Assembly: GCA_964504535.1 (NCBI GenBank)
Contig: CAZDED010000003.1
Location: 6,850 to 70,849 of the forward strand
DNA from: an uncultured Gammaproteobacteria bacterium
GTDB lineage: Bacteria > Patescibacteriota > Microgenomatia > Levybacterales > GWA1-39-11
DNA length: 64,000 nt
Reading direction: 5' to 3'
Part shown: positions 1 through 64,000 of the stretch, piece by piece
How positions within the stretch are numbered: position 1 is the stretch's first letter
Layout of the letters: each line of letters opens with the position of its first letter
The notes under the pieces: generated by a model
What the model was told of the DNA's origin: nothing
Seen by the model: the letters and a program-made list of their open reading frames with translations, nothing else
The model's database searches: none
Program-made: the position numbers and the translations under genes

Positions 1-3000
1 GCTGGGTTTGTATCAGAAAGAATGATTGGGCTTGCATTTGAGAATGTATTTGTGTTGCTGAACACATTTGCTTGATTAAGGTATGCAACATTTGTAAGTG
101 TTCCTGCTGTGTTAATGTTCAACCCATTGAGTTGGATAGCAGTAATGGCGTTGAGAACGTCTGTCTGGACTGTGCCTGAAGCTGTGATGTTTGTTGCTCC
201 GGTTATTGCACCAGTATTTGTGATACCTCCTGTGTTGTTGTTTATACCTCCTGTAATGTTTGCTCCACCTGCAGTAGCTACAAAACCATTGGCAGCAGTT
301 ATTGTTCCGGTTCCGGTTGTTGTAAGATTGCCACTTGTTGTAAGATTCCCATTTTCGTTTATGGCAAGAGTAGCCGAACCACTTGATTGGATTTGCAAAG
401 CATTCTGAAGTGAGGCATTGGTGTCATTGATGACCAAAGCTGCACTTCCTGTTCCAGCGTTAGTTAAAGTGAACTGACGAGAGTTAAGGTTAGCAAGAGT
501 AAAGTCTATGTTGCCTTCATTGTCTGTTGCAGAAATTGTATTTCCTGACTCATAAGCATCTTGAAGGGTTACTGCATTTACATTTGTATTACAGGTAGAG
601 ATCTGGTCACTTCCATTTCTACAAAGAGCAGTTGTGCCATTAGTTCCAAGTGATGAAAGTTGGGTTAGATTGCTTAATATTATCTGTCCGGATCCATTTG
701 GAGTAAGGGTGAGATTTTCGTTTGTCCCTGTTGTGATATCTGTTGACACTCCATTGAATGTGAGAGTACCGGTTGTAGTAATCGCTCCTGATGCAACTGT
801 TCCAATATTTGTAAGGTTGCCTGATGAGTCGATTCTTGTTGTACCATTTGTTTGTACATTTGTTAATGCATTAACCGTTGCAACGCTCAAAGTTCCAACA
901 GTCCCATTATCAACTACTGTGAGAAGAGTATTTGGTGAACCATTTGAATCTGCAACAGTAAGGGTTCCCGCAGCATTTCCAGCACCTAGTGTAAGAATTG
1001 GATTTGTATTTGATAGAACAAGTGGAGAGGCAGATGAAAATGTATTGGTTGCAGTAAAGGTATTTGCCTGATTTTGGTACGCAACGTTTGAGAGAGTTCC
1101 TGCAGTATTAATGCTTGTTCCATTGAGTTGGATTGCTGTTATTGCATTTAGTATGTCTGTTTGGGTGGTTCCACTTGCAGTGATATTGGTGGCTCCGGTA
1201 ATAGCACCAGTATTTGTAACACCACCGTTATTATTGTTGATCCCTCCTGTTATGGACGCGCCACCGCTCGTAACAGTGAGCGCGCCCGCAACAGTTTGAC
1301 CCGTCGTGAAATTATTATCTTGACCTTTATATGCAACGTTAGAAAGAGTTCCTGTTGTATTTATGTTGGTGCCATTAAATAAGAAGCCGGCAGTCGCATT
1401 AACCGTTCCGGAAAGTGAAAGATTTCCGACGGTGCCTGCATCCGTTAATGTGAAGAGGGTATTTGCGTCACCATCATTAATTGTCAAAGTACTATCGACT
1501 CCGGCAGTACCAAGAATTGCCGTAGGTGCTGCATTAGTGAACGACAATGGCGATGCGCCAGAAAGAGTAACTGTTCCTGAAGCTGTAATATTGGTTGCGC
1601 CGGAAATTGCACCTGCGTTGGTGATGCCTCCTGTATTGTTGTTAATACCACCTGTTATTGATGCGCCACCGCTAGACACTGTCAAAAGACCGCCGATTGT
1701 TTGACCGACAGTGAAGTTATTGTTTTGTCCTTTGTAGGCTACATTTGAAAGAGTTCCTGTCGTGTTAATATTTGTTCCATTGAGTAAGAAACCTGAAACT
1801 GCATCAACTGTTCCTGAGATTGAAAGATTCCCAACCGTACCTGCATCTGTAAGGGTTAGAAGAGTATTTGGTGAACCTTCAGCGTCTTTAATGGTCAAAA
1901 CCCCATTATTTCCAACGGTAGCAAGAGTTATGATTGGTGAATTATCAGCAAATGTAACTGGGCTTGCATTGGAGAAGATATTATTTTGTGAGAATGTATT
2001 TTGTTGGTTTTGATATGCAACATTTGAAAGGGTGCCTGCAGTATTGATGTCTACTCCGTTGAGTTGGATCACTGAGGTTCCGTTAAGAGTTGCTCCTTGG
2101 ATAGTACCACTCGCAGTAATATTTGTGGCACCGGAGATGGCACCTGCATTGGTAATGCCCCCTGTATTATTGTTGATTCCTCCATTGATTGAAGCGCCAC
2201 CTGAACTTACCGTCAAAAGACCATTGATGGTTTGACCAACCGTGAAGTTATTATTTTGATTCTTATATGCAACATTTGAAAGAGTTCCTGCAGTATTTAC
2301 ATCAACACCATTTAATTGAAGAGAAGTGGTTGCGCTTATTGTCGAAACGGAAAGAGATCCACCATTGCCATAATCAGTCAAAGTTAAGAGAGTATTTGGA
2401 GATCCTTCAGCATCTCTAATCGACAAAACTCCATTTGTTCCAGCTGTAGCCAAGGTTATGATTGGCGAAGCATTCGATAGTGTAAGCGGAGAGGCAGAGG
2501 AGAGCGTAACTGTACTTGAAGCAGCAATCGTCGTAGCACCAGAGATAGCGCCAGTATTAGTAATGCCGCCAGTATTGTTGTTTATTCCTCCGGTAATTGA
2601 AGCACCACCGGTACTGACGGTCAAAAGTCCTCCGATTGTTTGACCAACGGTGAAGTTGTTGTTCTGATTCTTGTATGCAACATTTGAAAGAGTGCCTGCT
2701 GTGTTGATGTCTACTCCGTTGAGTTGGAAGGCAGAAACTGCGTTGATGATATCACCCTCTATTGTGCCTGTTGCTGTGATGTTTGTAGCGCCTGAAATTG
2801 CCCCTGCGTTGGTGATACCTCCCAAATTATTGTCAAGTCCTGCTGAAATACTTGCACCATTTACAGCTGTCAAAAGACCTGCAGATGTTATGGTTCCTGT
2901 CCCTGTAGTTGCGATATTTCCACTTGTAGTTATGTCGCCTAACTCATCAACGGTCAAAGTTGATGTGCCGTTTGATTTTACATTGATAGCAATTCCTCCT

Positions 3001-6000
3001 GTTCCGGCAGCAGTGTCGTTGAGGATCAGCGCGTTTGCTGTACCAGCATTGGTTAAGGTAAATGATGTTGGCGAACCAAGTCCACCCGCTAATGTAAATG
3101 CTATATTTCTTCCCGTCGTTGTAGTGATTGTGTTGCCATTGTCATATGCTGTCTGCAATGTTGCGGTTGCGGCATTACAAGAAGCGATTTGATTTGAAGC
3201 ATTCCGGCAGAGAGCTGTTGTTCCATTTGTTCCAAGGGTCGTAACTTGAGTAAGATTGCTAAGAATAATTTGCCCTGTTCCGTTTGGTGTAAGAGTGAGA
3301 TCTTCATTAGTTCCGGTTGTTATGTCGGTTGTAACCCCGTCAAATGTAAGAGTCCCGGTGGTAGTTATTGCTCCTGATGAGATTGTGCCAATATTTACTA
3401 GGTTGCCGGATGCATCGATCCTGTCAGTTCCTGATGTTTGGACTGATGTTGTTGCGTCTAACGTCCCACCCTGAATTGTTCCTGATGCAGTGATGTTAGT
3501 CGCTCCGGAAATTGCACCTGCGCTGGTGATACCTCCAGCGTTGTTATTGATTCCGCCGGTGATACTTGCACCACCTGATGAGACAGTAAGCAATCCTCCA
3601 ATTGTTTGAGCAGTTGAGAAGTTATTGTTTTGTCCTTTATAAGCAACATTTGAAAGAGTTCCTGTTGTATTGATGTTGGTGCCATTGAATTGGAGAGCTG
3701 TCGTTGCATTGATATTAGCAACAGTCAATGTGCCATTTGTTCCATTGTCAGTAAGTGTCAAAAGAGTGTTTGGAGATCCTTCAGCATCTTTTATAGTAAA
3801 TACACCGTTGTTCCCAGCGGTAGCAAGTGTAAGTGTGGGCGTATTGTTAGATAATGTCAGGGGGTTTGCGCTTGATAATGTGACAGTACCTGAAGCATCA
3901 ATAGTAGTTGCACCTGAGATTGCGCCTGCACTTGTTATCCCACCTGTATTATTGTTAATTCCCCCGGTTATTGAAGCGCCACCGGTGGTTACCGTCAACG
4001 CTCCTCCGATTGTTTGACCGACAGTAAAGTTATTATCTTGACCTTTGTAGGCTAGGTTTGAAAGTGTACCGGTTGTATTGATGCTTGTACCATTCAATAA
4101 AAATGCAGTTGTTGCATTGATATTAGCAACAGCAAGAGTTGCTGTTGTGCCATTGTCTGTAAGCGTTAGTAAGGTATTTGGAGAACCATTTGAATCCTTT
4201 ATCGTCAATGTCCCCGCAGCATTACCGGCTCCAAGAGTCACGATAGGATTAGTGTTTGAGAATGTAAGAGGACTTGCGCCTGACAAAGTAACTGTTCCTG
4301 ATGCGTCAATGGTGGTAGCGCCCGCAATTGCACCAGCAGCTGTAATTCCTCCAGTGTTATTAGCAATCCCTCCGGTTATGTTTGCTCCCCCGGCGCTAAT
4401 AGTAAGACCACCGGTTGAGATAGTTTGACCAACGGTAAAGGTGTTTGATTGATTTTGGTAAGCAACGTTTGTGAGAGTTCCTGCTGTATTGATATCGGTA
4501 CCAGCAAGTTGGATGACGCTTGTTGCATTGATTGTTGCACCTTGAATTGTGCCTGAAGCTGTGATGTTAGTAGCACCGGTAATAGCCCCGGTATTTGTTA
4601 TACCTCCCGTGTGATTATTTATTCCGCCCGTTATACTTGCGCCTCCGGCACTAATAGTAAGACCACCGGTTGAGATAGTTTGACCAACGGTAAAGGTGTT
4701 TGATTGATTTTGGTAAGCAACGTTTGTAAGCGTTCCTGCTGTATTGATGTTTGCACCATTTAATTGAAGGGCAGAGAGAGCATTTACAGTTCCGACACTA
4801 AGAGTTGCATCGGTTCCATTGTCGACCAAGGTAAGTAATGTGTTTGGTGAGCCAGCTGAATCTTTCACCGACAGAGTACCGTTGGCATCCCCAGCTCCTA
4901 AAGTTATATCCGGTGCTGAATTTGTAAGTGTTACAGGGGCAGCAGATGAGAGAGTTACTGTCCCTGAAGCACCGATAGTTGTAGCACCAGAGATAGCACC
5001 GGCGTTTGTTATACCACCTGAGTTGTTATTAATACCTCCAGAAATGTTTGCACCACCAGCTGTAACCGTTACACCACCAGTTGTTACGGTCAATAACCCT
5101 CCGATTGTTTGTCCAACTGTAAAGTTGTTGTTTTGTCCTTTGTAAGCAACGTTTGTGAGAGTTCCTGTGGTGTTAATGTCTGTTCCACCCAATGTAAATC
5201 CGGTGCTAGCATTAACCGTTCCAACAGATAAGGTACCGACTGTCCCATTATCGGTAAGTGTCAAAAGTGTATTTGGTGACCCTTCAGCATCAGAAATAGT
5301 CAAAGTCCCATCAGTTCCTGCAGTTGCCAATCGGATGTTAGGGTTTGCATTTGAGAGGGTAAGAGGAGAGACCCCAGTCAATGTCGCAGTACCACTTGCA
5401 GTTAAATTGGTAATACCTGTGATAGATCCAGTATTTATGATTCCTCCGGAATTATTGTTGATTCCACCTTTAAGGTATGCACCACCCGAATTGACAGTAA
5501 GAGCTCCGGCTGATGTGATTGTTCCGGTGCCGGTTGTCGTTATGTTTCCACTTGTTGATACATTTCCGAGCTCAGAAATGGTCAGCTTCGAAACACCTGC
5601 AGACTGAACATCAAGAGCTATTCCACCCGTTCCTGCATTTGTATCATTGATGACAAATGCATTTGCACTTCCTGCATTTGTAAGTGTGAATTGGGTCGTA
5701 AGACCGGTATCTAGCGTGAAGTCGATGTTGCGACCAGTAGTTGTAACAATCGTATTTCCAGCGTCATACGCCTGTTGCAAAGTTACAGCTGTTGCATTGG
5801 CTGCACAAGAGGCAAGCTGATTGCTCGCATTGCGACAAACTGCAGTGTATCCGGTCATTGCAGAAAGGGTGGCGACTTGGACATAGTTGTTGAGAAGTAT
5901 CTCGCCTGTCCCGTTTGGTGCAAGAGTAAGATCCTCGTTTGTTCCTGTGGTAATATCAGTTGCAACTCCATTAAATGTTAGAACTCCGCTTGTTGTGATA

Positions 6001-9000
6001 GCACCGGAGCTGATGGTATTAATATTTGTTAAGTTACCTATAACGTCTAGTCGTGTTACACCGTTTGTTTGGATATCATTTGTTGCATTAAGCGTTGCTC
6101 CTTGGATAGTGCCACTTGCTGTGATGTTGGTAGCACCGGTAATGGCTCCTGTATTTGTTATACCGCCAGCGTTATTGTCTATTCCTCCGGAGATATTTGC
6201 ACCACCGGTTGTTACAGTAAGTAACCCCCCAATGGTCTGACCTACAGTGAAGTTATTATCTTGACCTTTGTAGGCTACATTTGAAAGCGTTCCTGTTGTA
6301 TTGATGTTAGTTCCATTGAGAAGGAAAGCTGTAGTAGCGTTGATGTTAGCAACAGCTAGTGTTGCTATTGTGCCGTTATCTGTAAGCGTTAGTAGGGTAT
6401 TTGGAGCACCATTTGAGTCTTTGATAGTAAGAACTCCAGCTGAGTTTCCAGCACCGATCGTTATTATTGGTGTAGTGTTTGAAAGAGTCAAGGGCGATCC
6501 GCTTGAGAGTGTAACTGTTCCTGATGCAGCAATTGTTGTAGCACCGGCAATTGCTCCTGTATTTGTAATGCCCCCAGCATTGTTTACGATGCCCCCAGTG
6601 ATATCTGCTCCACCGGTTGTGACAGTCAAAAGACCACCAATCGTCTGACCGACAGTGAAATTATTGTTTTGTCCTTTGTAGGCTACATTTGAAAGTGTTC
6701 CTGTTGTATTGATATCGGTTCCATTCAGTTGGAAAACAGACGTTGCATTTATTGTTGCTCCTTGGATAGTACCTGAAGCTGTGATGTTTGTAGCACCGGC
6801 TATAGCACCCGTATTTGTTATACCTCCCGTATTGTTATTGATGCCACCCGTGATATCAGCACCACCTGCCTGGATAGTAAGTCCACCGGTTGTGATGGTC
6901 TGAAGCGCTGTAAAGGTATTTGATTGATTTTGATAAGCAACGTTCGTAAGGGTTCCGGCTGTATTGATATCAACTCCCCCAATCTGCAATGTTGTACCGG
7001 CATTAACCGAACCGGTGACTGATAGATTTCCGGTCGATCCAGTATCGGTAAGTGTCAGAAGAGTATTTGGAGAACCATTAGAATCTTTGATAGTTAGCGT
7101 TCCATTTGCATTTGCAGCACCCAATGTCACAATCGGATTGGTGTTACTAAATGTTAATGGAGATGCAGCTGATAATGTTACTAGACCTGATGCTCCAATT
7201 GTTGTTGCTCCAGAAATAGCACCTGCGTTTGTGATTCCACCCGTGTTGTTGTTGATGCCCCCGGTAATTGAAGCGCCACCGGTTGTCACAGTAAGTAACC
7301 CCCCAATGGTCTGACCAACGGTAAAGTTGTTGTCCTGTCCTTTGTAAGCAACATTGGTAAGGGTACCAGTAGTGTTAATATTTGTCCCTCCAAGTAAGAA
7401 TCCACCTGCTGCATTTATCGTTCCTGTAACAGAAAGATTCCCGACAGTACCGTTGTCTGTGAGCGTTAGTAGAGTATTGGGCGAGCCTTCCGCATCTTTT
7501 ATGGTAAGAACTCCATCAACACCTGCTGTAGCAAGCGAAATATTTGGAGTCCCATTAGTGAGCGCGAGTGGATTTGCTCCGGACAATGTAACAACTCCTG
7601 ATGCATCAATTGTTGTAGCGCCTGAAATTGAAGCCGTATTTATGATGCCACCATTATTATTGTTGATACCACCAACTACGGACAAACCACCTGCAGAAAT
7701 TATCTGTGCAGCCGTAAATGTGTTTGATTGATTTTTGTATGCAACATTAGATAAAGTGCCAGCTGTATTAATGTTTGTTCCATTGAGTTGGATAGCTGTA
7801 ATGGCATTTAAGATATCAGTTTGGGTTGTTCCCGAAGCGGTGATATTCGTTGCTCCCGATATAGCACCAGTGTTTGTGATGCCTCCTGTATTGTTGTTTA
7901 TTCCCCCAGTGATATCAGCCCCACCTGCTTGAATAGCAAGCCCACCGGTTGTAATAGTCTGACCGGCAGTAAAGATGTTTGCTTGGTTGAGGTAAGCAAC
8001 ATTTGAGAGTGTACCGGCTGTATTGATATTGGTTCCGTTTAGCAGATACCCTGTTCCTGCGTTTATGGTTCCTGTCACTGAAAGATTACCGACAGTACCT
8101 GCATCAGTTAGGGTTAGAAGAGTGTTTGGAGAACCTGCAGAATCTTTTATTGTCAAAACACCATTCGCATTCCCAGCTCCTAATGTCACTATAGGATTAG
8201 TATTACTAAATGTTAATGGAGAGGCAGCAGATAAAGTAACAAGTCCTGATGCTCCAATTGTTGTTGCTCCAGAAATAGCACCTGCGTTTGTGATTCCACC
8301 CGTGTTGTTGTTGATGCCACCCGTTATTGAAGCTCCACCGGCACTAACAGTTAGCGCTCCTGCTGAAGTTATAGTTCCGGTACCCGTTGTTGCAATGTTT
8401 CCTGAGGTCGTGATTGTTCCTAGCTCAGAAATCGTAAGAGCAGAGGAGCTTGCCGATTGAATCTCAAATGCGACTCCGGATGAGCCGGTTCGAACATCAT
8501 TGATAACAAATGCGGGTGCGCTTCCTGCATTCATTACGGTAAATGAGGTAGCAGTTCCCGTATCAGTATCCTCATCATACAGAGTGAAATCAATATTTCT
8601 TCCTGATGATGTGAGGATTGTGTTTCCTGCATCGTATGCAAGCTGGAGAGTAACACCATTTGAATTAGGCGCACAAGCAGCTAGGTAATTTCCTGCATTT
8701 CGGCACAAAGCGGTAGATCCGTCCGGCGAAGCAAGAGTTGGGATCTGGACTGTATCGTTGAGATTGATAACTCCGGTTCCATTTGCGACAAGCGTTAGAT
8801 CTTCATTGCTTCCTGTTGTGATGTCGGTTGCGGCTCCGGTAATTGTGACTGTACCTGCGATATTTTGTGCTGCTGTGAAGTTATTGTTTTGCCCTTTATA
8901 AGCAACGTTTGTTAAGGTTCCAGTTGTATTGATACTGGTACCATTTAGCTGGAAGACGGATGTCGCATTGATGGTAGCCCCTTGTATTGTGCCACTTGCC

Positions 9001-12000
9001 GTGATGTTTGTAGCACCAGTTATTGCACCAGTATTTGTGATACCACCATTCTGATTGTTAATACCGCCGGTGATATTTGCACCTCCGGCATTAATCGTAA
9101 GTCCTCCCGTATTTATTGTTTGTCCAATTGCAAATATATTTGCCTGATCAAGGTAGGCGACATTTGAAAGTGTAGTACCAACGTTAATATTTGTTCCATT
9201 CAGTAAAAATCCTGTTGTTGCATTAATATTTGCAACAGCAAGTGTGGCATTCGTACCGTTATCGGTAAGAGTTAGCAGTGTGTTTGGAGAACCTTGAGCA
9301 TCTGTTATTGTCAAAACACCATCAACCCCAATCGTTGCAAGGGTTACAACTGGTGCTGCGTTTGAGAGGGTCAATGGGGATGCACCGGACAATGTGACGA
9401 CTCCTGAAGCATCAATCGTAGTAGCGCCTGAGATAGCGCCGGTGCTTGTAATACCACCAGAATTGTTATTGATGCCACCTGTTATTGAAGCCCCCCCAAT
9501 TGTTACTGTCAAAGCACCACCGATTGTCTGACCAACAGTGAAGTTATTATTCTGACCTTTGTATGCAACATTTGAAAGAGTCCCTGTTGTATTGATATTA
9601 GTTCCATTGAGTAAATAACCACCGACTGCATTTATTGTTCCCGATACTGATAGATTTCCAACAGTTCCTGTATCTGTCAGCGTGAGAAGAGTATTTGGTG
9701 AACCTTCAGCATCTCTAATGGTTAACGTACCGTTGGTGCCCGCGGCCGCAAGAGTGATAGCCGAAGTTGTTGCAGTAAGCGCAAGCGGCGTACTATTTGA
9801 GAGAGTAACAAGTCCAGATGCATCAATTGTAGTAGCGCTACCAACTGAACCGGTATTTGTTATTCCTCCATTATTATTGTTAATTCCACCGGTGACTGAC
9901 AATCCACCCGAGGATATAATTTGCCCTGCAGTAAAGGTGTTTGATTGGTTCTTGTATGCAACATTTGTCAGTATTCCAGCCGTATTAATATCTGTTCCAT
10001 TTAACTGAAGCGCAGTGACAGCATTAATAATATCCCCCTGAACAGTTCCTGATGCTGTGATATTTGTAGCACCGGTTATAGCACCGGTGTTTGTGATGCC
10101 ACCATTATTATTGTTGATGCCACCGGTAATTGAAGCGCCACCTGTTGTTACTGTCAAAGCACCCCCGATTGTTTGGCCAACAGTGAAGTTATTATTTTGT
10201 CCTTTGTATGCAACGTTTGTGAGAGTTCCGGTTGTATTGATATTGGTTCCATTCAGAAGAATTCCTGTTCCGGCATTTATGGAACCTGTCACTGCAAGAT
10301 TTCCTACAGTTCCTGTATCTGTCAATGTCAAAAGAGTATTTGGTGAACCTTCAGCATCATTTATAGTTAAAACTGCATTGGTACCGGCTGTTGCAAGTGT
10401 TATGACCGGCGCACTATCTGAAAGCGTAAGTGGAGAAGCATTTGACAACGTAACAACGCCTGAGGCGTCAATTGTTGTTGCTCCGGCAATTGCCCCCGTG
10501 CTTGTGATGCCACCCGTGTTGTTGTTGATGCCACCGGTTACATCAAGACCTCCTGCGCTGATAGCAAGACCACCGGTTGTAATCGTTTGTCCTGCAGTAA
10601 AGGTATTTGATTGGTTCTTGTATGCAACGTTTGTGAGGGTATTTGCTGTATTTATATTTGCCCCGTTCAGTTGAAGAGCGCTGGTAGCGTTGATCGTTCC
10701 GACCGTAAGAGTTGCAACAGTTCCATTATCAACCAATGTCAGCAATGTGTTTGGTGTTCCATTTGAGTCTTTGATAGTAAGTGTTCCGGCTGCATTACCT
10801 GCCCCCAATGTAATAATTGGTGTTGTATTTGACAACGTCAGAGGTGAAGCACCGGAGAGAGTCACAACTCCTGAAGCTGCTATGGTTGTTGCCCCGGCAA
10901 TTGCCCCCGTGTTTGTGATGCCTCCTGTGTTGTTGTTGATGCCACCCGTTATTGAAGCACCACCCGCAACGACTGTTATACCTCCGGAGTTGATTGTCTG
11001 ACCCAACGTAAACGTGTTAGCTGTATCAAGATATGCAACATTTGTTAACGTGCCACCGGTATTAATGTTAACTCCGTTAAGTTGAATTGCAGTTATTGCA
11101 TTGAGGATATCTGTCTGCGTTGTCCCACTTGCGGTGATATTTGTAGCTCCGGTTATAGCACCGGTGTTTGTGATGCCACCATTATTATTGTTGATGCCAC
11201 CGGTAATTGAAGCGCCACCTGTTGTTACTGTCAAAGCACCCCCGATTGTTTGGCCAACAGTGAAGTTATTATTTTGTCCTTTGTATGCAACGTTTGTGAG
11301 AGTTCCGGTTGTATTGATATTGGTTCCGTTAAGTTGGAGCCCTAAAACAGCATTGATAGTGCCTGTAATCGCAAGGTTTCCAACAGTGCCATTATCGGTG
11401 AGCGTAAGAAGTGTATTTGGTGAACCTTCCGCATCCCTGATCCTCAACACTCCATTATTTCCTGCGGTTGCAAGCGTAATATCTGGAGCGCTGTTAGATA
11501 GAGTGAGTGGGGCAGCCGAGGAGAAGGTATTTGTATTGCTAAATACATTCGCCCGGTCAAGGTAGGCGACATTTGATAAGGTACCTCCCACATTGATACT
11601 GGTACCATTCAGCTGAAATTCAGTTATGGCATTTATCGTATCACTAGTAGTAGTTCCAGAAGCAGTTATGTTAGTAGCACCAGTTATTGCACCAGTATTT
11701 GTGATGCCGCCATTATTATTGTTGATGCCGCCGGTAATTGAAGCACCGCCGGCACTGACAGTAAGGGCTCCGGCAGAGGTTATAGTGCCGGTTCCGGTGG
11801 TTGCGATATTGCCAGAAGTCGAGATGGTCCCAAGCTCAGTGATGGTCAAAGCAGAGGAACTAGCAGACTGGATTTCAAATGCAATTCCGCCTGAACCGAC
11901 ATTCGTATCATTGATGACAAAAGCATTTGCACTTCCTGCATTTGAAAGTCTAAATTGAGTCGTAAGACCACTATCAAGTGTAAAGTCGATATTCTTACCG

Positions 12001-15000
12001 GCAGTGGTAAGGATTGTGTTTCCGCCGTTATATGCTGACTGTAAAGTAACCCCAAATGCTGTAGGGTCACATTGGGAAAGCTCATTTGTCACATTTTGAC
12101 AAAGGACTGTAAATCCTTGGACACCTGCAAGAACGGGAATTCTCACGGTATCATTTAGGACAATTTGTCCACTTCCATTTGCAAGAAGGGTGAGGTCCTG
12201 GTTTGATACTGTTGTAATATCTGTTGATACACCGCTAAACGTTAACGTTCCTGTTGTTGTGATAGCGCCTGATGCTACCGTTCCGATGTTAACAAGATTC
12301 CCTGATGAATCAACTCTTTGGGTGCCGTTGGTTTGGATTGATGATACTGCATTGAGAATATCTCCTTGAATTGTTCCTGAAGCCGTAATACTTGTTGCAC
12401 CAGTTATCGCACCAGTGTTTGTAATGCCTCCCGTATTATTGTTTATTCCTCCATTTATTGAAGCTCCACCGGCGGTCACAAATAGTCCGTTTGCAGATGT
12501 TATGGTTCCTGATCCTATTGTTTGGATGCTATTTGATGAAGAGATATATCCACTGGTAGAAGCGTTACCACTTTCATCAATGGTGAGTCTTCTGTTTCCT
12601 CCAGACTGAATTTCTAATGCAACCTGATTTGGAGCAGCATTATTGTCATTTATAATAAATGCACTCGCAGTCCCCTCATTTGTTAACGTCAATGAAGTTG
12701 CTGCATTTAGACCCGACGCAAGAGTAAAGTCAATATTTCTACCTGATGTCGTAAGAATTGTATTCCCATTGTCATAAGATGATTGCAATGTTCCGGCAGA
12801 TGATCCGACATCGCAGAGTACAACCTCATCATCACCATTTGTACAAAGAGGGCTTCCAACTACAGTAACTAAGTTTTCTATCGTTACTGTGCTATTGGCT
12901 GCAAGTGTTGTGAATTTCCCTGAAGAACGAGTTGTATTTCCGATTGGAGTATTGTCTATTGATCCACCGGTTATTACAGCGTTACTTGATGAGAAGTTAT
13001 TAGCAGTAACTGCTCCGGCAATACTTACCGTGTCTGTTGATGACCCAATATTTATCACATCAGGACTCGTGTTATCCGTACCAATATTTACAGTATTTCC
13101 GGTAGTTAAAGTACCAAGATTTATCACCCCGTTTGCACTTGCTCCAGCACCTGCATTAATTGTTACCGATCCACCCGTTGAACCACCAGCAGTAGTTGTT
13201 CCTGCAATTAGTCTTAGATTGCCACCGGTTGCCGCAACGGTTGAACTTGCTGGATTGACTGTAATATCCGTTCCACCAACAAGTGTTGAAATGTCTGAAG
13301 TATTATTTCCAGCAAGATAAATGACTCCGGCTTCTGAAATCTTTAGAGTTGATGCTCCATTGGACTGAAGATCAATAAATGTTCCCGATCCGCCAGCTGA
13401 CGTGTCATTTACGATAAATGCACTTGCCGTGCTTTGATTTTCAATGGTAAATGACGTTGGAAGGTTAAGACCAGGAGCAAGCGTGATAGCTACATTTCGT
13501 CCGTCGTTTGTGAGAATCGTATTTCCATTGTTATACGAAGATTGAAGAGTTCCAGTACCTGATCCGATAGAACATTTAATGATGTTATCAAATGAATCAA
13601 TACAAAGTGCGGTTCCTGAGCTTGTCGTCAAATTCTCTATAAGAACGGTACTGTTGGCAGCAAGCGTTGTGAATGCACCGGTTGATCTGACAGTTGCACC
13701 AACGCTTGTGCCATTTATAGTTCCTCCAGTTATCGTAACACCACTTGATGTGAAGTCATTAGCGGTAACTTCACCCAATAGATTTATAGTGTCCAATGCT
13801 GATCCAATATTGACAATGTCGGCCAGAGTGTCATTTGTTGCGATATTTATGACATTTCCACCAGCTCCTGTTCCGATATAAATAGTCTTTGCACTATTGC
13901 CGATACCAATATTTATGTCACCAGTTGTTCCTGTATCAAGAGTGAGTGAATTTGCACCGGTCGCAGATATTGTTCCGACTCCGGCAAATGTAAGATCTGT
14001 TGCTGTCACTCCAATTGTGTCAAGAGAGATAACACCGGTTAGCGCTCCAAGTGTCGAAACATTTAATCCCCCGTTTGAAGTGACGGCAAAAGTACCTGTA
14101 GCGTTGCCTATCGCTACATTTCCTGTCCCGGTTGTTGCAATATTTACATCGGATGCACCTGAGGTTCCAAGATTTGTTGTTCCGGTTGATGAAAGAGTTG
14201 TAAAGGCACCTGTCGATGGTGTGGTTGCTCCAATTGCGGTGCTATTGATTCCCGTTGCAGTTGCTGTGAAATTGCCGGAGGTTATCAGTAAATTATTTAC
14301 CCCGGCATTGATAGATGATGCAGACAATCCTGAAAGACTTAATACGCCAGAGGTAGCGGTAAGGTTGATAGCACCGGTTGTTAGAGTCAGTCCATTTGAT
14401 GCTGTCAAAAGACCTGCTGATGTTATTGCTCCAGTACCTGTCGTTGCAATATTTCCACTGGTCGTAAGATTTCCGAGTTCATTGATGGTGAGAGTTGCAG
14501 AACCAGAGGACTGGATCTCAAGCGCAGTGTTGACTGAACCGCTTGTATCATTTATCAAAAATGCACTTGCTGTACCTTGATTTTCAAGAGTTAGAGATGT
14601 TCCCAAATCAAGCCCCAAAGTAAAGGCGATATTTCTGTCCTCAGTTGTTGTTATTGTGTTTCCTGTGTTGTAAGCTGCCTGCAATCCAAATGGTGCACCG
14701 TTACAATAAACAAGATTAAAACTTGTATCAAGACACAGAGTATTTCCATTTTGGGTCTGGAGACCATTGATCTGGATCCTTTCGGTTGCAGAAGTATTAA
14801 ATACTATATTGTTTCCATTTGAAGGAGTGAATACTGCACTCCCTGACGCATCAAACGAGTTACCGTTGGTAACCGTTACATTTCCATTGAAGGTCGAAAT
14901 TCCTGCAACATCAAGGGTGCTACCCAATGTTGTGGCTCCGGTTCCGACAGAGAAGGTGTTAGAACCAGTCACGGACGTATTACCGTTCAAAGAAACATTA

Positions 15001-18000
15001 CCTGTACCTGTTGAGAATGTGTATGCTCCAACTTGTGTTATGTTGTTGTTAAAGGTACTTATTCCATTAACTGTAAGTGCACCCCCAAGTGTAGTAAGAC
15101 CGGTACCGACTGTAAATGTATTTGCTCCCGTAACTGATGTATTTCCATTCAGAATTGTCAACGCATTTATATTAAGATTTCCCACACCATTGAGAGGACT
15201 GATTGTGATCTCTCCCGTAGTATCTCCACCTATTGTCAACGTGTTGAACTCCGTTGTTTGGATTGATCTTGGCGCACCAGCAAGAGTAAGGTTGCCAGAT
15301 ATTGAGGCAGCACCTGTCGTAGTGAGATTTGTGAATGTAGCTGCGGCTGGGGTTGTCGCTCCGATAACGGTTCCGTTGATACCAGTTGCAGTCACATTAA
15401 TATTTGCAGCTCCAACCAACAGATCATTTCCACCAAACTGAAGTGTAGAAGATGAAAGTCCGGTCAAATTGAGAAGTCCTGAAGTACCAGTGAGACTTAC
15501 TGCACCGGTTGTTACTGTTAGGCCATTTGATGCTGTCAAAAGAGCATTTGACGTTATAGTTCCAGTACCTGTTGTTGCAATGTTTCCACTTGTCGTCAGG
15601 TTTCCAAGCTCGTTGATGGTGAGTGTCGCTGATCCCGAAGATTGGATCTCAAGCGAAGTATTTGTATTAGCATTATTATCATTGATGATAAATGCCGAAG
15701 CGGTACCAAGGTTTGTGAGAGTGAGTGAAGTTGTCTGATCCTGACCCAACGTGAATGCAAGATTTCGACCCGGAGTTGTCGTGATTGTGTTTCCTGTGTT
15801 ATATGCAGCTTGAAGTCCGAAAGGCGCTCCGTTACAGAAAGCGAGGTTGTTGCTTACATCCAGACAAAGTGTATTTCCATTCTGAGTCTGGAGGCCATTG
15901 ATTTGAATTCTCTCTGTTGCAGAAGTATTGAATACAACGTTGTTCCCTGTTGAAGGTGCAAATACTGCAGCTCCGGATGCCAGTAACGTATTTCCTGTTG
16001 AGATAGTAAGGCCCCCATTAAATGTGGCAAGGCCGGCAACATCTAGAGTGCTGCCAAGGGTTGTGGCGCCTGTTCCGACTGTAAATGTATTTGATCCGGT
16101 AACTGAAGTATTTCCGTTCAAAGAAACTGCTCCGGTTCCTGTTGAGAATGTCCCAGTTCCAACCTGACTAATATTGTTGTTGAACGTTGCAGCCCCTTGA
16201 ACACTCAAAAGACCGGTAATGTCTGTGTTGCCGGCAATTTGTACAAGCCCCGTCGTATTGCCTCCAATAGTAAGGGTATTAAAATCAGTCGTTTGGATAG
16301 AACGTGGAGCGCCTGCAAGTGTCAGATTGCCTGAAAATGAAGCGTTTCCTGTTGTTGTTAGGGTCGTAAAATTACCGGTTGATGGAGTAGTTACACCAAT
16401 TGCTGTGTTATTGATGCCGGTAGCAGTCGTTGTGAAGTTGGATGATGTAAACGTCAGAGCATTTGCACCTGCATCAAATGTAGATGCCCCAAGCCCGGTA
16501 AGAACAATTGCACCAGATGTACCCGTAATATTCACAGCTCCAGCTGTGACAGTAAGGCCATTTGAGGCAGTTAAAAGTCCATTAGATGTAATCGTTCCGC
16601 CTGATGTTGTAAGAAGGTTTCCAATAGTTGAGAGATTCCCGTTCTCAGAAATTGTTAATGTAGCCGAACCGCTTGATTGAATAGCTAAAGCATTTTGCAC
16701 AGAAGCATTTGTGTCATTGATCACAAATGCGGCGCTACCTGTTCCTGCATTAGTAAGCAAGAACTGTCTGGACGAAAGATCTGCAAGGGTGAAGTCGATA
16801 TTCCCGTGAAGATCATTTGCAACTATAGTATTACCCGAATTATATGCCTGTTGTAGGGTGACATTGAGAGCGTTTGATGAACAGACAGAAAACTCGTTGA
16901 GTCCATTTCTACAGACAACAGAAAAGCCAACAGTTCCTGAAAGATTTGGAATTCTCGTAATAGTATTTAGAACTATTTGTCCCGTTCCATCAGGTGAAAG
17001 GGTAAGGTCTTCATTTGAGTTTGTCGTGATATCTGTCGCAGCACCAGAAAATATGAGGCCAGTAGAACCGATTGATTTATTTGAAAGAGTCTGGGTCTGG
17101 TTTGCAAACACGAAAGTGTCATCTGCAGTGAGCGCTGGAATAGTTGCAAATCTTGAAGCAACAGGAGCAATTGACGTAATTGTCGTAGTGTTTGTTGTTC
17201 CAAGAACTATCTGGTTTGTTGAGTTGGTAAGATTAAGTGAAGCAAAAGTAGGGGATGAAGTTGCAGCAATATCTTGAGGAAGAGAGAGTGCAATAGTCCC
17301 TGACCCATTCGTCACGAGAACTTGATTTGAAGTACCGGTAATAGTATTCAAACTAAATCCTGACCCATTCCCAATGAGAAGAGCTCCATTTGGAGCAGCA
17401 GATGCATCTACACCTGTTCCACCTCTTAAAGGAGCGAGTTGTTGTTCTGTTGCAAGAACCCCTGATGCATTATTGATAATAACACCAGCTGTATTAAATG
17501 GTGTGATAGTTACTGAGGTGTTAGCTGTTAGGCCAGTAAACACTGCGGTTGATGGAGTTGTCGCACCAATTGCAGTACTATTGATTCCTGTTGCCGTGAC
17601 ACTAAGATTTGCTGCCCCTATGAGTAAATTATTTCCCCCAAATTGAAGTGATGAGGCTGACAAGCCTGATAAATTAAGTGCACCGGATGTACCCGTGACA
17701 TTGACTGCACCGGTGGTTACTGTAATTCCGTTTGAAGCGGTTAGAAGTCCTGCAGATGTTATTGTTCCAGTCCCAGTTGTTAGGATATTTCCACTTGTTG
17801 AGAGATTACCAATAGAAGTTAGGTTTCCATTCTCAGAAATAGTAAGAGTAGCAGCACCGCTTGATTGGGCTTGAAATACGTCTTGGACTGAAGCATTCGT
17901 GTCGTTGATAACAAATGCAGCCGACCCGGTACCAGCATTTGTAAGGAGGAATTGGCGGGATGAAAGGTCAGCAAGGGTAAAGTCAATGTTCCCTTCGGAG

Positions 18001-21000
18001 TCAGTTGCTGATATTGTATTTCCTGCTTCGTATGCAAGTTGAAGTGAAATGTTTGCAGCGTTTGCCGGACATTCGGTTATTTCGTTACTTATGTCATCAC
18101 GGCAAAGGGTAGTTGCACTTAGTCCAGCAGTCGGAAGATTAAGTAACTTGGTTATATTTGAAAGGACAATCTGACCGGTCCCATCTGGGGTAATCGTAAG
18201 ATCTTGGTTAGAAACCGTAGTGATATCTGTTCCAACCCCATTAAAGGTTAACGACCCGGTAGCTGTAATTGCACCCGTTGATAAGGAGCTGCTTGTGACA
18301 GAACCCGTTGTTATAAGATTTCCATTCTCAGAAATCGTGAGAGTTGCAGAACCGCTGCTTTGGATAGACAAAGCATTTTGGATAGAAGCATTCGTGTCAT
18401 TTATGACAAATGCTGCCGATCCTGTCCCGGCATTGGTAAGTAAGAATTGGCGGGATGAAAGATCTGCAAGAGTAAAGTCAATGTTGCCTTCACCATCTGT
18501 TGCACTAATAGTGTTGCCTGCTTCATAAGCAAGTTGCAGTGAAATATTTGCAGCGTTTGCCGGACATTCCGTTATTTGATGGGACGAATCGTCACGGCAT
18601 AGAGTCGTTGCAGCAACTCCTGCAACAGGCAGATTTTCAAGACGCGCTATATTGGAGAGCACAATTTGACCGGTTCCATTTGGAGTGAGCGTAAGATCTT
18701 CATTACTGACGGTGATTATGTCATTGGCAGCTCCTGAAAATACAAGCCCTGACGCCCCAATTGTTTTGTTAGTTAATGTCTGTGTTTGTGCGGCAAATAT
18801 AAAAGTGTCGTCAAACGTCAACGCAGGAAGTGTTGCAATTCGTGGCGCACCTGGGGCAGGTGAATTTATGGTCGTAGTGTTGATGGTTCCGAGAGATATT
18901 TGGTTGGTAGTTGCAGCAAGACCGAGGTTTCCAGCATAAGAAAGGGTTGCCGCATTGTCTCCGGCATTATTAACAAATGCCAACTGATATGTTGGAGCGG
19001 TAGTTAGAATCTGATTTTGAAGACTAAAAGTAAGATTGTTTGAGGAAGCTCCATTCCAATATGATCCCTGAAGTGACAAAAGATTTGAGTTGTTAAGAGT
19101 CGCACCGCTCGTTGATGTAGCAAGCCTCAATAATGACAATGTATCGGTGCCAGTTTGATCTCCCACATTAAATGCAGTCAAAGAGGTGATTGTCGTACCG
19201 TCATCCGTAAAATTAGAATCTCCGATATTTGATCCCGTTACAGTAAATTTAGCTAGTCTATTTAGCGTACCGGCACCACCGACAACGCCACCAGCACCTG
19301 CACAGTTTCCGACAGTAAGACAAACTGTTCCATCATAGTCTGGAATACTAATAGTCCGCAGCGTACCTGTTGTAATCTGACTTAGATCAAACAAGAATTG
19401 CTTCGTATTGTCTCCGCTATTCTGGAACGTGATCGAGTTGTCGGTCAGCAATTTGTTAGTCAATGTCTGACTTTGATTGGCAAATATGAATGTGTCATTT
19501 GCGGTAAGACCGGGAATCGTTGCGATCCTTGCAGCAGCTGGCGCTACGGAATTTATCGTAGTGGTATTAGTTGTTCCCAATACTAACTGGTTTGTTACAG
19601 CTTGTGATGTCAAAACTCCTGCGGTAGTTAGATTTCCATTTTCGTTGACAGTAAGAGTTGTTGATCCATTTGATTGGACTTCAATTCCATTTTGGTTTGC
19701 AGCATTCGTGTCATTTATAACAAGCGCCGATGACGCTGTACCTGCGTTTGTAAGAGTCAATGCCCGAGATGAAAGAGCTGCAAGAGTAAGTGAAATGTCA
19801 CCAAATGCATCTGTTGCAGAAATTGTGTTTCCAGCTTCGTATGCGAGTTGGAGTGAAATATTTGCAGCGTTTGCTGGACATTCCGTTATTTGATGGGACG
19901 AATTATCACGACAAAGAGTCGTTGCAGCAACACCAGAAACAGGCAGATTTTCAAGACGTGTAATGTTTGAAAGGACTATTTGCCCTGTCCCATCAGGGGT
20001 AATTGTGAAGTCTTCATTTGACAGTGTTGAAATATCGGTCGCAGCTCCTAAGAACACAAGCCCAGTTGTTCCAATCGTTTTATTTGTGAGCGTTTGAGTC
20101 TGTTGTGCAAAAATAAATGTATCATCAACAGCTAGGGCAGGTAAAGTAGCGACACGTGGAGCAGCGGGAGCAATGGAACTTATTGTTGTCGTATTTCCAG
20201 AACCCAGTACAACTTGATTTGTTGCTGCTTGGGCAGTCAACGTTGTCGCTGAAAGGATTGATCCTGTACCGGTTGTTAATATGTTTCCTGCGGTTGAAAG
20301 TAATCCTGTCTCATTTATGGTAAGCGTCGCAGAACCACTACTTTGGATGACCAACGAATTATTGACTGATCCGCTGGTATCGTTGATTACAAAAGCACTA
20401 GCTGTTCCTACATTTGTGAGGAGTAAGGAGGTGGATAGACCAGATCCCAATGTAAAGTCGATATTTCTATTTGCAGATGTAGTTAATGTATTTCCTGAAT
20501 CATAGGCAAGTTGCAATGAAACATTGCTGGCATTTGCCGGACATTGCGTTATTTCGTTGCTAATATTGTCACGGCAAAGGGTAGTTGCAGCAACACCTGC
20601 AGATGGAAGACTGCCCAGTCTTACTGTGTTAGAAAGAACGATTTGCCCTATACCTGAAGCGGAAAGCGTGAGATCTTCGTTACTTGCGGTCGTGATATCT
20701 GTTGTTGCTCCTGAGAATATAAGTCCGGTAGACCCGATTGTCTTATTGCTTAATGTCTGAGTCTCATTTGCAAATACGAATGTATCAGATGCGCTAAGAG
20801 CAGGAATGGTTGCTGTTCTAGGAGCAGACTGTGAATTGGCATTTATAACTAACGTATTCCCGGCAGCACCAAGAGTAAGTTGGTTACTTGTATTTGAAAG
20901 AGACTGGGATGCGAATGTCGGCGAAGATGTCGCCGCAATATCTTGAGGGGTAGAAAGAACGATTGTGCCACTACCGTTCACAACATTTACCTGATTTGAT

Positions 21001-23837
21001 GTACCTGAAATATAATTAAGACTAAGACCCGTGCCATTGCCTATTAATATCTGCCCAGGTAATGCCCCAGACGTATCAAGACCTGTACCTCCACGAGCAG
21101 GAGTGAGTTGCGCGATAGTTGAAAATACTCCAGATGAATTATTGATAACAACTCCATCTGTTGCAAAGCTTGAAACAGTCAATGCTCCATTTGCTGAGAG
21201 ATTTGTGAACGCACCGGTTGAAGGAGTGGTAGTACCGATAGCAGTACTGTTAATTCCCGTTGCTGTAGTGTTGAAATTGCCGGATGTGATGAGTAAATTA
21301 TTTACTCCAGTTGAAATACTTGAGCCCGATAGGCCTGACAAATTAAGAGTACCTGCAGTAGCTGTAAGATTGAGAGTTCCTGTTGTTACTGTAAAACCAT
21401 TTGAAGCAGTGAGTGTTCCGGCTGACGTGATGGTGCCCGCACCTGTTGTCAATATATTTCCTGTTGTCGAAAGTATTCCATTCTCATTTATGGTGAGAGT
21501 AGTAACACCACCTGATTGCACCGTAAGAGCATTTTGAATAGCAGCATTTGTATCGTTAATAACAAGTGCCGATGAAGCAGTACCTGCATTTGTTAGTGTT
21601 AATGCACGTGCACTATCTGAAGCCAATGTGAAATCGATATTTCCCAAAGAGTCAGAAGCACTTATTGTATTGCCAGAGTTATACGCAAGCTGCAAAGAAA
21701 TTCCACCAGCATTTGCAGGACATTGTGTTATCTCATTGCTGATGTTGTCACGGCAAAGAGTAGTAGCACTTACTCCTGGCGCTGGAAGAGTGAGAAGACG
21801 AGTTATATTTGAAAGCACGATCTGCCCGGTGCCATTTGGCGAAATGGTGAAGTCCTCATTTGCTAACGTAGAGATATCAACCGCCGCACCAGAAAAAGTA
21901 AGTCCTGTTGCGCCTATTGTTTTATTTGTTAGTGTTTGTGTTTCGTTGGCAAAAACGAAAGTATCATCAGAAGACAAAGCAGGAAGGGTTGCAATCCGTG
22001 ATGCAGAGGGTGCAGGAGAGGTGATGGTCGTTGTATTGCCTGATCCTAGGACTATTTGGTTTGTTGCGGCTTGAGCTGTCAATGTGGTTGCCGAGACGAT
22101 AGTCCCAGCACCGGTTGTCAGAATATTTCCAGATGTTGATAGGGTGTCCCCTGCAGTTGTCGGCGTGAGGGTTGTAGTTCCATTATTTCTGGTGAAAAAA
22201 CCTACTGTTCCTGAAGTATCAGTTGTTGTAATAGTACCAGAACATACAAGATTGCCAGTAGCGTCATCAACAGTGCATCCCGTTGAACCTGATCCTCCCG
22301 CCAAAGAAACATCCCCATCAGACGCAATTAGGAGCGCTTGCGCTCCTGAGGTTGTATTATATATCGTGAACTGCGATGTATCCGCGTTCAGAGAAAAGTC
22401 CGACTCACCCACATCACTATCCACAAAAAATACGGATGGATCGGAGTTGGCGATAGTTATATCTCCTCCTGCTGTAGTTGTACCGGTGAGATAAAGATTT
22501 CTGTAGCGCCTTAGAGCTGAACCAAGATCATATGTGTCATCAGCACTCGGACCGATACTTCCTGCAACTTCAAGTCTGAAAGGATTTCCATCAGCATCAA
22601 GATCATCAGGAGCAACGCCGATACCAACTCGTCCATTTGGAACCGTAACAAGCCCGGCACCAATCGTTGCGGTATCAAGCGCTGAGCCGATGTTGATGAT
22701 GTCTGCAATCGTATTGTCGGTTGCGATATTTATTACATTTCCAGATGTGCCGGTACCGACATTGATGATTTTTGCATTATTACCCGTTCCGAGATTGACT
22801 GTTCCTGTAGTGCCACTATCTAGTGTCAATGAACTGGCAGCAGCCGAAAGCACAGATCCGGCTCCACTAAAACTCAGGGTTGTTCCTCCAATGTTGAAAC
22901 TATTTGTAACACCATTAACAGACGTTAATGTCGATGCAAGCTGGATATTTGCCTCTCCGGCAGGACTCTCAGTAACGTCAAAATCACCACCAAGAAAATC
23001 AAGCGCATTAATCACATTTGAAACCACCACATCATTCTCTTTGATGGTTGCAACAGCAAATGAAGTGATGTTTGTCCATGAAGGAACACCGGTGCCATCT
23101 ACAGTTAGAAATTGCCCTGTCGTACCGATAGGCAACCCAGCGAGGACGTCAGCGGAAGCAGCATACAAAAGATCACCGGTTGCATATGTTGAAAGCCCGG
23201 TACCGCCGACACTAACACTGATAAGCCCGGTTTTGATTGCTTCTCCAGCAACAGATCCACCTGACCCGATGGTAATTGTATTTGCAATATCTGGATCCGT
23301 GAGACATGAAGAACAGTGACCGCGTGCAACAAGAGTTTCAAGCGTCGTTATGTCAGATATTGTGAGATCGGTTATCTGTATACCATCCCCCGCAACAAGC
23401 TCAATATCCCCAGTCTGACCCTGAAAAGAAGTGACTCCACTAGCATCAACTGAGATCGTAGGAGATTGAGGATCACCACTCAACGTTACGTTTTCACCGG
23501 CAGTAAGACTATAAACAACATTTGGCGCAGTGATATTTCCCTTAAACAAGCTTGTACCTTCAACCAACAGGTTCTTTCTAACAGTTAGATTTTCGCGGCT
23601 AACAACTGGAAGTCCGAAAATAACGCTTCCCGTAAGCTTAAGCTTGCTTGTCTGAGCTCCCAGAACTTCAGGTGTTTCGGTAGCAACTTCAGTCGTTTGT
23701 GCTATTTTTGGGGCTGAATTCTTAATGAGCTGTTGGCGGGCAAATACTCCTCCAACAAACAAAAGAGAGGCGAGTGCGCCTAGAAAAAGTGTTCTTTTAC
23801 TTGGTTTGAGGTAAGCAAATTGAAAAAATAATCTCAT
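1..23837 (-). CDS. Giant repetitive secreted or surface-anchored protein. The start codon is inside the window and the 3' end runs past window position 1, so at least about 7,945 codons are visible.
   Basis: ATG at 23837 on the minus strand (cat at 23835-23837 on plus). I hand-translated about 5 kb downstream of the start and found no stop. Spot checks at 60-120 and 12810-12900 are in the same frame, with codons starting at plus positions that are 0 mod 3. The N-terminus MRLFFQFAYLKPSKRTLFLGALASLLFVGGVFA looks like a signal/anchor peptide. The body has degenerate repeats such as NVAYKNQNNNFTVGQTIGG...GGINNNTGGITNTGAITGATNITASGT, recurring Cys-pair motifs (LCRDNISNEITQCPANA) and AIGTTTPSTG motifs. 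Every plus-strand ORF in the track between 109 and 23319 is in one frame and is hydrophobic V/P/I/L-rich, which is what antisense of this gene would give. Confidence 0.8.
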   Translation of the reverse strand, partial: MRLFFQFAYLKPSKRTLFLGALASLLFVGGVFARQQLIKNSAPKIAQTTEVATETPEVLGAQTSKLKLTGSVIFGLPVVSRENLTVRKNLLVEGTSLFKGNITAPNVVYSLTAGENVTLSGDPQSPTISVDASGVTSFQGQTGDIELVAGDGIQITDLTISDITTLETLVARGHCSSCLTDPDIANTITIGSGGSVAGEAIKTGLISVSVGGTGLSTYATGDLLYAASADVLAGLPIGTTGQFLTVDGTGVPSWTNITSFAVATIKENDVVVSNVINALDFLGGDFDVTESPAGEANIQLASTLTSVNGVTNSFNIGGTTLSFSGAGSVLSAAASSLTLDSGTTGTVNLGTGNNAKIINVGTGTSGNVINIATDNTIADIINIGSALDTATIGAGLVTVPNGRVGIGVAPDDLDADGNPFRLEVAGSIGPSADDTYDLGSALRRYRNLYLTGTTTAGGDITIANSDPSVFFVDSDVGESDFSLNADTSQFTIYNTTSGAQALLIASDGDVSLAGGSGSTGCTVDDATGNLVCSGTITTTDTSGTVGFFTRNNGTTTLTPTTAGDTLSTSGNILTTGAGTIVSATTLTAQAATNQIVLGSGNTTTITSPAPSASRIATLPALSSDDTFVFANETQTLTNKTIGATGLTFSGAAVDISTLANEDFTISPNGTGQIVLSNITRLLTLPAPGVSATTLCRDNISNEITQCPANAGGISLQLAYNSGNTISASDSLGNIDFTLASDSARALTLTNAGTASSALVINDTNAAIQNALTVQSGGVTTLTINENGILSTTGNILTTGAGTITSAGTLTASNGFTVTTGTLNLTATAGTLNLSGLSGSSISTGVNNLLITSGNFNTTATGINSTAIGTTTPSTGAFTNLSANGALTVSSFATDGVVINNSSGVFSTIAQLTPARGGTGLDTSGALPGQILIGNGTGLSLNYISGTSNQVNVVNGSGTIVLSTPQDIAATSSPTFASQSLSNTSNQLTLGAAGNTLVINANSQSAPRTATIPALSASDTFVFANETQTLSNKTIGSTGLIFSGATTDITTASNEDLTLSASGIGQIVLSNTVRLGSLPSAGVAATTLCRDNISNEITQCPANASNVSLQLAYDSGNTLTTSANRNIDFTLGSGLSTSLLLTNVGTASAFVINDTSGSVNNSLVIQSSGSATLTINETGLLSTAGNILTTGTGSILSATTLTAQAATNQVVLGSGNTTTISSIAPAAPRVATLPALAVDDTFIFAQQTQTLTNKTIGTTGLVFLGAATDISTLSNEDFTITPDGTGQIVLSNITRLENLPVSGVAATTLCRDNSSHQITECPANAANISLQLAYEAGNTISATDAFGDISLTLAALSSRALTLTNAGTASSALVINDTNAANQNGIEVQSNGSTTLTVNENGNLTTAGVLTSQAVTNQLVLGTTNTTTINSVAPAAARIATIPGLTANDTFIFANQSQTLTNKLLTDNSITFQNSGDNTKQFLFDLSQITTGTLRTISIPDYDGTVCLTVGNCAGAGGVVGGAGTLNRLAKFTVTGSNIGDSNFTDDGTTITSLTAFNVGDQTGTDTLSLLRLATSTSGATLNNSNLLSLQGSYWNGASSNNLTFSLQNQILTTAPTYQLAFVNNAGDNAATLSYAGNLGLAATTNQISLGTINTTTINSPAPGAPRIATLPALTFDDTFIFAAQTQTLTNKTIGASGLVFSGAANDIITVSNEDLTLTPNGTGQIVLSNIARLENLPVAGVAATTLCRDDSSHQITECPANAANISLQLAYEAGNTISATDGEGNIDFTLADLSSRQFLLTNAGTGSAAFVINDTNASIQNALSIQSSGSATLTISENGNLITTGSVTSSSLSTGAITATGSLTFNGVGTDITTVSNQDLTITPDGTGQIVLSNITKLLNLPTAGLSATTLCRDDISNEITECPANAANISLQLAYEAGNTISATDSEGNIDFTLADLSSRQFLLTNAGTGSAAFVINDTNASVQDVFQAQSSGAATLTISENGNLTSIGNLSTSGNILTTGTGTITSAGLLTASNGITVTTGAVNVTGTSGALNLSGLSASSLQFGGNNLLIGAANLSVTATGINSTAIGATTPSTAVFTGLTANTSVTITPFNTAGVIINNASGVLATEQQLAPLRGGTGVDASAAPNGALLIGNGSGFSLNTITGTSNQVLVTNGSGTIALSLPQDIAATSSPTFASLNLTNSTNQIVLGTTNTTTITSIAPVASRFATIPALTADDTFVFANQTQTLSNKSIGSTGLIFSGAATDITTNSNEDLTLSPDGTGQIVLNTITRIPNLSGTVGFSVVCRNGLNEFSVCSSNALNVTLQQAYNSGNTIVANDLHGNIDFTLADLSSRQFLLTNAGTGSAAFVINDTNASVQNALAIQSSGSATLTISENGNLSTIGNLLTTSGGTITSNGLLTASNGLTVTAGAVNITGTSGAIVLTGLGASTFDAGANALTFTSSNFTTTATGINNTAIGVTTPSTGNFTTLTTTGNASFSGNLTLAGAPRSIQTTDFNTLTIGGNTTGLVQIAGNTDITGLLSVQGAATFNNNISQVGTGTFSTGTGAVSLNGNTSVTGSNTFTVGTGATTLGSTLDVAGLATFNGGLTISTGNTLLASGAAVFAPSTGNNVVFNTSATERIQINGLQTQNGNTLCLDVSNNLAFCNGAPFGLQAAYNTGNTITTTPGRNLAFTLGQDQTTSLTLTNLGTASAFIINDNNANTNTSLEIQSSGSATLTINELGNLTTSGNIATTGTGTITSNALLTASNGLTVTTGAVSLTGTSGLLNLTGLSSSTLQFGGNDLLVGAANINVTATGINGTVIGATTPAAATFTNLTTTGAASISGNLTLAGAPRSIQTTEFNTLTIGGDTTGEITISPLNGVGNLNINALTILNGNTSVTGANTFTVGTGLTTLGGALTVNGISTFNNNITQVGAYTFSTGTGNVSLNGNTSVTGSNTFSVGTGATTLGSTLDVAGISTFNGNVTVTNGNSFDASGSAVFTPSNGNNIVFNTSATERIQINGLQTQNGNTLCLDTSFNLVYCNGAPFGLQAAYNTGNTITTTEDRNIAFTLGLDLGTSLTLENQGTASAFLINDTSGSVNTALEIQSSGSATLTINELGNLTTSGNIATTGTGAITSAGLLTASNGLTLTTGAINLTATSGVLSLSGLSASSINAGVNNLLITSGNFTATATGINSTAIGATTPSTGAFTTLSSTGTTNLGTSGASDVNIATTGTGNVAIGNATGTFAVTSNGGLNVSTLGALTGVISLDTIGVTATDLTFAGVGTISATGANSLTLDTGTTGDINIGIGNSAKTIYIGTGAGGNVINIATNDTLADIVNIGSALDTINLLGEVTANDFTSSGVTITGGTINGTSVGATVRSTGAFTTLAANSTVLIENLTTSSGTALCIDSFDNIIKCSIGSGTGTLQSSYNNGNTILTNDGRNVAITLAPGLNLPTSFTIENQSTASAFIVNDTSAGGSGTFIDLQSNGASTLKISEAGVIYLAGNNTSDISTLVGGTDITVNPASSTVAATGGNLRLIAGTTTAGGSTGGSVTINAGAGASANGVINLGTLTTGNTVNIGTDNTSPDVINIGSSTDTVSIAGAVTANNFSSSNAVITGGSIDNTPIGNTTRSSGKFTTLAANSTVTIENLVTVVGSPLCTNGDDEVVLCDVGSSAGTLQSSYDNGNTILTTSGRNIDFTLASGLNAATSLTLTNEGTASAFIINDNNAAPNQVALEIQSGGNRRLTIDESGNASTSGYISSSNSIQTIGSGTITSANGLFVTAGGASINGGINNNTGGITNTGAITGATSITASGTIQGDILNAVSSIQTNGTQRVDSSGNLVNIGTVASGAITTTGTLTFSGVSTDITTVSNQDLTLLANGSGQIVLNDTVRIPVLAGVQGFTVLCQNVTNELSQCDPTAFGVTLQSAYNGGNTILTTAGKNIDFTLDSGLTTQFRLSNAGSANAFVINDTNVGSGGIAFEIQSASSSALTITELGTISTSGNIATTGTGTITSAGALTVSAGGASITGGINNNNGGITNTGAITGATNITASGTTTSDTINAITEFQLNGTSINVGGTLSNVAYLDRANVFSNTNTFSSAAPLTLSNSAPDITLATAGNNGVLRIRDAEGSPNTLLTLTDNGTVGNLAITGTINAVLGLQLNGTNINTTGTLTNVAYKGQNNNFTVGQTIGGALTVTTGGASITGGINNNNGGITNTGAITGATNITASGTTQTDILNAITAIQLNGVNINTGGTLTNVAYLDTANTFTLGQTINSGGITVVAGGASITGGINNNTGGITNTGAIAGATTIAASGVVTLSGASPLTLSNTTPIITLGAGNAAGTLTIKDSNGTPNTLLTLVDNGTVATLTVGTINATSALQLNGANINTANTLTNVAYKNQSNTFTAGQTITTGGLAISAGGLDVTGGINNNTGGITSTGAIAGATTIDASGVVTLSNASPLTLSDSAPVITLATAGTNAVLTINDAEGSPNTLLTLTDTGTVGNLAVTGSINAGTGILLNGTNINTTGTLTNVAYKGQNNNFTVGQTIGGALTVTTGGASITGGINNNNGGITNTGAITGATNITASGTVQGDIINAVTALQLNGTDINTAGILTNVAYKNQSNTFTAGQIISSGGLSVTGGINNNNGGITNTGSVGSATTIDASGLVTLSNSTPLALTATTSAITLAAAGTNGTLTIRDAEGSPNTLLTLTDTGTVGNLSVSGTINAVGGYLLNGTNINTTGTLSNVAYKGQNNNFTVGQTIGGALTVTIGGASITGGINNNSGGITSTGAISGATTIDASGVVTLSGASPLTLSNAAPVVTLATIGVDGVLTITDAQGSPNTLLTLTDNGTNATLAVANINATTGFLLNGTNINVGTTLSNVAYLDQANIFAIGQTINTGGLTINAGGANITGGINNQNGGITNTGAITGATNITASGTIQGATINATSVFQLNGTSINTTGTLTNVAYKGQNNNFTAAQNIAGTVTITGAATDITTGSNEDLTLVANGTGVINLNDTVQIPTLASPDGSTALCRNAGNYLAACAPNSNGVTLQLAYDAGNTILTSSGRNIDFTLYDEDTDTGTATSFTVMNAGSAPAFVINDVRTGSSGVAFEIQSASSSALTISELGTITTSGNIATTGTGTITSAGALTVSAGGASITGGINNNTGGITNAGAISGATTIGASGLVTLSAASPLTFSNTNPIVTLGAGNANGVLTIKDSAGSPNTLLTLTDAGTVGNLSVTGTINAGTGYLLNGTNINTAGTLSNVAYLNQANIFTAGQTITTGGLAIQAGGADITGGINNNTGGITNTGAISGATNITASGTTQTDILNAITAIQLNGTNINTAGTLSNVAYKNQSNTFTAAQIISAGGLSVVGGINNNNGGIINTASISGATTIDASGVVTLSGANPLALTNGTPNISLATAGVDGVLTIKDAEGSPNTLLTLTDNGTVGNLSVTGTINAAGGFLLGGTNINTTGTLTNVAYKGQDNNFTVGQTIGGLLTVTTGGASITGGINNNTGGITNAGAISGATTIGASGLVTLSAASPLTFSNTNPIVTLGAANANGTLTIKDSNGSPNTLLTLTDTGSTGNLSVTGSVNAGTTLQIGGVDINTAGTLTNVAYQNQSNTFTALQTITTGGLTIQAGGADITGGINNNTGGITNTGAIAGATNITASGTIQGATINATSVFQLNGTDINTTGTLSNVAYKGQNNNFTVGQTIGGLLTVTTGGADITGGIVNNAGGITNTGAIAGATTIAASGTVTLSSGSPLTLSNTTPIITIGAGNSAGVLTIKDSNGAPNTLLTLTDNGTIATLAVANINATTAFLLNGTNINTTGTLSNVAYKGQDNNFTVGQTIGGLLTVTTGGANISGGIDNNAGGITNTGAITGATNITASGTIQGATLNATNDIQTNGVTRLDVIGNLTNINTISSGAITTSGVLTFNGVATDITTGTNEDLTLAPNGTGEILLNNYVQVATLSAMTGYTAVCRNASNQLASCAANATAVTLQQAYDAGNTIVTTTGRNIDFTLDTGLTTQFTLTNAGSANAFVINDTNAGTGGIALDVQSAGVSKLTISELGNVSTSGNITTTGTGTITSAGALTVNSGGAYLKGGINNNSGGIINTGSITGITNLTASGTATLTGVSPLTLSNANPNIRLATAGTDGTLTISDAEGSPNTLLTLTDNGTVGTLSVGTVNASTGFTLGGTDINTTGTLTNVAYKGQNNNFTVGQTIGGLLTVTTGGVTVTAGGANISGGINNNSGGITNAGAISGATTIGASGTVTLSSAAPVTLTNSAPDITLGAGDANGTLSVKDSAGSPNTLLTLVDNGTDATLSVGTVNALSALQLNGANINTAGTLTNVAYQNQSNTFTVGQTISTGGLTISAGGASITGGINNHTGGITNTGAITGATNITASGTIQGATINATSVIQLAGTDINTAGTLTNVAYQNQSNTFTVGQTISTGGLTISAGGANITGGIANNTGGITAAGAIAGATTIDASGTVTLSGASPLTFSNTNPIVTLGAGNAAGTLTIKDSNGSPNTLLTLTDNGTTATLAVANINATTAFLLNGTSINTTGTLSNLAYKGQDNNFTVGQTIGGALTVTTGGASITGGINNNTGGITSAGAISGATTIDASGTVTLSSANPLTLSNNTPTLTLATAGNNGVFTIKDAEGSPNTLLTLTDNGTNGTLTVANINATTALQFNGTNINTTGTLSNVAYKGQNNNFSTAQTIGGLLTVSSGGASITGGINNNAGGITSAGAISGATNITASGTIQGGTLDATTSVQTSGTDRIDASGNLVNIGTISSGAITTTGTLTFDGVTTDITTGTNEDLTLTPNGTGQIILSNLTQVTTLGTNGTTALCRNASNQIASCNAATATLQTAYDNGNTITTTTGRNIAFTLAGGLGSPTSFTLTNAGTANALILNDTAAGTGGIAINVKSNGTSTLTVDELGDITTSGNIATTGTGTITSAGLLTAVNGASISAGLDNNLGGITNAGAISGATNITATGTIEGDIINAVSAFQLNGVDINTAGTLSNVAYKNQNNNFTVGQTIGGLLTVSTGGASITGGINNNTGGITNTGAISGATTIAASSTVTLSSASPLTLSNASPIITLATAGTNGVLSIRDAEGSPNTLLTLTDYGNGGSLSVSTISATTSLQLNGVDVNTAGTLSNVAYKNQNNNFTVGQTINGLLTVSSGGASINGGINNNTGGITNAGAISGATNITASGTIQGATLNGTSVIQLNGVDINTAGTLSNVAYQNQQNTFSQNNIFSNASPVTFADNSPIITLATVGNNGVLTIKDAEGSPNTLLTLTDAGTVGNLSISGTVDAVSGFLLNGTNINTTGTLSNVAYKGQNNNFTVGQTIGGLLTVSSGGASITGGINNNTGGITNAGAISGATNITASGTVTLSGASPLSFTNAAPTAILGTAGVDSTLTINDGDANTLFTLTDAGTVGNLSLSGTVNATAGFLFNGTNINTTGTLSNVAYKGQDNNFTTGQTVAGALTVTSGGASITGGINNNNGGVTNTGAITGATNITASGTTQTDILNAITAIQLNGTSINTAGTLSNVAYQNQANTFTATNTFSSASPLVLSNTNPILTLGAGNAAGTLTVADSNGSPNTLLTVVDNGTVGTLSVATVNALTNVQTNGTTRIDSSGNLTNIGTVASGAITTTGTLTFNGVSTDITTGTNENLTLTPNGSGQIILSNLTQLSSLGTNGTTALCRNGSDQISTCNTNVNAVTLQDAYESGNTISATDNEGNIDFTLANLNSRQFTLTNAGTGSAALVINDTNASLQNALQIQSSGSATLAINENGNLTTSGNLTTTGTGTITAANGFVATAGGANITGGINNNTGGITNTGAITGATNITASGTVQTDVLNAITAIQLNGLNINTAGTLTNVAYLNQANVFSNTNTFSNASPIILSDTNP

Positions 23838-24269
23838 AGCCTCAAAAAGAAGGCTAACACTGTTAAGAAATGACTGAAAAGAACTTATAGTTTTTGGGGA
23901 ATTTGAAATAATAGTTGCCCGTGCCTCGCCAGCCTTGACTAGCTTTGTCAGATCCTCTTCCTGGTATTGGAGTTCTCCTTTTTCGTCGACAATTGGGGTT
24001 AAAGAATGGAGGTCGCAGAGGTACACAAGGGTTTCAACTGAAACACCAAGCTTACGAGCTGCCTGTTTTAATGTTAATAATTTCATTGACGAGTTTTGAC
24101 TATCGCGTATATATAAAACGGGTGTATATCTAATGTATCTATTTTTGCTAAAACTAGTCAACGTACGTTAATGATAGGTACTGTAACAAACTGTACTGTT
24201 TTTTATAAAAAAAATTTTTGCTTGTGAAAGGACACAAAAAAACGAAAAAAAGGCTGATATAGAAAGTAA

Positions 24270-24470
24270 TAGAATGAATCAGTGGACTGGAACCATATCA
24301 AATATTAAAAAACATGGTATATTTCACGAAAACTTTTCACGAAAATTAATCTCATAGTTATTGGAAAACAAATTTAGAAAAATCTTTTTTTTAAAAATGC
24401 AGAAAAAAGTATTTCATTTTTAAAAATTTTCACAAATTGTTTTCACGGAGTACTGTATTTTGAGGCTAAA
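24270..24470 (-). promoter_or_regulatory. AT-rich leader upstream of the giant gene with four TTTCAC(G/A) direct repeats at 24322-24345 and 24427-24449. Possible transcription-factor sites or promoter elements.
   Basis: There are 735 bp of non-coding AT-rich sequence between the 3' end of atpC (24573) and the giant-gene start (23837). The repeated motifs are atttcacgaaaa, ttttcacgaaaa, ttttcacaaa and ttttcacgga. Confidence 0.25.
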
Positions 24471-24572
24471 TATATTTATGCGTAAACAAATAAATTGATA
24501 TAACAGTAAAAACTATATTTATGATTATAAAAATAGTACGCGTAATAAATTAGCTTGATTTGAAGCTCCAAA

Positions 24573-24848
24573 CTATTTGGTGTCCATGAAGAGAACTTCG
24601 ATTCCTAAGAAGATATTGGCACTGTCCTGCTTAACTTTCATGACAGCTTGCTCAAATTTTAGCTCTTTTACCTTTTCATGGTTATCGTAAAGAACTAACT
24701 CTTGGCGAATGATAGAGATAAAGTTAGCGTGCATAGGATAGATATCGAAAGGACCAACCTCGTTAAATGAGCTTATCCTTTCAACCTCACCTTCAAAAAT
24801 GATATTTTCTGTGTCTCTTATTTTGACTTTGAACTTCTTGTCGGCCAT
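24573..24848 (-). CDS. atpC: F-type ATP synthase epsilon subunit (short; N-terminal beta-sandwich domain)
   Basis: 91 aa, MADKKFKVKIRDTENIIFEGEVERISSFNEVGPFDIYPMHANFISII. It is in epsilon-like register and lies immediately downstream of the beta subunit, as in canonical atp operons. Confidence 0.7.
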   Translation of the reverse strand: MADKKFKVKIRDTENIIFEGEVERISSFNEVGPFDIYPMHANFISIIRQELVLYDNHEKVKELKFEQAVMKVKQDSANIFLGIEVLFMDTK

Positions 24849-24857
24849 AGGATTTTT

Positions 24858-27319
<2,462 letters not shown>

Positions 27320-27322
27320 AAG

Positions 27323-28975
27323 CTAGTTTTTTGGACCTCCTTCTTGCGATGGGTCTGGGGGTGTTGGTGCAATGGGAGCAACTGAGGCCGTTGCGTGTTG
27401 AGGAGCAGCAGCCGGTTGTTGGATGGGTGGGGCTACGGATGGAGTTACTACCTGATGAGTAGGCTGTGCTAGTGGCACTTCGGCGAATTGTGGTTGTACT
27501 ATCTCAGCCCCTTTTATAGCCATTGCAAGAAGTGCATCTTTGTTATCCATGACTTTTTTGTTAAAGTCTTTCAGGTCATTTGTGGCAGTTACATCATACA
27601 ATATTTTTTGTCTACCCCTATCGTAAAATGCTGTTATTAAGCCCCTTTTAACGTCTTCGAGATCCTCAACTTTTTCAATCAGATTTTGCAGTATCAGTGA
27701 AATGACTACCAACTGCACAATACGCGGAACAGATTCTTGATACGGCTGGTTAAAGAATTTTTGGATCAGCTCACCGAGTCTCAAGTTCTTCTTCACATCC
27801 TCTGTCAACTCTTGTCCAAAGTGAGATATATTTTGGAGCTTGTCATTTTGAGAAATAAAAGCTGTCAATTCTTTGTTGATTTCTCTGGTCAATTTGTCCA
27901 AAGTCTGACGTCCAACACGAGTAACAGAAAGTGGGATATTAACTGCCGGACGCATGCCCTGAAAATAGATGTTACTATCCAGATAGATGTGCCCATCTGT
28001 AATTCCCATTACATTTGTAGCAATGTAACCGGTAAAGTCACCTTCAACAATTTCTATAACGGGAAGACACGTCAGGCTGACTTCACCTTTCGTTTTATGT
28101 TTGAAATTTCCACCACGCTCGAGTAACCTTGAATGGACATAGAAAATGTCACCGGGATATGAGTCACGACCAGGGAATCTACGTGCAAGCAGGGAAATTT
28201 CGCGATAAAATTTTGCGTGAGAGGAAAGGTCGTCTAATATCAAAAGGGAATCAGTCCCTTGTTCTTTGAAATACTCAGCTATAGTCATCGCAGCATACGG
28301 GGTCTGGTAAATAAGGGTCGGTGAGTCATAAGAGCTTGTCGCGACAATAATAATCTTATCCATTATCTTTTCCTCAATAAAATATTGCTGAAGTTTTTTG
28401 ATATCACTTTTCTTTTTAGCAATAGCAGCATAAATCACAGTATTTCCTTCAAAAATTTGAGTCTTTATGATATTCATGATAAGAGATGTTTTTCCTGTCT
28501 TTCTATCCCCGATAAGAAGCTCACGTTGCCCACGCCCAAGTGGGATCATAAGATCCAAAAGTGCAACACCGGTCACCAGTTGCTTTGTGATCTTTTGCCT
28601 TCCAGAAATTCCAACGGGCTTTGCTTCAATGTCTCGCATTGTTGTGGGAGGAGTGAAAGGAATACTGGGATCCAAAGGCTCGCCTAATGGATTAATGGCA
28701 TGTCCCAAAAGTTCAGGTCCAACAGGGACAGAAAGTAGGGTGTCAGTTCTTGTAACCATGGTTCCAACTCTGACAGGCTCATGTGAAAAAACACGAGCCT
28801 CAACTTTGCCTCTATTGATAGCAAATACTTCAGCTTTCTGACCGGTCTCAAAAAGTATAACTTCGTGTGTTCTTACCTTTGGCAACCCTTCTATAAATGC
28901 GATAGGATGACTGACCTGATAGACAACACCGTATTCCCCTGATTTTTGTAAAAGTTCGTTGAATTGAGCGTTCAT
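27323..28975 (-). CDS. atpA: F-type ATP synthase alpha subunit with a P/Q/A-rich C-terminal tail
   Basis: Walker A GDRKTGKTS, F1-alpha-like throughout. The tail reads ...PTHQVVTPSVAPPIQQPAAAPQHATASVAPIAPTPPDPSQEGGPKN. Confidence 0.9.
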   Translation of the reverse strand: MNAQFNELLQKSGEYGVVYQVSHPIAFIEGLPKVRTHEVILFETGQKAEVFAINRGKVEARVFSHEPVRVGTMVTRTDTLLSVPVGPELLGHAINPLGEPLDPSIPFTPPTTMRDIEAKPVGISGRQKITKQLVTGVALLDLMIPLGRGQRELLIGDRKTGKTSLIMNIIKTQIFEGNTVIYAAIAKKKSDIKKLQQYFIEEKIMDKIIIVATSSYDSPTLIYQTPYAAMTIAEYFKEQGTDSLLILDDLSSHAKFYREISLLARRFPGRDSYPGDIFYVHSRLLERGGNFKHKTKGEVSLTCLPVIEIVEGDFTGYIATNVMGITDGHIYLDSNIYFQGMRPAVNIPLSVTRVGRQTLDKLTREINKELTAFISQNDKLQNISHFGQELTEDVKKNLRLGELIQKFFNQPYQESVPRIVQLVVISLILQNLIEKVEDLEDVKRGLITAFYDRGRQKILYDVTATNDLKDFNKKVMDNKDALLAMAIKGAEIVQPQFAEVPLAQPTHQVVTPSVAPPIQQPAAAPQHATASVAPIAPTPPDPSQEGGPKN

Positions 28976-29514
28976 TATTGTTGTTTTGGTGGTAGTGTCA
29001 CCATGCCTGATGACACAAGCATTTCGCTAGTGACTTTGGTTAAAGTTGGTCGTATAGAAAAATCCAGATATTTACCACCAGATTTGATAGCAGCTCCAGC
29101 AACAAGTGACTTATCCACACTCACATCAAAAAGTACCTGCTTGTTAACATTGATAACAAACCATCTTGAAAATGCCTGAAGCGTCTCCTCCTTAGGCTCA
29201 AATGCAAGAATCAGAGAAATAATAGGAAGGCTTGTGATTTTTACTTGGATCTTTTCTATAAAATCTTTGATGGCTAGTCGAGACTCTGGATTTACATTGT
29301 TGTTGCGAAGAAGGGTCATGAAAGCATCTTTTTTCTTGATACCAAAATTATCCAGAAGTGCGGCCTCAGGATTGAATTGAGTCGCAAATATTTTTGAGGA
29401 AATAACAGTTAGACGATTTGCAAAATCTTCAGCCTGTGCTTTTGTGTTAAATAAATCTGATAGGTCAAGTGTATCCATATTAGTCAAATAATCCGTCTTT
29501 TTTGGCTCTTTCAA
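28975..29514 (-). CDS. atpH: F-type ATP synthase delta (OSCP) subunit
   Basis: 179 aa. The C-terminal VAGAAIKSGGKYLDFSIRPTL resembles the OSCP C-terminus. There is an ATGA start/stop overlap with atpA, and the gene sits between b and alpha. Confidence 0.6.
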   Translation of the reverse strand: MKEPKKTDYLTNMDTLDLSDLFNTKAQAEDFANRLTVISSKIFATQFNPEAALLDNFGIKKKDAFMTLLRNNNVNPESRLAIKDFIEKIQVKITSLPIISLILAFEPKEETLQAFSRWFVINVNKQVLFDVSVDKSLVAGAAIKSGGKYLDFSIRPTLTKVTSEMLVSSGMVTLPPKQQ

Positions 29515-30220
29515 GCGACTTTATAACCAAATTTTGATGATCCTCTAAAGATAGTGACTTGTTGAGGATCTCTTGTGCCACTTTTTGTACAATCCCATTA
29601 CTTGCTTGCTCAATCCTATGCATCTTTGCGGTCTTATAAGTCTCAATTTCTTTTTCAAGATTGGTCAGTAACGTCTGTCTAAAGTCTCGTATCTGCTGCT
29701 GCAGTGCAAGCTCCAGTTCACTGGTAACATTTTGAAACCCGCTCAGTGACAGTGTCGTTATTTGCTTCAAAGAGGCTTGGTAGCTTGCAGTAAAAGCGTT
29801 TCCGGTGTTATATGCTTCTTTATGAACATCAATTACTATCTTTTGTAGGGCAGTCTCAAGAGACATTTTTGAGCTAGAACTCACATTGCCAACGTCAACT
29901 ACCATCCGCTCCAGAGCATTGTCCAATGATGCCTTTGATGTCTGGCTGATGTACTGAGCACCTGCAAGCACCTGGTTGGCCTGATGGGTCGCAATCTGCA
30001 TGATCTGATTGGACTGATTGACTGCGTTATCAAGTATCTGACGCTCACGAGCCATCCCATTGCCGACGATCTCGCTATAGTCAGACTCAAGCTTATTCTC
30101 ACGCTTGTCGATGTTTTTTTCTTTATTTCTTACTCCAAGCAGGTAAAAAACAACAAAAACAACGATTACCAGGTCAAACACGACACTAATAACCTGGAAG
30201 AGCAGGTTGGGCATATACAT
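29480..30220 (-). CDS. atpF: F-type ATP synthase subunit b, unusually long at 246 aa
   Basis: Single N-terminal TM helix (LLFQVISVVFDLVIVVFVVFYLLG) followed by a long charged helical region. It is the first gene of the atp cluster. Confidence 0.55.
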   Translation of the reverse strand: MYMPNLLFQVISVVFDLVIVVFVVFYLLGVRNKEKNIDKRENKLESDYSEIVGNGMARERQILDNAVNQSNQIMQIATHQANQVLAGAQYISQTSKASLDNALERMVVDVGNVSSSSKMSLETALQKIVIDVHKEAYNTGNAFTASYQASLKQITTLSLSGFQNVTSELELALQQQIRDFRQTLLTNLEKEIETYKTAKMHRIEQASNGIVQKVAQEILNKSLSLEDHQNLVIKSLERAKKDGLFD

Positions 30221-30366
30221 CCATAGTACGGTAAAACGTGAATTTTGTGAAGATGTCAGTATATATAACTGAAGATAGAAGTGGATTTTGAGGTCATTAG
30301 GCCTATAACTTTTCGCGCCCTACAAACCCCACAGACCTATAGGTTGCATGCTGTATAATTACTGTT

Positions 30367-30594
30367 ATGCAAGCAGAAGTAAAAGTCATTCATCTCTTAG
30401 GACCTATGGGGGGAGGGAAGGGTACTGTTGCTCAATTTTTAAAGCATGTGTACGGATTTACTGTATTCAATCTTTCACAAATAGTAAAAGAAGCGACTAT
30501 AGAGAAAGGATTGGATCTTAATCGAGACAACATGAATTCAGTGTATGATGAACTCAAAAGTACTTTTGGAAACAATATTGTAGCAAGAAAATAG
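30367..30594 (+). CDS. P-loop nucleotide/nucleoside kinase-like protein, N-terminal fragment ending at TAG 30592-30594
   Basis: Walker A LLGPMGGGKGTVAQFL. Confidence 0.5.
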   Translation: MQAEVKVIHLLGPMGGGKGTVAQFLKHVYGFTVFNLSQIVKEATIEKGLDLNRDNMNSVYDELKSTFGNNIVARK

Positions 30595-30662
30595 TAGAAA
30601 AGGCTGGGGACACTGAAAAAATCGTTTTTGATGGCTCTCGAGACGTAGAGGAGGCAAAATAT

Positions 30663-30908
30663 ATGCGAGAAAAGTTTCCAAATATTTTATCTCTCTATAT
30701 CGACGCTGAAAGAGAAATCAGAATGCAAAGAATTCTTACAAGACAACGCGATATTGATAGTGGAGACCTTGAAAAATTGTTTGAAAAAGACAATGAATAT
30801 GTACTTTCAAGCAAAGATGTTGAAGGGGTAATTGTGATACCAAATAATGAATCAAAAGAAGAGCTTTATTCTAAAATTCGAAACTTTTTTACTAACAATC
30901 AGTTATAA
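30663..30908 (+). CDS. C-terminal part of the same kinase-like protein, in the -1 frame
   Basis: The frame is open from 30552 and encodes ...KIVEKKAGDTEKIVFDGSRDVEEAKYMREKF...IDAEREIRMQRILTR, typical of the CoaE, cytidylate kinase and adenylate kinase fold. Together with the upstream fragment it would make one roughly 175-aa kinase. Confidence 0.45.
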   Translation: MREKFPNILSLYIDAEREIRMQRILTRQRDIDSGDLEKLFEKDNEYVLSSKDVEGVIVIPNNESKEELYSKIRNFFTNNQL

Positions 30909-30928
30909 TTTCTTACACATGAAAGGGG

Positions 30929-31354
30929 GTGAACTACATGACAAAACTTAATCCTTATATAAATTTCAAAGATAACACACGAGAGGCTATGGAATTCTAC
31001 AAATCAGTATTTGGTGGAGAGCTCACCATGAGCACTTTTAAAGAAGGTATGGGTCAAGACGGACCAGAGGCAGATCTGATAATGCATGCCATGCTTATCG
31101 TCGGACCTGAAATGACACTTATGGCATCTGACACTCCATCTCATATGGAATACAAACCAGCTGCTGGAATCGGGATGTCTTTGAGTGGTGAAAGTTCTGA
31201 TGAAGAACAACTTACCAGTTATTGGAACAAACTGTCAGTTGGTGGAACACCATTCATGCCACTTGGAAAAGCTCCATGGGGAGATACATTTGGAATGTTG
31301 ACAGACAAATTCGGTATCAACTGGATGGTAAATATTGCAGGCAAGAAAGAATAA
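30929..31354 (+). CDS. PhnB-like / VOC (glyoxalase-bleomycin resistance) superfamily protein
   Basis: YINFKDNTREAMEFYKSVFGGEL near the N-terminus and overall COG2764-like. The start could be at the downstream Met at 30938. Confidence 0.5.
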   Translation: MNYMTKLNPYINFKDNTREAMEFYKSVFGGELTMSTFKEGMGQDGPEADLIMHAMLIVGPEMTLMASDTPSHMEYKPAAGIGMSLSGESSDEEQLTSYWNKLSVGGTPFMPLGKAPWGDTFGMLTDKFGINWMVNIAGKKE

Positions 31355-31374
31355 AATTTCTTGATTTTGTAACT

Positions 31375-31404
31375 AAAAAAGCTCACGTACTGTGAGCTTT
31401 TTTG
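31375..31404. terminator. Bidirectional rho-independent terminator
   Basis: Sequence aaaaaaGCTCACgtactGTGAGCtttttt: a perfect 6-bp GC-containing stem with a 5-nt loop, an A-run before it and a T-run after it. It lies between the convergent genes at 30929..31354 (+) and 31415..32536 (-). Confidence 0.7.
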
Positions 31405-31414
31405 ATGAGAAGCG

Positions 31415-32536
31415 TTACTTCTTTACATGCTTTTTCATGCTTACTACATAAGCCGTCAAAAGAGTAGTTATAGGAACGGCTAAAATTAATCCAATACTCG
31501 AAACAAGGGTTCTGATAATCTCTTCAGCAATCACTTCATGGTTGATGACTTGTCCAAAAGGTCTAGAACTATTTACAAAAAGTAAAAGTAATGGCATTGC
31601 AGCCCCTGTATATACCAGGACAAGCGTATTTACGACTGAGGCTATATGATCCCTTCCAACATCCATTGCATGTAGATACAAATCCTTAAATCCAAGAGTG
31701 GGGGATAGCTTCTTTAGCTGATATACAACCGCGGCTTGAGATACAGTAATATCATCCAAAATTCCCAGTACACTTACAATAATACCTGCCAAAAGCAGCC
31801 CTTTAATATTTATCTGTCCGTTCATTTCATTTTGTAAAAACCCAGCCTCTTCAGAAGCAAAACCGGTAAGGCGTGCTGCTTCAACAAAAACATTGGCAAG
31901 TATTCCAGTTAATACTAAGGCAATAAAAGTACCAATAATTGCGGAAGTTGTTTTTCTATTGATTCCATGCGATAGATAAAAGGTAACAGGTATGATAGCA
32001 ATTGACGCAATAACAGCTATCAAAATTGGGTCACGTCCTTGCGATATCTGCGGAAGAATAAAAGAAAAAATTATCAGGAAAGAAAATGCCATTCCAACAA
32101 GGGCAAGAATGCCTCTTTTTAGTCCTATCACAACAGCAACAACAAGAAAGAAAAAGAAAAGTAGGTAAAGGGAGTCACGCCTGATGTAGTCCTGGATAAA
32201 GTATTTGTCATTACCTTCAAAGTCTTTCGTTGCTGTAACTATCACTTTGTCTCCCGCTTTATATTCAGGTACATTTACACGTTGAATGTCACCGTTTTCA
32301 ACCGTTATATTTTTACCTTTTATCGATCCGTCAGTAACAATAAGCTGCAGGGTTTGATGAAGTTGTTCACGGCCATCTACATCTATTGTTTTTCCCTCCG
32401 CAACATCGGTTACCGTAGCCTCAATTGTTTCATTTTTTGGGGGTGGTGGACCTTGAGAATAAGTTGTGGAAGGAAAGATAAATAAAAAGGAAAAGGTGGC
32501 AATAAGCAACCATATTTTCAATTTCATACTCTCCAT
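31415..32536 (-). CDS. YibE/F-family polytopic membrane protein (signal peptide, N-terminal extracytoplasmic domain, multi-TM C-terminal domain)
   Basis: MESMKLKIWLLIATFSFLFIFPSTTYSQ is a signal peptide. A soluble domain of about 110 aa follows, then 7-8 TM segments. The ORF runs to 32665, but the ATG at 32536 gives a sensible signal peptide. Confidence 0.45.
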   Translation of the reverse strand: MESMKLKIWLLIATFSFLFIFPSTTYSQGPPPPKNETIEATVTDVAEGKTIDVDGREQLHQTLQLIVTDGSIKGKNITVENGDIQRVNVPEYKAGDKVIVTATKDFEGNDKYFIQDYIRRDSLYLLFFFFLVVAVVIGLKRGILALVGMAFSFLIIFSFILPQISQGRDPILIAVIASIAIIPVTFYLSHGINRKTTSAIIGTFIALVLTGILANVFVEAARLTGFASEEAGFLQNEMNGQINIKGLLLAGIIVSVLGILDDITVSQAAVVYQLKKLSPTLGFKDLYLHAMDVGRDHIASVVNTLVLVYTGAAMPLLLLFVNSSRPFGQVINHEVIAEEIIRTLVSSIGLILAVPITTLLTAYVVSMKKHVKK

Positions 32537-32679
32537 TTTACCATTATGAAAGAGGGGGGGGTGGAATGAGATTTCTGTCTTCCAAAAAATTCTAATTTTG
32601 TTTAGCCAATTTACTACAGTGTAGTGTAGCGATATAAGAATTTTTTTGTTCTTTTGCCGACACAAAAGAACAAGACAAT

Positions 32680-33510
32680 TTATAGTCTTAATATCAAAAA
32701 TGCTACACCAAGACCTGCAAGGGCAATTGCGGCAACTATGGTGACATTGAAAATAATGCCAAGATGAATGATGCGACTTGCTGCTGGATTGCGACCCAAT
32801 GCCTCAACCCCCTTTGCTGCAGCCCTTCCAAAACTCAAAAATCCTAAGACCATCGACCCCAACACTACAATTGCAGCCATAATATATTTGAAGATTGCGG
32901 AAGGTCCTTCTTTTGTGGGAGTCAGCACTAATTTAAAAACATCTGAAAGAGTGCCCGGAAAAGTCGGCTTGGAATTGAAATAGTGAAGGTCTAGACTTAT
33001 CGCTATTTTGTCAGTCGCTTTTTTATTTGAGTTTGTATAGTCCTCAGCCGCAGTTCCCAACACATACCCCTCCTTAGTCGCTTTGACTGCAACCCCAGGC
33101 ATAGTTGATGATGTGACAAGATCTCCCTTTTTTATGTTCCCCTCGAGGGATGAGACATACACATAGGTTGTTCCTGTCGAAATGACCGGCACACCATTTG
33201 TGATGTTTGTCGTATTTATGATAATAGCCGCATCCCGTGCCACAACCCCAAGGACCTGAGAATCGTATGGTATAACTGATGCCACAGCTCCTTTAGATCC
33301 AGCGGAAAGAACAACTCCATCCTTCACATTCTTATCTTTAACATCAACCATATGCGCAACTCCAAGTGTTGCACCTGTGTCAGTCGTTGCGTTAACGGCA
33401 GGGGTTGCTGTTTGGGCGTAGGAAACAGGAATAAAGAGGAAAGAATTAAGAATTAACGATAGGAAATAGAGGATAAGGGAAAAAATAAGTTTAGAAACGA
33501 AGAAACGCAT
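32680..33510 (-). CDS. Secreted Thr-rich protein with a C-terminal two-helix membrane hairpin that resembles an ATP-synthase c subunit but lacks the carboxylate
   Basis: N-terminal signal peptide, then a roughly 190-aa Thr/Ser/Val-rich domain. The C-terminal AAKGVEALGRNPAASRIIHLGIIFNVTIVAAIALAGLGVAFLIL aligns to the c-subunit loop and second helix ([13 protein letters not shown]....[12 protein letters not shown]), with Ala where the ion-binding Glu/Asp normally sits. Confidence 0.35.
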   Translation of the reverse strand: MRFFVSKLIFSLILYFLSLILNSFLFIPVSYAQTATPAVNATTDTGATLGVAHMVDVKDKNVKDGVVLSAGSKGAVASVIPYDSQVLGVVARDAAIIINTTNITNGVPVISTGTTYVYVSSLEGNIKKGDLVTSSTMPGVAVKATKEGYVLGTAAEDYTNSNKKATDKIAISLDLHYFNSKPTFPGTLSDVFKLVLTPTKEGPSAIFKYIMAAIVVLGSMVLGFLSFGRAAAKGVEALGRNPAASRIIHLGIIFNVTIVAAIALAGLGVAFLILRL

Positions 33511-33529
33511 ATATTTATTTTAGCATTTA

Positions 33530-34549
33530 TTAAGTGCCTTTAAGAACTCCCAGCAGACTATCAAGAGGGATCGTCGCAACGCCTATCACTGAATCGGCTC
33601 CACCATAATAAAGATAGATAACACCCCCAAGTACTGCCGCTCCACACGAAAATATTACATTGGGTACTTGTCCTTGCTGCTCATAATCCATCTCTGGCTC
33701 CAAAAGGGGCTTCTCGGTTCTACCAAGTATTTTTTTCGGGTCTTCCAGGTCAAGAAGCATCGCACCTATCTTATACATAAATCCAGGATTACAAACTGCG
33801 TGATATATCAATATCCATCCTTCATCGGTCTCGATGGGTGGACCGGCAATTCCAATTTTTATATTATCCCAGTTGTCAGTTCTTGCTTGAGCCATGATTC
33901 CTCCTGTTAAATATTTAGTTTCGGGAAACTCAAGATCTCGCAAATCATCTAACCATATAACGTTACCCAGTCTATGGAAAGCGAAATACCCATCCCCTTT
34001 GGCTTTTTTTACGATACACGCATCTTTATCATCCACTCCCGGTGGTGAGATGAGTTTCGGACTATCCCAATTCCAGATTTTTGAAGTAAAATCACTTACT
34101 GAAATTGAAGTGAGGGCGACTCGTGGCGGACTTGTTCCATCATACGCAGTATAGGTCATGTAGAAGCGGTTACCGATTTTGGTAATCCGCGGATCTTCAC
34201 ATCCTGAATTCCAGCCCGGTTTTGTGCTCATCTCAAATGACTCACGAGGTACATAGATAGGTTGATCTAAATTCTCCTGTATGGTTACCCCATCAGTTGT
34301 TGAGGCATACCCAAAAACACTCACTCCATCAAGCGCTTGTGCTCTATAGATAAGGTGAATTTTACCTTCATACTGTACGACTGCAGGGTTGTACGTTGCC
34401 CTGGCTTTCCAAGGAAATTGAGAGTTGGGAGTAATGATTGGGCTTCCTTCATACCTTCTAAACTTCTCCTGAAAAATTCCATCCGTTGTTGTTCCTGATT
34501 GAGATGTATTATCATGATTTGAGGAACCAAATCCTAAAAATTCAAACAT
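33530..34549 (-). CDS. GH130-like glycoside hydrolase/phosphorylase (beta-mannoside phosphorylase family, 5-bladed propeller)
   Basis: GCEDPRITKIGNRFYMTYTAYDG and YLYYGGADSVIGVA. No signal peptide. Confidence 0.5.
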   Translation of the reverse strand: MFEFLGFGSSNHDNTSQSGTTTDGIFQEKFRRYEGSPIITPNSQFPWKARATYNPAVVQYEGKIHLIYRAQALDGVSVFGYASTTDGVTIQENLDQPIYVPRESFEMSTKPGWNSGCEDPRITKIGNRFYMTYTAYDGTSPPRVALTSISVSDFTSKIWNWDSPKLISPPGVDDKDACIVKKAKGDGYFAFHRLGNVIWLDDLRDLEFPETKYLTGGIMAQARTDNWDNIKIGIAGPPIETDEGWILIYHAVCNPGFMYKIGAMLLDLEDPKKILGRTEKPLLEPEMDYEQQGQVPNVIFSCGAAVLGGVIYLYYGGADSVIGVATIPLDSLLGVLKGT

Positions 34550-34596
34550 ATATCAATAGTAGCACTAATTGACCACCGTGGTAAAATCAGTGACAT

Positions 34597-34707
34597 ATGC
34601 AAAAAAATAAATTTAAGATGATTGTATCCGTCTATTTACTCCTTATGAAAGACGGTAAAATATATCTTCAAAAAAGAAAAGATACCGGGTTTCGGGATGG
34701 ACAATGA
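34597..34707 (+). pseudogene. N-terminal fragment of a Nudix hydrolase (MQKNKFKMIVSVYLLLMKDGKIYLQKRKDTGFRDGQ*), separated from its C-terminal part by a +1 frameshift
   Basis: Frame A stops at TGA 34705-34707. The Nudix continuation sits in the +1 frame and starts inside this fragment. Confidence 0.45.
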
Positions 34708-35107
34708 ATGGGGCCTTATTGCCGGGCATCACGATGGAAACCAAACTCTCAAAGAAGCAATGATACGGGAAGCAAAAGAGGAAGCAAACATCGATATTGC
34801 CCCACAAGATCTTCAGTTCGTACACGCTCTTCATAAAAACGAAAACGACGAGCGTCTTGAAATTTTTTTCAGAACCGAAAAATGGAAAGGGGAAGCCATT
34901 ATTGCTGAACCTCACAAGGCAGAGAGGGCAGAGTGGTTTGCTCCTGATCATCTTCCTGACAGAACCATAGACTACATAGCAGATGTTATAAAAATGTTAC
35001 AAAAAGTGAATATTACAGTGAATACGGATTTGATAAATCATGAATCAGCTTGCAACTCTTTGCTATCTCCAAAAAAATGGGCAGACACTGATGATTTGTC
35101 CTCATAA
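34697..35107 (+). CDS. Nudix hydrolase, C-terminal 136 aa containing the Nudix box
   Basis: Nudix box GHHDGNQTLKEAMIREAKEEANI. Its start overlaps the end of the upstream N-terminal fragment. Confidence 0.65.
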   Translation: MDNEWGLIAGHHDGNQTLKEAMIREAKEEANIDIAPQDLQFVHALHKNENDERLEIFFRTEKWKGEAIIAEPHKAERAEWFAPDHLPDRTIDYIADVIKMLQKVNITVNTDLINHESACNSLLSPKKWADTDDLSS

Positions 35108-35504
35108 AAAAAGGGTCACTGAATATAATGGAAAGTGGAACGGACTTGGAGGAAAAGTGCAAAATGGTGAAACGCCTGAGGAATGTGCAATACGTGAAGT
35201 ATACGAAGAGTCGAATTTGAAGGTAAAAAAACTCAAACTTGCCGGCATTCTCACGTTCCCGAAAATTTTTGATGACCAGGATTGGTACTGTTTTGTTTAT
35301 AAAAGTTCTGATTTTTCCGGAACCCTGAAAGAATCTGACGAGGGAAATCTGGAGTGGATAAAAAATACAGAAGTTACAAAAAGAAACATTTGGGAAGGAG
35401 ATCACCTATTCCTTCCGTATCTTTTCTCGGGAAAAAAATTTAACGGAAAATTTTTCTACAAAAATGACAAACTCCTCAAACACACAATTTCTATTATGGA
35501 GTAG
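35040..35504 (+). CDS. Nudix hydrolase (MutT/8-oxo-dGTPase-like)
   Basis: GKWNGLGGKVQNGETPEECAIREVYEESNL. It overlaps the previous Nudix gene by 68 nt. Confidence 0.7.
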   Translation: MNQLATLCYLQKNGQTLMICPHKKRVTEYNGKWNGLGGKVQNGETPEECAIREVYEESNLKVKKLKLAGILTFPKIFDDQDWYCFVYKSSDFSGTLKESDEGNLEWIKNTEVTKRNIWEGDHLFLPYLFSGKKFNGKFFYKNDKLLKHTISIME

Positions 35505-37854
35505 GTGTAGGGCTGGGAGTCGGCGTTGGGGTATTTGTCGGACTATTATTGTCGTAATGATAATTCGATTTGTCAGAAGGTCTTTTGTATTTATTGTCAT
35601 CTTTATAGTGTTCATTTACCCAAGCGTCGATAGCCTCTTGCCACCTATTTTTCCCGTCGGTTGAGACCGGATCATCTTCAACAAAATTTATGACTTCAAT
35701 AGTATCGTAATCATTGCGTGACAGTTCCTCATCTGATGCTAATTTTCCTTGATCGTGTTTTGACATCTTGAGTGTCTTATAGATAGGAGATTTTGTTGTT
35801 GGCTCAGTCCCTTTTATAAAATACTCAACCCTTGTTGGTTGACCATCTATCGGAAGTCCACCTGAAAATGCATCAATTTGCTTATCAACAATGCTGTCCG
35901 GCTTTTGGAATTCTTCTTTTGGTTTTCCCTTAAGAACTCTGGTCATAACCTTATTCCAGATGGGAGATGCACCGGTAACACCTGATGCGATACGAGGGTC
36001 GAGTGGGGTGTTGTCATTATTTCCAACCCACACACCTACTGCATAGGAAGGCGTATATCCGACCGTCCAGTTATCCCTCTTCTGGTCAGTCGTACCGGTT
36101 TTGACAGATACAGTTCTTCCGGAGACGTTGAGCCACGAATTTGGCCCAAATGCCTCAATCCTAGCATTGTTATCTAGAAGTATGTGTGATATCAAAAAAG
36201 CCACAGATTGTTCAAGAACCTGCTGTTGGCCCTTATCTTGGTGTTTGTAAAGCGTCTTTCCATGTGTGTCTTTAACTTCTTCAATGCCATATGTCTCCTT
36301 CTTTTGACCACCTCTCGCAAACACCGAATATGCAGAGGTTATCTGAACAAGACTAGCTTCGCGTCCTCCCAAAACAAGAGAAAGTCCTACGCTTTTCAGA
36401 TGATCTGAGGTCGGCTCCCAATTTGATATTCCCATATCAAACCCTTTTTGCATAACAGGTTTTATGCCAACTCGAGCCAACATCTTAACGGCAGGGACAT
36501 TAAGAGAATTGCCAAGAGAGAAGCGCAGTTGTACCGGCCCCCTAAATTTTCCGTCATAATTGACGGGAGTATACGCTGTGTTATTTCCACTCCCATCATT
36601 GACTGGAAAATCTGTCTTAACATCCATAATAAGAGTTGAAGGAGTATAACCCTTCTCCAAAGCCACAGCATACATTATTGGCTTGAGACTTGATCCTGGT
36701 TGCCGAAGGGAAGTAGCAGCATTGAACTGTCCATCTATGTCATCATTAAAATAGTCACGACTTCCAAGCATTGCCATAATTCCACCTGTTTTAACATCCA
36801 GCACCATGACCGCCGCATTCTGGACTTTATAATTTTTAAATCCTTCAAATTCTTTTGTCACAATTTCCTCTGCATCGTCCTGAATATCAGAATCCAGTGT
36901 TGTTTTGATGGTCAAATTCCCGTTACTAACGTAATTCTCCCCAAACATGTCAATCAGCTGTTGCCTAACATACATGACAAAATGAGGAGCCTTTATAGCT
37001 TCTGTCTTGTGCTGTTTAAATGTAAAATTCGTAATTGTTTTTAAAGCCTCGTCCGCTTGTTTTTGAGAAATATATCCCTCATCCTTCATTCTTCTCAGAA
37101 CATCTTTTGAGCGTCCTATATAATTTTTATCTTTGTTGGCAAAAGGAGAATAGTAAGATGGAAGCTGTGGAAGTCCGCCAAGAAAAGCACTCTCCGGAAG
37201 CGTCAAATCTTTTGCATGTTTGTTAAAGTACAAATTGCTTGCAGCCTCTATTCCAACGGCTGTTCCTCCATAAGGGATATTGTTGAGATACATCTCCAGT
37301 ATTTGATTTTTTGAGTATTTACTATCAACTTGTACTGCCAGGATCAGTTCCTTCAATTTTCTTGTGATAGTGCGCTCTGAAGACAACAATGCAATTTTCA
37401 CCAACTGTTGGGTTATTGTTGACCCTCCGGTAGCCCGTTTTCTAAGTAGGGGGTCTAATATAACTCCGCGAAAAAGACCAGTTAGGGAAAAGCCCTTGTT
37501 CTGCATAAAATCTTTATCCTCAGTTGCAATCGTTGCATTTCTTAGATCTTGAGGTATCTGATCTAATGGTACATAAATCCTGTTGTAGTCTTTATAAAAT
37601 GAATACAGGAGCTTACCGTTCTTATCCAGGATTCTTGTCGAATCCTTTATATTTCCGTTAGCAAGCTTGCCGGGTGTTGGAAGATCTCGGCTTACCCATA
37701 GCACATATCCAAAACCTATTACTATAAGTGCGACAAGGGCAAAAAAGATATATTTAGCCAACTTTGCTTCCAAAAAAGCAGTTTTTGATGAAAAAAATGG
37801 ACGTTTTCTTTGGGCAGTTCTTCTGAGGCGGCTGTAATACATATTTATATGCAT
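35494..37854 (-). CDS. Class A penicillin-binding protein (bifunctional transglycosylase/transpeptidase) with a PT-repeat C-terminal tail
   Basis: N-terminal TM anchor, GT51 motif GGSTITQQLVK, a transpeptidase domain, and the C-terminal tail NSPTNTPTPTPSPTPTP. Confidence 0.85.
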   Translation of the reverse strand: MHINMYYSRLRRTAQRKRPFFSSKTAFLEAKLAKYIFFALVALIVIGFGYVLWVSRDLPTPGKLANGNIKDSTRILDKNGKLLYSFYKDYNRIYVPLDQIPQDLRNATIATEDKDFMQNKGFSLTGLFRGVILDPLLRKRATGGSTITQQLVKIALLSSERTITRKLKELILAVQVDSKYSKNQILEMYLNNIPYGGTAVGIEAASNLYFNKHAKDLTLPESAFLGGLPQLPSYYSPFANKDKNYIGRSKDVLRRMKDEGYISQKQADEALKTITNFTFKQHKTEAIKAPHFVMYVRQQLIDMFGENYVSNGNLTIKTTLDSDIQDDAEEIVTKEFEGFKNYKVQNAAVMVLDVKTGGIMAMLGSRDYFNDDIDGQFNAATSLRQPGSSLKPIMYAVALEKGYTPSTLIMDVKTDFPVNDGSGNNTAYTPVNYDGKFRGPVQLRFSLGNSLNVPAVKMLARVGIKPVMQKGFDMGISNWEPTSDHLKSVGLSLVLGGREASLVQITSAYSVFARGGQKKETYGIEEVKDTHGKTLYKHQDKGQQQVLEQSVAFLISHILLDNNARIEAFGPNSWLNVSGRTVSVKTGTTDQKRDNWTVGYTPSYAVGVWVGNNDNTPLDPRIASGVTGASPIWNKVMTRVLKGKPKEEFQKPDSIVDKQIDAFSGGLPIDGQPTRVEYFIKGTEPTTKSPIYKTLKMSKHDQGKLASDEELSRNDYDTIEVINFVEDDPVSTDGKNRWQEAIDAWVNEHYKDDNKYKRPSDKSNYHYDNNSPTNTPTPTPSPTPTP

Positions 37855-37935
37855 CGCAGTTTTGCTTAAGGCAAAACAGTAATGCTTTAGAGGTATCTAG
37901 TATACAATTTTTGCCTATAAGAATCAAAAATCTGA

Positions 37936-38409
37936 CTACTTCATATACTTTTTTAGATATTTTATTCTGTCGGTCCGGATGATATATCTTCTGAAAGCAG
38001 AGTGGAGTGGGCGGGGTAAATTGTCCAGAGTAAACCATCCGATATCATCAATCTTATCTTTCTCCATAATTTTTACTTCTTTTGGGTTTACTTTGACGAT
38101 AAAACCAATAGCCAACCAATGCGTTTTTATACCGTTTTGCACCCGTATAGCAGATATTGCAGGAAGCTGCTCCAAAATTTCAGCTTTACATCCTAATTCT
38201 TCTTTAACTTCTCGAAGTACTCCATGCTCAGGGGTTTCACCAAATTCTAACTGCCCGCCACCATTGTCCCAACGACCAATTTCATCACGACAAGCTTTTC
38301 CTCTTTTGTGAAGAAGAATCTTTCCTTTTCCATCCATGCAATAAAAATTCATGGTAACTCCAATATGATCAATCCCAACTTTACGTTTCATAGTAAAGCA
38401 GTATACCAA
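37936..38409 (-). CDS. Nudix hydrolase, the third in this neighbourhood
   Basis: Nudix box GGGQLEFGETPEHGVLREVKEELG. The start may be the internal Met at 38391. Confidence 0.65.
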   Translation of the reverse strand: MVYCFTMKRKVGIDHIGVTMNFYCMDGKGKILLHKRGKACRDEIGRWDNGGGQLEFGETPEHGVLREVKEELGCKAEILEQLPAISAIRVQNGIKTHWLAIGFIVKVNPKEVKIMEKDKIDDIGWFTLDNLPRPLHSAFRRYIIRTDRIKYLKKYMK

Positions 38410-38455
38410 ATGAGAATGTTATGGCAAAAAAATCTAAATTGACTATAATCTATAT

Positions 38456-39649
38456 ATGGACGAAATAGACCAATTGTTAACTCGAGGTGTAGACAAGATA
38501 TACCCCTCAAAAGAGGCTTTGGAAAAAGAACTCCGTTCTGGTAAGAAATTAAAACTTTATGAAGGGTTTGACCCGACAGGAACAGATCTTCATATTGGGC
38601 ACATGATAGGTCTTCGCAAGTTGGCGCAATGGCAAAAATTGGGACATCATGTCATTTTTCTCATTGGAACAGGAACCGGGCAAGCTGGGGATCCGTCTGG
38701 AAAATTGTCGTCTCGAGAAAAATTCTTCAACGAAGAAGAGTTAAAGAAAAACGCAAAAGACTATGTCATGCAGGCAAAAAAGCTTTTGGATTTTGATGGT
38801 CCAAACCCGGTTGAGATTCTTTATAACGGAGATTGGCTTAACAAACTTACACTTTCTGAGATCTTAGAGATCTTTGGACACATAACGCACCAGCAACTCA
38901 TCGAACGCGATATGTTCCAAGAGCGTATAAAAGCAAACAGCGACATTAATATGAGGGAATTCATTTATCCAGTTCTTCAAGGGTACGATTCAGTTGCCAT
39001 GGATGTCGATCTTGAAATAGGAGGGTCGGACCAAACATTTAATATGCTTGTTGGTCGCAAACTCCAACGATCCATCAATAACCGAGAGAAATTTGTGATG
39101 ACAACGCCACTTCTTACGGACTCTAAAGGCACAAAAATTGGAAAATCTGAAGGCAATGCTATTGGCCTTACCGACAAGCCAGAAAACCTTTTCGGCAAGA
39201 TCATGAGCCTTTCAGATGATGTAATTGTTAAAGCAATGGAGTATCTGACAGACATTGCGATGGATGAGATAAAGGAAATTGAGCGAAAATTAAAACACGA
39301 AAATCCAATTGTCTTTAAAAAAAGATTGGCATATGAAATTGTCAAACAACTAAACGGTGAGGAAGAAGCAAGAAGAGCAGAGGAATCATTCAAAAGTGTT
39401 GTGCAGGATAAAAACCTCCCAACAGATATTCCGATCATTAGTTTCCCAAGTGGAGCTACGATTTCAGGTACAGCAACAGCAAACAATCTTGTCGACTCTA
39501 ATTCCGAATGGAAAAGACTAGTTTCTCAAGGCGCAGTTTCTGTTGATAGGAAACGTATTGAGAACCCATTTATGAAAAATGACGAGCTACCTGATGGTGG
39601 AATTCTCAAAATAGGAAATAGAAATTATGCTAAAATAGTTAAAGATTAA
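38456..39649 (+). CDS. tyrS: Tyrosyl-tRNA synthetase
   Basis: HIGH motif (DLHIGHMIG), GDPSGK, a KMSKS-type KIGKS motif, and a C-terminal S4-like domain. 397 aa. Confidence 0.85.
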   Translation: MDEIDQLLTRGVDKIYPSKEALEKELRSGKKLKLYEGFDPTGTDLHIGHMIGLRKLAQWQKLGHHVIFLIGTGTGQAGDPSGKLSSREKFFNEEELKKNAKDYVMQAKKLLDFDGPNPVEILYNGDWLNKLTLSEILEIFGHITHQQLIERDMFQERIKANSDINMREFIYPVLQGYDSVAMDVDLEIGGSDQTFNMLVGRKLQRSINNREKFVMTTPLLTDSKGTKIGKSEGNAIGLTDKPENLFGKIMSLSDDVIVKAMEYLTDIAMDEIKEIERKLKHENPIVFKKRLAYEIVKQLNGEEEARRAEESFKSVVQDKNLPTDIPIISFPSGATISGTATANNLVDSNSEWKRLVSQGAVSVDRKRIENPFMKNDELPDGGILKIGNRNYAKIVKD

Positions 39650-39651
39650 TT

Positions 39652-39753
39652 ATGGAAACAATCCGGAAGAAAAAGTGGATAATGAAAACTCTCATGGTAA
39701 TTGTAACGCTAGCCATGGTTGCTACAATTATTTTGCCATACGTTATTCAATAG
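39652..39753 (+). CDS. 33-aa single-TM peptide translationally coupled to recG (its stop TAG directly abuts the recG ATG)
   Basis: METIRKKKWIMKTLMVIVTLAMVATIILPYVIQ. There are 2 nt after the tyrS stop and 0 nt before the recG ATG. It is below the ORF-track size cut-off. Confidence 0.3.
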   Translation: METIRKKKWIMKTLMVIVTLAMVATIILPYVIQ

Positions 39754-41784
39754 ATGGATCTTAATACTCCAGTAGGAGAACTTGGACTTACATTCCGCCT
39801 TAAAAAATCCGCCCTCGCAAGACTTAACATCATAACTCTTGAAGATCTTCTTTTTCACCTTCCATTCCGCTATGAAGATTTTACCAATACAGTCTTTATC
39901 CGCAATCTAAAGATCAGTGAGCAGTCAGTGATAAAAGGAAAAGTTCTTGATATCAAAAATGAATACACAAAAAAAAGATTTGTTCTACAAAAAGCCAAAA
40001 TCATGGATGAAACGGGAACCGTCGAATGCACTTGGTTCAATCAAACGTACATAACACGAATAATTCATCCAGGGGACGAAATAGGACTAGTTGGCAAACT
40101 CGATTTTTTTGGAAAAAAACCCACTTTTCAGGTAAAAGAATATGAAGTTCTGTCTAATGAATCAGGACTTCACACGACTGGTTTTGTACCTGTTTATAAT
40201 GAAACGAAAGGACTTTCATCCAAATGGTTGAGAAACAGAATATTTGACATCCTCAATAATAATAAGACTCCGATTCCCGAATACTTGTCTCAAAAAGAAT
40301 TATCAAAACTTGAATTTTCAGATCTTTCAACTGCTTTGAAGAATTGTCATTTCCCTAAAGATCTTAAGTCAGCGGAGCATGCACGTGCTCGACTTGCTTT
40401 TGACGAATTGTTACTTTCCCATTTAGCTGCATTGAAGCGCAGACGCGAGTGGGAAGAAAAAAATAAGGGAGTACCATTCCAAACTACAAACTTCAAACTG
40501 CAACTTACAGACTTCATAAATTCTCTGCCTTTTGAACTTACAGATGGACAAAAAAAGGCGCTCTCAGATATTGAAAATGATCTACAAAGGGATATTCCTA
40601 TGAACAGACTTTTGGAAGGGGATGTCGGAAGCGGTAAAACTGTGGTCGCGGCAATTTCAATGTATTTAGCACACTTAAATTCTTTTCAGTCAGCACTAAT
40701 GGCACCCACAGAAATTCTTGCCAACCAACACTTTGCAACTATTTCAAAACTCTTCGAACCCCTAGGAATTTCAGTTGGCCTCCTCACTTCTTCTTCAAAA
40801 CTAAACCCCTCCCAACCAAACCCTAACATCTTAATTGGTACCCACGCTCTCATTCAAAAAAATGTTAATTTTGAAAAGCTTGGACTTGTTGTTATTGATG
40901 AACAGCAGCGGTTTGGAGTTGAACAGCGCTCAATCCTTCGCGAAAAAGGGACAAATCCTCATTTTTTGGCAATGACGGCAACACCTATCCCAAGAACGAT
41001 TCTTTTAGCAGTATATAAAGACCTTGATATTTCATTATTAAATGAATTGCCGAACGGAAGACAAAAGATAAAGACGTGGCTTGTTCCAAATAAAAAAAGA
41101 GAGAAAGCATACGGATGGATCAACAAACAAATTATAGATAGTAATTACAATGACCAAGCCTTTATAGTTTGTCCTTTCATAGAGGAGTCTGAAAGCATGG
41201 AAACAGTAAAAGCTGCAAAATCAGAGTTTGAAAGATTGCAGCATGAGGATCTGAAAGGACTCAAGCTTGGATTATTGCACGGAAAGATGACGGGAAAAGA
41301 AAAAGATCAGGTGCTTATGGACTTTAAGGATAAAAAAACACACGTGCTTGTCGCAACTCCGGTCGTTGAGGTAGGAATTGATATACCAGATGCCACAATT
41401 ATGGTGATCGAGGCAGCCGAGCGGTTTGGACTTTCCCAACTGCACCAGCTCAGGGGAAGAGTAGGCAGAGGCGACAAGCAATCTTATTGTCTCTTATTCA
41501 CCGAATCTGAATCAGAGATTGCTACAAAAAGACTCTCATTTATGGAAACTTCCCATAGTGGTTTTGAGCTTGCAGAGTTGGATCTCAAGCTTCGCGGTGG
41601 AGGAGACCTTTTTGGAACTCGTCAACACGGAGCAGGTGGAATGAAAATAGCTGATTTCTCTAATTTTGAGCTTGTTGAAAAAGCAAAAAATGAAGCAGAG
41701 TTTCTCATTAAGGATCTTATGAAAACCCCAGAACTGCTTGAAAAGGTAGAGAGTGTCTCTCAAAAATTAGTCCACCCCGACTAA
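39754..41784 (+). CDS. recG: ATP-dependent DNA helicase RecG
   Basis: N-terminal wedge/OB region, Walker A GDVGSGKTVVA, DEQQRFGV (DEQH box), helicase C motifs. 676 aa. Confidence 0.85.
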   Translation: MDLNTPVGELGLTFRLKKSALARLNIITLEDLLFHLPFRYEDFTNTVFIRNLKISEQSVIKGKVLDIKNEYTKKRFVLQKAKIMDETGTVECTWFNQTYITRIIHPGDEIGLVGKLDFFGKKPTFQVKEYEVLSNESGLHTTGFVPVYNETKGLSSKWLRNRIFDILNNNKTPIPEYLSQKELSKLEFSDLSTALKNCHFPKDLKSAEHARARLAFDELLLSHLAALKRRREWEEKNKGVPFQTTNFKLQLTDFINSLPFELTDGQKKALSDIENDLQRDIPMNRLLEGDVGSGKTVVAAISMYLAHLNSFQSALMAPTEILANQHFATISKLFEPLGISVGLLTSSSKLNPSQPNPNILIGTHALIQKNVNFEKLGLVVIDEQQRFGVEQRSILREKGTNPHFLAMTATPIPRTILLAVYKDLDISLLNELPNGRQKIKTWLVPNKKREKAYGWINKQIIDSNYNDQAFIVCPFIEESESMETVKAAKSEFERLQHEDLKGLKLGLLHGKMTGKEKDQVLMDFKDKKTHVLVATPVVEVGIDIPDATIMVIEAAERFGLSQLHQLRGRVGRGDKQSYCLLFTESESEIATKRLSFMETSHSGFELAELDLKLRGGGDLFGTRQHGAGGMKIADFSNFELVEKAKNEAEFLIKDLMKTPELLEKVESVSQKLVHPD

Positions 41785-41916
41785 AAAGCAACAACTATTG
41801 CTTTTGAACTTAAATTTATATATAATTGTTGCTAGCGTTTAGATATTAGGGTTTAGGGTTTAGTTAAAAAAACATAACTAAACGCTGTACCCTTCCCTAA
41901 CTATACGCTAATTTTT

Positions 41917-42093
41917 ATGCCACAAGAACCAAAGAGAAGACATTCTAGACAAAGAAAGGGGAAAAGACGAAGCTCTATTTCTCTTGATTCAATTGCAGCC
42001 TCAGTTTGCAAAAACTGTGGATCTGTAGTTGTACCTCACACTATCTGCAAAGCATGCGGATATTACAAAGGCCGCCAAGTACTTTCTAAATAA
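41917..42093 (+). CDS. rpmF: 50S ribosomal protein L32
   Basis: 58 aa, MPQEPKRRHSRQRKGKRRSS...CKNCGSVVVPHTICKACGYYKGRQV, with the classic L32 N-terminus and CxxC...CxxC. It is missing from the ORF track because of its size. Confidence 0.85.
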   Translation: MPQEPKRRHSRQRKGKRRSSISLDSIAASVCKNCGSVVVPHTICKACGYYKGRQVLSK

Positions 42094-42102
42094 TATAACT
42101 TC

Positions 42103-42456
42103 ATGAAAACTGCTCTTGATCCAAGGCATAAGAAGAGACAGGACATTGTTCAACTTCTTTTTTCCTATAGTTTTTTAGAACAAAAGATCTCCGATCCTAA
42201 AGCCAGAGAGGTAATCGCACAGATGGGTGAACTGGATGAACAAATAAAAAATATCGCACCGGAATTTCCGATAGAGAAAATCAATAAAGTCGACTTGGCT
42301 ATTTTACGTCTGGCTATTTATGAGTTACAATTTGAGAAGAGTACACCACCGAAAGTCATCATTGATGAAGCAATAGAACTTGCTAAAGAATTCGGCGGCG
42401 AATCTTCCCCTGGTTTTGTCAATGGTGCTCTCGGGAAACTATTAAAAAGCATATGA
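42103..42456 (+). CDS. nusB: Transcription antitermination factor NusB
   Basis: 117 aa with AILRLAIYEL and a C-terminal FVNGALGKL, both typical of NusB. Confidence 0.8.
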   Translation: MKTALDPRHKKRQDIVQLLFSYSFLEQKISDPKAREVIAQMGELDEQIKNIAPEFPIEKINKVDLAILRLAIYELQFEKSTPPKVIIDEAIELAKEFGGESSPGFVNGALGKLLKSI

Positions 42457-43124
42457 ATGTTAAATTGCCGGAATTTACGGATGAAAATATCCGAAAATTG
42501 GTTTTTACCCATAGATCTTACCTCAACGAAAATAAAGAGGTGCAAGAATCTAATGAAAGGCTCGAATTTTTGGGTGACAGTATCCTGTCTTTTGTCGTTT
42601 CCTCTCATATATATTCTCAACATCCCGATATCAAGGAAGGGGAATTAACGAGTCTGCGGTCAGTTCTTACAAATACTCAGACTTTGTATCTCGTTTCAGA
42701 AGCAATGGGACTGGGCAATCTTCTCACGATGAGCAAAGGAGAAGAGGATGGTGGGGGCAGAACCAATAAAACGATACTAGCCAATACCTACGAAGCTGTC
42801 GTCGGAGGCTTGTACTTGGATCAGGGAATAGATGCGGCTAGAGAATTTATAACGCGCACGATTTTGGATAATGCAAATGAATTTGTAGGAACCCAAGGCC
42901 TTAAAGATGCAAAAAGCATGCTTCAGGAATACATGCAGGAAAAATTTAAAGTAAGTCCTGATTACCGGATTCTTGAAGAACAGGGCCCTGATCACGACAA
43001 AAATTACACATCGGGTGTATTTTTGAATGGAGAACTGATCGCAAAAGGGGTAGGACATTCAAAACAAGAGGCAGAAAAAGACGCGGCGCAAAAGGCGCTT
43101 GAGACAATGAATGTTTCGTATTAA
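42453..43124 (+). CDS. rnc: Ribonuclease III
   Basis: RNase III signature ERLEFLGDSIL and a C-terminal dsRBD. 223 aa. Confidence 0.9.
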   Translation: MNVKLPEFTDENIRKLVFTHRSYLNENKEVQESNERLEFLGDSILSFVVSSHIYSQHPDIKEGELTSLRSVLTNTQTLYLVSEAMGLGNLLTMSKGEEDGGGRTNKTILANTYEAVVGGLYLDQGIDAAREFITRTILDNANEFVGTQGLKDAKSMLQEYMQEKFKVSPDYRILEEQGPDHDKNYTSGVFLNGELIAKGVGHSKQEAEKDAAQKALETMNVSY

Positions 43125-43172
43125 TTAAATGCTTGTAATTGAGCCTCAAAAATTGTACAATTACACCTTACT

Positions 43173-43439
43173 ATGTTAGTTATCAGATTTACAAGAACAG
43201 GAAAAAGAGGAGAGCGTAAATACAGACTCGTCGTCAAGGAACAAAGAAGTAAAAGAGACGGCAAGCCTGTAGATTTACTTGGCTTTTACGAAAAAACAGT
43301 CAATTCCGTAACAAAAGAATTTGACGCTGAAAAGATCAAGTATTGGGTGTCCAAAGGAGCTCAAATGACACCCTCAGTTAAAGACGTTATTGAAGGTGTT
43401 AAAAGAGAAAAAAAGGTAAAGACTCCAAAAACAAACTAA
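43173..43439 (+). CDS. rpsP: 30S ribosomal protein S16
   Basis: MLVIRFTRTGKRGERKYRLVV is S16-like. 88 aa. Confidence 0.85.
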   Translation: MLVIRFTRTGKRGERKYRLVVKEQRSKRDGKPVDLLGFYEKTVNSVTKEFDAEKIKYWVSKGAQMTPSVKDVIEGVKREKKVKTPKTN

Positions 43440-43440
43440 C

Positions 43441-43689
43441 ATGAAAGAAACACTAGAATATATTCTTACAGCAATTATTGATAACAAGGAAGTAACAGTT
43501 ACCGAAAGTGAAGAAGAGGGTAGCATCATTCTTACAATCCATGCACCACAAGACGAAATAGGACGAATTATTGGTAAGGGCGGAAAAGTTATCAACGCTA
43601 TGAAACAATTAGTTAAGATACAAGCAATTCGAGAAAATAAAAGAGTAGAAATAAATGTAGCAGAATTAGACACACAGCCTCAAGAGTAA
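43441..43689 (+). CDS. KH-domain RNA-binding protein (YlqC/UPF0109-like)
   Basis: 82 aa with GRIIGKGGKVINAM (GXXG KH motif). It is located between rpsP and trmD. Confidence 0.7.
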   Translation: MKETLEYILTAIIDNKEVTVTESEEEGSIILTIHAPQDEIGRIIGKGGKVINAMKQLVKIQAIRENKRVEINVAELDTQPQE

Positions 43690-43690
43690 C

Positions 43691-44380
43691 GTGAAAATCT
43701 CCGTTATAACACTGTTCCCAGAAGTCTTTGAACCAATCATCAACCATTCTATAGTAAAACGTGCCGTAGAAAAGGGATTGGTAGAATTTAATATAGTCAA
43801 CCACAGAGATTTTGGAATAGGAACCCACAAAACGGTCGATGATAGGCCATACGGCGGCGGTGCTGGGATGGTTCTTCGAGTCGATGTCTTGAGCGCCGCA
43901 ATCGATTCTGTAAGGGAAAATTGTGAAGGGGAAATTGTTGCGCTTATGGACCCTCAGGGAGAAGTATACTCTCAAGAAAAGGCAGAAGATTTTTCAAAAC
44001 TCACCCATCTTATATTAATTTGCGGTCATTATGAAGGGTTTGATGAGCGGGTGAGAGATCTTGTAGACGTTGAGATTTCGGTTGGAGATTATGTTCTTAC
44101 CGGTGGTGAAATTCCAGCAATGATAATTATTGACAGCGTAACAAGACTGATAGAGGGGGTTTTGAAAGACAAGGATGCAACTAAATTTGAATCTCATTCC
44201 AAAAGTAACGCGGGAAGAATACTTGAAGGACCTACATACACAAGACCGGAAGAATTTAATTTTAAAAAAGTACCTGAAATCCTGTTGTCTGGTGACCCAA
44301 AAAAAATAGAGGAATTTAAGAAAAACGAAGCCTTAGTAATAACAAGAAAAAGAAGACCAGATCTTCTGGCAAAAGATTAG
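43691..44380 (+). CDS. trmD: tRNA (guanine37-N1)-methyltransferase TrmD (GTG start)
   Basis: MKISVITLFPE...RPYGGGAGMVL, 229 aa, SPOUT-fold TrmD motifs. Confidence 0.85.
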   Translation: MKISVITLFPEVFEPIINHSIVKRAVEKGLVEFNIVNHRDFGIGTHKTVDDRPYGGGAGMVLRVDVLSAAIDSVRENCEGEIVALMDPQGEVYSQEKAEDFSKLTHLILICGHYEGFDERVRDLVDVEISVGDYVLTGGEIPAMIIIDSVTRLIEGVLKDKDATKFESHSKSNAGRILEGPTYTRPEEFNFKKVPEILLSGDPKKIEEFKKNEALVITRKRRPDLLAKD

Positions 44381-45033
44381 CGCCACCCCTTCAACGTATT
44401 AAGTTGAGCTTCTTCCGCTTTGGTCAAATTCTTAACAGCAGTAGTATCTGCATTTAATGGCCTAACGGTAACTGGTTTGTAATAAAAATTCACGTCTAAC
44501 CTTGCATCGGATTTTGCCAGATCAATAGCTTTAATATCTACCAATGGGATACTTTTATATAATTCCTGGGCAAATTTTCGCAAATTCAGATTATCTCCCT
44601 CTGCGTTCACAAGAATATTAAGAAAAGGAATTCCATTAACCACCTTAGTTGTAGGTTGCACTTTTTTATCACTTTCTGCGGTATAAATTCCTCCAACTTT
44701 TATACTAAACCCCCCAAGCTTTACTCCTGATCTTTCAGCCGCCTTATTAAGCTCGGTATATATTAGCACTACGTCTTTTTGTAAAGGAAGAGCAGTTGTT
44801 ATCACTTCATAGTTCTCATCAACTACTGCTTGAGGAAGGGAATTGAGGAGAGTGACACTCTGTTCCTTTGCTTCAACACTTGCTGATTTTGTCGTCAGTA
44901 ATGATTGCACATCTTGGATATCTGACCATTGTGGAATCACAATCCTAAAAAAAACAAAAAAGGATGCGAATCCGAAGATCAATGGCAACAATTGTTTTTT
45001 CCTTCTTCTATAAATTTGCTCTAATTCATGCAT
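44377..45033 (-). CDS. pilO: Type IV pilus assembly protein PilO-like
   Basis: N-terminal TM helix and periplasmic domain. It is immediately downstream of the pilM and pilN genes. Confidence 0.5.
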   Translation of the reverse strand: MHELEQIYRRRKKQLLPLIFGFASFFVFFRIVIPQWSDIQDVQSLLTTKSASVEAKEQSVTLLNSLPQAVVDENYEVITTALPLQKDVVLIYTELNKAAERSGVKLGGFSIKVGGIYTAESDKKVQPTTKVVNGIPFLNILVNAEGDNLNLRKFAQELYKSIPLVDIKAIDLAKSDARLDVNFYYKPVTVRPLNADTTAVKNLTKAEEAQLNTLKGWR

Positions 45034-45034
45034 G

Positions 45035-45571
45035 TTACTTGAAAGTTATTACAAATGTAAGACTATATTTCAAGGTTTTCGGATTGAGACCAAATGACCG
45101 TAGATCAATTTTTCTAATTCCTCTTTTTTTGTCTGTCGCTAGCTCAGCGATCTTACTTTCGATAAGATCATTCAGCAAAGACAGGCTGTCTGATTCCAAT
45201 GTAATCTGCATATCGGTATCTGTACCGTTGATTGCATCTACAGCAGTATCCGAAGATATAACTCCTGATACCGAGTCCAGACGGGATACAACTGGAGATC
45301 TCTTACTGAGCACTTTCTGAACATCTGCTATCCTGCTTTTTATTTCGATCAACTTATCCTTCTTTTCTTGCATGGCAAGCAACTGAGAATTTAGCTTTTG
45401 CTCTTTCTGATCAAGACTGTCATACGTTCCCCTCAGAACAAGCCTATAGACAATAAGCCCTAAAGAAATGACAACAGTGGCACAAAAAACTCCGACAGTT
45501 ACATAAAAGAATTTCTTTAAAGCACTATCTACGCGTTTCCTTCCAAGTGTGAGATTGATTCCTTGTTTCAT
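45035..45571 (-). CDS. pilN: Type IV pilus assembly protein PilN-like
   Basis: A short cytoplasmic N-terminus, one TM helix, then a coiled-coil. Its position between pilM and pilO supports the call. Confidence 0.55.
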   Translation of the reverse strand: MKQGINLTLGRKRVDSALKKFFYVTVGVFCATVVISLGLIVYRLVLRGTYDSLDQKEQKLNSQLLAMQEKKDKLIEIKSRIADVQKVLSKRSPVVSRLDSVSGVISSDTAVDAINGTDTDMQITLESDSLSLLNDLIESKIAELATDKKRGIRKIDLRSFGLNPKTLKYSLTFVITFK

Positions 45572-45576
45572 AGAGG

Positions 45577-46602
45577 CTAAATTGCATCCTTTAACGCAAG
45601 CCCTGATACAACATTATAGCTTAATGAGTCAGCGCCGATTTCTGGTGGAACATTTTTCATATCATAGACTTGAAATGAACTTCCCAAAACGACTTGAATA
45701 TTGAGTTGATTGGTGAAGTAAATATCAACTCCCGGTAATTGAGCAGACCCTCCGGACAGAATCATTTGTGTGATAGTTTGGTTAGGGTTTTTCTCCTTAT
45801 AAAGAAGCATCGTCTTTCTGATGTCTCCTAAAATCGATTCAAGAATAGGGAAGAGTGATTTTCCAATTTTTCCTTCAAATGCATCTTTATTGAGACCATA
45901 TGCCTTTTTGTATGAATCTGCCTGCGTAAGATCTATGCCAAGGTCAAGTGAAATAGCACGAGTTATTGCAATTCCCCCCTTGTCCACGGTAAAAACCATT
46001 ATTAATTCTCCATTTTCAACGACCGCAATATTTGTTGTTGCCGCTCCCATGTGAACGATCATGTTTGAACTTGCTGTATTAACAAGCGGAAATATTGACC
46101 TGTGGACAGAAAGCATCTCCGTTTCAATAGTTGAGGGAACCAAACCAAGCTCATCAAGTACTGTTTCATATTTCTTGATCAGTGCAAGTGAAGCAGCGAC
46201 CAAAAGTATTCTGGAGGTCTTATTTTGAGCAGTTGATGGACTAAGAACTTGCCAATCCGTTTTTACTTGATCTAAGGGGAGAGGGATATATTGCTCCATT
46301 TCATACTTTAAAGCAGCTGCTAATTCCTTTTCGGAAAGAGCAGGCATTTCTATTATCTTAGTGTAAACCTGACTCTCAGGAAGTGCTACATTTACTTCTT
46401 TCTGCTTTATGTTTGCACTTGTTATGATCTGCTTTACCGCTTCAGCAAATTTATGAAGATCTTCCGGGGACTCAGACATAATCCCCTTTTGTGGTGCAGG
46501 ACCAAGTCCCATGGACTCAATAGCAAAAGAGTTCCCTCCCTTTTTAAGAGAAAGCGCCTTTATAGACGTTGTTCCGATATCTAACCCGAATGTATCGCTC
46601 AT
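45577..46602 (-). CDS. pilM: Type IV pilus assembly ATPase-fold protein PilM
   Basis: Actin-like fold, FGLDIGTTSIKAL N-terminal motif. 341 aa. Confidence 0.75.
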   Translation of the reverse strand: MSDTFGLDIGTTSIKALSLKKGGNSFAIESMGLGPAPQKGIMSESPEDLHKFAEAVKQIITSANIKQKEVNVALPESQVYTKIIEMPALSEKELAAALKYEMEQYIPLPLDQVKTDWQVLSPSTAQNKTSRILLVAASLALIKKYETVLDELGLVPSTIETEMLSVHRSIFPLVNTASSNMIVHMGAATTNIAVVENGELIMVFTVDKGGIAITRAISLDLGIDLTQADSYKKAYGLNKDAFEGKIGKSLFPILESILGDIRKTMLLYKEKNPNQTITQMILSGGSAQLPGVDIYFTNQLNIQVVLGSSFQVYDMKNVPPEIGADSLSYNVVSGLALKDAI

Positions 46603-47480
46603 TGTGACAGTAATGAATAGGGAAATATTTCAAGTGGCAGTTGAGGATAAGACTGGAAGTATACGACTTTTCTAACAGTGTCTCCAGATGTTCCTGTTGA
46701 TGTAACAATAGACCCTTGAGCTGGAAAAACAACACCTGATGACTGAAATCCAACGAGGCTTGAATTAAATATAGGAATAACTTTCATAATAAGTCCATTC
46801 GAAAGACTAGCTCCTCCAAAAGTCAGTGAAGCTGAATTTCTAAAAGTAACTCCTTTTAAAGTATAGGGACCGCCTGACGTAGTACCTGCTGTAGCGCCAG
46901 AAATTCTGGAGCACCCAGCTGCTTCGTATACATTTTTTTGGATAGTAGGATTGGCAACCGTTCCCCTCAAAAGGACGACTTCAATTGCAGGTGCAACACT
47001 ATCTCCACTTGAAGCAGAACAGGAAGTTTGTGAACTATTCCCCCAGTAGATAGTTATTGCTACAGGACTTCCTCCACCCATTTGATTGAGAAAGAGGCTC
47101 GCTGGATTTGCTGAATAGTCAGAAAGCCAAACATCAGCACCCGATGCCTGATCTACCTCTTGGCCATTATTGACAATGATAGCAGTCCCATTATCTGTCG
47201 TAAAAGTCGTGGAGAATGAAGCGTTGTTATCTAGATTAATTGGAGAATTTAACGTACCAATAGCACTTTGCCGTTCTATTGTTTGTTGTATTCCTGATTC
47301 TGCTGCCTGAAATGCCCTCTGAGACTCTTCATTTTGCTTTGAGAGCTTTAGCTCAGTAACAACTCGAGCAGCAATAGAAAGACCTACGGTTAGTGCAACA
47401 ATCATTGTGAGTACAACAATGAGGAGGATTTGTCCTTTCTGACCACCACGAATAAACCCATTTCTAAAAGACATAGACAT
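46599..47480 (-). CDS. PilX-like minor pilin / pilus-associated protein
   Basis: The N-terminal QKGQILLIVVLTMIVALTVGLSIAA matches the PilX_N pattern. The rest is Ser/Thr/Gly-rich and extracellular. Confidence 0.45.
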   Translation of the reverse strand: MSMSFRNGFIRGGQKGQILLIVVLTMIVALTVGLSIAARVVTELKLSKQNEESQRAFQAAESGIQQTIERQSAIGTLNSPINLDNNASFSTTFTTDNGTAIIVNNGQEVDQASGADVWLSDYSANPASLFLNQMGGGSPVAITIYWGNSSQTSCSASSGDSVAPAIEVVLLRGTVANPTIQKNVYEAAGCSRISGATAGTTSGGPYTLKGVTFRNSASLTFGGASLSNGLIMKVIPIFNSSLVGFQSSGVVFPAQGSIVTSTGTSGDTVRKVVYFQSYPQLPLEIFPYSLLSQ

Positions 47481-47539
47481 ATCAATAATACGGTCAAAGC
47501 AGAGAAGATGTCAAGCTACGACCTGCTATGCAGGTTACG

Positions 47540-48133
47540 CTATGGGCTGAAATTTCGCATCGTAACGGAGGTATTAAAAGGGCTATTGGCGGTATTCTCA
47601 TTTGTAGCATTTGCGCGTTGAGATACAGTGAAAGAAACACTAATAATGGGCTGGGAATAGGGGTTGGCATCATTTTGTAGGCAAGAAAAAGTGCAGCTGG
47701 CAGGATCAACCTTAACGGTATTGTTGTCTATTAAATATGTTGTTACTGTCCCGCTGGTCGATGCAATACTCTGAGTTTGAGCATCACATGAAAAACTTAT
47801 AAGAGAGTCATCCGCTTGTTTAAATTCGATGGACGTCTTTTCAGTACTTTGTAGTGGATCGGTGCAATCAGAAACATCAACACCTCCAACTTTTGTCACT
47901 GACTCTGCCAATCTTGCAGTATTTGAAATGATTGAAAGAGCATAATTACCATTTTGAGAGACATCATTTGTTACTTTAGTCTTATTGCCACCACGCAAAG
48001 TAGAGTAGAGAATCCCAACTATTAGCCCCGACACAATTACAATGATGCTTGTAACAGCCAAAAGCTCAACAAGAGTATAACCCTTTTGGTTATTTTGTAG
48101 TTTGTAGTTTATAGTTTTTTGTTTGGGAATCAT
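47540..48133 (-). CDS. Type IV prepilin-like protein (pseudopilin or minor pilin)
   Basis: Class III signal ...NNQKG|YTLVELLAV with Glu at +5. Cysteine pairs in the C-terminal part. Confidence 0.7.
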   Translation of the reverse strand: MIPKQKTINYKLQNNQKGYTLVELLAVTSIIVIVSGLIVGILYSTLRGGNKTKVTNDVSQNGNYALSIISNTARLAESVTKVGGVDVSDCTDPLQSTEKTSIEFKQADDSLISFSCDAQTQSIASTSGTVTTYLIDNNTVKVDPASCTFSCLQNDANPYSQPIISVSFTVSQRANATNENTANSPFNTSVTMRNFSP

Positions 48134-48612
48134 GGGTTACTGGCCGGATAAGCATATGGCATACACGCAATTAATTCCGACTTGTGACAAAAAGTGTTTG
48201 ATGCTGGACACTTTGTCGATATCCATTTAACGCGCACCGTAACTTTTATTTCAGTATTTGGACATTGCCCGCCGCTTGGCGAAAAGACAACGGTTCTATT
48301 AAAAGTAGTTCCTAGATTAATGCCGGTATCGCTGCAGGAAGCAGTAGTTAATGTATTGTTTTCTTCATCAATGCAGTACGTTGCATTTTGATTAAATGAC
48401 GCAAAAGTGGTGAGATCATTTTTTTGAATATTGCGTACAAATTCTATGCCTTGCTGCGCGTACTTATTTGCCTGATTTTGTTTTTTAATAAAAGTTGAAT
48501 TATATAATCCGTTAACAATAACAATAGCAATAGCCGTAATAATAAGAAGGATCGTCATGAGGGCAACTATTGCTTCGATTATTGTTTGACCACGTTGTAG
48601 TTTGTAATTCAT
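48130..48612 (-). CDS. Type IV prepilin-like protein
   Basis: MNYKLQRG|QTIIEAIVAL with Glu at +5. The ORF extends to 48645, but the Met at 48612 gives a typical leader length. Confidence 0.65.
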   Translation of the reverse strand: MNYKLQRGQTIIEAIVALMTILLIITAIAIVIVNGLYNSTFIKKQNQANKYAQQGIEFVRNIQKNDLTTFASFNQNATYCIDEENNTLTTASCSDTGINLGTTFNRTVVFSPSGGQCPNTEIKVTVRVKWISTKCPASNTFCHKSELIACMPYAYPASNP

Positions 48613-48613
48613 A

Positions 48614-49159
48614 TCATTGAACAGAAATATTTCCTCCAGAATCAACAGCTATAGTTTTTGTCTGGTTGTAACCTGTCAGAACAATGTTACAAGGAGCACC
48701 ATTTGCTGTCGATGAAAGAGGGCTGAAGTGTATCTGCGAACAGGTCGTAGCACCTGAGAACGTCAGATTATTCGGAAGTACTAAAAGTTTTATTCGAGAG
48801 GGATTAACACTTGCGCAGAGCTGATTGAGTTCTATCTGTGAATTTCCGAGTATATTTATTGTGTAACCGCCCAATGATTCTGACCCGCAAGATATAGTAT
48901 TTCCGCTGAGGTCTTGATTTGTTTTGACAGCTGAAAGAGCATTAAAACGTGCCTGACTTATTAATAGTTTGATATTGTTCGCTGTTTGGTTAACTTGTTG
49001 AGAATGGCTATATGAAACAAAAGAGACAATACCAACACCCGAAAGCACAGCTATAATACTGAAAACAACAAGCAGTTCAATAAGCGTGAAACCCCTATTA
49101 ATAGTTAGTAGCTGGTAGTTGATAGCTAGTAGTCTGCTTGTTTTGTTTTGGAACTTCAT
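48614..49159 (-). CDS. Type IV prepilin-like protein
   Basis: MKFQNKTSRLLAINYQLLTINRG|FTLIELLVV. Confidence 0.7.
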   Translation of the reverse strand: MKFQNKTSRLLAINYQLLTINRGFTLIELLVVFSIIAVLSGVGIVSFVSYSHSQQVNQTANNIKLLISQARFNALSAVKTNQDLSGNTISCGSESLGGYTINILGNSQIELNQLCASVNPSRIKLLVLPNNLTFSGATTCSQIHFSPLSSTANGAPCNIVLTGYNQTKTIAVDSGGNISVQ

Positions 49160-49186
49160 AACAATATATTAACTAATAAATTTTAG

Positions 49187-49200
49187 CTAATAGCTATTAG
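49187..49200. promoter_or_regulatory. Perfect 14-bp palindrome CTAATAGCTATTAG, about 30-40 nt upstream of a pilin start codon. A second copy is at 49716-49729, with partial copies at 49695-49705.
   Basis: The sequence equals its own reverse complement. Copies sit in the short intergenic spacers between consecutive prepilin genes, upstream of the genes that start at 49159 and 49685. Confidence 0.3.
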
Positions 49201-49202
49201 TC

Positions 49203-49685
49203 TCATGGGCTGGTTAACTTGAAAGGTACATTCGGGGATGTGCAAACGCCGGCGTCTGCCTGATCAGTATCTTTCTCAGAGTCATTTGAGTTCTCCAAGC
49301 AACCAAAGAGAGTATATGTCGACCCATCAGCAGCAGCCGTGTATATGTACGGATCGCCCGTAACAGGATCACATGGAACTTTTTGCATATATACCGTGCC
49401 GTTTACCGATATACCATTGCCACATGTAGATAGTGATGCAGTGGCAGGATAATCGCCATTATCTGCTCTATACAGCTCCAAAGCAGACTGGAGCTGATAC
49501 ATGTTTGATTTTCTTTGACCATCACGACCACGTTGCCGTGCCCCGATAAAATTTGCAGTCAAAAGTGCAGTCAGTATCGCAATGATCGAGATTGAAACCA
49601 ATAGTTCGATGAGCGTGAAACCTCGAAGTGTTTTTCGCTTTGAGTTCTGATTTATAGGCAGGTTATTCATGTCTATATTCATCAT
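49203..49685 (-). CDS. Type IV prepilin-like protein
   Basis: ...NQNSKRKTLRG|FTLIELLVSISIIAIL. Confidence 0.7.
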   Translation of the reverse strand: MMNIDMNNLPINQNSKRKTLRGFTLIELLVSISIIAILTALLTANFIGARQRGRDGQRKSNMYQLQSALELYRADNGDYPATASLSTCGNGISVNGTVYMQKVPCDPVTGDPYIYTAAADGSTYTLFGCLENSNDSEKDTDQADAGVCTSPNVPFKLTSP

Positions 49686-49728
49686 ACTACAATCTAATAG
49701 CTATCAGCTAATATCTAATAGCTATTAG

Positions 49729-50300
49729 TTATGGTGATATATTCGGGCTTGTAACCCCATAGTTGCAAGCAACGTTCGTTCCGCAGGTTATATTTGTTCC
49801 TCCCAATCCTGTCCCTTGCGTGCTTTGGCAAGCATTCCCACTATTGCAAGCCTGTGGATCATTTCCACCCCTGTCTAAGGCTGCGTAGAGAGCATATGAT
49901 TGTCCTGTAGAATCAGACCAATATGCATAACTTTTAGCAGTCTTGGGATCAATTGGAAGAACATCCATGTACGGACTCCATGTATGTCCCCATGCAACAG
50001 CGGTACCACTAGTTCCATCTGAAGAGATTTGATTCGCGTTGGCTGCTTGGTAAACAGGAGGATATCTGTGGAAATCATTGTAATATACCTCTAATGCTCT
50101 CTGAACTTGCGCAAGATCTTGTTTTCTTTTGGAATCTTGACTCTTATTAAATTGCTCAACTGGATTTACAACCGCTAAAATGATCGCTGATAAAACCCCA
50201 AGGACTCCAATGACGGTTATTAGCTCAATCAATGTGAAACCAAAAGCAGTAGGCAGAAATCTTTTGTCTTTTGACTTCTGTCTTTTGACTTCTGATGTTA
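49729..50300 (-). CDS. Type IV prepilin-like protein. Its true start is probably internal, because the ORF overlaps the pilD 3' end.
   Basis: ...RFLPTAFG|FTLIELITVIGVL. The ORF is open to 50421, but that would give a leader of about 70 aa overlapping pilD. Confidence 0.6.
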
Positions 50301-51059
50301 GAGGAAGTGGCCGATGAAGATTTGAAGAATTTTTTCTCCCCAAAAAAGGGAAATTACGACTGATGCTACTAAGAAAGGTCCAAATGGAATAGTGCTTCCA
50401 AAAAAGTGCAATTTGCGCCATACAACCAGTATGATTGAGACCAAAGCACCTGTCAAGAAAGCTATATATAAGGCTACAAGGACAGATGGAAAGCCCAATA
50501 AAAACCCTAGGACGAATGAAAATTTTACATCCCCAAAGCCCATACCTCTGCCTTTTGTAACTACAAATAAAAACAGAAAAAATAACAGAGCACCAAGACC
50601 TGCGTATAGATGGTTTGTGAGCGAGATATGCTTCTCGTATAAAAAGGCTATACTTCCAACCATTGAGAGAATAACCAAAAGATCAGGGATTATTCCATAC
50701 TCTATATCAGCAAAAAAAATACCAATAAGACACCAAAGAATAACTGCAAGAAATATCGCAGATAAAAAAGTTATTGTCTGTGTCATAAAAAGACCCATGA
50801 CAAATACAAATGTGATTCCCGTCAGACTCTCGACAATAATGAGCCTTTTCGGTATATTTTTTTTACAAAATCTACATTTTCCTCTTAAAATTAGGTAGGA
50901 AAATATCGGGATCAGATCAATGGGGGAGAGTGTTTTTTTACAGTGTTCACAGTATGACCGCCCACCAACAATGCCTCTTCCGGTTGACAGTCTGTCTATA
51001 ACAACATTTAAAAAACTTCCCAAGACACTCCCAATAATAAATGCCAGCAACAATTCCAT
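50298..51059 (-). CDS. pilD: Prepilin peptidase (A24 family), PilD
   Basis: N-terminal CxxC...CxxC zinc motif (CEHCKK...CRFCKK) and a polytopic membrane domain. 253 aa. Confidence 0.85.
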   Translation of the reverse strand: MELLLAFIIGSVLGSFLNVVIDRLSTGRGIVGGRSYCEHCKKTLSPIDLIPIFSYLILRGKCRFCKKNIPKRLIIVESLTGITFVFVMGLFMTQTITFLSAIFLAVILWCLIGIFFADIEYGIIPDLLVILSMVGSIAFLYEKHISLTNHLYAGLGALLFFLFLFVVTKGRGMGFGDVKFSFVLGFLLGFPSVLVALYIAFLTGALVSIILVVWRKLHFFGSTIPFGPFLVASVVISLFWGEKILQIFIGHFL

Positions 51060-51072
51060 TAGTTAAGTATAC

Positions 51073-53097
51073 CTATTTTTGCACTTCTTTTGTTATAGCT
51101 TTCTTAATATCTTCATTAAAAACTTGTCTGAAATGTTGAGAAACCCCATCTATCTTTTTAGGATCCTTATAGCAATTTACCGCATTAAAGTACCAGAAAT
51201 AGTAATAACTTTTCTCGATAGGATAAAGATCTATGGCTTTTTTCATATCCGTATCTGCATCAGAACAATTTCCAAATTGACTTTCTACTCTTGATTTGCC
51301 GGCGTACCCTTTAGAAAATTCCGGATCTATGACGGTTGCGTATTTGTAGTATTTAGCAGCTGCACTAAAATCAGCATACTCATTAAAAAATATATCCCCA
51401 ATTTTTACAAATGAATCAGCATAATACGTAGGAATGTCTGAAGTTGTTAAATTTCTTTCAAAGGGAAGCAATTTTGTACGCTCGGGAATATCAATATTTG
51501 CGAAATCGGAAGGGAACATCTTTCTATAATCTTCGATTTTAGGAAAATTCTTTCTCTCAATAAGCTGATACCCGATCCCTCTTGGCAACCACATAAAGTC
51601 AGGATTATTAAGTTTGATTTGAGTTGTTGCAAAAACAGGTCTATTTTTAGATATTTTTTCTATAGTTCTAAAAAAAGCATACAGATCATCTTTCTTATAT
51701 TCTTTTTTTGATCGTTCAAAAATTGGAGTAAAGTAGTCATTTCTTATAGCAAAATTCCCAATCTCAACAAGATCTATGTCTGGACGAATTTTCTTCACGA
51801 AGTGCACGTACCATGTATTAAATGATTTCGTGTCTCCTTCAGCTACAAGCAGTGATCCCTCCGGCAGATTCCTCATAAAGTTGGCACCAAATTCATTGCC
51901 AATTGAAAGCTGGGAAAGATTTGTCCTTTGATAATTTTTAGCAAACTGCAGGATAGGAATTAACACAAAAACTGAAAGTAGCACCACTGAATAGATTTTT
52001 TTTGAAAAAACTCTTGCAAAAAACGTATAAAGCAAAAGTAACCCCCACGGGAAAAAAATAACCACCATAACTTCTGATAGGAGATAAAATCGCTCAACAG
52101 TTGCAAGGACAAAGTTATTGGTTATTGGAAAAGCGGCATATAGAACAAATACTGGTCCCACAAGAATAGTTGAACCGATCAGGGAAAGACCAGCATATCT
52201 TTCTTTGCGAAGTAGATTTATCGCTCCAAGCAACGAAACTATAATAACAGGAAGTGTTAATGACATGGTGATTGACTCGAAATAATTCTTCAAGAGAAAA
52301 CTTCTCAGCTCATAAGCAGGGCGAGGGAAAATACCAGCAGAAAAAGTACCATAATCTCTTCTCAACACAAGATCAATGAAATTAGGCAAATTTTTGGCAT
52401 CATCCCAACTGACAATCGGATTTCTTGATGCTGCGAGTGGAATATAAAAGTAGGGCAGTAGACCAACTAAAAACAACAGCGGCACTACTAAAAGTTTTTT
52501 ACGAAAAGCAAAAATTTCTCTCCTTTTATTTATTCCCAGAAGAACCACCAAAGGAACTAGCATAATTATTGTCATATGGTTTGACATACCTAATCCCAAG
52601 AATAAAAAAGTCAGACCCAAATTCTTGAATTCCGTTTTTTTGTAAAAAACTAAAACATTATAAATAAGGCAAAGGGAAAGGAATATATTAAGCATAAATA
52701 CCTCAGGAATTTCACTATAAAGCCAAAAATGATAGGAAAATGCCAGAGAACCAATACTCAAGGCTTGGATCAGTTTATTCGGAATAAATAGTTTTGTGAT
52801 GTTCCAAAAAATGTAAAGAGAACCGATTGCAGCAAAAACAGATATAAGACCCACATTTGTTACCGGTTCAAGGTTGAGGTGTATATGGCTTAGTATAAAA
52901 CCAAGGAGTGTAAAGAGTGGATATCCGGGTGGATGAGCAACTCCTCTAACAACTGCCGCGGTAACAAGATCACCGACATCCCCACCATATACATCAGCAG
53001 TCAAACCAGATATATAGAAATATAAAATTACCGACAAGAGTATAAAAATTGAGAATGAGAAAAAGCTAATTCGCAGTTTCGCGCTACTAATAGACAT
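51073..53097 (-). CDS. Large polytopic membrane protein with C-terminal TPR repeats: DUF2723/TMEM260-like, GT-C-fold candidate glycosyltransferase
   Basis: About 11 TM segments, N-terminal GDVGDLVTAAVVRGVAHPPGYPLF, and C-terminal TPR-like repeats (YYKYATVIDPEFSKGYAGK...). It is embedded in the pilin gene cluster. Confidence 0.45.
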   Translation of the reverse strand: MSISSAKLRISFFSFSIFILLSVILYFYISGLTADVYGGDVGDLVTAAVVRGVAHPPGYPLFTLLGFILSHIHLNLEPVTNVGLISVFAAIGSLYIFWNITKLFIPNKLIQALSIGSLAFSYHFWLYSEIPEVFMLNIFLSLCLIYNVLVFYKKTEFKNLGLTFLFLGLGMSNHMTIIMLVPLVVLLGINKRREIFAFRKKLLVVPLLFLVGLLPYFYIPLAASRNPIVSWDDAKNLPNFIDLVLRRDYGTFSAGIFPRPAYELRSFLLKNYFESITMSLTLPVIIVSLLGAINLLRKERYAGLSLIGSTILVGPVFVLYAAFPITNNFVLATVERFYLLSEVMVVIFFPWGLLLLYTFFARVFSKKIYSVVLLSVFVLIPILQFAKNYQRTNLSQLSIGNEFGANFMRNLPEGSLLVAEGDTKSFNTWYVHFVKKIRPDIDLVEIGNFAIRNDYFTPIFERSKKEYKKDDLYAFFRTIEKISKNRPVFATTQIKLNNPDFMWLPRGIGYQLIERKNFPKIEDYRKMFPSDFANIDIPERTKLLPFERNLTTSDIPTYYADSFVKIGDIFFNEYADFSAAAKYYKYATVIDPEFSKGYAGKSRVESQFGNCSDADTDMKKAIDLYPIEKSYYYFWYFNAVNCYKDPKKIDGVSQHFRQVFNEDIKKAITKEVQK

Positions 53098-53147
53098 TAA
53101 AGAATGTTATATCAAAAAAATTGTTTTAAGAGAAGACGGGAGAAAGA

Positions 53148-53714
53148 TTACTGTGTGCACCAATAACAGTTGGCGTTGTTAGGAGCGACTGGATTGTTAG
53201 GACCTCCTACGCATGCGTTGTTTGAGCTAGGCGCAGTTCCATCCTGGTTGTACTTTGTATTGACATCACGCTCTTGTGATTTTGATTTTGGCTGATAACA
53301 CATTGTTATATTTCCACCGGTTTCGCTCGCATAAAGATTTTGCAAAATACCGGTTGCTGTCGTAAAAGCTGGTTTTAGCTCACCCTCGGTAACAAGCACT
53401 CCTAAACAGGTAGTGAACATTGCAGAATCACTAAAGAGATTGACCGCTGAGAGGGTATTGTTACCTACGCCCATACATTGAGCACCAGCAGCTCCCCACG
53501 GCATCGCACTATGAGTAGTGTAGTAACGGATGTTTGCATTTAAGAACTCCACTGCTGTATTTTTGGAATTTGCATCTTGAGCTTTATTTAGCTGTTCGAA
53601 TGGATCAATAGTAGCGACTAAAGCAGCAGCAAGTATACCGAGGATACCAATAACAACTAAAAGCTCGATCAGGGTGAATCCTTTTTGTAACTGTCGGACA
53701 GGTGACAATTTCAT
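53148..53714 (-). CDS. Type IV pilin, a major-pilin candidate
   Basis: MKLSPVRQLQKG|FTLIELLVVIGILGILAAALVA, with C-terminal cysteines suggesting a disulfide-bonded D-region. The ORF is open to 53753. Confidence 0.75.
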   Translation of the reverse strand: MKLSPVRQLQKGFTLIELLVVIGILGILAAALVATIDPFEQLNKAQDANSKNTAVEFLNANIRYYTTHSAMPWGAAGAQCMGVGNNTLSAVNLFSDSAMFTTCLGVLVTEGELKPAFTTATGILQNLYASETGGNITMCYQPKSKSQERDVNTKYNQDGTAPSSNNACVGGPNNPVAPNNANCYWCTQ

Positions 53715-53767
53715 ATTAAGTCCATCATAACCACAATGAATTTCCCTTGTCAAGGGGTACTTTAGAA

Positions 53768-54376
53768 CTAAAGAAAGATGGATTCAATCATAATTTTGTG
53801 GTTTATGTTATTGGTTTTGGTAAGGCTTATGAGGGGCAATGATCTTTTGCAATACTGAAAGTAGCTTGAGACATTTACCTGATCTATATTTGCCAGGAGT
53901 AGTTGTCTCATGGCCATAATAAGATCATCCAAATTACCATCTTCAAGAGATGCTACCAGCTCATCAATTTTTAACCAATCGTTGTTGCTTTCACAAATGT
54001 TTTTTACAAGATCAGCGATCTTCTCACTTACTGTTGTTTGTGTAGTCAATCTGACAAGTACACAGCGGGAACGGACAGTCTGCAACAATGTATCCTCCTG
54101 GGATGATGAGAATAAGAAATATACATTATCCGGAGCCTCTTCCATGTTTTTCAGGAGAGCATTCTGAGCTTCAATAGTACAAGTATTTCTAAAGATAAAT
54201 ATTTTCTTTGTCGGCACTTTATAGCTAAGATCATTTTTAATTGCACGCGCATTCTCTATCTTTATCGGGTCATCGAAATATTCAATTTCAAAAGGAGTAA
54301 ATAAATTCTCTTTCAGATAATTATCAACATATTCATTTATAGCGGTGTTGTCACCTACCAAAAAAATGTTATTCAT
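53768..54376 (-). CDS. DNA polymerase III delta-prime-like clamp-loader subunit (divergent, no Walker A)
   Basis: LLKNMEEAPDNVYFLFSSSQEDTLLQTVRSRCVLVRL matches the clamp-loader box LLKTLEEPP...F.L.T.....LL.TIRSRC. It is only 202 aa and has no P-loop. Confidence 0.4.
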   Translation of the reverse strand: MNNIFLVGDNTAINEYVDNYLKENLFTPFEIEYFDDPIKIENARAIKNDLSYKVPTKKIFIFRNTCTIEAQNALLKNMEEAPDNVYFLFSSSQEDTLLQTVRSRCVLVRLTTQTTVSEKIADLVKNICESNNDWLKIDELVASLEDGNLDDLIMAMRQLLLANIDQVNVSSYFQYCKRSLPLISLTKTNNINHKIMIESIFL

Positions 54377-54410
54377 GCTGCTCTTTTTATATCATAAATA
54401 GAGTAAGTTG

Positions 54411-54439
54411 TTGACGGCAAAGGCAAATTCAACTACGAT
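54411..54439 (+). promoter_or_regulatory. Candidate sigma70-like promoter for pilB-pilT-pilC (TTGACG, 17 nt, TACGAT), followed by a small 5'-UTR hairpin at 54448-54465
   Basis: Found in the divergent intergenic region 54377-54472. GAGGA ribosome-binding site at 54476-54480. Confidence 0.25.
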
Positions 54440-54472
54440 AAATATACCGCTTTTACCCAAGCGGGGTTTGTA

Positions 54473-56230
54473 GTGAGGAAAACTATGCCAACTGTCCAAA
54501 ATCAATTTAATTCACCAGTCGATAGCGCCGGACCAAGCATTGGAAGCATTCTTGTTCAGGAAAAATTGTTGAGCCCCGAACAATTTACCAATCTAAAAGT
54601 TGAAGCAGCAAAGCAGAACATAGATATCGACAAACTCATTCACGATCTTCAGATAATACCCGAAGAAAAATATTATGAGGCACAGGCGAAAATGCTCAAT
54701 GTTCCATTTACAAGCGTCACAACACTTCCTTTCTCACCCGAAGCCCTAGGTTTTATTCCTAAATCTGTTGCTGAAAGATTCAGTCTTATTCCATTTGCTT
54801 TTGACCGAGAAGCAAAAGTCCTTTCAGTTGTTATGAGCAACACAAATGATGTTGAGGCAATTGAATTTATAAAGCAAAAAACCGGCGCGACGATCAAGGC
54901 ATTTCAAGGAATTCCTACAGAAGTTTCTCAGGCGATTCAAACCCAATATAGCTTCGGTCTAGTTGGAGAAGTGAAAGCAGCTCTGAAAGAAAGCGAGCAG
55001 ATCCAGAAAGTGAAGACATTTGATCTTCAAAGCATTTCGGAAGTTATTAAAGAAGCACCGATTGCCAAAATCGTGTCTACAATCCTCGAGTATGCTGTAA
55101 AAAGCAGAGCCTCGGATATCCACTTGGAACCACAAGAAGATAGGGTAAGGGTGAGATATAGGATTGACGGTATTCTTTATGAAAGACTATCCTTGCCATT
55201 AGGCGTAAGCGAAGCTGTTATTTCCCGCGTAAAGATATTGTCTGGGCTGAAAATCGATGAGCACAGAACTCCTCAAGATGGACGTTTTAATTTTAAAGTT
55301 GCTGAAGAAGAGGTTGATCTTCGCGTAAGCTCTCTTCCAACTGTTTTTGGAGAAAAAATAGTTATGAGGTTACTTCGAAAATCCGGAGGAGTACCTACGC
55401 TTGCCGATCTTGGTCTTGGCGGCACTTCGTTGCGGACACTTGAGGCTGCAATGCTTCGTCCTCATGGCATAATTCTTGTTTGCGGACCTACCGGTTCTGG
55501 AAAAACTACGACTTTATATGCAGTCCTGTCAAAACTCAACACAACAAGAGTAAATATTCTTACCCTGGAGGATCCTGTCGAGTACCAGATCCCGGGTGCC
55601 AATCAGGTTCAGATCAATGATGACGTGGGACTTACATTTGCAACCGGACTTCGTGCTTTTTTGCGGCAAGATCCAAACATCATACTGGTAGGAGAGATCC
55701 GGGACAAGGAGACGACAGAACTTGCTATACAAGCTTCATTAACGGGACATTTGGTTTTCTCAACCCTTCACACTGATAGTGCATCAGGAGCTCTGCCCCG
55801 TCTTATTGATATGGGCGCAGAAACATTTCTCCTTGCTTCAACCATTAATGCGACAATGGGACAACGTATCGCAAGAAAAATATGTTCACACTGTAAAATA
55901 GAATACACCCCACCACCAGAAATCATTGAGGAAATGAAAAAAGTGCTAGGAACCCTCATGCCAAAAGGCACTGGAGCACCAATAAAATTATTTAAGGGTT
56001 CAGGTTGTGAAGTGTGTGGACATTCGGGTTTTTTGGGAAGGGTCGGGATTTATGAAGTTATGGCTATAAGTGAAGGTATTGCAAAACTCATTTTAGAGCG
56101 AAAAGATAGTTCAACAATAGAAGCAAAAGCGAAAGAAGAGGGCATGATAACCATGAAACAAGACGGATACCTCAAGGTTCTTTCAGGGGTCACAACAATT
56201 GATGAGATTTTGAGAGTCGCGCAAGAATAA
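54473..56230 (+). CDS. pilB: Type IV pilus assembly ATPase PilB (GspE family)
   Basis: N-terminal GspII-like domain, Walker A GPTGSGKTTTLYA, and the tetracysteine motif CSHCK...CEVCGHSG. 585 aa. Confidence 0.9.
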   Translation: MRKTMPTVQNQFNSPVDSAGPSIGSILVQEKLLSPEQFTNLKVEAAKQNIDIDKLIHDLQIIPEEKYYEAQAKMLNVPFTSVTTLPFSPEALGFIPKSVAERFSLIPFAFDREAKVLSVVMSNTNDVEAIEFIKQKTGATIKAFQGIPTEVSQAIQTQYSFGLVGEVKAALKESEQIQKVKTFDLQSISEVIKEAPIAKIVSTILEYAVKSRASDIHLEPQEDRVRVRYRIDGILYERLSLPLGVSEAVISRVKILSGLKIDEHRTPQDGRFNFKVAEEEVDLRVSSLPTVFGEKIVMRLLRKSGGVPTLADLGLGGTSLRTLEAAMLRPHGIILVCGPTGSGKTTTLYAVLSKLNTTRVNILTLEDPVEYQIPGANQVQINDDVGLTFATGLRAFLRQDPNIILVGEIRDKETTELAIQASLTGHLVFSTLHTDSASGALPRLIDMGAETFLLASTINATMGQRIARKICSHCKIEYTPPPEIIEEMKKVLGTLMPKGTGAPIKLFKGSGCEVCGHSGFLGRVGIYEVMAISEGIAKLILERKDSSTIEAKAKEEGMITMKQDGYLKVLSGVTTIDEILRVAQE

Positions 56231-56232
56231 AA

Positions 56233-57300
56233 ATGGACATCAACCAATTATTAGAAAAGGCCATATCAACAAATGCATCAGACCTGCATCTTATGGTGGG
56301 AATTCCACCTGTATACCGTATAAATGGAATGCTTCAGCAACTCTCAACAGTGCCGCCCCTAACAGATCAGCTCCTCGAGCAGATGGTGATGTCTTTGCTC
56401 TCTGCAGCACAAAAAGATATGTTTGTGACTAACCGAGCCTTGGACTTTTCATATGGATACGGTGGAGGAAATTTTGGTGACAAAGGGAGATTTAGGGTCA
56501 ATGTGTACTATCAAAGAAATTCTGTAGCTGCCGCATTTAGATTGCTTCCACCAAAAGTTAAAACCATTGAAGAACTTCGACTTCCTCCCATTTGCCACAA
56601 GTTAGCGACATTAAAACACGGATTTGTTTTGATTACAGGACCTACAGGTCATGGAAAAACCACAACAATTGCATCTATTGTTAATGAAATCAATATGACA
56701 AGAGCCGCAAATATCCTGACTGTTGAGGATCCTATCGAATATGTCTTTCCGAAAGGAAAAAGCATTATTTCACAGAGAGAATTAGGACACGATACATTAT
56801 CGTGGGCAGAGAGTCTCAAGAGTGCTCTTCGCGAAGATCCGGATGTTGTTATTGTTGGCGAAATGCGTGACCCTGAAAGTATCGCGAGTGCGATAACAAT
56901 CGCCGAAACTGGCCATTTAGTGCTCTCGACACTGCATACTAACTCTGCAGCTCAAACAATAGACAGGATCATCGATTCATTCCCAGAGGCTCAACAGAAC
57001 CAGGTAAAAATCCAACTAGCAGCAACACTTGAGGCGGTAGTCTCACAACGATTAATTCCAACTATTGATGGTCAGCGGATTGTCGCAACAGAAGTACTTC
57101 TTGCTACAAATGCTGTCAGGGCAAATATTAGGGAAGGGAAAACTCACCTAATAGATTCTACGATAGAGACATCCTCAGAAGAAGGAATGAATTCCCTTGA
57201 AGCATCACTTGCACAACTCGTTAAAGAAGGCATCATAACCCTTGACGTTGCTCAGGCTTATGCATTAAGACCTGAAAGCCTTGCCCGCATGATGGGATAG
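56233..57300 (+). CDS. pilT: Twitching motility / retraction ATPase PilT
   Basis: Walker A GPTGHGKTTT, PilT-like length (355 aa) and motifs. Confidence 0.85.
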   Translation: MDINQLLEKAISTNASDLHLMVGIPPVYRINGMLQQLSTVPPLTDQLLEQMVMSLLSAAQKDMFVTNRALDFSYGYGGGNFGDKGRFRVNVYYQRNSVAAAFRLLPPKVKTIEELRLPPICHKLATLKHGFVLITGPTGHGKTTTIASIVNEINMTRAANILTVEDPIEYVFPKGKSIISQRELGHDTLSWAESLKSALREDPDVVIVGEMRDPESIASAITIAETGHLVLSTLHTNSAAQTIDRIIDSFPEAQQNQVKIQLAATLEAVVSQRLIPTIDGQRIVATEVLLATNAVRANIREGKTHLIDSTIETSSEEGMNSLEASLAQLVKEGIITLDVAQAYALRPESLARMMG

Positions 57301-57304
57301 AACT

Positions 57305-58507
57305 ATGGATTATTCTTACGTTGCCGCAGACAAGCAGGGACTCAAGCAAAAAGGAAAACTTGAGGCCAATGACCAAAAAGAAGTTATTGATTACCTCCGC
57401 TCGAAGGAGCTGACCCCTCTTGAGGTTAAAAGCCTTGAAAAACGGGAGAGTAGTCTGATGGGTTATTTTTCCCGCGTCAAAGGAAATGACATCGTTCTGT
57501 TTACGAGACAGCTCGCCTCAATGATTCTGACCGGTCTTACCGTTATAGAGAGTTTGAATATCTTAAAGCAGCAGAACAATAAGCCACAGATGCAAAAGAT
57601 TGTCGATGATCTTATCGCAAATCTTTCAGAAGGAAAACCTTTGTCCACTGCACTTGCAAATTATCCGGCGGTTTTTTCGACAACATACATAGCTCTTATA
57701 AAATCGGCAGAGGAGGGTGGTATCTTAGATAAAGTTTTAGCACGTCTTGCAGACAATCTTGAAAAATCTGAAGAGGTCCATAAAAGAGTAAAGTCAGCAC
57801 TATTTTATCCGGGCATCATCATCTCGGGCGTGGTTATCGTTATCGTCATGATGAATGTATTTGTTATCCCACAAATGGGAGCCTTATACGAAAGCCTTGA
57901 TCTGCAATTACCCATTATGACAAGAATTGTGCTTGCCGGATCAAAATTGACGACAACACTTCTTCCATTTTCTATCTTCTTTATTATCGGCGGTTATTTC
58001 GGATTTAAAAGATTTGCAAAAACAGGAACCGGCATACGGATCATCGATAAAATAAAGTTAAGAGCTCCTGTTTTTGGAGACATCGTAAGACTATCTATCT
58101 TGAGCGAGGTATCAAGAACTATTTCATTGCTGGTTAATTCTGGAGCATCCCTTATCGGCGCATTAAATATTGCTGCCGATGTTTCCGGAAATGTTTATTA
58201 CAAAAGTGCACTCAAAGGAACGAGCGCTCTTGTTGAAAAAGGAGCCGGGCTGTCGGTTGCTTTACAAAATCAGATGATATTTCCACCACTTATGATTCAG
58301 ATGGTAAAAGTCGGTGAGTCGACAGGAAAAATTGACGAATCCCTTCTAAAAGTAAGCGAGTATTTTGAAAGGGACCTTGACATTAAAGTAAAGACTCTTA
58401 CTACATCCATCGAACCTATTCTTATTATTATTCTGGGAGTCTCGGTAGCATTTCTTATTATCTCAGTTATTACCCCAATCTATTCACTGGTATCTCAAAT
58501 TCAATAG
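57305..58507 (+). CDS. pilC: Type IV pilus inner-membrane platform protein PilC (GspF family)
   Basis: 400 aa with two GspF repeats and TM segments. It directly follows pilB and pilT. Confidence 0.85.
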   Translation: MDYSYVAADKQGLKQKGKLEANDQKEVIDYLRSKELTPLEVKSLEKRESSLMGYFSRVKGNDIVLFTRQLASMILTGLTVIESLNILKQQNNKPQMQKIVDDLIANLSEGKPLSTALANYPAVFSTTYIALIKSAEEGGILDKVLARLADNLEKSEEVHKRVKSALFYPGIIISGVVIVIVMMNVFVIPQMGALYESLDLQLPIMTRIVLAGSKLTTTLLPFSIFFIIGGYFGFKRFAKTGTGIRIIDKIKLRAPVFGDIVRLSILSEVSRTISLLVNSGASLIGALNIAADVSGNVYYKSALKGTSALVEKGAGLSVALQNQMIFPPLMIQMVKVGESTGKIDESLLKVSEYFERDLDIKVKTLTTSIEPILIIILGVSVAFLIISVITPIYSLVSQIQ

Positions 58508-58586
58508 CCCCATCAACCGCTTCAACTGTATCAACCTCATCCTTAGCCCATCACAGTCCAATTTTGCTAATTTCCCCCCCACTCAC

Positions 58587-58605
58587 TTAGGGGTCCGACC
58601 CCTAA
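58587..58605. repeat. REP-like palindrome TTAGGGGTCCGACCCCTAA, copy 1
   Basis: Imperfect palindrome: the GGGG..CCCC arms pair around TCCGA, or the 7-bp arms AGGGGTC and GACCCCT pair around a central C. Confidence 0.6.
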
Positions 58606-58639
58606 GCATATATTTTTCATTTTTCAGCCACATTTTAAG

Positions 58640-58658
58640 TTAGGGGTCCGACCCCTAA
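58640..58658. repeat. REP-like palindrome TTAGGGGTCCGACCCCTAA, copy 2
   Basis: Identical to copy 1 and 53 nt downstream of it. It lies 16 nt upstream of the transposase start. Confidence 0.6.
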
Positions 58659-58673
58659 ATGGTATAGTGAATT

Positions 58674-59321
58674 ATGCCATCAAAATACGTTGTTCGAAAT
58701 TACACTGAAGGGGGCATCTACCATATATTTAATCGTGGAGTGGAAAAGAGGAAGATATTCATGTCTAGTCAAGACTATAGAATATTCATGTATTACATTT
58801 TTGTTTATACTGCGCCACTGCCAAAAGTATTAACTTCATATCCGAACCATCCTTTTCGACTTCAGCAAAAAAATTTATCAAATGAAGTAGAAATTCTCGC
58901 TTATTGTCTAATGCCAAACCATTTCCACTTTCTCTTAAAGCAAAACACAAAAGACGGTATTACTAAATTCATGAAGCAGATGACAAATGCTTACACTGAA
59001 TATTTTAACAAGAAGTATAAACGTGAAGGAGGGCTAATGCAGGGGAAATATAAAGCAGCAGAAGTTGAATCAGACAAAATACTATTACATATATCACGAT
59101 ACATCCATTTAAACCCGGTTGTCGCTGGACTTTGTGAGAAGGTAAACGATTACCCTTGGTCATCAATTAACGAATTTGTTGAAAATAAAGAAATCTTATG
59201 TCATATAAAATCAGTTCTAGAACAGTTTTCGTCATCAAAAAAATATGAGTCATTTGTTCTAGATCATTTGGATTATGCACGTGAGCTTGAAAACATAAAA
59301 CATGTATTAATGGATGAATAG
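58674..59321 (+). CDS. Y1/HUH tyrosine transposase, REP-associated (RAYT) / IS200-like TnpA family
   Basis: YHIFNRGVEKRKIF (N-terminal motif), HUH motif NHFHFLL, the catalytic-Tyr region SRYIHLNPVVAGL, and YPWSS. 215 aa. Confidence 0.75.
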   Translation: MPSKYVVRNYTEGGIYHIFNRGVEKRKIFMSSQDYRIFMYYIFVYTAPLPKVLTSYPNHPFRLQQKNLSNEVEILAYCLMPNHFHFLLKQNTKDGITKFMKQMTNAYTEYFNKKYKREGGLMQGKYKAAEVESDKILLHISRYIHLNPVVAGLCEKVNDYPWSSINEFVENKEILCHIKSVLEQFSSSKKYESFVLDHLDYARELENIKHVLMDE

Positions 59322-59336
59322 GGGTCCGACCCCTAT
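59318..59336. repeat. REP-like palindrome ATAGGGGTCCGACCCCTAT, copy 3, overlapping the transposase stop codon
   Basis: Same GGGGTCCGACCCC core in the same orientation as copies 1 and 2. Confidence 0.6.
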
Positions 59337-59511
59337 AAGACGAGGAGAAACATCCAAGTAAGGTCAAAAACAACCCATCTTTTATTGCCTTATTGCTTCA
59401 AATCTGATACAATATTTTATATTCTTATTATCTTTTGAATTCATTTTGAAACTAAAAACACTTCCCACCTTGCAACATCCAAATCGTTTCTATACAATAG
59501 TTTTTTGTTGA

Positions 59512-61467
<1,956 letters not shown>

Positions 61468-61559
61468 TTAGTAGTTATTAGTCCTCAGTCCTCAGTTTTG
61501 AAACTACAAACTAAGGACTACCAGACTATTAAACTGACAAAGGGGGTGACAATTAATAT

Positions 61560-62069
61560 ATGAAATTAACATACGGAAAAAATAGTCCTTCGGAAGTCAA
61601 TGTTCTCATTGAAATTCCAAAGGGTACAAACGTTAAATATGAGTTTGATAAAGAGATGGAGATCATGGTCGTAGACCGTTTTTCCAAAACGTCCATGAAC
61701 TATCCATTAAATTATGGTTTTGTTCCTGCTACCCTGTCAGGAGACGGAGACCCTGTTGATGTTCTTGTCCTTTCAGAAAAAGCAATTGCACTTGGAACTG
61801 TTATAGCAGTCAAGCCAATTGGAATGCTTGAAATGGAAGATGAAAGTGGAGTAGATGCTAAAGTTCTTGCAGTGCCTGCTGTAACCGGAGACATGTATTC
61901 TTCTTACAATGACATTACAGACGTATCGGATGATCTCAAGGCTCAAATCAAACACTTCTTTGAACATTACAAAGATTTGGATAAGGGAAAATGGGTAAAA
62001 TTGAAAGATTGGTTGGGTCGCGATGCGGCACTAAAGGAAATTACTAATGGCATTAATAATGCAAAGTAA
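61560..62069 (+). CDS. ppa: Inorganic pyrophosphatase (family I)
   Basis: 169 aa with YPLNYGFVPATLSGDGDPVDVLVL, typical of family I inorganic pyrophosphatases. Confidence 0.9.
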   Translation: MKLTYGKNSPSEVNVLIEIPKGTNVKYEFDKEMEIMVVDRFSKTSMNYPLNYGFVPATLSGDGDPVDVLVLSEKAIALGTVIAVKPIGMLEMEDESGVDAKVLAVPAVTGDMYSSYNDITDVSDDLKAQIKHFFEHYKDLDKGKWVKLKDWLGRDAALKEITNGINNAK

Positions 62070-62122
62070 AAAGTAAATTGAAATTTTTTGCTTTTTTATT
62101 TTTGCTTTTTTAAATTAATATT

Positions 62123-64000
62123 ATGGAAATTGGAAAATTAGAACATATTGATATTTCTACAGAGGCTAAAAAGGCCTATCTGGATTATGCGATGAGCGTA
62201 ATTGTCAGCCGTGCGCTTCCAGACATCAAAGATGGTCTAAAACCAGTTCATAGACGCGTTCTTTTTGCGATGTCTGAGATGAATCTTACGCCTCAAGCAA
62301 AATACGCAAAGTCGGCAAAGATTGTTGGAGAAACCATGGGTAAATACCACCCACATGGAGACATGGCAATCTATGATTCTCTTGTCCGCCTTGCCCAAGA
62401 CTTTTCAATGCGTTACCCACTTGTTGATGGCCAAGGTAATTTTGGATCCATGGACGGGGATTCGGCCGCTGCGATGAGGTACACAGAGGCAAAGCTGACG
62501 CCTTTGGCTATGGAGATGCTTTTTGATATTGATAAAGAGACCGTTGCATTTGGAGACAACTTCGACGGGACAATGAAAGAACCTCTCTATCTTCCCTCAA
62601 AGTTGCCTAACTTGTTACTTATGGGTAGTGAGGGAATTGCTGTTGGTATGGCAACAAAAATCCCACCACATAATTTAGGAGAGGTTATTGATGCTGTAGT
62701 TCACACCATTGACAAGACTACCTATGACACAAAGAAAGACAATGTCGTCAAAAACGCTCAAGAAAGTGATACAGACAAAGAAAAGGAAAAGCAGCAAGCA
62801 CTCGCTGAGACACTAGAATCAAAGCTCTCAAGACTTTCATCAAATGTTGAAATTGATGAACTATTGGAATTCATAAAAGGACCGGATTTCCCAACAGGGG
62901 GAGCTATATTTGACATAGCTGAAATCAGAAATGTTTATAGAACCGGACGGGGAAGGATATTGATCCGAGGAATTGCAAATATTGAAGATATTGGACAAGG
63001 AAAGAGTGCGATTATTATTACAGAATTGCCATATCAGGTAAATAAGGCGGCCCTTGTTGCAAAAATTGCAGAACTGGCAAAACTCAAAAGACTTGAGGGA
63101 ATAACAGATCTTCGGGACGAGTCAGACAGAAGTGGTATTCGTGTGGTTGTTGAGTTAAAACGTGACACCACCCCAAAGAGAGTCTTAAATAATCTATTTA
63201 AACTAACCGCTTTACAAACTTCATTCCCAGCAAACTGTGTCGCGCTTGTTGATGGAATTCCAAAAACAGTAAATCTTAAGATCATGCTTGATGAGTACAT
63301 CAAACACCGTTTCTCAGTTATAACAAAAAGATCAGAGTTTGAACTAGCCCAAGCAAAGGCTCGCATCCACATTTTAGATGGACTTATCATCGCAGTTAAT
63401 AATATTGATGAGGTCGTTGATATCATCAAAAAATCCAAAAATACTGAAGATGCACGTGAGAAATTGATGGCACGATTCAAGCTCTCGGAAATCCAGGCAA
63501 ATGCCATCTTGGACATGCAACTTCGTCGTCTCTCAGCACTTGAAGTTGAGAAATTAGAGGCAGAGTGGAAAGAGATAAAGGCACTTATTGACTACCTTGA
63601 AGGGCTCCTTGCAGATCCACTCAAACTCCTAAAAGTTGTCAGGGATGAATTGGTCGCTATCAAAGAAAAGTATCAGGACGCGAGAAGAACTAAAGTCTAC
63701 AAATCCAAAGTTGATGAATTCTCAGAAGAGGATCTTATTCAAAATGAGCAGACAGTTATTACTATTACCGAAACGGGCTACATAAAGCGTCAGTCGGTCA
63801 CGTCATTCAAGACTCAAGCACGTGGCGGAAAAGGGGTAATGGGCATGAAGACAAAGGATGAAGACAATATAGAACATATTCTATTTTCTGAAACCCATGA
63901 TCACATTTTGTTCTTCACAAATCTTGGCAAGGTTTACGCAACTCGGGTATTTGAGATTGCAGAAGGATCAAGAATAGCAAAGGGGCAAGCTATAGTTAAC
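62123..64000 (+). CDS. gyrA: DNA gyrase subunit A, partial (3' end beyond the window)
   Basis: N-terminal [24 protein letters not shown], active-site [10 protein letters not shown], and a GyrA-box-like QARGGKG near the window end. Confidence 0.9.

Follow-up and report, generated by a model that had tools for sequence, protein, structure and literature searches.

On the minus strand of a 64,000-nucleotide stretch of DNA, called here the window, a member of the Patescibacteria, probably a Levybacteria-like Microgenomates, carries a single genuine gene for a protein of 11,295 amino acids or more. With moderate confidence, we read this protein as a surface fibre for contact or adhesion, similar to tail fibres and probably trimeric, that is anchored in the membrane with its N-terminus inside the cell. 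The length is a lower bound, since neither the window nor any contig examined reaches the 3' end of the gene. With 33.9 kb or more, this gene alone would account for a few percent of a genome of about 1 Mb, assumed here as typical of Patescibacteria.

A single very long gene

The frame proposed by an earlier, sequence-only reading runs from an ATG at 23837 to window position 1. Its translation yields 7,945 codons and no stop, where random sequence of the same composition would have one stop in about 20 codons, and we infer that a chance open reading frame is excluded. The proposed start, on the other hand, has to be moved: the frame continues in phase for 83 more codons, up to an ATG at 24086 with a stop immediately upstream. 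Since 24086 is also the start in the public annotation of an identical ENA contig, and since orthologs conserve that N-terminus, the evidence places the true start there and not at 23837. The same reading had predicted that the gene outruns the window, and this is correct: leftward extension on the ENA contig (ERZ4216102 NODE_223, locus L001), whose identity to the window is 100% along 20.3 kb, brings the protein to at least the length given above, but the gene runs off the contig and its 3' end is still not reached.

Since the gene is highly repetitive, one may suspect an array mis-joined by the assembler, or a decaying pseudogene. The longest exact DNA repeat (Table 1) could let an assembly gain or lose a unit of 1,077 nt. 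However, all the remaining DNA repeats in the frame are only 71-89% identical, too diverged for the array to be an assembly collapse, and three independent assemblies, including ENA and Logan, agree at 100% over the stretches that they have in common with the window. Against a pseudogene stand 24 kb without a stop and the comparison with the ortholog at locus L007: differences number 330, 142 and 1844 at codon positions 1, 2 and 3, and 84% of the differing codons are synonymous (1,673, against 308 non-synonymous), which points to strong purifying selection. The independent assemblies, the diverged repeats and the strong third-position bias thus rule out artefact and pseudogene, two explanations that we find scarcely credible.

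Architecture of the protein

The features of the gene are collected in Table 1. The protein had been thought to open with a signal or anchor peptide, but a cytoplasmic domain comes first and the anchor is internal. The Pfam models MerR_1 (PF13411; 21.6 bits, equal to the cut-off, E 2.3e-4) and HTH_17 (PF12728; 21.5 bits) match this domain, orthologs match MerR at E down to 3.7e-12, and the top Foldseek matches in the PDB are all MerR-type (NmlR, RacA, BldC), with an rmsd of 2.3 Å over 50 residues for BldC. These matches identify the N-terminal 60 residues or so as a MerR-type winged helix-turn-helix (HTH). The coiled-coil dimerisation helix and the effector-binding region of MerR proteins are absent: a variable linker of 47 residues leads to the transmembrane (TM) helix, and the helix to the ectodomain. 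The TM segment is the sole 19-residue stretch with a Kyte-Doolittle mean of at least 1.6 in the 8,028 residues encoded in the window; a helix predicted at 97-124 overlaps it, and the ortholog sequences have no conserved signal-peptidase site after it. The cell-surface location proposed earlier fits this single N-terminal signal-anchor, together with an ectodomain that bears Cys pairs, is low in charge and repetitive, and has a strongly biased composition rich in Thr, Gly, Asn, Ser and Ala.

Table 1. Coordinates of the giant gene and its features in the window
Feature	Position	Strand	Basis or remarks
Giant ORF	1..24086	-	8,028 codons in window; 3' end beyond window; no stops
Sigma-70-like promoter match	24132..24161	-	Promoter scan; sole match in atpC-ORF spacer, not above chance
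MerR-type winged HTH, cytoplasmic (aa 3-50)	23937..24080	-	Pfam, Foldseek, orthologs
Cytoplasmic linker, poorly conserved (aa 51-97)	23796..23936	-	Alignment A3; L007 comparison; includes Met84, the earlier proposed start
Single TM signal-anchor helix (aa 98-117, RTLFLGALASLLFVGGVFAR)	23736..23795	-	Hydropathy; helix prediction
Conserved membrane-proximal head (aa 140-420)	22827..23669	-	Signature TSKLKLTG, ITAPNVxY, RGxCxxC, GGTG..Y..GD..YA...W; invariant A3 columns
Short repeat block GTGNNAKIINVGTGTSGNVINIATDNTIADIINIGSALDT	22647..22790	-	Second copy near aa 3390-3435, window ~13.78-13.92 kb
RVGIGVAPDD...LEVAGSIGP...YDLGS..RRYRNLYL block (aa 483-545)	22452..22640	-	Conserved in orthologs P0002, P0004, P0005, P0043
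N-terminal module region (aa 640-2560)	16407..22169	-	Six Cys-loop modules, TQTLTNKTIG and GGTGLD blocks
Middle region (aa 2561-3945)	12252..16406	-	Four further Cys-loop modules
Cys-loop module 1	21348..21905	-	Alignment A1; first Cys aa 778, codon 21755
Cys-loop module 2	20169..20726	-	Repeat alignment; Cys 1171, codon 20576
Cys-loop module 3	19506..20063	-	Repeat alignment; Cys 1392, codon 19913
Cys-loop module 4	18192..18749	-	Repeat alignment; Cys 1830, codon 18599
Cys-loop module 5	17697..18254	-	Repeat alignment; Cys 1995, codon 18104
Cys-loop module 6	16506..17063	-	Repeat alignment; Cys 2392, codon 16913
Cys-loop module 7	15459..16016	-	Repeat alignment; Cys 2741, codon 15866
Cys-loop module 8	14328..14885	-	Repeat alignment; Cys 3118, codon 14735
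Cys-loop module 9	13197..13754	-	Repeat alignment; Cys 3495, codon 13604
Cys-loop module 10	12438..12995	-	Repeat alignment; Cys 3748, codon 12845
Cys-loop module 11	11694..12251	-	Repeat alignment; Cys 3996, codon 12101; opens distal super-repeat 1
Cys-loop module 12	8298..8855	-	Repeat alignment; codon 8705; in distal super-repeat 2
Cys-loop module 13	5430..5987	-	Repeat alignment; codon 5837; in distal super-repeat 3
Cys-loop module 14	2802..3359	-	Repeat alignment; codon 3209; in distal super-repeat 4
Cys-loop module 15	216..773	-	Repeat alignment; codon 623
Distal super-repeat 1 (1,132 aa)	8706..12101	-	Cys 3996 to Cys 5128; Cys positions, dot-plot
Distal super-repeat 2 (956 aa)	5838..8705	-	Cys positions, dot-plot
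Distal super-repeat 3 (876 aa)	3210..5837	-	Cys positions, dot-plot
Distal super-repeat 4 (862 aa)	624..3209	-	Cys positions, dot-plot
Array of 27 NVAY-delimited units (84-85, 93 or 131-143 aa)	3..11573	-	Repeat units; HMM of A2
Longest exact DNA repeat, ~180 nt	10071..10250; second copy from 11148	.	DNA repeat comparison

Outside the membrane, the GGTG...W motif of the head is also present in a viral ORF of L096, and the short repeat block that follows has 60-70% identity to 'tail fiber domain-containing' proteins of Patescibacteria that carry PF13884 (P0018, P0027). Three motifs singled out by the sequence-only reading are found: GNVINIATNDTLADIVNIGSALDT at residue 3411, RVGIGVAPDD at residue 486, and GINSTAIG in five copies. 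It had also described N-terminal modules of about 400 residues with a Cys pair, and some 11 Cys motifs overall. All of these motifs are present at the right positions, but the spacing of the N-terminal ones is irregular (393, 221, 438, 165 and 397 residues) and the total is 15, with four more in the middle region. The 15 copies of this Cys-loop module, of pattern LQxAYxxGNT, have 21 invariant columns (alignment A1). The L007 ortholog has one extra module, of 410 residues, inserted at residue 2927 in the middle region; among 1.84 billion proteins, the module is represented by 163 clusters.

A self dot-plot bears out the nested repeat architecture. The long distal units do exist, with the sizes of Table 1 in place of the announced 900-1,100 residues, and what had been taken for sub-repeats of about 50 residues are the blocks of about 50-60 residues that compose the longer NVAY units. 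Block A is GQTIGG..GGASITGGINNNTGGITNTGAIxGATxIxASG, block B is VTLSxASPLTLSN..ITLA..G.LTIKDAEGSPNTLLTLTDNGT, and the linker is LNGTNINTTGTLSNVAY; block A and the linker are common to viral or fibre-like ORFs. The HMM of alignment A2, built on the NVAY units, has 43 matches in the giant ORF, 14 in locus L029 and none in any other locus. The Cys-loop module and the NVAY unit are two repeat families without a Pfam model, and no Pfam family covers the ectodomain.

A gene family beside the ATP synthase operon

Signature patterns recover 64 related loci in species-representative genomes of Patescibacteria, mostly Microgenomates, under titles such as Levybacteria, Amesbacteria, Daviesbacteria and Curtissbacteria; it is by these titles that the present organism is placed in a small-genome lineage of Patescibacteria, as the sequence-only reading had supposed. 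The giant protein has all the elements that define the family: the MerR HTH, which is found at the N-terminus of a long ORF in 38 related loci, the single TM helix, and a head with the patterns TSKLKLTG, ITAPN[VI]xY, RGxCxxC and GGTG..GD..YA..W. An alignment of ten members (A3) has 63 invariant columns, and nearly all the close orthologs exceed 4,000 residues.

The giant gene adjoins an F-type ATP synthase operon, as family loci nearly always do: atpH-A-G-D-C is immediately upstream and in the same orientation in L007-L030, L037 and L039, and in more distant loci the operon is adjacent but divergent. The spacer between atpC and the ORF is AT-rich and 487 nt long. Besides the atp operon, the neighbours are PBP1, GH130, TyrRS, RecG, RNase III, TrmD and a type IV pilus cluster; no phage genes are found among them, and PHROGs gives no match to a phage structural gene. 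Strong purifying selection and a locus conserved across many Microgenomates imply that the gene must matter to these uncultivated, host-dependent cells.

Complete members reveal the other end of such proteins. In L031, of 3,730 residues, the MerR HTH is at 30-66 and a Peptidase_S74 domain at 3291-3345. This domain is present in six complete members (L031, L049, L053, L058, L060 and L061), about 370-440 residues ahead of the C-terminus and with a tail of about 380 residues after it, and is not detectable in complete members L034 and L068; with or without it, all complete members have the end module ...GF.V.L..P...D..F.W.IVN. In the giant protein, no S74 with its S-D-x-R-x-K autoproteolysis motif is found in the 8,028 residues seen, beyond which the 3' end lies. 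Orthologs are publicly annotated 'MerR family transcriptional regulator', and we found no paper in the literature that describes the family. On these sequence characters we delimit a family that combines HTH, TM helix, tail-fibre-like shaft and S74 chaperone, and whose members are mislabelled in the public annotation.

Interpretations and known systems

Assuming that the protein is indeed a tail-fibre-like surface fibre, the TM helix would act as a Sec signal-anchor, so that the 11,000 or more residues beyond it would be exported and the HTH kept inside the cell. As in phage fibres, a homotrimer would be nucleated by a chaperone domain at the C-terminus, outside the window, and the chains would then zip up; the resulting beta-structured fibre, made up of Cys-loop 'nodes' and long shaft arrays, would have three helices as its root in the membrane. 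Roughly scaled from the size of the T4 long tail fibre, its length would be about half a micrometre, more than the width of the cell. The NVAY array, lineage-specific and variable in copy number, would form the outer end, with which the cell could make contact with other cells or surfaces and hold on to them; the HTH would either tie the base of the fibre to DNA or report its state. By analogy, a function as an adhesin or epibiont-attachment factor is plausible, and epibiotic growth of Saccharibacteria requires surface adhesins (PMC10633639).

The likeness to tail fibres, already noticed in the sequence-only reading, is strengthened by several matches: the PF13884 proteins P0018, P0027, P0050, P0053, P0054, P0056, P0058 and P0059 match the giant protein with E from 6e-30 to 1e-4, modules are also common to the PF13884 protein P0201, fibre-like ORFs on IMG/VR viral contigs carry the same motifs, and complete family members have S74. 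The likeness to trimeric adhesins, noticed at the same time, found no support: no YadA-type or other adhesin Pfam family matches. The S74 domain and the trimerisation are extrapolated from distant members (31% N-terminal identity), and are uncertain because the gene's own C-terminus is outside the sequence. Several observations count against the fibre: some complete members lack a detectable S74, no structural model backs a triple beta-helix, and the ectodomain has no match in 50,697 GenBank phage genomes, PHROGs or PDB sequences. Strong purifying selection and a housekeeping locus are also atypical of fast-evolving host-recognition adhesins.

The same anchored ectodomain might instead fold by itself, as a monomeric beta-solenoid exoprotein of the FhaB type, which we consider unlikely. 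Block A (GGASITGGINNNTGGITNTGAI) has a solenoid-like periodicity of 7-8 residues in Gly, Ile, Thr and Asn, one of ten NVAY units has a weak Fil_haemagg match (E 0.007), and FhaB domains occur in other giant proteins of Patescibacteria (PMC11809585). However, there is no TPS domain and no significant haemagglutinin repeat, and S74, a chaperone specific to trimers, is present in members of the family. The AF2 monomer models, which cover regions outside the NVAY array, are poor: pLDDT is 66.6 for the Cys module, whose model has almost no secondary structure and no fold match, and 40.1 for the first 700 residues. Monomeric solenoids are usually predicted well by AF2; obligate-oligomer fibres typically fail as monomers, although such a failure is no proof of one.

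Little weight goes, likewise, to a constitutive envelope structure, whether coat, spacer, sheath or tether, as opposed to an adhesin specific to a host or prey. It would agree with the position beside the ATP synthase operon, kept across many Microgenomates lineages, with the strong purifying selection, with a family present in 64 species representatives, and with a distant match, P0048, named 'S-layer family protein' by NCBI. But SLH and other S-layer or wall-binding domains were not found, and a fibre of about 0.5 µm on a single-pass anchor makes an odd coat; moreover, the number of modules differs between close relatives and the distal array is lineage-specific, as expected of an interaction surface.

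A bolder conjecture, rather improbable in our judgement, is a mechanical or contact relay: with the membrane root of a half-micrometre trimeric fibre fused to a MerR/RacA-like DNA-binding domain, a binding event or a pull at the far end could be passed on to the chromosome by conformational change or by a Notch-like release of the HTH, or the base of the fibre would tether the nucleoid to the site of host contact. We know of no such relay described in bacteria. If it were true, an ultrasmall cell with few classical regulators would couple attachment straight to gene expression or to the positioning of its DNA, and the unvarying link with the ATP synthase operon would be a sign that energy metabolism and attachment are co-regulated.

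Signalling could also come first, the protein being a membrane-tethered MerR-type transcription factor whose giant ectodomain is the sensor. The HTH, conserved in the 38 loci and always cytoplasmic to one TM helix, and the public annotation would suit this view, which nevertheless seems to us quite improbable: the protein lacks both the dimerisation helix and the effector domain of MerR, no candidate operator or regulated neighbour was found, non-regulatory DNA anchors such as RacA are among the closest structural matches, and we know of no sensor that needs an ectodomain anywhere near 11,000 residues. Finally, a prophage, tailocin or other virus-derived tail-fibre gene residing in the chromosome would account for the modules common to S74-bearing fibre proteins and viral-contig ORFs, but it is very improbable given housekeeping neighbours without phage genes, a position conserved across lineages, an HTH, TM anchor and size unlike virion fibres, and an ectodomain without PHROG or GenBank-phage match.

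The tail-fibre-like reading makes several questions testable: by what means ultrasmall bacteria get to their partners and keep hold of them, whether the assembly chemistry of virus tail fibres has been taken over by cells for their own surface, and for what reason a surface fibre has a DNA-binding domain at its root.

Three known types of giant adhesin find no support in the residues encoded in the window: YadA-like trimeric autotransporters (no head, stalk or beta-barrel match in Pfam or NCBIfam over the 8,028 residues, and N-terminal TM anchoring, the C-terminus lying beyond the sequence); Ig, RTX or BAP types such as LapA, SiiE and Bap (no Big, cadherin, VCBS or RTX repeat and no T1SS signal matches); and FhaB with two-partner secretion, whose Fil_haemagg match is below threshold.

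Within its own family, the giant protein has the same HTH, TM helix, head and atp position as L031, L034 (Daviesbacteria, 3,392 residues) and P0071 (3,646 residues), and Cys-loop modules are likewise present in close orthologs; it is by far the longest member found, and its NVAY array recurs in L029 alone. With the S74 tail-fibre proteins (PF13884), such as the K1F endosialidase and the T5 L-shaped tail fibre pb1, it has in common the shaft blocks GTGNNAK..INIATDNT..IGSALD, the Cys loop G..LC.D.S.N.L...C and LNGTSINTTGTLSNVAYKGQDNNFT. Unlike them, it is anchored by an N-terminal TM helix, a cytoplasmic HTH replaces the virion-attachment domain, it is 5-20 times longer, its gene sits in a conserved housekeeping locus of the chromosome and not in a phage, prophage or tailocin cluster, and S74 is known from its family members, its own C-terminus being beyond the sequence. 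MerR-family domains, especially minimal ones such as the chromosome anchor RacA of B. subtilis and BldC of Streptomyces, have the same winged-HTH fold and sequence signature; here, the domain has no dimerisation coiled-coil or effector domain, continues into a TM helix and a giant ectodomain, and its DNA binding is putative.

Giant proteins are rare in Patescibacteria, where 149 of 2.1 million exceed 4,000 residues and are presumed adhesins (PMC11809585). Giant putative adhesins include the FhaB-domain proteins of Patescibacterium danicum, at 6,025 residues (PMC11809585), and giant proteins of Omnitrophota (bioRxiv 10.1101/2023.11.21.568195). The present protein differs from these by its other repeat families, having no FhaB, DUF2341, Ig, FN3 or RTX domains, and by an HTH signal-anchor without counterpart there; it resembles them in its extreme length, its repetitive ectodomain and its presumed cell-cell role in an ultrasmall bacterium.

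Extent and genuineness of the reading frame

Translation of the minus-strand frame running from position 23837 to position 1 gives 7,945 codons and no stop, as the sequence-only reading had claimed. That reading was right in substance, but it misplaced the 5' boundary at the ATG of 23837: the same frame extends without a stop for another 83 codons, as far as an ATG at 24086 that is itself preceded by an in-frame stop. The portion of the gene inside the window is 8,028 codons long, residue i corresponding to window coordinate 24086 - 3(i - 1). Its composition is heavily skewed (T 18.2%, G 13.3%, N 11.1%, A 10.7%, S 9.2%); charged residues make up only 6.4%, Met occurs 4 times and Trp twice. The plus-strand ORFs of 150-261 aa found in the same region are antisense by-products.

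Two other assemblies match the window at 100% identity: the ENA metagenome contig ERZ4216102 NODE_223 (64,334 nt) over positions 14573-34848, and a Logan assembly made from a different run (SRR12487035) over positions 18531-25469. The gene call on the ENA contig starts at the equivalent of 24086, and its gene table gives a product of 11,295 aa that runs off the contig end; this contig reaches 9.8 kb deeper into the gene than the window, so that the gene is at least 33.9 kb long and still incomplete. An exact search with the 46-mer of window positions 1-46 gave no match in the genome-contig and metagenome-contig collections, and the giant protein itself was never among the matches of the word-indexed protein search.

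Could such an array be the product of a collapsed or duplicated assembly? This is unlikely, because the internal repeats have diverged: the best pairs are 71-89% identical, these repeats are old at the DNA level, and only two exact repeats occur in the gene, of about 180 nt and about 77 nt. The two copies of the longer one (10071-10250 and 11148-11327) lie 1,077 nt from each other and may stem from recent gene conversion; this is also the one place where short-read assembly could mis-count a unit.

Comparison with the closest species-representative ortholog, L007, covers 3,623 aligned codons that are 91.5% identical. Differences at codon positions 1, 2 and 3 number 330, 142 and 1844, and the differing codons are synonymous in 1,673 cases versus 308 non-synonymous, a pattern that marks the gene as translated and under purifying selection. 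The two sequences are colinear except for a single large difference, a 410-aa module that L007 has in addition at aa 2927 (window ~15.3 kb); close relatives therefore differ in their number of modules. The frame is one gene, under selection, whose product has at least 11,295 aa.

Domain order and repeat architecture

The protein consists, in order, of a cytoplasmic MerR-type helix-turn-helix (HTH), one transmembrane (TM) helix and a giant repetitive ectodomain (see table).

Features of the giant protein (aa), of the terminal module of its relatives, and of the neighbouring genes (window positions)
Feature	Location	Strand	Remarks
MerR-type winged HTH	aa 3-50	minus	Pfam, PHROGs, Foldseek, orthologs
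Variable linker	aa 51-97	minus	Holds Met84, the start proposed by the sequence-only reading
Hydrophobic helix	aa 98-117	minus	Sole hydrophobic segment in 8,028 aa
Conserved head	aa 140-420	minus	Most conserved family region; TSKLKLTG, ITAPNVxY, RGxCxxC, GGTG..Y..GD..YA...P.W
Short repeat, then RVGIGVAPDD...RNLYL block	aa 433-545	minus	Repeat GTGNNAK..INIATDNT..INIGSALDT
Six Cys-loop modules	aa 640-2560	minus	Between TQTLTNKTIG and GGTGLD blocks
Four further Cys-loop modules	aa 2561-3945	minus	Second flavour; with second copy of short repeat
Four super-repeats	aa 3946-8028	minus	1,132/956/876/862 aa; each opens with a Cys-loop module
Terminal module	C-terminus of complete members		...GF.V.L..P...D..F.W(W/L)IVN; L031, L034, L049, L053, L056, L058, L061, L067, L068
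ATP synthase operon	24573-30220	minus	b-like gene and delta, alpha, gamma, beta, epsilon
276-aa protein	32680-33510	minus	Signal peptide, ~200-aa extracytoplasmic part, C-terminal two-helix hairpin
Complete type IV pilus cluster	45577-58507		PilM, at least five prepilin-like genes, PilB, PilT, PilC
TMEM260/PMT_2-like protein O-mannosyltransferase	51073-53097		Embedded among pilin genes

In Pfam, the HTH scores 21.6 bits with MerR_1, exactly at the cut-off, and 21.5 bits with HTH_17; PHROGs returns weak MerR-like and transposase HTH matches. The HTHs of orthologs match MerR at E 3e-11 to 3.7e-12. In an otherwise poor AF2 model, residues 1-55 fold as beta-alpha-alpha-beta-beta-alpha, as expected for a winged HTH, and the top Foldseek matches in the PDB are all MerR-type DNA-binding domains (NmlR, RacA, BldC, BmrR, SoxR, MtaN, Tn916 Xis), BldC superposing with an rmsd of 2.3 Å across 50 residues and a TM(target) of 0.7; the library E-values are only 0.04-0.3, the query being a 700-aa low-confidence model. 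These neighbours include regulators as well as the chromosome anchor RacA.

The protein had been read as opening with a signal or anchor peptide, which is incorrect: the HTH comes first and the helix is internal. A start at 23837, which would give a cleavable signal peptide (VFA|RQ), was rejected, since the upstream HTH is in-frame and conserved in orthologs. As no signal peptide precedes the HTH, the latter must be cytoplasmic and the helix would act as a signal-anchor; cleavage after the helix is unlikely because orthologs do not keep the AXA-like site.

The nested repeats described earlier are directly visible in a self-BLAST dot-plot with 40-aa windows. Every Cys pair had been correctly positioned, but the modules number 15 and not about 11. 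Their alignment has 21 invariant columns, among them C-x9-10-C, LQ..Y..GNT, TL, N...A...ND, S and L..E.G, and the first six modules are irregularly spaced, by 393/221/438/165/397 aa. The super-repeats, in turn, are filled with units delimited by NVAY motifs, 27 in total: units of 84-85 aa hold block A and a linker, units of 93 aa hold block B and a linker, and units of 131-143 aa hold A, B and a linker.

When the whole ectodomain was scanned in 1,500-aa pieces against Pfam, NCBIfam and PHROGs, no family covered it: the Pfam matches are short and partial, on biased repeats (C3_CUB2, OB_YrrC, AnkUBD, and KH_KRR1 on relatives). An assignment of the modules to DUF4251 was rejected, the cut-off being reached only when matches are summed; 6 of the 15 modules match singly, with a best E of 1.3e-4. 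A sequence-profile search of the PDB with both repeat alignments gave no match beyond a spurious CBM at E 0.038. The AF2 model of the Cys module (15-sequence MSA) has a pLDDT of 66.6 and almost no secondary structure, and Foldseek found zero matches for it; the model of the N-terminal 700 aa (10-sequence MSA) has a pLDDT of 40, and its interpretable parts are the HTH and the TM helix only. Failure of monomer models would fit an obligate oligomer, and could equally reflect shallow alignments.

Relatives in Patescibacteria and in viruses

Homology places the gene in a conserved family of Patescibacteria, in which complete members carry a Peptidase_S74 domain (S74, PF13884) towards the C-terminus in six cases. 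With the N-terminal alignment, 64 loci were found in a scan of one genome per GTDB species. Their informative titles read Levybacteria, Amesbacteria, Daviesbacteria, Curtissbacteria, Roizmanbacteria, Woesebacteria, and a few 'Saccharimonadales'; we take Levybacteria through Woesebacteria to be part of the Microgenomates group within Patescibacteria, a placement that was checked for Levyibacteriota. Some matches are labelled Saccharibacteria, and this group was considered as the source; most of the named related loci, however, come from Microgenomates-group lineages. Many of the MAGs with orthologs (L007-L070) are titled 'uncultured Gammaproteobacteria', evidently as a placeholder, since their gene content and relatives are those of Patescibacteria.

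The ORF extends beyond the 12 kb of the locus in nearly all close orthologs, and thus exceeds 4,000 aa. An HTH at the N-terminus of the long ORF was detected in 38 related loci and the Cys-loop module in 21, with 1-13 copies each within the visible part; among related loci, the NVAY unit occurs only in this gene (43 HMM matches) and in L029 (14). The Cys-loop profile matches only 163 clusters at E <= 1e-3 among 1.84 billion representative proteins. Five N-terminal homologs (P0002, P0004, P0005, P0043, P0071) all have a MerR HTH, then a TM helix, then the same head; NCBI names P0005 and P0043 'MerR family transcriptional regulator', a label based solely on the 50-aa HTH.

S74, the 'chaperone of endosialidase', lies in six complete members at about 370-440 aa before the end. 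In endosialidases and phage fibres, this intramolecular chaperone nucleates trimer folding, then cleaves itself off. One polypeptide of 3,730 aa, L031, carries both the MerR HTH (30-66) and S74 (3291-3345, SDRRLKKDI); in L034 and L068, S74 was undetected, though the HTH and the terminal module are present. This module of about 120 aa, shared by the members complete within their locus, sits downstream of S74 at the protein end; in phage fibres, to our knowledge, nothing functional is expected after the chaperone.

Outside the family, PF13884 recurs among the protein matches (P0018, P0027, P0050, P0053, P0054, P0056, P0058, P0059). What the giant protein shares with matches outside the family is the short repeat, the Cys loop, which in P0018 and P0027 directly precedes the S74 cleavage motif, or the LNGTSINTTGTLSNVAYKGQDNNFT linker, found in P0047, P0051 and P0054. 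Its blocks, as far as sequence comparison goes, are common to S74-type fibre proteins, and the tail-fibre kinship proposed by the sequence-only reading fits; a kinship to trimeric autotransporters does not.

In IMG/VR, block A (GGITNAGAIxGATTI) is found in 22 viral contigs, including giant-virus MAGs and phage ORFs starting with MAYKFQ or MSYKFQ. Two giant-virus MAG contigs, L076 and L078, have ORFs with long tandem arrays of SGGITNAGAIxGATTIDGSGDLTMGTITMTGF, and block-A arrays also occur in the phage ORFs; further loci with the motif are L077, L082 and L088. The block is a putative fibre repeat common to very different viruses and to Patescibacteria, and appears to be without a Pfam model. 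A 1,170-aa ORF of the 122-kb viral contig L096 carries the GGTG...W motif and a TLQxAYxxGNTIT module. A tblastn search of 50,697 GenBank phage genomes with three ectodomain segments gave zero matches: the kinship is with fibre proteins of uncultivated origin rather than with those of any characterised phage.

Genomic surroundings and a possible role

Upstream of the gene, in the same orientation and past a 487-nt AT-rich spacer with one sub-significant promoter match and no terminator found, lie atpC, atpD, atpG, atpA, atpH and the b-like gene; no a- or c-subunit gene was recognised by Pfam in or beside this operon. Essentially all related loci keep this adjacency; close relatives have both on one strand, whereas the orientation is divergent in distant relatives. 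Beyond the atp genes come YibE/F, the 276-aa protein, GH130, class A PBP, NUDIX, TyrRS, RecG, RNase III and TrmD. The 276-aa protein has no Pfam match; all eight PDB sequence matches of its hairpin are F-ATPase c subunits, though weak (E 0.03-0.9), with an Ala aligned at their ion-binding Glu position. In nearly all of the 64 related loci, a homolog neighbours both the atp operon and the fibre gene. No tRNAs, Rfam matches or phage genes were found in the surroundings. The O-mannosyltransferase gene hints at glycosylated pilins, and perhaps at a glycosylated Thr/Ser-rich fibre.

The interpretation given by the sequence-only reading is supported in part, in that a surface fibre with tail-fibre kinship fits. 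The protein would be exported in a Sec-dependent manner through its signal-anchor, and a C-terminal chaperone, known from family members only, would drive trimerisation. The T4 long tail fibre has, as a rough figure, 2,500 aa per 145 nm; scaled from it, the resulting fibre would be of the order of 0.5 µm. Its distal, variable NVAY array would contact other cells or surfaces. A role in attachment is plausible by analogy: a Tn-seq study of Saccharibacteria found that epibiotic growth is impossible without type IV pili and several unrelated adhesins (PMC10633639).

We found no published description of this HTH-TM-fibre family in the literature. A survey of Patescibacteria counts only 149 proteins longer than 4,000 aa among 2.1 million NCBI proteins, and singles out as remarkable a 6,025-aa FhaB-domain protein, presumed to be an adhesin (PMC11809585). 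West-Roberts et al. surveyed giant genes in Omnitrophota; tail fibres, MerR and the names Saccharibacteria and Patescibacteria are absent from their text, and the Candidate Phyla Radiation comes up only in a comment on predation by Absconditabacteria (bioRxiv 10.1101/2023.11.21.568195).

The giant protein stands out by its HTH signal-anchor, its two undescribed repeat families and a size that is extreme for the phylum; among known kinds, it belongs both with giant surface fibres or adhesins and with cellular tail-fibre-like proteins.

Follow-up and report, generated by a model that had tools for sequence, protein, structure and literature searches.

The giant gene and its host

The window (the whole stretch of 64,000 nt of DNA that was analysed) carries part of a giant gene from a Levybacteria (Patescibacteria/CPR) bacterium. 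The open reading frame spans 1-24086 on the minus strand, lies in a stop-free frame of 24,167 nt (1-24167) and extends past window position 1. The window thus holds the N-terminal ~8,000 codons, while the C-terminus lies beyond it. In the ENA contig (record NODE_223), the ORF is called as 11,295 aa and is cut by the contig end; the gene encodes at least 11,000 residues. A typical CPR genome has a size of ~1 Mb. If the genome is of this typical size, the giant gene makes up ~3% of it.

The start codon assigned by the gene caller is ATG 24086, the alternative being ATG 23837. The N-terminus has a weak MerR/HTH_17-like match, which is followed by a hydrophobic anchor; the hydrophobic stretch TLFLGALASLLFVGGVFA sits after the start. 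When the window is compared with an orthologue, the identities at the three codon positions (0.915/0.963/0.478) indicate purifying selection in this frame. We predict that the product is a membrane-anchored surface repeat protein with an extracellular repeat region, a localisation that is read from the sequence.

None of the modules has a sequence match in Pfam, NCBIfam, PHROG or PDB, and the unit family is rare (89 matches among 1.84 billion representatives). Proteins distantly related to the N-terminal region or to the units, encoded in Patescibacteria and other MAGs, are named "tail fiber domain-containing" or "beta strand repeat-containing", and some of them contain a Peptidase_S74 domain. 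In the part of the protein encoded in the window (with the C-terminus outside), no Peptidase_S74 or other domain was detected, nor at the C-termini of five related ORFs. Nearly all homologues found end at contig ends, because the repeats fragment assemblies, so that contigs end inside the gene.

Repeat architecture and background divergence

In the region 1-12500 (minus strand), super-units of 862-1132 aa form an array. Every super-unit comprises a single Cys-loop module of ~190 aa and, after it, strings of short units of modular build. These units draw on three segments (X, ~63 aa; Y, ~52 aa; Z, ~22 aa), combined as X+Y+Z (131-143 aa), X+Z (84-85 aa) or Y+Z (93 aa). Self-matches within the open frame (n=264) cover 86% of it, and 262 of the 264 offsets are a multiple of 3. 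No inverted self-matches were found in the open frame. Outside the near-identical blocks described below, the 24-kb frame repeats at 63-75% nucleotide identity, and self-matches of at least 400 nt reach a maximum of 74.1%. Synonymous sites between repeats are close to saturation. Among 231 aligned unit pairs, the medians are 64% nucleotide identity, 69% amino acid identity and 42% identical codons among identical residues. The repeats of the giant gene are old, well-diverged duplicates, which now evolve mostly independently.

An earlier reading made from the sequence only had described several blocks in this gene as near-identical tandem duplications, and had named a self-alignment with units below 80% identity as a result that would speak against this. 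The units are indeed below 80% identical, and only short islands exceed this value. A pair of ~1.15 kb, thought to differ by scattered substitutions only (14580-15750 and 15750-16900), dissolves upon alignment. The best match (14371-15056 against 15502-16187, offset 1131) has an identity of only 72.7% over 686 nt, with a longest exact match of 21 nt. It corresponds to two adjacent modules of 377 aa (14371-16187, minus strand), which are 67% identical when taken as a whole.

Two Cys-loop modules, reported as almost identical at 18530-18620 and 19860-19950, are indeed similar, with an identity of 92% across 75 nt and of 90% across 134 nt (core 18511-18644, partner 19825-19958, both minus strand, offset 1314). 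Their longest exact run is, however, only 28 nt, and identity is down to 74% in the surrounding 510 nt. This pair may be an older conversion tract, or else be strongly conserved.

Three near-identical tracts

Three short tracts (T1, T2, T3; all minus strand) stand out from this background. T1 is longer and cleaner than had been noticed at first (about 10090-10250 against 11165-11330): the 179 nt of copy A (10072-10250) are exactly identical to copy B (11149-11327), at an offset of 1077 nt (359 codons). T1 encodes ...NGTNINTTGTLTNVAYKGQNNNFTVGQTIGGALTVTTGGASITGGINNNNGGITNTGAITG. Its borders are sharp, and the identity of the flanking paralogues falls to 67-68%. T1 is located within the unit's most conserved segment, where unconverted pairs are already 81-90% identical. 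Part of the T1 similarity is therefore attributed to constraint.

T2 was confirmed close to its proposed position (7141-7260 and 8201-8320). It matches 7144-7259 to 8203-8318 at 110 of 116 positions (94.8%), at an offset of 1059 nt (353 codons), with an exact core of 74 nt (7186-7259 = 8245-8318). Towards the 3' side, identity fades gradually via synonymous differences. The copy at 7144-7259 is 87.1% identical to the orthologue of the other copy in a related species (L007, see below) vs 79.3% to its own orthologue, and the copy at 8203-8318 is 90.5% identical to its own L007 orthologue. Sequence was thus probably transferred from 8203-8318 (donor) to 7144-7259 (acceptor); T2 is the only one of the three tracts for which the comparison indicates a direction.

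T3 had been missed by the sequence-only reading. Its copies (4396-4472 and 4651-4727) are exactly identical over 77 nt, lie in adjacent units at an offset of 255 nt (85 codons), and are part of a longer match with 92.8% identity over 125 nt (4369-4493 for copy A).

The three offsets (1077, 1059 and 255 nt) are all multiples of 3 and join aligned unit positions in register. In 228 of the 231 aligned unit pairs, the longest run of identical codons is 1-9. The other three pairs have runs of 48, 24 and 11 codons, which were reached in none of 2000 column permutations. An excess identity run, as used to diagnose gene conversion, is thus present in all three tracts (179, 77 and 74 nt exact, compared to a background of 64-70%).

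Pairs of 75-180 nt that are nearly identical and reside in a surface-protein gene superficially resemble the template and variable repeats of a diversity-generating retroelement. The probability that such an element, or another type of targeted diversification, generated the pairs is close to nil. In T2, T3 and the Cys-module pair, mismatches also occur outside the adenines of one copy, and most are at third codon positions; both copies are within one reading frame, and a scan of 20 flanking ORFs revealed no reverse-transcriptase domain. A diversity-generating retroelement is refuted by the mismatch spectrum.

Comparison with orthologues

Two collinear orthologues from related species (L007 and L011; 78% and 75% nucleotide identity) have an unchanged module order. 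The alignments with L007 (16,120 nt) and L011 (14,457 nt) are both almost gapless. Third codon positions in the two species are 48% and 43% identical to the window. Collinearity extends over 8 kb with L041, an orthologue at a greater distance (64.6% nucleotide identity). A unit is more similar to its orthologue in another species than to its neighbours in the same gene.

Within T1, this relationship is inverted. The two copies are 100% identical in the window and 93.9% in L007, while orthologues are 87.7-88.3% identical. In the T1 flanks, paralogues are at 66-74% and orthologues at 78-86%. Paralogues thus group inside the tract and orthologues in its flanks, which constitutes phylogenetic incongruence. 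The T2 unit pair is 94.8% identical in the window vs 80.2% in L007 and 77.6% in L011; for T3, the values are 100% vs 69% and 74%. As the T2 and T3 unit pairs are diverged in both species (69-85% identical), these two tracts are specific to the lineage of the window.

The related species have tracts of their own. L007 contains 110 nt of exact identity at the equivalent of window positions 6440-6331 and 4217-4108, where the window itself is 80% identical. L011 contains 173 nt at 99.4% (equivalent to 10250-10078 and 9605-9433), where the window is at 85.5%. The T1 position has probably undergone short-tract conversion repeatedly, in two lineages. Exact islands that are in frame and 85-272 nt long were detected in L008, L013, L014, L015, L021 and L026. 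Among JGI relatives, identical islands are common to members from different records (L039/L040, with a mutual identity of 99.35%, and L041/L042/L043, with 99.9%).

Two blocks could also be kept identical by selection at the nucleotide level, exerted for example through an RNA element, an antisense gene embedded in the sequence or extreme constraint on codons. T1 overlaps plus-strand ORFs (10057-10674 and 11101-11565) and, as noted, is within the most conserved protein segment. The first antisense ORF has, however, one stop codon in L007 and five in L011, and the second has two in L011. In addition, orthologues differ at 12% of the tract positions while the paralogues are identical, and tract positions and partners vary between lineages. 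We thus consider this explanation very improbable.

The spacings of the Cys-loop modules were compared as well. Eleven of the 12 in L007 match the window within 1-2 residues over ~6,000 residues, a comparison made at cross-species distance (GyrB 98% at the protein and 84.6% at the nucleotide level). The exception is an extra module of 410 aa in L007, a third one at 14371-16187, which places the copy-number difference at ~15.2-16.2 kb. The three L007 copies are 72.6-73.8% identical to one another, and the difference in copy number is therefore old.

Origin of the tracts

We consider it likely (probability of roughly 0.8) that T1-T3 arose by gene conversion, as short in-frame tracts within an ancient array of repeats, and not by recent tandem duplication. 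Gene conversion, an occasional and short non-reciprocal homologous recombination, would copy 70-180 nt between units at a homologous in-frame position and would wipe out all differences between the copies, including synonymous ones. Recombination of the RecA type might start where the units are locally most alike. The tracts would be a side effect of recombination among repeats and would not serve as an adaptive device.

The sequence-only reading had proposed recent unequal recombination or slipped-strand expansion. On this view, the blocks would be remnants of a tandem duplication, at a locus that rapidly changes in length or phase. The repeats are arranged head-to-tail and in frame, and the one module by which the window and L007 differ is located in the region flagged by that reading. 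Exact identity over 74-179 nt is in general sufficient for homologous recombination. Against this, whole units are only 63-75% identical with near-saturated synonymous sites, falling short of the ~90% or more over the whole length that characterizes a tandem-repeat locus. Identity drops sharply at tract borders within units instead of being spread over whole units. The tract-bearing unit pairs occur in the same order in both species, despite the low third-position identity, and the L007 copies at the single length difference are themselves well diverged. Tandem Repeats Finder reported no array within 7140-16900. In 1-24600, there are no 2-7-nt repeats of at least five copies, and homopolymer runs are restricted to C7 at 9491, A8 at 24207 and T8 at 24385; slippage-prone tracts, or those of the phase-variation type, were not found in this region. 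A recent duplication is largely refuted at the level of units and is improbable as the source of the tracts. What persists from the initial proposal is that recombination between intragenic repeats occurs, and that the length differs by one module from that of a related species, though by an old event and with the other spacings matching. The prediction of phase variation is not upheld.

Conversion tracts must also be distinguished from assembly artefacts. De Bruijn-graph merging, by bulge removal or consensus, may write one sequence into both copies. The contig is from a short-read metagenome assembly with ~9x coverage (according to the record name), where repeat handling is weakest; the 179-nt tract exceeds common k-mer sizes, and assemblies break at this gene in many samples. 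However, islands of this kind are present at all related loci, in SPAdes-style as well as MEGAHIT-style contigs, and near-identical strains of the relatives carry identical islands in separate records. A graph merge would not yield the raised but imperfect identity of the L007 copies at the T1 position, and the gradual decay on the 3' side of T2 through synonymous differences also argues against it. Merging would require closely spaced shared k-mers on both sides, which should be rare at ~70% identity. There is no length discrepancy across the tracts relative to the two orthologues. We thus regard an artefact as unlikely, although marginally less so than a recent duplication. The gene is hard to assemble and incomplete, as had been suspected, but there is no sign of collapse within the window, and its 24 kb of the gene appear to be correctly ordered. 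Independent assemblies identical to the window span only 14573-36441 and 18531-25469, with T1-T3 outside both.

With gene conversion as the preferred explanation, the locus would represent ordinary repeat-gene evolution rather than one that is recently expanded or unstable. In-frame rearrangement or mis-joining is plausible at the three exact tracts and nowhere else in this part of the gene. Having arisen, these tracts could now act as substrates for recombination that deletes or duplicates 85, 353 or 359 codons in frame.

Relation to known systems and implications

A close parallel to T1-T3 is found in spidroin repeat arrays, where non-reciprocal intragenic recombination makes paralogues more alike than orthologues (PMC3933166, PMC3563967). 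The horizontal-versus-vertical framework for repeat evolution (PMC5120217) is applicable to such intragenic homogenisation. Whole units are near-identical in spidroins and many bacterial adhesins; here, homogenisation is patchy and limited to three stretches (74-179 nt) within 24 kb. Vertical evolution prevails over ~99% of the array, where orthologues are more similar than paralogues.

As in antigenic variation at pilE/pilS and vlsE (PMC3828179), short conversion tracts connect homologous segments of a surface gene. In the giant gene, however, the donor as well as the acceptor lies in an expressed portion of one frame, silent cassettes are absent, and there is no sign of a high frequency or a dedicated mechanism. 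Contingency loci and variable-number tandem repeats share the in-frame repeats in a surface-protein gene, but the giant gene has neither near-identical head-to-tail units nor simple-sequence tracts, and its unit number is conserved between species except for one module. Giant metagenomic surface proteins (West-Roberts et al. 2023, bioRxiv 10.1101/2023.11.21.568195) likewise have >10,000 codons, an N-terminal anchor and long extracellular repeats, and their contigs also end inside the gene. They differ in that the host here belongs to Levybacteria, not Omnitrophota, the modules have no domain match, and the unit family is rare.

Surface structures of CPR bacteria are thought to mediate host attachment. 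The protein has >11,000 residues, no known domain, a putative disulphide-loop module of ~190 aa plus X/Y/Z units, and a register that is kept between species. It is tempting to speculate, although we consider it unlikely, that the gene represents an undescribed family of Levybacteria cell-surface fibres for attachment to host cells, in which short-tract conversion is selected to reshuffle or maintain a surface mosaic.

Near-identical blocks in a giant repeat gene need not signal collapse or recent expansion, and comparison with orthologues can separate conversion patches from duplications. The locus provides a modest but clean case of patchy concerted evolution in a very large CPR surface-protein gene without annotated domains.

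Architecture of the Giant Gene

The minus-strand open frame of the giant gene covers positions 1-24167 and has no stop codon. In the gene call of the public record, the ORF starts at ATG 24086, and its product of 11,295 residues reaches the end of the ENA contig (record NODE_223, L001/L029), so that the gene extends at least 9.8 kb past window position 1 without being complete even there. On this contig, whose sequence is identical, the genes of the window lie 9,800 nt further in; as the record name states a length of 64,334, the 64,000 nt of the window would not fit at this offset, and the window is probably from a different assembly of the same strain. ATG 23837 is the other start candidate. 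If the start is ATG 24086, the region 23487-24086 (minus strand) codes for a weak MerR/HTH_17-like helix-turn-helix (E ~5e-4, under the Pfam cut-offs) and, after it, a hydrophobic anchor. PF13411 is present in several homologs.

The protein has 16 Cys-x(6-14)-Cys motifs, 15 of them within an aligned module of ~190 aa (the Cys-loop module), in which two Cys, LQ..Y..GNT and ND are invariant. From about residue 3,950 on, it consists of super-units of 862-1132 residues, each with one Cys-loop module and, after it, several short units in a row. The latter are built from three segments, X (~63 aa), Y (~52 aa) and Z (~22 aa), combined as X+Y+Z (131-143 aa), X+Z (84-85 aa) or Y+Z (93 aa). A profile of the X+Y+Z unit matched only 89 proteins (E <= 0.001, mostly fragments) among 1.84 billion representatives, which makes this a rare family. 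When five segments or super-units were queried, no credible family was found for the modules in Pfam, PHROGs, NCBIfam or PDB sequences, the matches being short and sub-threshold or compositional only. No domain was found at the C-termini of five related ORFs. An AlphaFold2 model of a Cys module with X/Y/Z units, based on a 15-row paralog alignment, is too poor for use (pLDDT 53.5).

The genes flanking the giant gene are bacterial housekeeping genes. They code for F-type ATP synthase (an operon), a class A penicillin-binding protein, a class I (Trp/Tyr-type) aminoacyl-tRNA synthetase, RecG, RNase III, type IV pilus proteins and GyrB. The best named relatives of this GyrB are from Candidatus Levybacteria (93% identity), and the host is thus a Levybacteria (Microgenomates, Patescibacteria/CPR) bacterium. 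At 45035-58507, a type IV pilus set (PilM-like, two T2SSE ATPases and a T2SSF platform protein) adjoins a homolog of TMEM260-like O-mannosyltransferases, which is a typical CPR surface-apparatus setting for the giant protein.

Exact Tracts in a Diverged Repeat Array

Comparison of the frame with itself gave 264 direct matches that cover 86% of the frame, and no inverted matches. The offset is a multiple of three in 262 of the 264. Self-matches of 400-800 nt have a median identity of 67.5%, and identity drops as length rises. At a length of at least 400 nt it never exceeds 74.1% and is thus below 80%, which refutes near-identity at the level of whole units.

Three exact blocks stand out. T1 pairs 10072-10250 with 11149-11327 (179 nt, offset 1077), T3 pairs 4396-4472 with 4651-4727 (77 nt, offset 255) and the T2 core pairs 7186-7259 with 8245-8318 (74 nt, offset 1059). 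In an exact-match scan, the next longest match had 35 nt. The sequence-only reading, which had described several near-verbatim duplications, is partly confirmed in what it observed. Two of its blocks are right: ~10090-10250 vs. ~11165-11330 is T1, and 7141-7260 vs. 8201-8320 is T2 (110/116 identical over 7144-7259 vs. 8203-8318). A large claim, a near-identical pair of 1.15 kb, is wrong, as this pair has 72.7% identity over 686 nt (14371-15056 vs. 15502-16187) with no exact run longer than 21 nt. A Cys-module pair called almost identical was overstated, with 90% over 134 nt and only 74% in the flanks. T3 was missed.

For a chance test, 22 units were aligned by codon (231 pairs). The medians are 64% for nucleotide identity, 69% for amino acid identity and 42% for codon identity at identical residues. 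In 228 pairs, the longest stretch of consecutive identical codons has a length of 1-9. In the other three, it has 48, 24 and 11; such runs were reached in none of 2000 column permutations. The run of 48 codons is the portion of T1 that falls within one unit. The borders of T1 are sharp: outside, conserved residues differ in codon, and inside, all synonymous sites agree.

Orthologs and the Age of the Array

Two orthologous loci were found in the species genomes of GTDB, with the alignment of units as query. One of them, L007 (CAZAJO010000008.1), aligns nearly gapless with window positions 16160-41 (77.9% over 16.1 kb) and with 19401-15213 (79.8%). The other, L011 (CAZEGF010000012.1), has 74.1% identity to 14459-3. 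Identity to the window at first, second and third codon positions is 0.915/0.963/0.478 for L007 and 0.866/0.934/0.434 for L011, so that the protein is under strong purifying selection and synonymous change is near saturation. A second metagenome scan gave no relative above 70% identity.

GyrB from the L007 contig shares 98% of its amino acids and 84.6% of its nucleotides with that of the window, and L007 is therefore from a related species. Between the two species, the giant gene (1-24167) has 78.5% nucleotide identity vs. 84.6% for housekeeping DNA (59515-61467), with third-position identities of 0.48 and 0.60. The giant gene is thus diverging somewhat faster; its second codon positions are still 96% identical. 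The CAZAJO, CAZCYO and CAZEGF records (L007, L008, L009-L013) are titled “uncultured Gammaproteobacteria bacterium”. Given the 98% GyrB match of CAZAJO, the title is evidently wrong for L007, and the taxonomy of these records appears to be wrong. A second contig of the related genome, CAZAJO010000014.1 (L010, L013), has more large ORFs with the same units. One of them, of 5,237 aa, is complete, and two neighboring open frames have at least ~2,900 aa. In this genome at least, the family thus has several members.

The spacing of Cys-loops, in residues, is 165, 397, 349, 377, 377, 253, 248, 1132, 956, 876 and 862 in the window, and 165, 397, 349, 410, 377, 377, 253, 248, 1132, 957, 875 and 862 in L007. 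Over ~6,000 residues, the two architectures are equal within 1-2 residues, except for one additional module of 410 aa in L007. L041, a more distant ortholog (64.6% nucleotide identity), is collinear with the window over 8 kb. The repeats are thus old, and the array appears to be stable. The proposed phase or length variability of the locus is not supported, since module order and spacing are kept in orthologs from other species and no simple-sequence tracts, the basis of one form of phase variation, were found.

The difference in copy number lies at 14371-16187, where the window has two copies of the module and L007 has three. The L007 copies have pairwise identities of 72.6-73.8%, the middle one is without a clear ortholog in the window, and sliding identity gave no clean breakpoint that would tell loss in the window from gain in L007. 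The difference is an old gain or loss rather than a recent expansion. It shows that whole-module changes do occur, over long time scales, within the region flagged by the sequence-only reading.

Probable Gene Conversion between Units

Both copies of T1 were compared in three genomes (window, L007 and L011). In the flanks, paralogs within a genome have 66-74% identity and orthologs 78-86%. In the tract, the paralogs have 100% (window), 93.9% (L007) and 81% (L011), and the orthologs from window and L007 have 87.7-88.3%. As the similarity pattern switches at the borders of T1, this points to gene conversion that postdates the separation of the species. The flip at this position is seen in two lineages.

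The T2 pair has 94.8% identity in the window, 80.2% in L007 and 77.6% in L011. The copy at 7144-7259 has 79.3% identity to its own L007 ortholog, but 87.1% to that of its partner, and is thus the probable acceptor, with 8203-8318 as the probable donor. For T3 (window 100%, L007 69%, L011 74%), the direction is ambiguous. The orthologs have tracts of their own. L007 has an exact one of 110 nt at the equivalent of window positions 6440-6331 and 4217-4108, where the window has 80%. L011 has one of 173 nt (99.4%) at the equivalent of 10250-10078 and 9605-9433, where the window has 85.5%. In-frame exact islands of 85-272 nt occur in each of six further related loci (L008, L013, L014, L015, L021 and L026).

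We consider short-tract, in-frame gene conversion within an ancient, conserved repeat array to be the best explanation (probability about 0.8). Short in-frame tracts would be copied between the units of the array. The interpretation given by the sequence-only reading holds in part: the repeats do recombine, and the gene is hard to assemble. Neither recent unequal recombination nor slipped-strand expansion is supported.

Assembly and Other Explanations

Exact tracts might also arise when an assembler merges similar branches of its graph. Two independent assemblies of the same strain are identical to the window (14573-36441, ENA; 18531-25469, Logan, L031), and T1-T3 lie outside both. Same-strain contigs found via neighboring proteins stop before 14.5 kb, 60 nt of T1 had no exact match in a pattern scan of JGI metagenome contigs, and at the protein level, the T1 region matched only six distant fragments. 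The evidence on graph merging is indirect, and it argues against it. The islands are present in both SPAdes-type and MEGAHIT-type contigs. They recur in near-identical strains from separate records, namely in L039/L040 (40 mismatches in 6.3 kb) and in L041/L042/L043 (10-15 mismatches in 10-13 kb). Merging would give neither the similar, yet non-identical copies of L007 at the T1 site (93.9%) nor a tract such as T2, which fades gradually via synonymous differences. Across the tracts, neither ortholog differs in length from the window.

The expectation that the locus is hard to assemble was borne out: the giant gene ends at contig ends and fragments assemblies. The same strain (100% identity) occurs in several other public samples (L002-L004, 24467-26708; L031, 18531-25469). 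Its contigs are short, breaking off within the giant gene or a little upstream of it, which exemplifies this fragmentation; the end of L031, at 18531, falls on the Cys-module repeat. In L005 (JGI Ga0490027_001296, 102-1061; protein P0040), a peptidyl-tRNA-hydrolase-like N-terminus (MSYVIVGLGNPGEEYVNTRHNTG) runs straight into X/Y/Z units. This contig is probably a chimera whose parts were joined at a short motif common to both.

A diversity-generating retroelement was rejected, as the mismatch spectrum is not adenine-specific and the scanned ORFs have no reverse-transcriptase domain. Antisense ORFs of 150-227 aa occur on the plus strand within the giant gene (2671-3192, 5155-5607, 10057-10674, 11101-11565, 13897-14580, 14767-15441 and 16219-16680). 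Most of them hit stop codons when projected onto the orthologs and are thus by-products of sense-strand composition, not genes. Embedded antisense genes were also rejected for T1, where the overlapping plus-strand ORFs carry stops in the orthologs.

Relation to Known Repeat Genes

Intragenic homogenization of coding repeats is well described, e.g., for spidroins (PMC3933166, PMC3563967), and horizontal and vertical repeat evolution have been compared (PMC5120217). Giant repeat genes that break up metagenome assemblies have also been described (bioRxiv 10.1101/2023.11.21.568195). The present case is distinct in two respects. Its homogenization is patchy and does not extend over the whole array, and the gene itself codes for more than 11,000 residues without a recognizable domain. 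The modules show conservation among Levybacteria species and have not otherwise been described.

The exact tracts of 74-179 nt would be the only substrates in the window that are now long enough for efficient homologous recombination. By recombination between the copies of T1, T2 or T3, the gene would gain or lose 359, 353 or 85 codons, respectively, in frame. The conversion finding itself is modest; the gene family would merit more attention if a role as a surface fiber were shown.

Follow-up and report, generated by a model that had tools for sequence, protein, structure and literature searches.

Three palindromes bracket a Y1-HUH gene between pilC and gyrB

The window analysed here is a 64-kb stretch of DNA in which gene calls place a class 2, RAYT/TIRYT-like Y1-HUH gene (58674..59321, + strand, ATG start, 215 amino acids) directly between pilC (T2SSF) upstream and gyrB downstream, so that the first-pass annotation was right in locating the element between a pilus locus and gyrB. 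The gene encodes an HUH motif, H83-F84-H85 in NHFHFLL (codons 58920..58928, + strand), which aligns to HMH of E. coli TnpA_REP, and a putative catalytic tyrosine, Y143, in RYIHLNP (codon 59100..59102, + strand), which has the class-2 Y motif Y---NP. The gene has no tnpB partner, and no known RNA or tRNA was found in the 64-kb window.

Three copies of a palindrome surround the gene, all on the + strand. Copy 1, the distal upstream hairpin, is TTAGGGGTCCGACCCCTAA at 58587..58605, 84 nt before the ATG; copy 2, the proximal upstream hairpin, has the same sequence at 58640..58658, 31 nt before the ATG and at the position of a -35 element; and copy 3, ATAGGGGTCCGACCCCTAT, lies at 59318..59336, where the TAG stop codon of the gene (59319-59321) forms its 5′ foot. 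These coordinates agree with the earlier description of two identical 19-bp palindromes upstream and a third over the stop, in the same orientation. The 13-mer GGGGTCCGACCCC occurs exactly three times in the window, and a search of both strands of the 64 kb with up to two mismatches returned the same three sites only (0.25 expected), a count reached in 0 of 100 shuffles. Written for either central base the palindrome is TAGGGGTC[CG]GACCCCTA, and in all three window copies the central base on the + strand is C. Copies are mostly direct and not inverted, and their feet are TTAG, TTAG and ATAG; the canonical GT[AG]G foot is absent from the window palindromes, with GTAG occurring only in some other genomes. 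Copies 1 and 2, separated by a 34-nt spacer, can pair with each other as a REPIN-like dimer when folded as single-stranded DNA (58587..58658; z = -4.5 to -5.0). With its T-rich tail, copy 1 also resembles a terminator for pilC (terminator-like site 58586-58606); copies 2 and 3 lack a T-run.

Directly beside the proximal hairpin is an extended -10 promoter box, TGGTATAGT (58660..58668, + strand), that follows the pattern TGnTAnAnT kept in the orthologues. A generic promoter scan did not report this box because it demands a -35 hexamer. The mRNA of the Y1 gene is probably leaderless, since the -10 box lies only 5 nt from the ATG and a Shine-Dalgarno sequence is lacking. Among 67 non-redundant upstream regions of homologues, a TATAAT profile stands at -12 to -7 from the ATG and a Shine-Dalgarno-like motif is present in only three. 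The placement of the proximal hairpin against an extended -10 box just upstream of the ATG suggests, in addition to a leaderless mRNA, possible autoregulation of the gene.

The protein is closer to TnpA_REP than to IS200 transposases

The first-pass annotation had identified a Y1-HUH protein with RAYT affinity from the motifs YHIFNRG, NHFHFLL (H83, H85), RYIHLNPVVAGL (Y143) and YPWSS, all of which are present in the protein, and profile and fold comparisons bear out both assignments. The Pfam Y1_Tnp profile (PF01797, TnpA_Y1) matches at 47.9 bits against a cut-off of 23 (E = 1.7e-12). The NCBIfam equivalog REP_Tyr_transpos (NF047646) scores 70.3 bits, under its cut-off of 80, and transpos_IS200 scores 15.1 bits against a cut-off of 55. 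Separately, the family profile is matched by ~2,200 protein clusters (50% identity) at E ≤ 1e-30. In an AlphaFold model of the 215-residue protein (pLDDT 91.6), Y143 lies on a helix spanning residues 134-150 and the last 50 C-terminal residues are helical. Foldseek ranks 4er8, the complex of E. coli TnpA_REP with a REP hairpin, first among PDB matches to this model (E = 7e-8); the TnpA proteins of IS608 and ISDra2 come after it, from ~2e-4 (2vjv, 2xma and 2a6m, ~2-5e-4, probability 1.00). Sequence-only PDB searches were weak for TnpA_REP and ISDra2 alike, so the fold search was needed to rank the two. Residues H83 and H85, as well as R142, Y143, H145, N147 and P148, are invariant in an alignment of 42 homologues. 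From sequence and model together, the protein is thus predicted to be an enzyme with the Y1-HUH fold that is nearer to the RAYT protein TnpA_REP than to IS200 transposases. E. coli TnpA_REP reads GTAG through a set of residues of which a Gln alone is kept here, and no helix-turn-helix domain (Bac_DnaA_C, HTH_23 or HTH_28-like) was matched by Pfam at the C terminus at E ≤ 1.

The cassette is retained at one site through deep divergence

Y1 proteins of 100, 86, 83, 66 and 63% identity are all encoded directly after pilC. In the 100, 86 and 63% loci gyrB follows directly, a single additional gene separates Y1 from gyrB in the 83% locus, and the 66% contig ends just past Y1. Comparison of these genes gives a dN/dS of 0.08-0.10 (about 0.09) with dS from 0.6 to about 2.8 substitutions per synonymous site. 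The hairpins are kept with the gene: in all orthologues the distal one lies at -84 to -88 (L065, L069, L070 and L161), the proximal one at -31 to -33 and the third on the stop codon. In the orthologue alignment the proximal palindrome is a conserved island within a diverged spacer, and the layout with the stop codon inside a hairpin recurs in L065, L069, L070, L073, L151, L152 and L161. All three hairpins changed jointly to GGGGTT[C/G]AACCCC (C:G to T:A) in L070 and L161. The first palindrome has the complementary central base in L065, L070 and L161, so that their two upstream copies form a perfect inverted pair; a rule tying the central base to the 5′ TAG foot as a marker of orientation fits L065, fails in L155 and was dropped. 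The gene with its three hairpins has stayed at the same pilC-gyrB site through deep divergence and under purifying selection.

The sister lineages L157, L158 and L160 have empty pilC-gyrB sites with neither gene nor palindrome. Because these sites lack both, gene and hairpins are gained or lost as one unit, which is mobile on long time scales only. The exact borders of the unit were not placed when occupied and empty sites were compared, because the pilC-gyrB spacers are too diverged for insertion junctions to be located. Each homologue locus has one copy of the Y1 gene, and every protein sequence looked up has a single genomic context, even those found on up to 22 contigs. The first-pass annotation had proposed that IS200-type ends and an absence of other palindrome copies would make the element an ordinary insertion sequence; what is found is one site kept over the whole span of dS from 0.6 to 2.8, and in the data seen the cassette is not an active insertion sequence.

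The hairpins co-evolve with the gene

Of 80 homologue loci (31-83% identity), nearly all have a lineage-specific hairpin before the start codon that matches one after the stop codon, with the upstream hairpin ~15-45 nt before the ATG in most of them. Hairpin orientation is inverted in about one third of homologues. In 56 distinct hairpins, 9 of 11 base pairs changed on both sides, and on three of five measures (cells paired, cells changed on both sides and covariation score) none of 500 shuffles reached the observed value. The pair that flanks the single central base is CG in 33 hairpins and TA in 23, with no mismatches. Taken as hairpins, structures that covary up to a single central base would leave a loop of 1 nt; a symmetric duplex bound by a dimer fits equally. 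Other branches of the family have hairpins with asymmetric loops of 5-7 nt, such as CAAGG-ACTCC-CCTTG. Many relatives also carry in-frame copies of their own palindrome within the coding sequence, with insertion hot spots at about residues 55-80 and 160-166, and the window gene has no internal copy. The joint changes in the orthologues, the matching hairpins of the homologue loci and their covariation support the palindromes as cognate, co-evolving partners of the Y1 protein lineage.

Low-copy dispersal of the palindrome in other genomes

No further true copies of the palindrome were found in ~69 kb of the source genome. A candidate fourth copy beyond the end of the window, at L061:12496, is folD coding sequence for PGGVGP and no repeat, and GGGGTCGGACCCC can arise in this way within coding sequence. 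In a scan of GTDB genomes, among which the source genome apparently was not included, the exact 17-mer was found in 60 stretches clustered in particular genomes, only five of them close to a Y1 gene. Half of the copies (33 of 66) have at least three extra complementary base pairs beyond the 17-mer, where ~1 such copy is expected, and these extensions are genome-specific. The 17-mer core occurs at low copy number in other Patescibacteria and in some other bacteria, with seven copies in WFTF01. Copies scattered far from Y1 genes and sharing a genome-specific extended consensus indicate copying. In the homologue loci the density is low, with 14 distant palindrome matches in 656 kb, part of them by chance. 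The palindromes also flag where coding sequences and terminators have acquired repeats.

Two other explanations for the distribution were considered and rejected. Carriage by phage is contradicted by just two distant matches among 2.9 million viral contigs. A DNA-uptake sequence tied to the type IV pilus genes would need far more copies, and homologues occur in unrelated contexts (ftsEX-prfA, tRNA genes and giant-protein genes).

Relationship to known Y1-HUH systems

Class-2 Y1-HUH proteins are distinguished by the Y motif Y---NP from IS200 proteins, which have Y---Q (PMC6006769). The motifs NHFH, L-M-Q-G, YIHLNP and PWSS of the window protein match, by motif comparison only, those of TnpA_Y1 subclass 2.1 (PMC6006769), which corresponds to TIRYT/TIRtron (PMC3733652) and to RAYT Group 1 (PMC5581495): the HuH motif of that subclass is NH[YF]H, its Y motif Y[IV]HLNP and its tail SS, and its W motif, W[EQ] or of 'FQ' type, is MQ here and FQ, VQ or LQ in relatives. 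Low copy number per genome and patchy taxonomic distribution are shared as well. The repeats around the window gene lie at fixed distances from it. TIRYT repeats, also at fixed distances, carry GGGGWSAS, to which GGGGTCCG fits at seven of eight positions, although the repeats here are whole palindromes and not arms of an inverted repeat; GGGGTCAG variants adjoin GGGGTCCG in L003, L011 and L015, and GGGGTTGA variants agree less well with the consensus. Some TIRYT repeats overlap gene ends and some are self-complementary; copy numbers of their families range from low to moderate. The cassette differs from this group in several respects. The protein has 215 residues against a subclass median of 238 and has no detected distal HTH or DnaA_C-like domain, whereas C-terminal HTH-like domains have been reported for subclass 2.1 proteins (PMC6006769). 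Each flanking repeat is a whole palindrome of 13-19 bp and not an arm of a long terminal inverted repeat, two of the three copies form an upstream dimer and the third lies on the stop codon, and the host, judged from named homologues, is of a Patescibacteria-type lineage not covered by those surveys. Subclass 2.1 genes were described as having no REP-like structure nearby (Quentin et al, 2018, PMC6006769).

E. coli TnpA_REP of the REPtron (RAYT Group 2, subclass 2.2; PDB 4er8) is the best solved structural relative. It shares with the window protein the class-2 Y---NP motif and a single-copy, vertically inherited gene flanked by cognate, co-evolving palindromes. In contrast to the E. coli system, the cassette lacks the GT[AG]G guide tetranucleotide, and the majority of the GTAG-reading residues are not retained; the palindrome is a perfect stem of 6-9 bp, unlike E. 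coli REPs with their bulges and larger loops; and dispersed copies by the hundred are not seen, with none in ~69 kb of the source genome. Additional helices are present in the protein model between residues 47 and 66, its C terminus is extended by ~50 helical residues, and the NCBIfam equivalog score of 70.3 is below the cut-off of 80. The TnpA proteins of IS200, IS608 and ISDra2 (subclass 1.1) share the HUH-Y1 fold and subterminal-type hairpins on either side of a small gene in a unit of ~0.7 kb, but the cassette has no Y---Q motif, no multi-copy gene and no tnpB, has long been resident at one site, and reaches just 15 bits with the NCBIfam IS200 profile. Members of subclass 2.4, from Cyanobacteria and Bacteroidetes, have REPs in frame in tnpA, as relatives of the window gene have in-frame palindromes; however, the window gene itself has no internal palindrome, the hot spots in its relatives (~55-80 and 160-166) are not 'generally between HuH and Y', and the Y motif is YIHLNP instead of YIxNNP.

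The first-pass annotation called the arrangement a classic RAYT-plus-REP system. The RAYT-like Y1-HUH gene, its co-evolving palindromes, single-copy state in the loci covered, vertical inheritance and purifying selection are consistent with that name. On the other side stand short, perfect and mostly direct palindromes without a GT[AG]G foot, no dispersed copy in ~69 kb, an NCBIfam RAYT score below 80, and HuH, W, Y and SS motifs that fit subclass 2.1, described with GGGGWSAS inverted repeats and not with REPs. The cassette is not a classic REP system; it is a further branch of a known kind of element and no novel kind. Class-2 Y1-HUH proteins, both RAYTs and TIRYTs, are common, and the large subclass 2.1 has been described as lacking REP-like partners. 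The branch analysed here is abundant in Patescibacteria and very compact, its partner palindrome being merged with the promoter and the stop codon of the gene. In the literature searched, no paper connects RAYTs with Patescibacteria.

Possible functions of the cassette

Our preferred reading, to which we give a probability of about 0.65, is that the locus is a Y1-HUH cassette of the RAYT/TIRYT kind, resident and of a domesticated type, in which a single-copy gene is bracketed by three copies of the palindrome that its product recognises. If it works like E. coli TnpA_REP and IS608 TnpA, the enzyme would be a tyrosine single-stranded DNA endonuclease and strand-transferase and would bind the palindrome once this has extruded from single-stranded DNA as a hairpin. 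Its Y143 would cut and rejoin the strand beside the hairpin through a 5′-phosphotyrosine link, and this cutting and rejoining would maintain the flanking copies and now and then seed new ones. Because the proximal hairpin takes the place of a -35 element in the extended -10, presumably leaderless promoter, binding there probably governs expression of the gene itself. The distal hairpin would terminate pilC transcription and the hairpin overlapping the stop codon would cap the 3′ end of the mRNA.

A more speculative elaboration, which we consider unlikely as a whole, is that the cassette is a self-contained, self-regulating module widespread in Patescibacteria, in which the GT-Y-N-R-AC core at the tip of the palindrome would serve at once as operator at the -35 position of the leaderless promoter, as stop codon and 3′-end cap, and as a low-copy mobile palindrome. 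Hairpins and terminators already in place would then receive the palindrome from the enzyme at their tips, as would coding sequences in frame, including the gene of the enzyme itself. If so, reduced genomes would have put a class-2 Y1 protein to a functionally distinct, host-integrated use, and the module would not be a REP amplifier.

Other explanations have to be weighed against the resident cassette. It is conceivable, at rather long odds, that the palindromes act as ordinary regulatory sites in duplex DNA, comprising a promoter operator together with terminators and bound symmetrically by a dimer, with the Y1 protein having a host function unrelated to palindrome copying. The binder could tentatively be the Y1 protein itself, through its helical C-terminal part, or another factor. 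Perfect two-fold symmetry up to one central base, with a strictly covarying innermost pair, is what such sites would have; the proximal copy at -35 of a conserved extended -10 promoter, the terminator-like copy 1, the absence of dispersed copies from the window and the HTH-like domains reported for subclass 2.1 also accord with it. Yet Pfam finds no HTH in the 215-residue protein, the 17-mer is scattered far from Y1 genes elsewhere with a genome-specific extended consensus, and complementarity runs on into variable flanks (33 of 66 copies against ~1 expected), which a sequence-specific duplex binder would not need. Nor would duplex sites be expected to have the asymmetric 5-7 nt loops of other branches or to lie in frame within the genes of relatives.

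Quite improbable is an autonomous IS200-like insertion sequence of ~750 bp, quiescent here, whose same-strand hairpins would be the subterminal ends used in single-strand peel-and-paste transposition. Hairpins that tightly bracket the gene, mostly in one orientation as at IS200/IS605 ends, the Y1_Tnp fold, and the variation among sister lineages, which have either the whole unit or a clean empty site, all have a place in this account. They are outweighed by the retention of one site over Y1 identities from 100 to 63%, with dS near or beyond saturation, by the single context of each protein sequence even on up to 22 contigs, and by the one gene copy per homologue locus. The Y---NP motif of class 2 where Y---Q would be expected, the transpos_IS200 score of 15 bits against 55, the missing tnpB, the inverted hairpins of about one third of homologues and the near absence from viral contigs argue against it as well.

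Least credible by far is a chance or compositional origin of the palindromes, or plain intrinsic terminators unrelated to the gene, a reading that draws on the terminator pattern of copy 1 and on the occurrence of GGGGTCGGACCCC in folD and is already refuted by the comparative data, given the 0 of 100 shuffles, the orthologues that keep positions and change copies in concert, the pairing of start and stop hairpins across ~80 homologue loci and the lack of a T-run at copies 2 and 3.

The short perfect palindrome and the small 215-residue protein make a handy test system for binding as hairpin or duplex, for cleavage and for autoregulation. In the annotation of reduced genomes, such Y1 genes should not be tallied as active IS200 transposases.

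The Y1 gene and its palindromes

The three palindromes and the open reading frame described in the first-pass annotation were confirmed in the sequence. Palindrome copies 1 and 2, both TTAGGGGTCCGACCCCTAA, occupy positions 58587-58605 and 58640-58658, upstream of a 215-amino-acid open reading frame (Y1) that runs from an ATG at 58674 to a TAG at 59319-59321. Copy 3, ATAGGGGTCCGACCCCTAT, occupies 59318-59336, with the TAG stop codon of Y1 forming its 5' foot. When up to two mismatches are allowed on both strands, the 13-mer GGGGTCCGACCCC is found at only three sites in the 64 kb (0.25 expected), a count met by 0 of 100 dinucleotide shuffles. As a single strand, each copy folds into a stem of 8-9 bp closed by a tiny loop, and copies 1 and 2 are able to pair with each other over their 34-nt spacer (z ~ -4.5 to -5).

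All the protein motifs named in the first-pass annotation were also found. The protein scores 47.9 bits against Pfam Y1_Tnp (cut-off 23), 70.3 bits against NCBIfam REP_Tyr_transpos, which is under the cut-off of 80, and just 15.1 bits against NCBIfam transpos_IS200 (cut-off 55). In a 42-sequence alignment the invariant residues are H83 and H85 of the HUH motif, R142, Y143, H145, N147, P148, W162, and S164. The AlphaFold model calculated from this alignment is confident (pLDDT 91.6, pTM 0.87), and the closest solved structure is E. coli TnpA_REP with a REP hairpin (4er8, E = 7e-8), followed by the TnpA proteins of IS608 and ISDra2 at about 2-5e-4. Pfam detects no C-terminal HTH domain in the protein. 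The Y1 family is large, with a profile from the alignment matching 2,239 representatives of 50%-identity clusters at E <= 1e-30 and 20,540 at the looser E <= 1e-10, and is nearly absent among viral contigs.

The palindromes as partners of the gene

The Y1 gene and the palindromes are cognate partners. Their positions are kept in every orthologue, at -84 to -88 and -31 to -33 from the ATG and at the stop codon, and in the orthologues with 66 and 63% protein identity all three copies are jointly altered to GGGGTT[C/G]AACCCC, a compensatory shift from C:G to T:A. Homologues with 53-57% identity, located in housekeeping contexts unrelated to this one, carry GGGGTT[G/T/A]AACCCC ahead of the start, repeated with TAG as the stop. 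Nearly all of eighty metagenomic loci encoding homologues with 31-83% identity possess a lineage-specific hairpin about 15-45 nt 5' of the ATG (for example, TGAGCAAGGACTCCCCTTGCTCA, AGCTTCGCAAGGTCTCTCCTTGCGAAGCT, and CTATCGAGGTTCAACCTCGATAG), with a matching hairpin that recurs at or just past the stop.

Covariation was assessed with 56 distinct hairpins whose common tip is GT-Y-N-R-AC. Paired cells make up 89.9%, and changes on both sides are seen in 9 of 11 pairs. None of 500 shuffles reached the observed pairing share, the count of cells with changes on both sides, or the covariation score; the count of pairs with double changes was reached by 46 of 500. Three of the 11 pairs were imposed by the filter used to select the hairpins. 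The innermost pair, which was not imposed, is strictly complementary (CG 33, TA 23, 0 mismatches) and leaves one central base, so that the loop would be too small for an ordinary hairpin. From sequence alone, a single-strand hairpin and a two-fold symmetric duplex site are inseparable.

Many distant homologues have their own flanking palindrome repeated, complete and in frame, within the Y1 coding sequence (loci L086, L088, L089, L092, L102, L105, L106, L109, L111, L113, L115, L116, L120, L126, L127, and L143). The two hot spots lie near residues 54-63 and near 147-169, with some genes using both; the Y1 gene in the window has no internal copy. A separate Y1 subfamily from Bdellovibrionales and Patescibacteria MAGs, with the Y motif AYVNGN, contains an in-frame TAGGGGTCCGACCCCTA at codon 63-81 (L017:3091, L029:3555, L032:413, and L036:1906), where it encodes [VL]GVRPL in L017, L029, and L032 and GRGRTPT in L036. 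The flanking hairpins of L029 differ, with the variant GTAGCGGTCCGACCGCTAC.

Inheritance at the pilC-gyrB site

Y1 has been held at one site while synonymous divergence neared saturation. Four contigs, each from a different sample, encode the identical protein, in every case after pilC and, in the three that extend beyond Y1, before gyrB. Proteins with 86, 83, 66, and 63% identity are each encoded directly 3' of pilC. Next comes gyrB in the 86% and 63% loci; an additional His_Phos_1 gene separates Y1 from gyrB in the 83% locus (L069), and the contig of the 66% locus stops just past Y1. Among these orthologues dN/dS is 0.08-0.10 for Y1 (dS 0.6-2.8) and 0.01-0.04 for its neighbours pilB, pilC, and gyrB, so Y1 evolves faster than they do, yet clearly under purifying selection. 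For every protein sequence looked up there is just one genomic context, even for those on 19-22 contigs, which is unlike the behaviour of an active insertion sequence.

In lineages with PilC 84, 79, and 68% identical, pilC is followed directly by gyrB, and the 110-188 nt spacers of these empty sites (L157:5203-5343, L158:5200-5389, and L160:5203-5314, from sister lineages) contain neither a Y1 gene nor a palindrome. Because the empty sites lack both, gene and hairpins are gained or lost jointly as a unit. Horizontal gain followed by loss has been described for class 2 Y1 genes, and the patchy distribution of the gene-plus-hairpin unit across sister lineages agrees with this description. In L159 the same spacer holds an unrelated gene (314 aa) in the opposite orientation, and gain and loss of genes recur at this spacer.

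Nucleotide identity between the window and L065, the 86% locus, is ~84% over pilB, pilC, and most of Y1, and leaps to 96-100% at about 59260-62570, a tract that begins near the 3' end of Y1 and copy 3 and extends through gyrB and ppa. Correspondingly, dS is 0.22 for gyrB and 1.2-1.3 for pilB and pilC. The tract looks like recent recombination, with its left edge within about 60 nt of copy 3.

Putative promoter and terminator context

When the pilC-Y1 spacers of four orthologues are aligned, only the two palindromes, a short CCACAT.TTA block, and a TGnTAnAnT box just 5' of the ATG are conserved. In the window this box is TGGTATAGT (58660-58668), 5 nt from the ATG. Across 67 non-redundant homologue upstream regions a TATAAT profile spans -12 to -7 relative to the ATG, and just 3 of these regions have a Shine-Dalgarno-like motif. 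From this pattern we infer an extended -10 promoter that would produce a leaderless mRNA. Copy 2 sits at -35, a placement that would lend itself to autoregulation. Copy 1 and its T-rich tail agree with a terminator pattern for pilC, and copies 2 and 3 are without a T-run.

Dispersed copies

No further true copy of the palindrome was found in the window or the 5 kb beyond it (L061, a source-genome stretch running past the window end). The only other hit, GGGGTCGGACCCC at L061:12496, about 7.6 kb past Y1 and outside the window, is folD coding sequence for PGGVGP, and the core can thus arise in coding sequence independent of a repeat family. A scan for TAGGGGTCCGACCCCTA in one genome per species returned 60 stretches, clustered in particular genomes. 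The carriers are Patescibacteria (Saccharibacteria, Kaiserbacteria, Curtissbacteria, Paceibacteria, and an unclassified MAG that carries seven copies), together with a few MAGs of Bdellovibrionales, Haliangiales, and Gammaproteobacteria. Of the 60 stretches, fetched at lengths of at most 8 kb, only 5 contain a Y1 homologue. Complementarity continues for at least 3 bp past the 17-mer in 33 of 66 copies, with about 1 expected, and these stem extensions are genome-specific (AATT..AATT, ATCT..AGAT, GG..CC), which implies copying within genomes. Palindrome density is low: the homologue loci have 14 distant matches in 656 kb, some of them by chance. This density fits better with the TIRtron repeat families, described as 'moderately abundant' (Di Nocera et al, 2013; PMC3733652), than with the hundreds of REPs in E. 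coli or Pseudomonas.

At L016:2336 and L042:2534 the 17-mer core tips perfect palindromes with 11-12 bp more per arm and a T-run behind them. They resemble intrinsic terminators whose loop is the core, an arrangement that may reflect insertion into the loops of hairpins already present. In one Saccharibacteria MAG (L024, L033, and L055) and one gammaproteobacterial MAG (L022, L049, and L059), the palindrome forms the end of a longer repeat, about 40 nt in length, that the loci have in common. Stop-free frames surround the palindrome for about 950 codons in L024 and L055 and about 300 codons in L033.

Comparison with known systems

The cassette is a RAYT-like, domesticated-type Y1-HUH gene with cognate palindromes. 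The closest described kind is the TIRYT/TIRtron, corresponding to subclass 2.1 and Group 1 (Bertels et al, 2017; PMC5581495). In the motif-based classification of TnpA_Y1 proteins (Quentin et al, 2018; PMC6006769, Table 1), subclass 2.1 is equivalent to Group 1 and to most TIRYTs described by Di Nocera et al. The protein has NHFH, a W motif of the MQ/FQ type, YIHLNP, and an 'SS' tail, which agree with subclass 2.1 and disagree with the Y---Q of IS200, and by this comparison the cassette appears best placed with the TIRYT/subclass 2.1 group. TIRYT genes are RAYT-like and flanked at fixed distances by repeats sharing GGGGWSAS (PMC3733652; PMC6006769); the repeats are low in copy number, some overlap gene ends, and some are self-complementary (PMC3733652). 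In the window, GGGGTCCG agrees with GGGGWSAS at 7 of 8 positions, and GGGGTCAG variants adjoin it in three loci. Unlike in TIRYTs, every repeat here forms a short palindrome in full, the copies number three, two of them in an upstream dimer, the protein is smaller (215 aa; subclass 2.1 median 238 aa) with no HTH domain detected, and the host belongs to a Patescibacteria-type lineage. The palindrome string had no match, and no paper linked RAYT or TnpA_REP with Patescibacteria, in the literature searched.

The first-pass annotation had proposed a classic RAYT-plus-REP arrangement. Its superfamily assignment and general idea hold, but the cassette is not a classic GTAG-REP system of the E. coli REPtron type: the palindromes have no GTAG foot and a low copy number in the stretches covered, the GTAG-reading residues are mostly unconserved in the protein, and the NCBIfam score is sub-threshold. 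Nor is it an ordinary IS200, from which it departs in the Y motif, the copy number, and the profile score.

By homology and anatomy, the enzyme of this RAYT-like cassette would bind the palindrome as a hairpin, the catalytic tyrosine would cleave and then rejoin single-stranded DNA, and the promoter-proximal palindrome could confer autoregulation on Y1. A self-regulating module, in which a single core would function as the operator, as the stop and 3' cap, and also as a mobile palindrome of low copy number, seems to us unlikely.

Elsewhere in the window, an unbroken reading frame of at least 8,055 codons on the minus strand (3-24167) runs past the window start and is probably a giant protein gene; its GC content is 43.7%, compared with 39.3% in the rest of the window.
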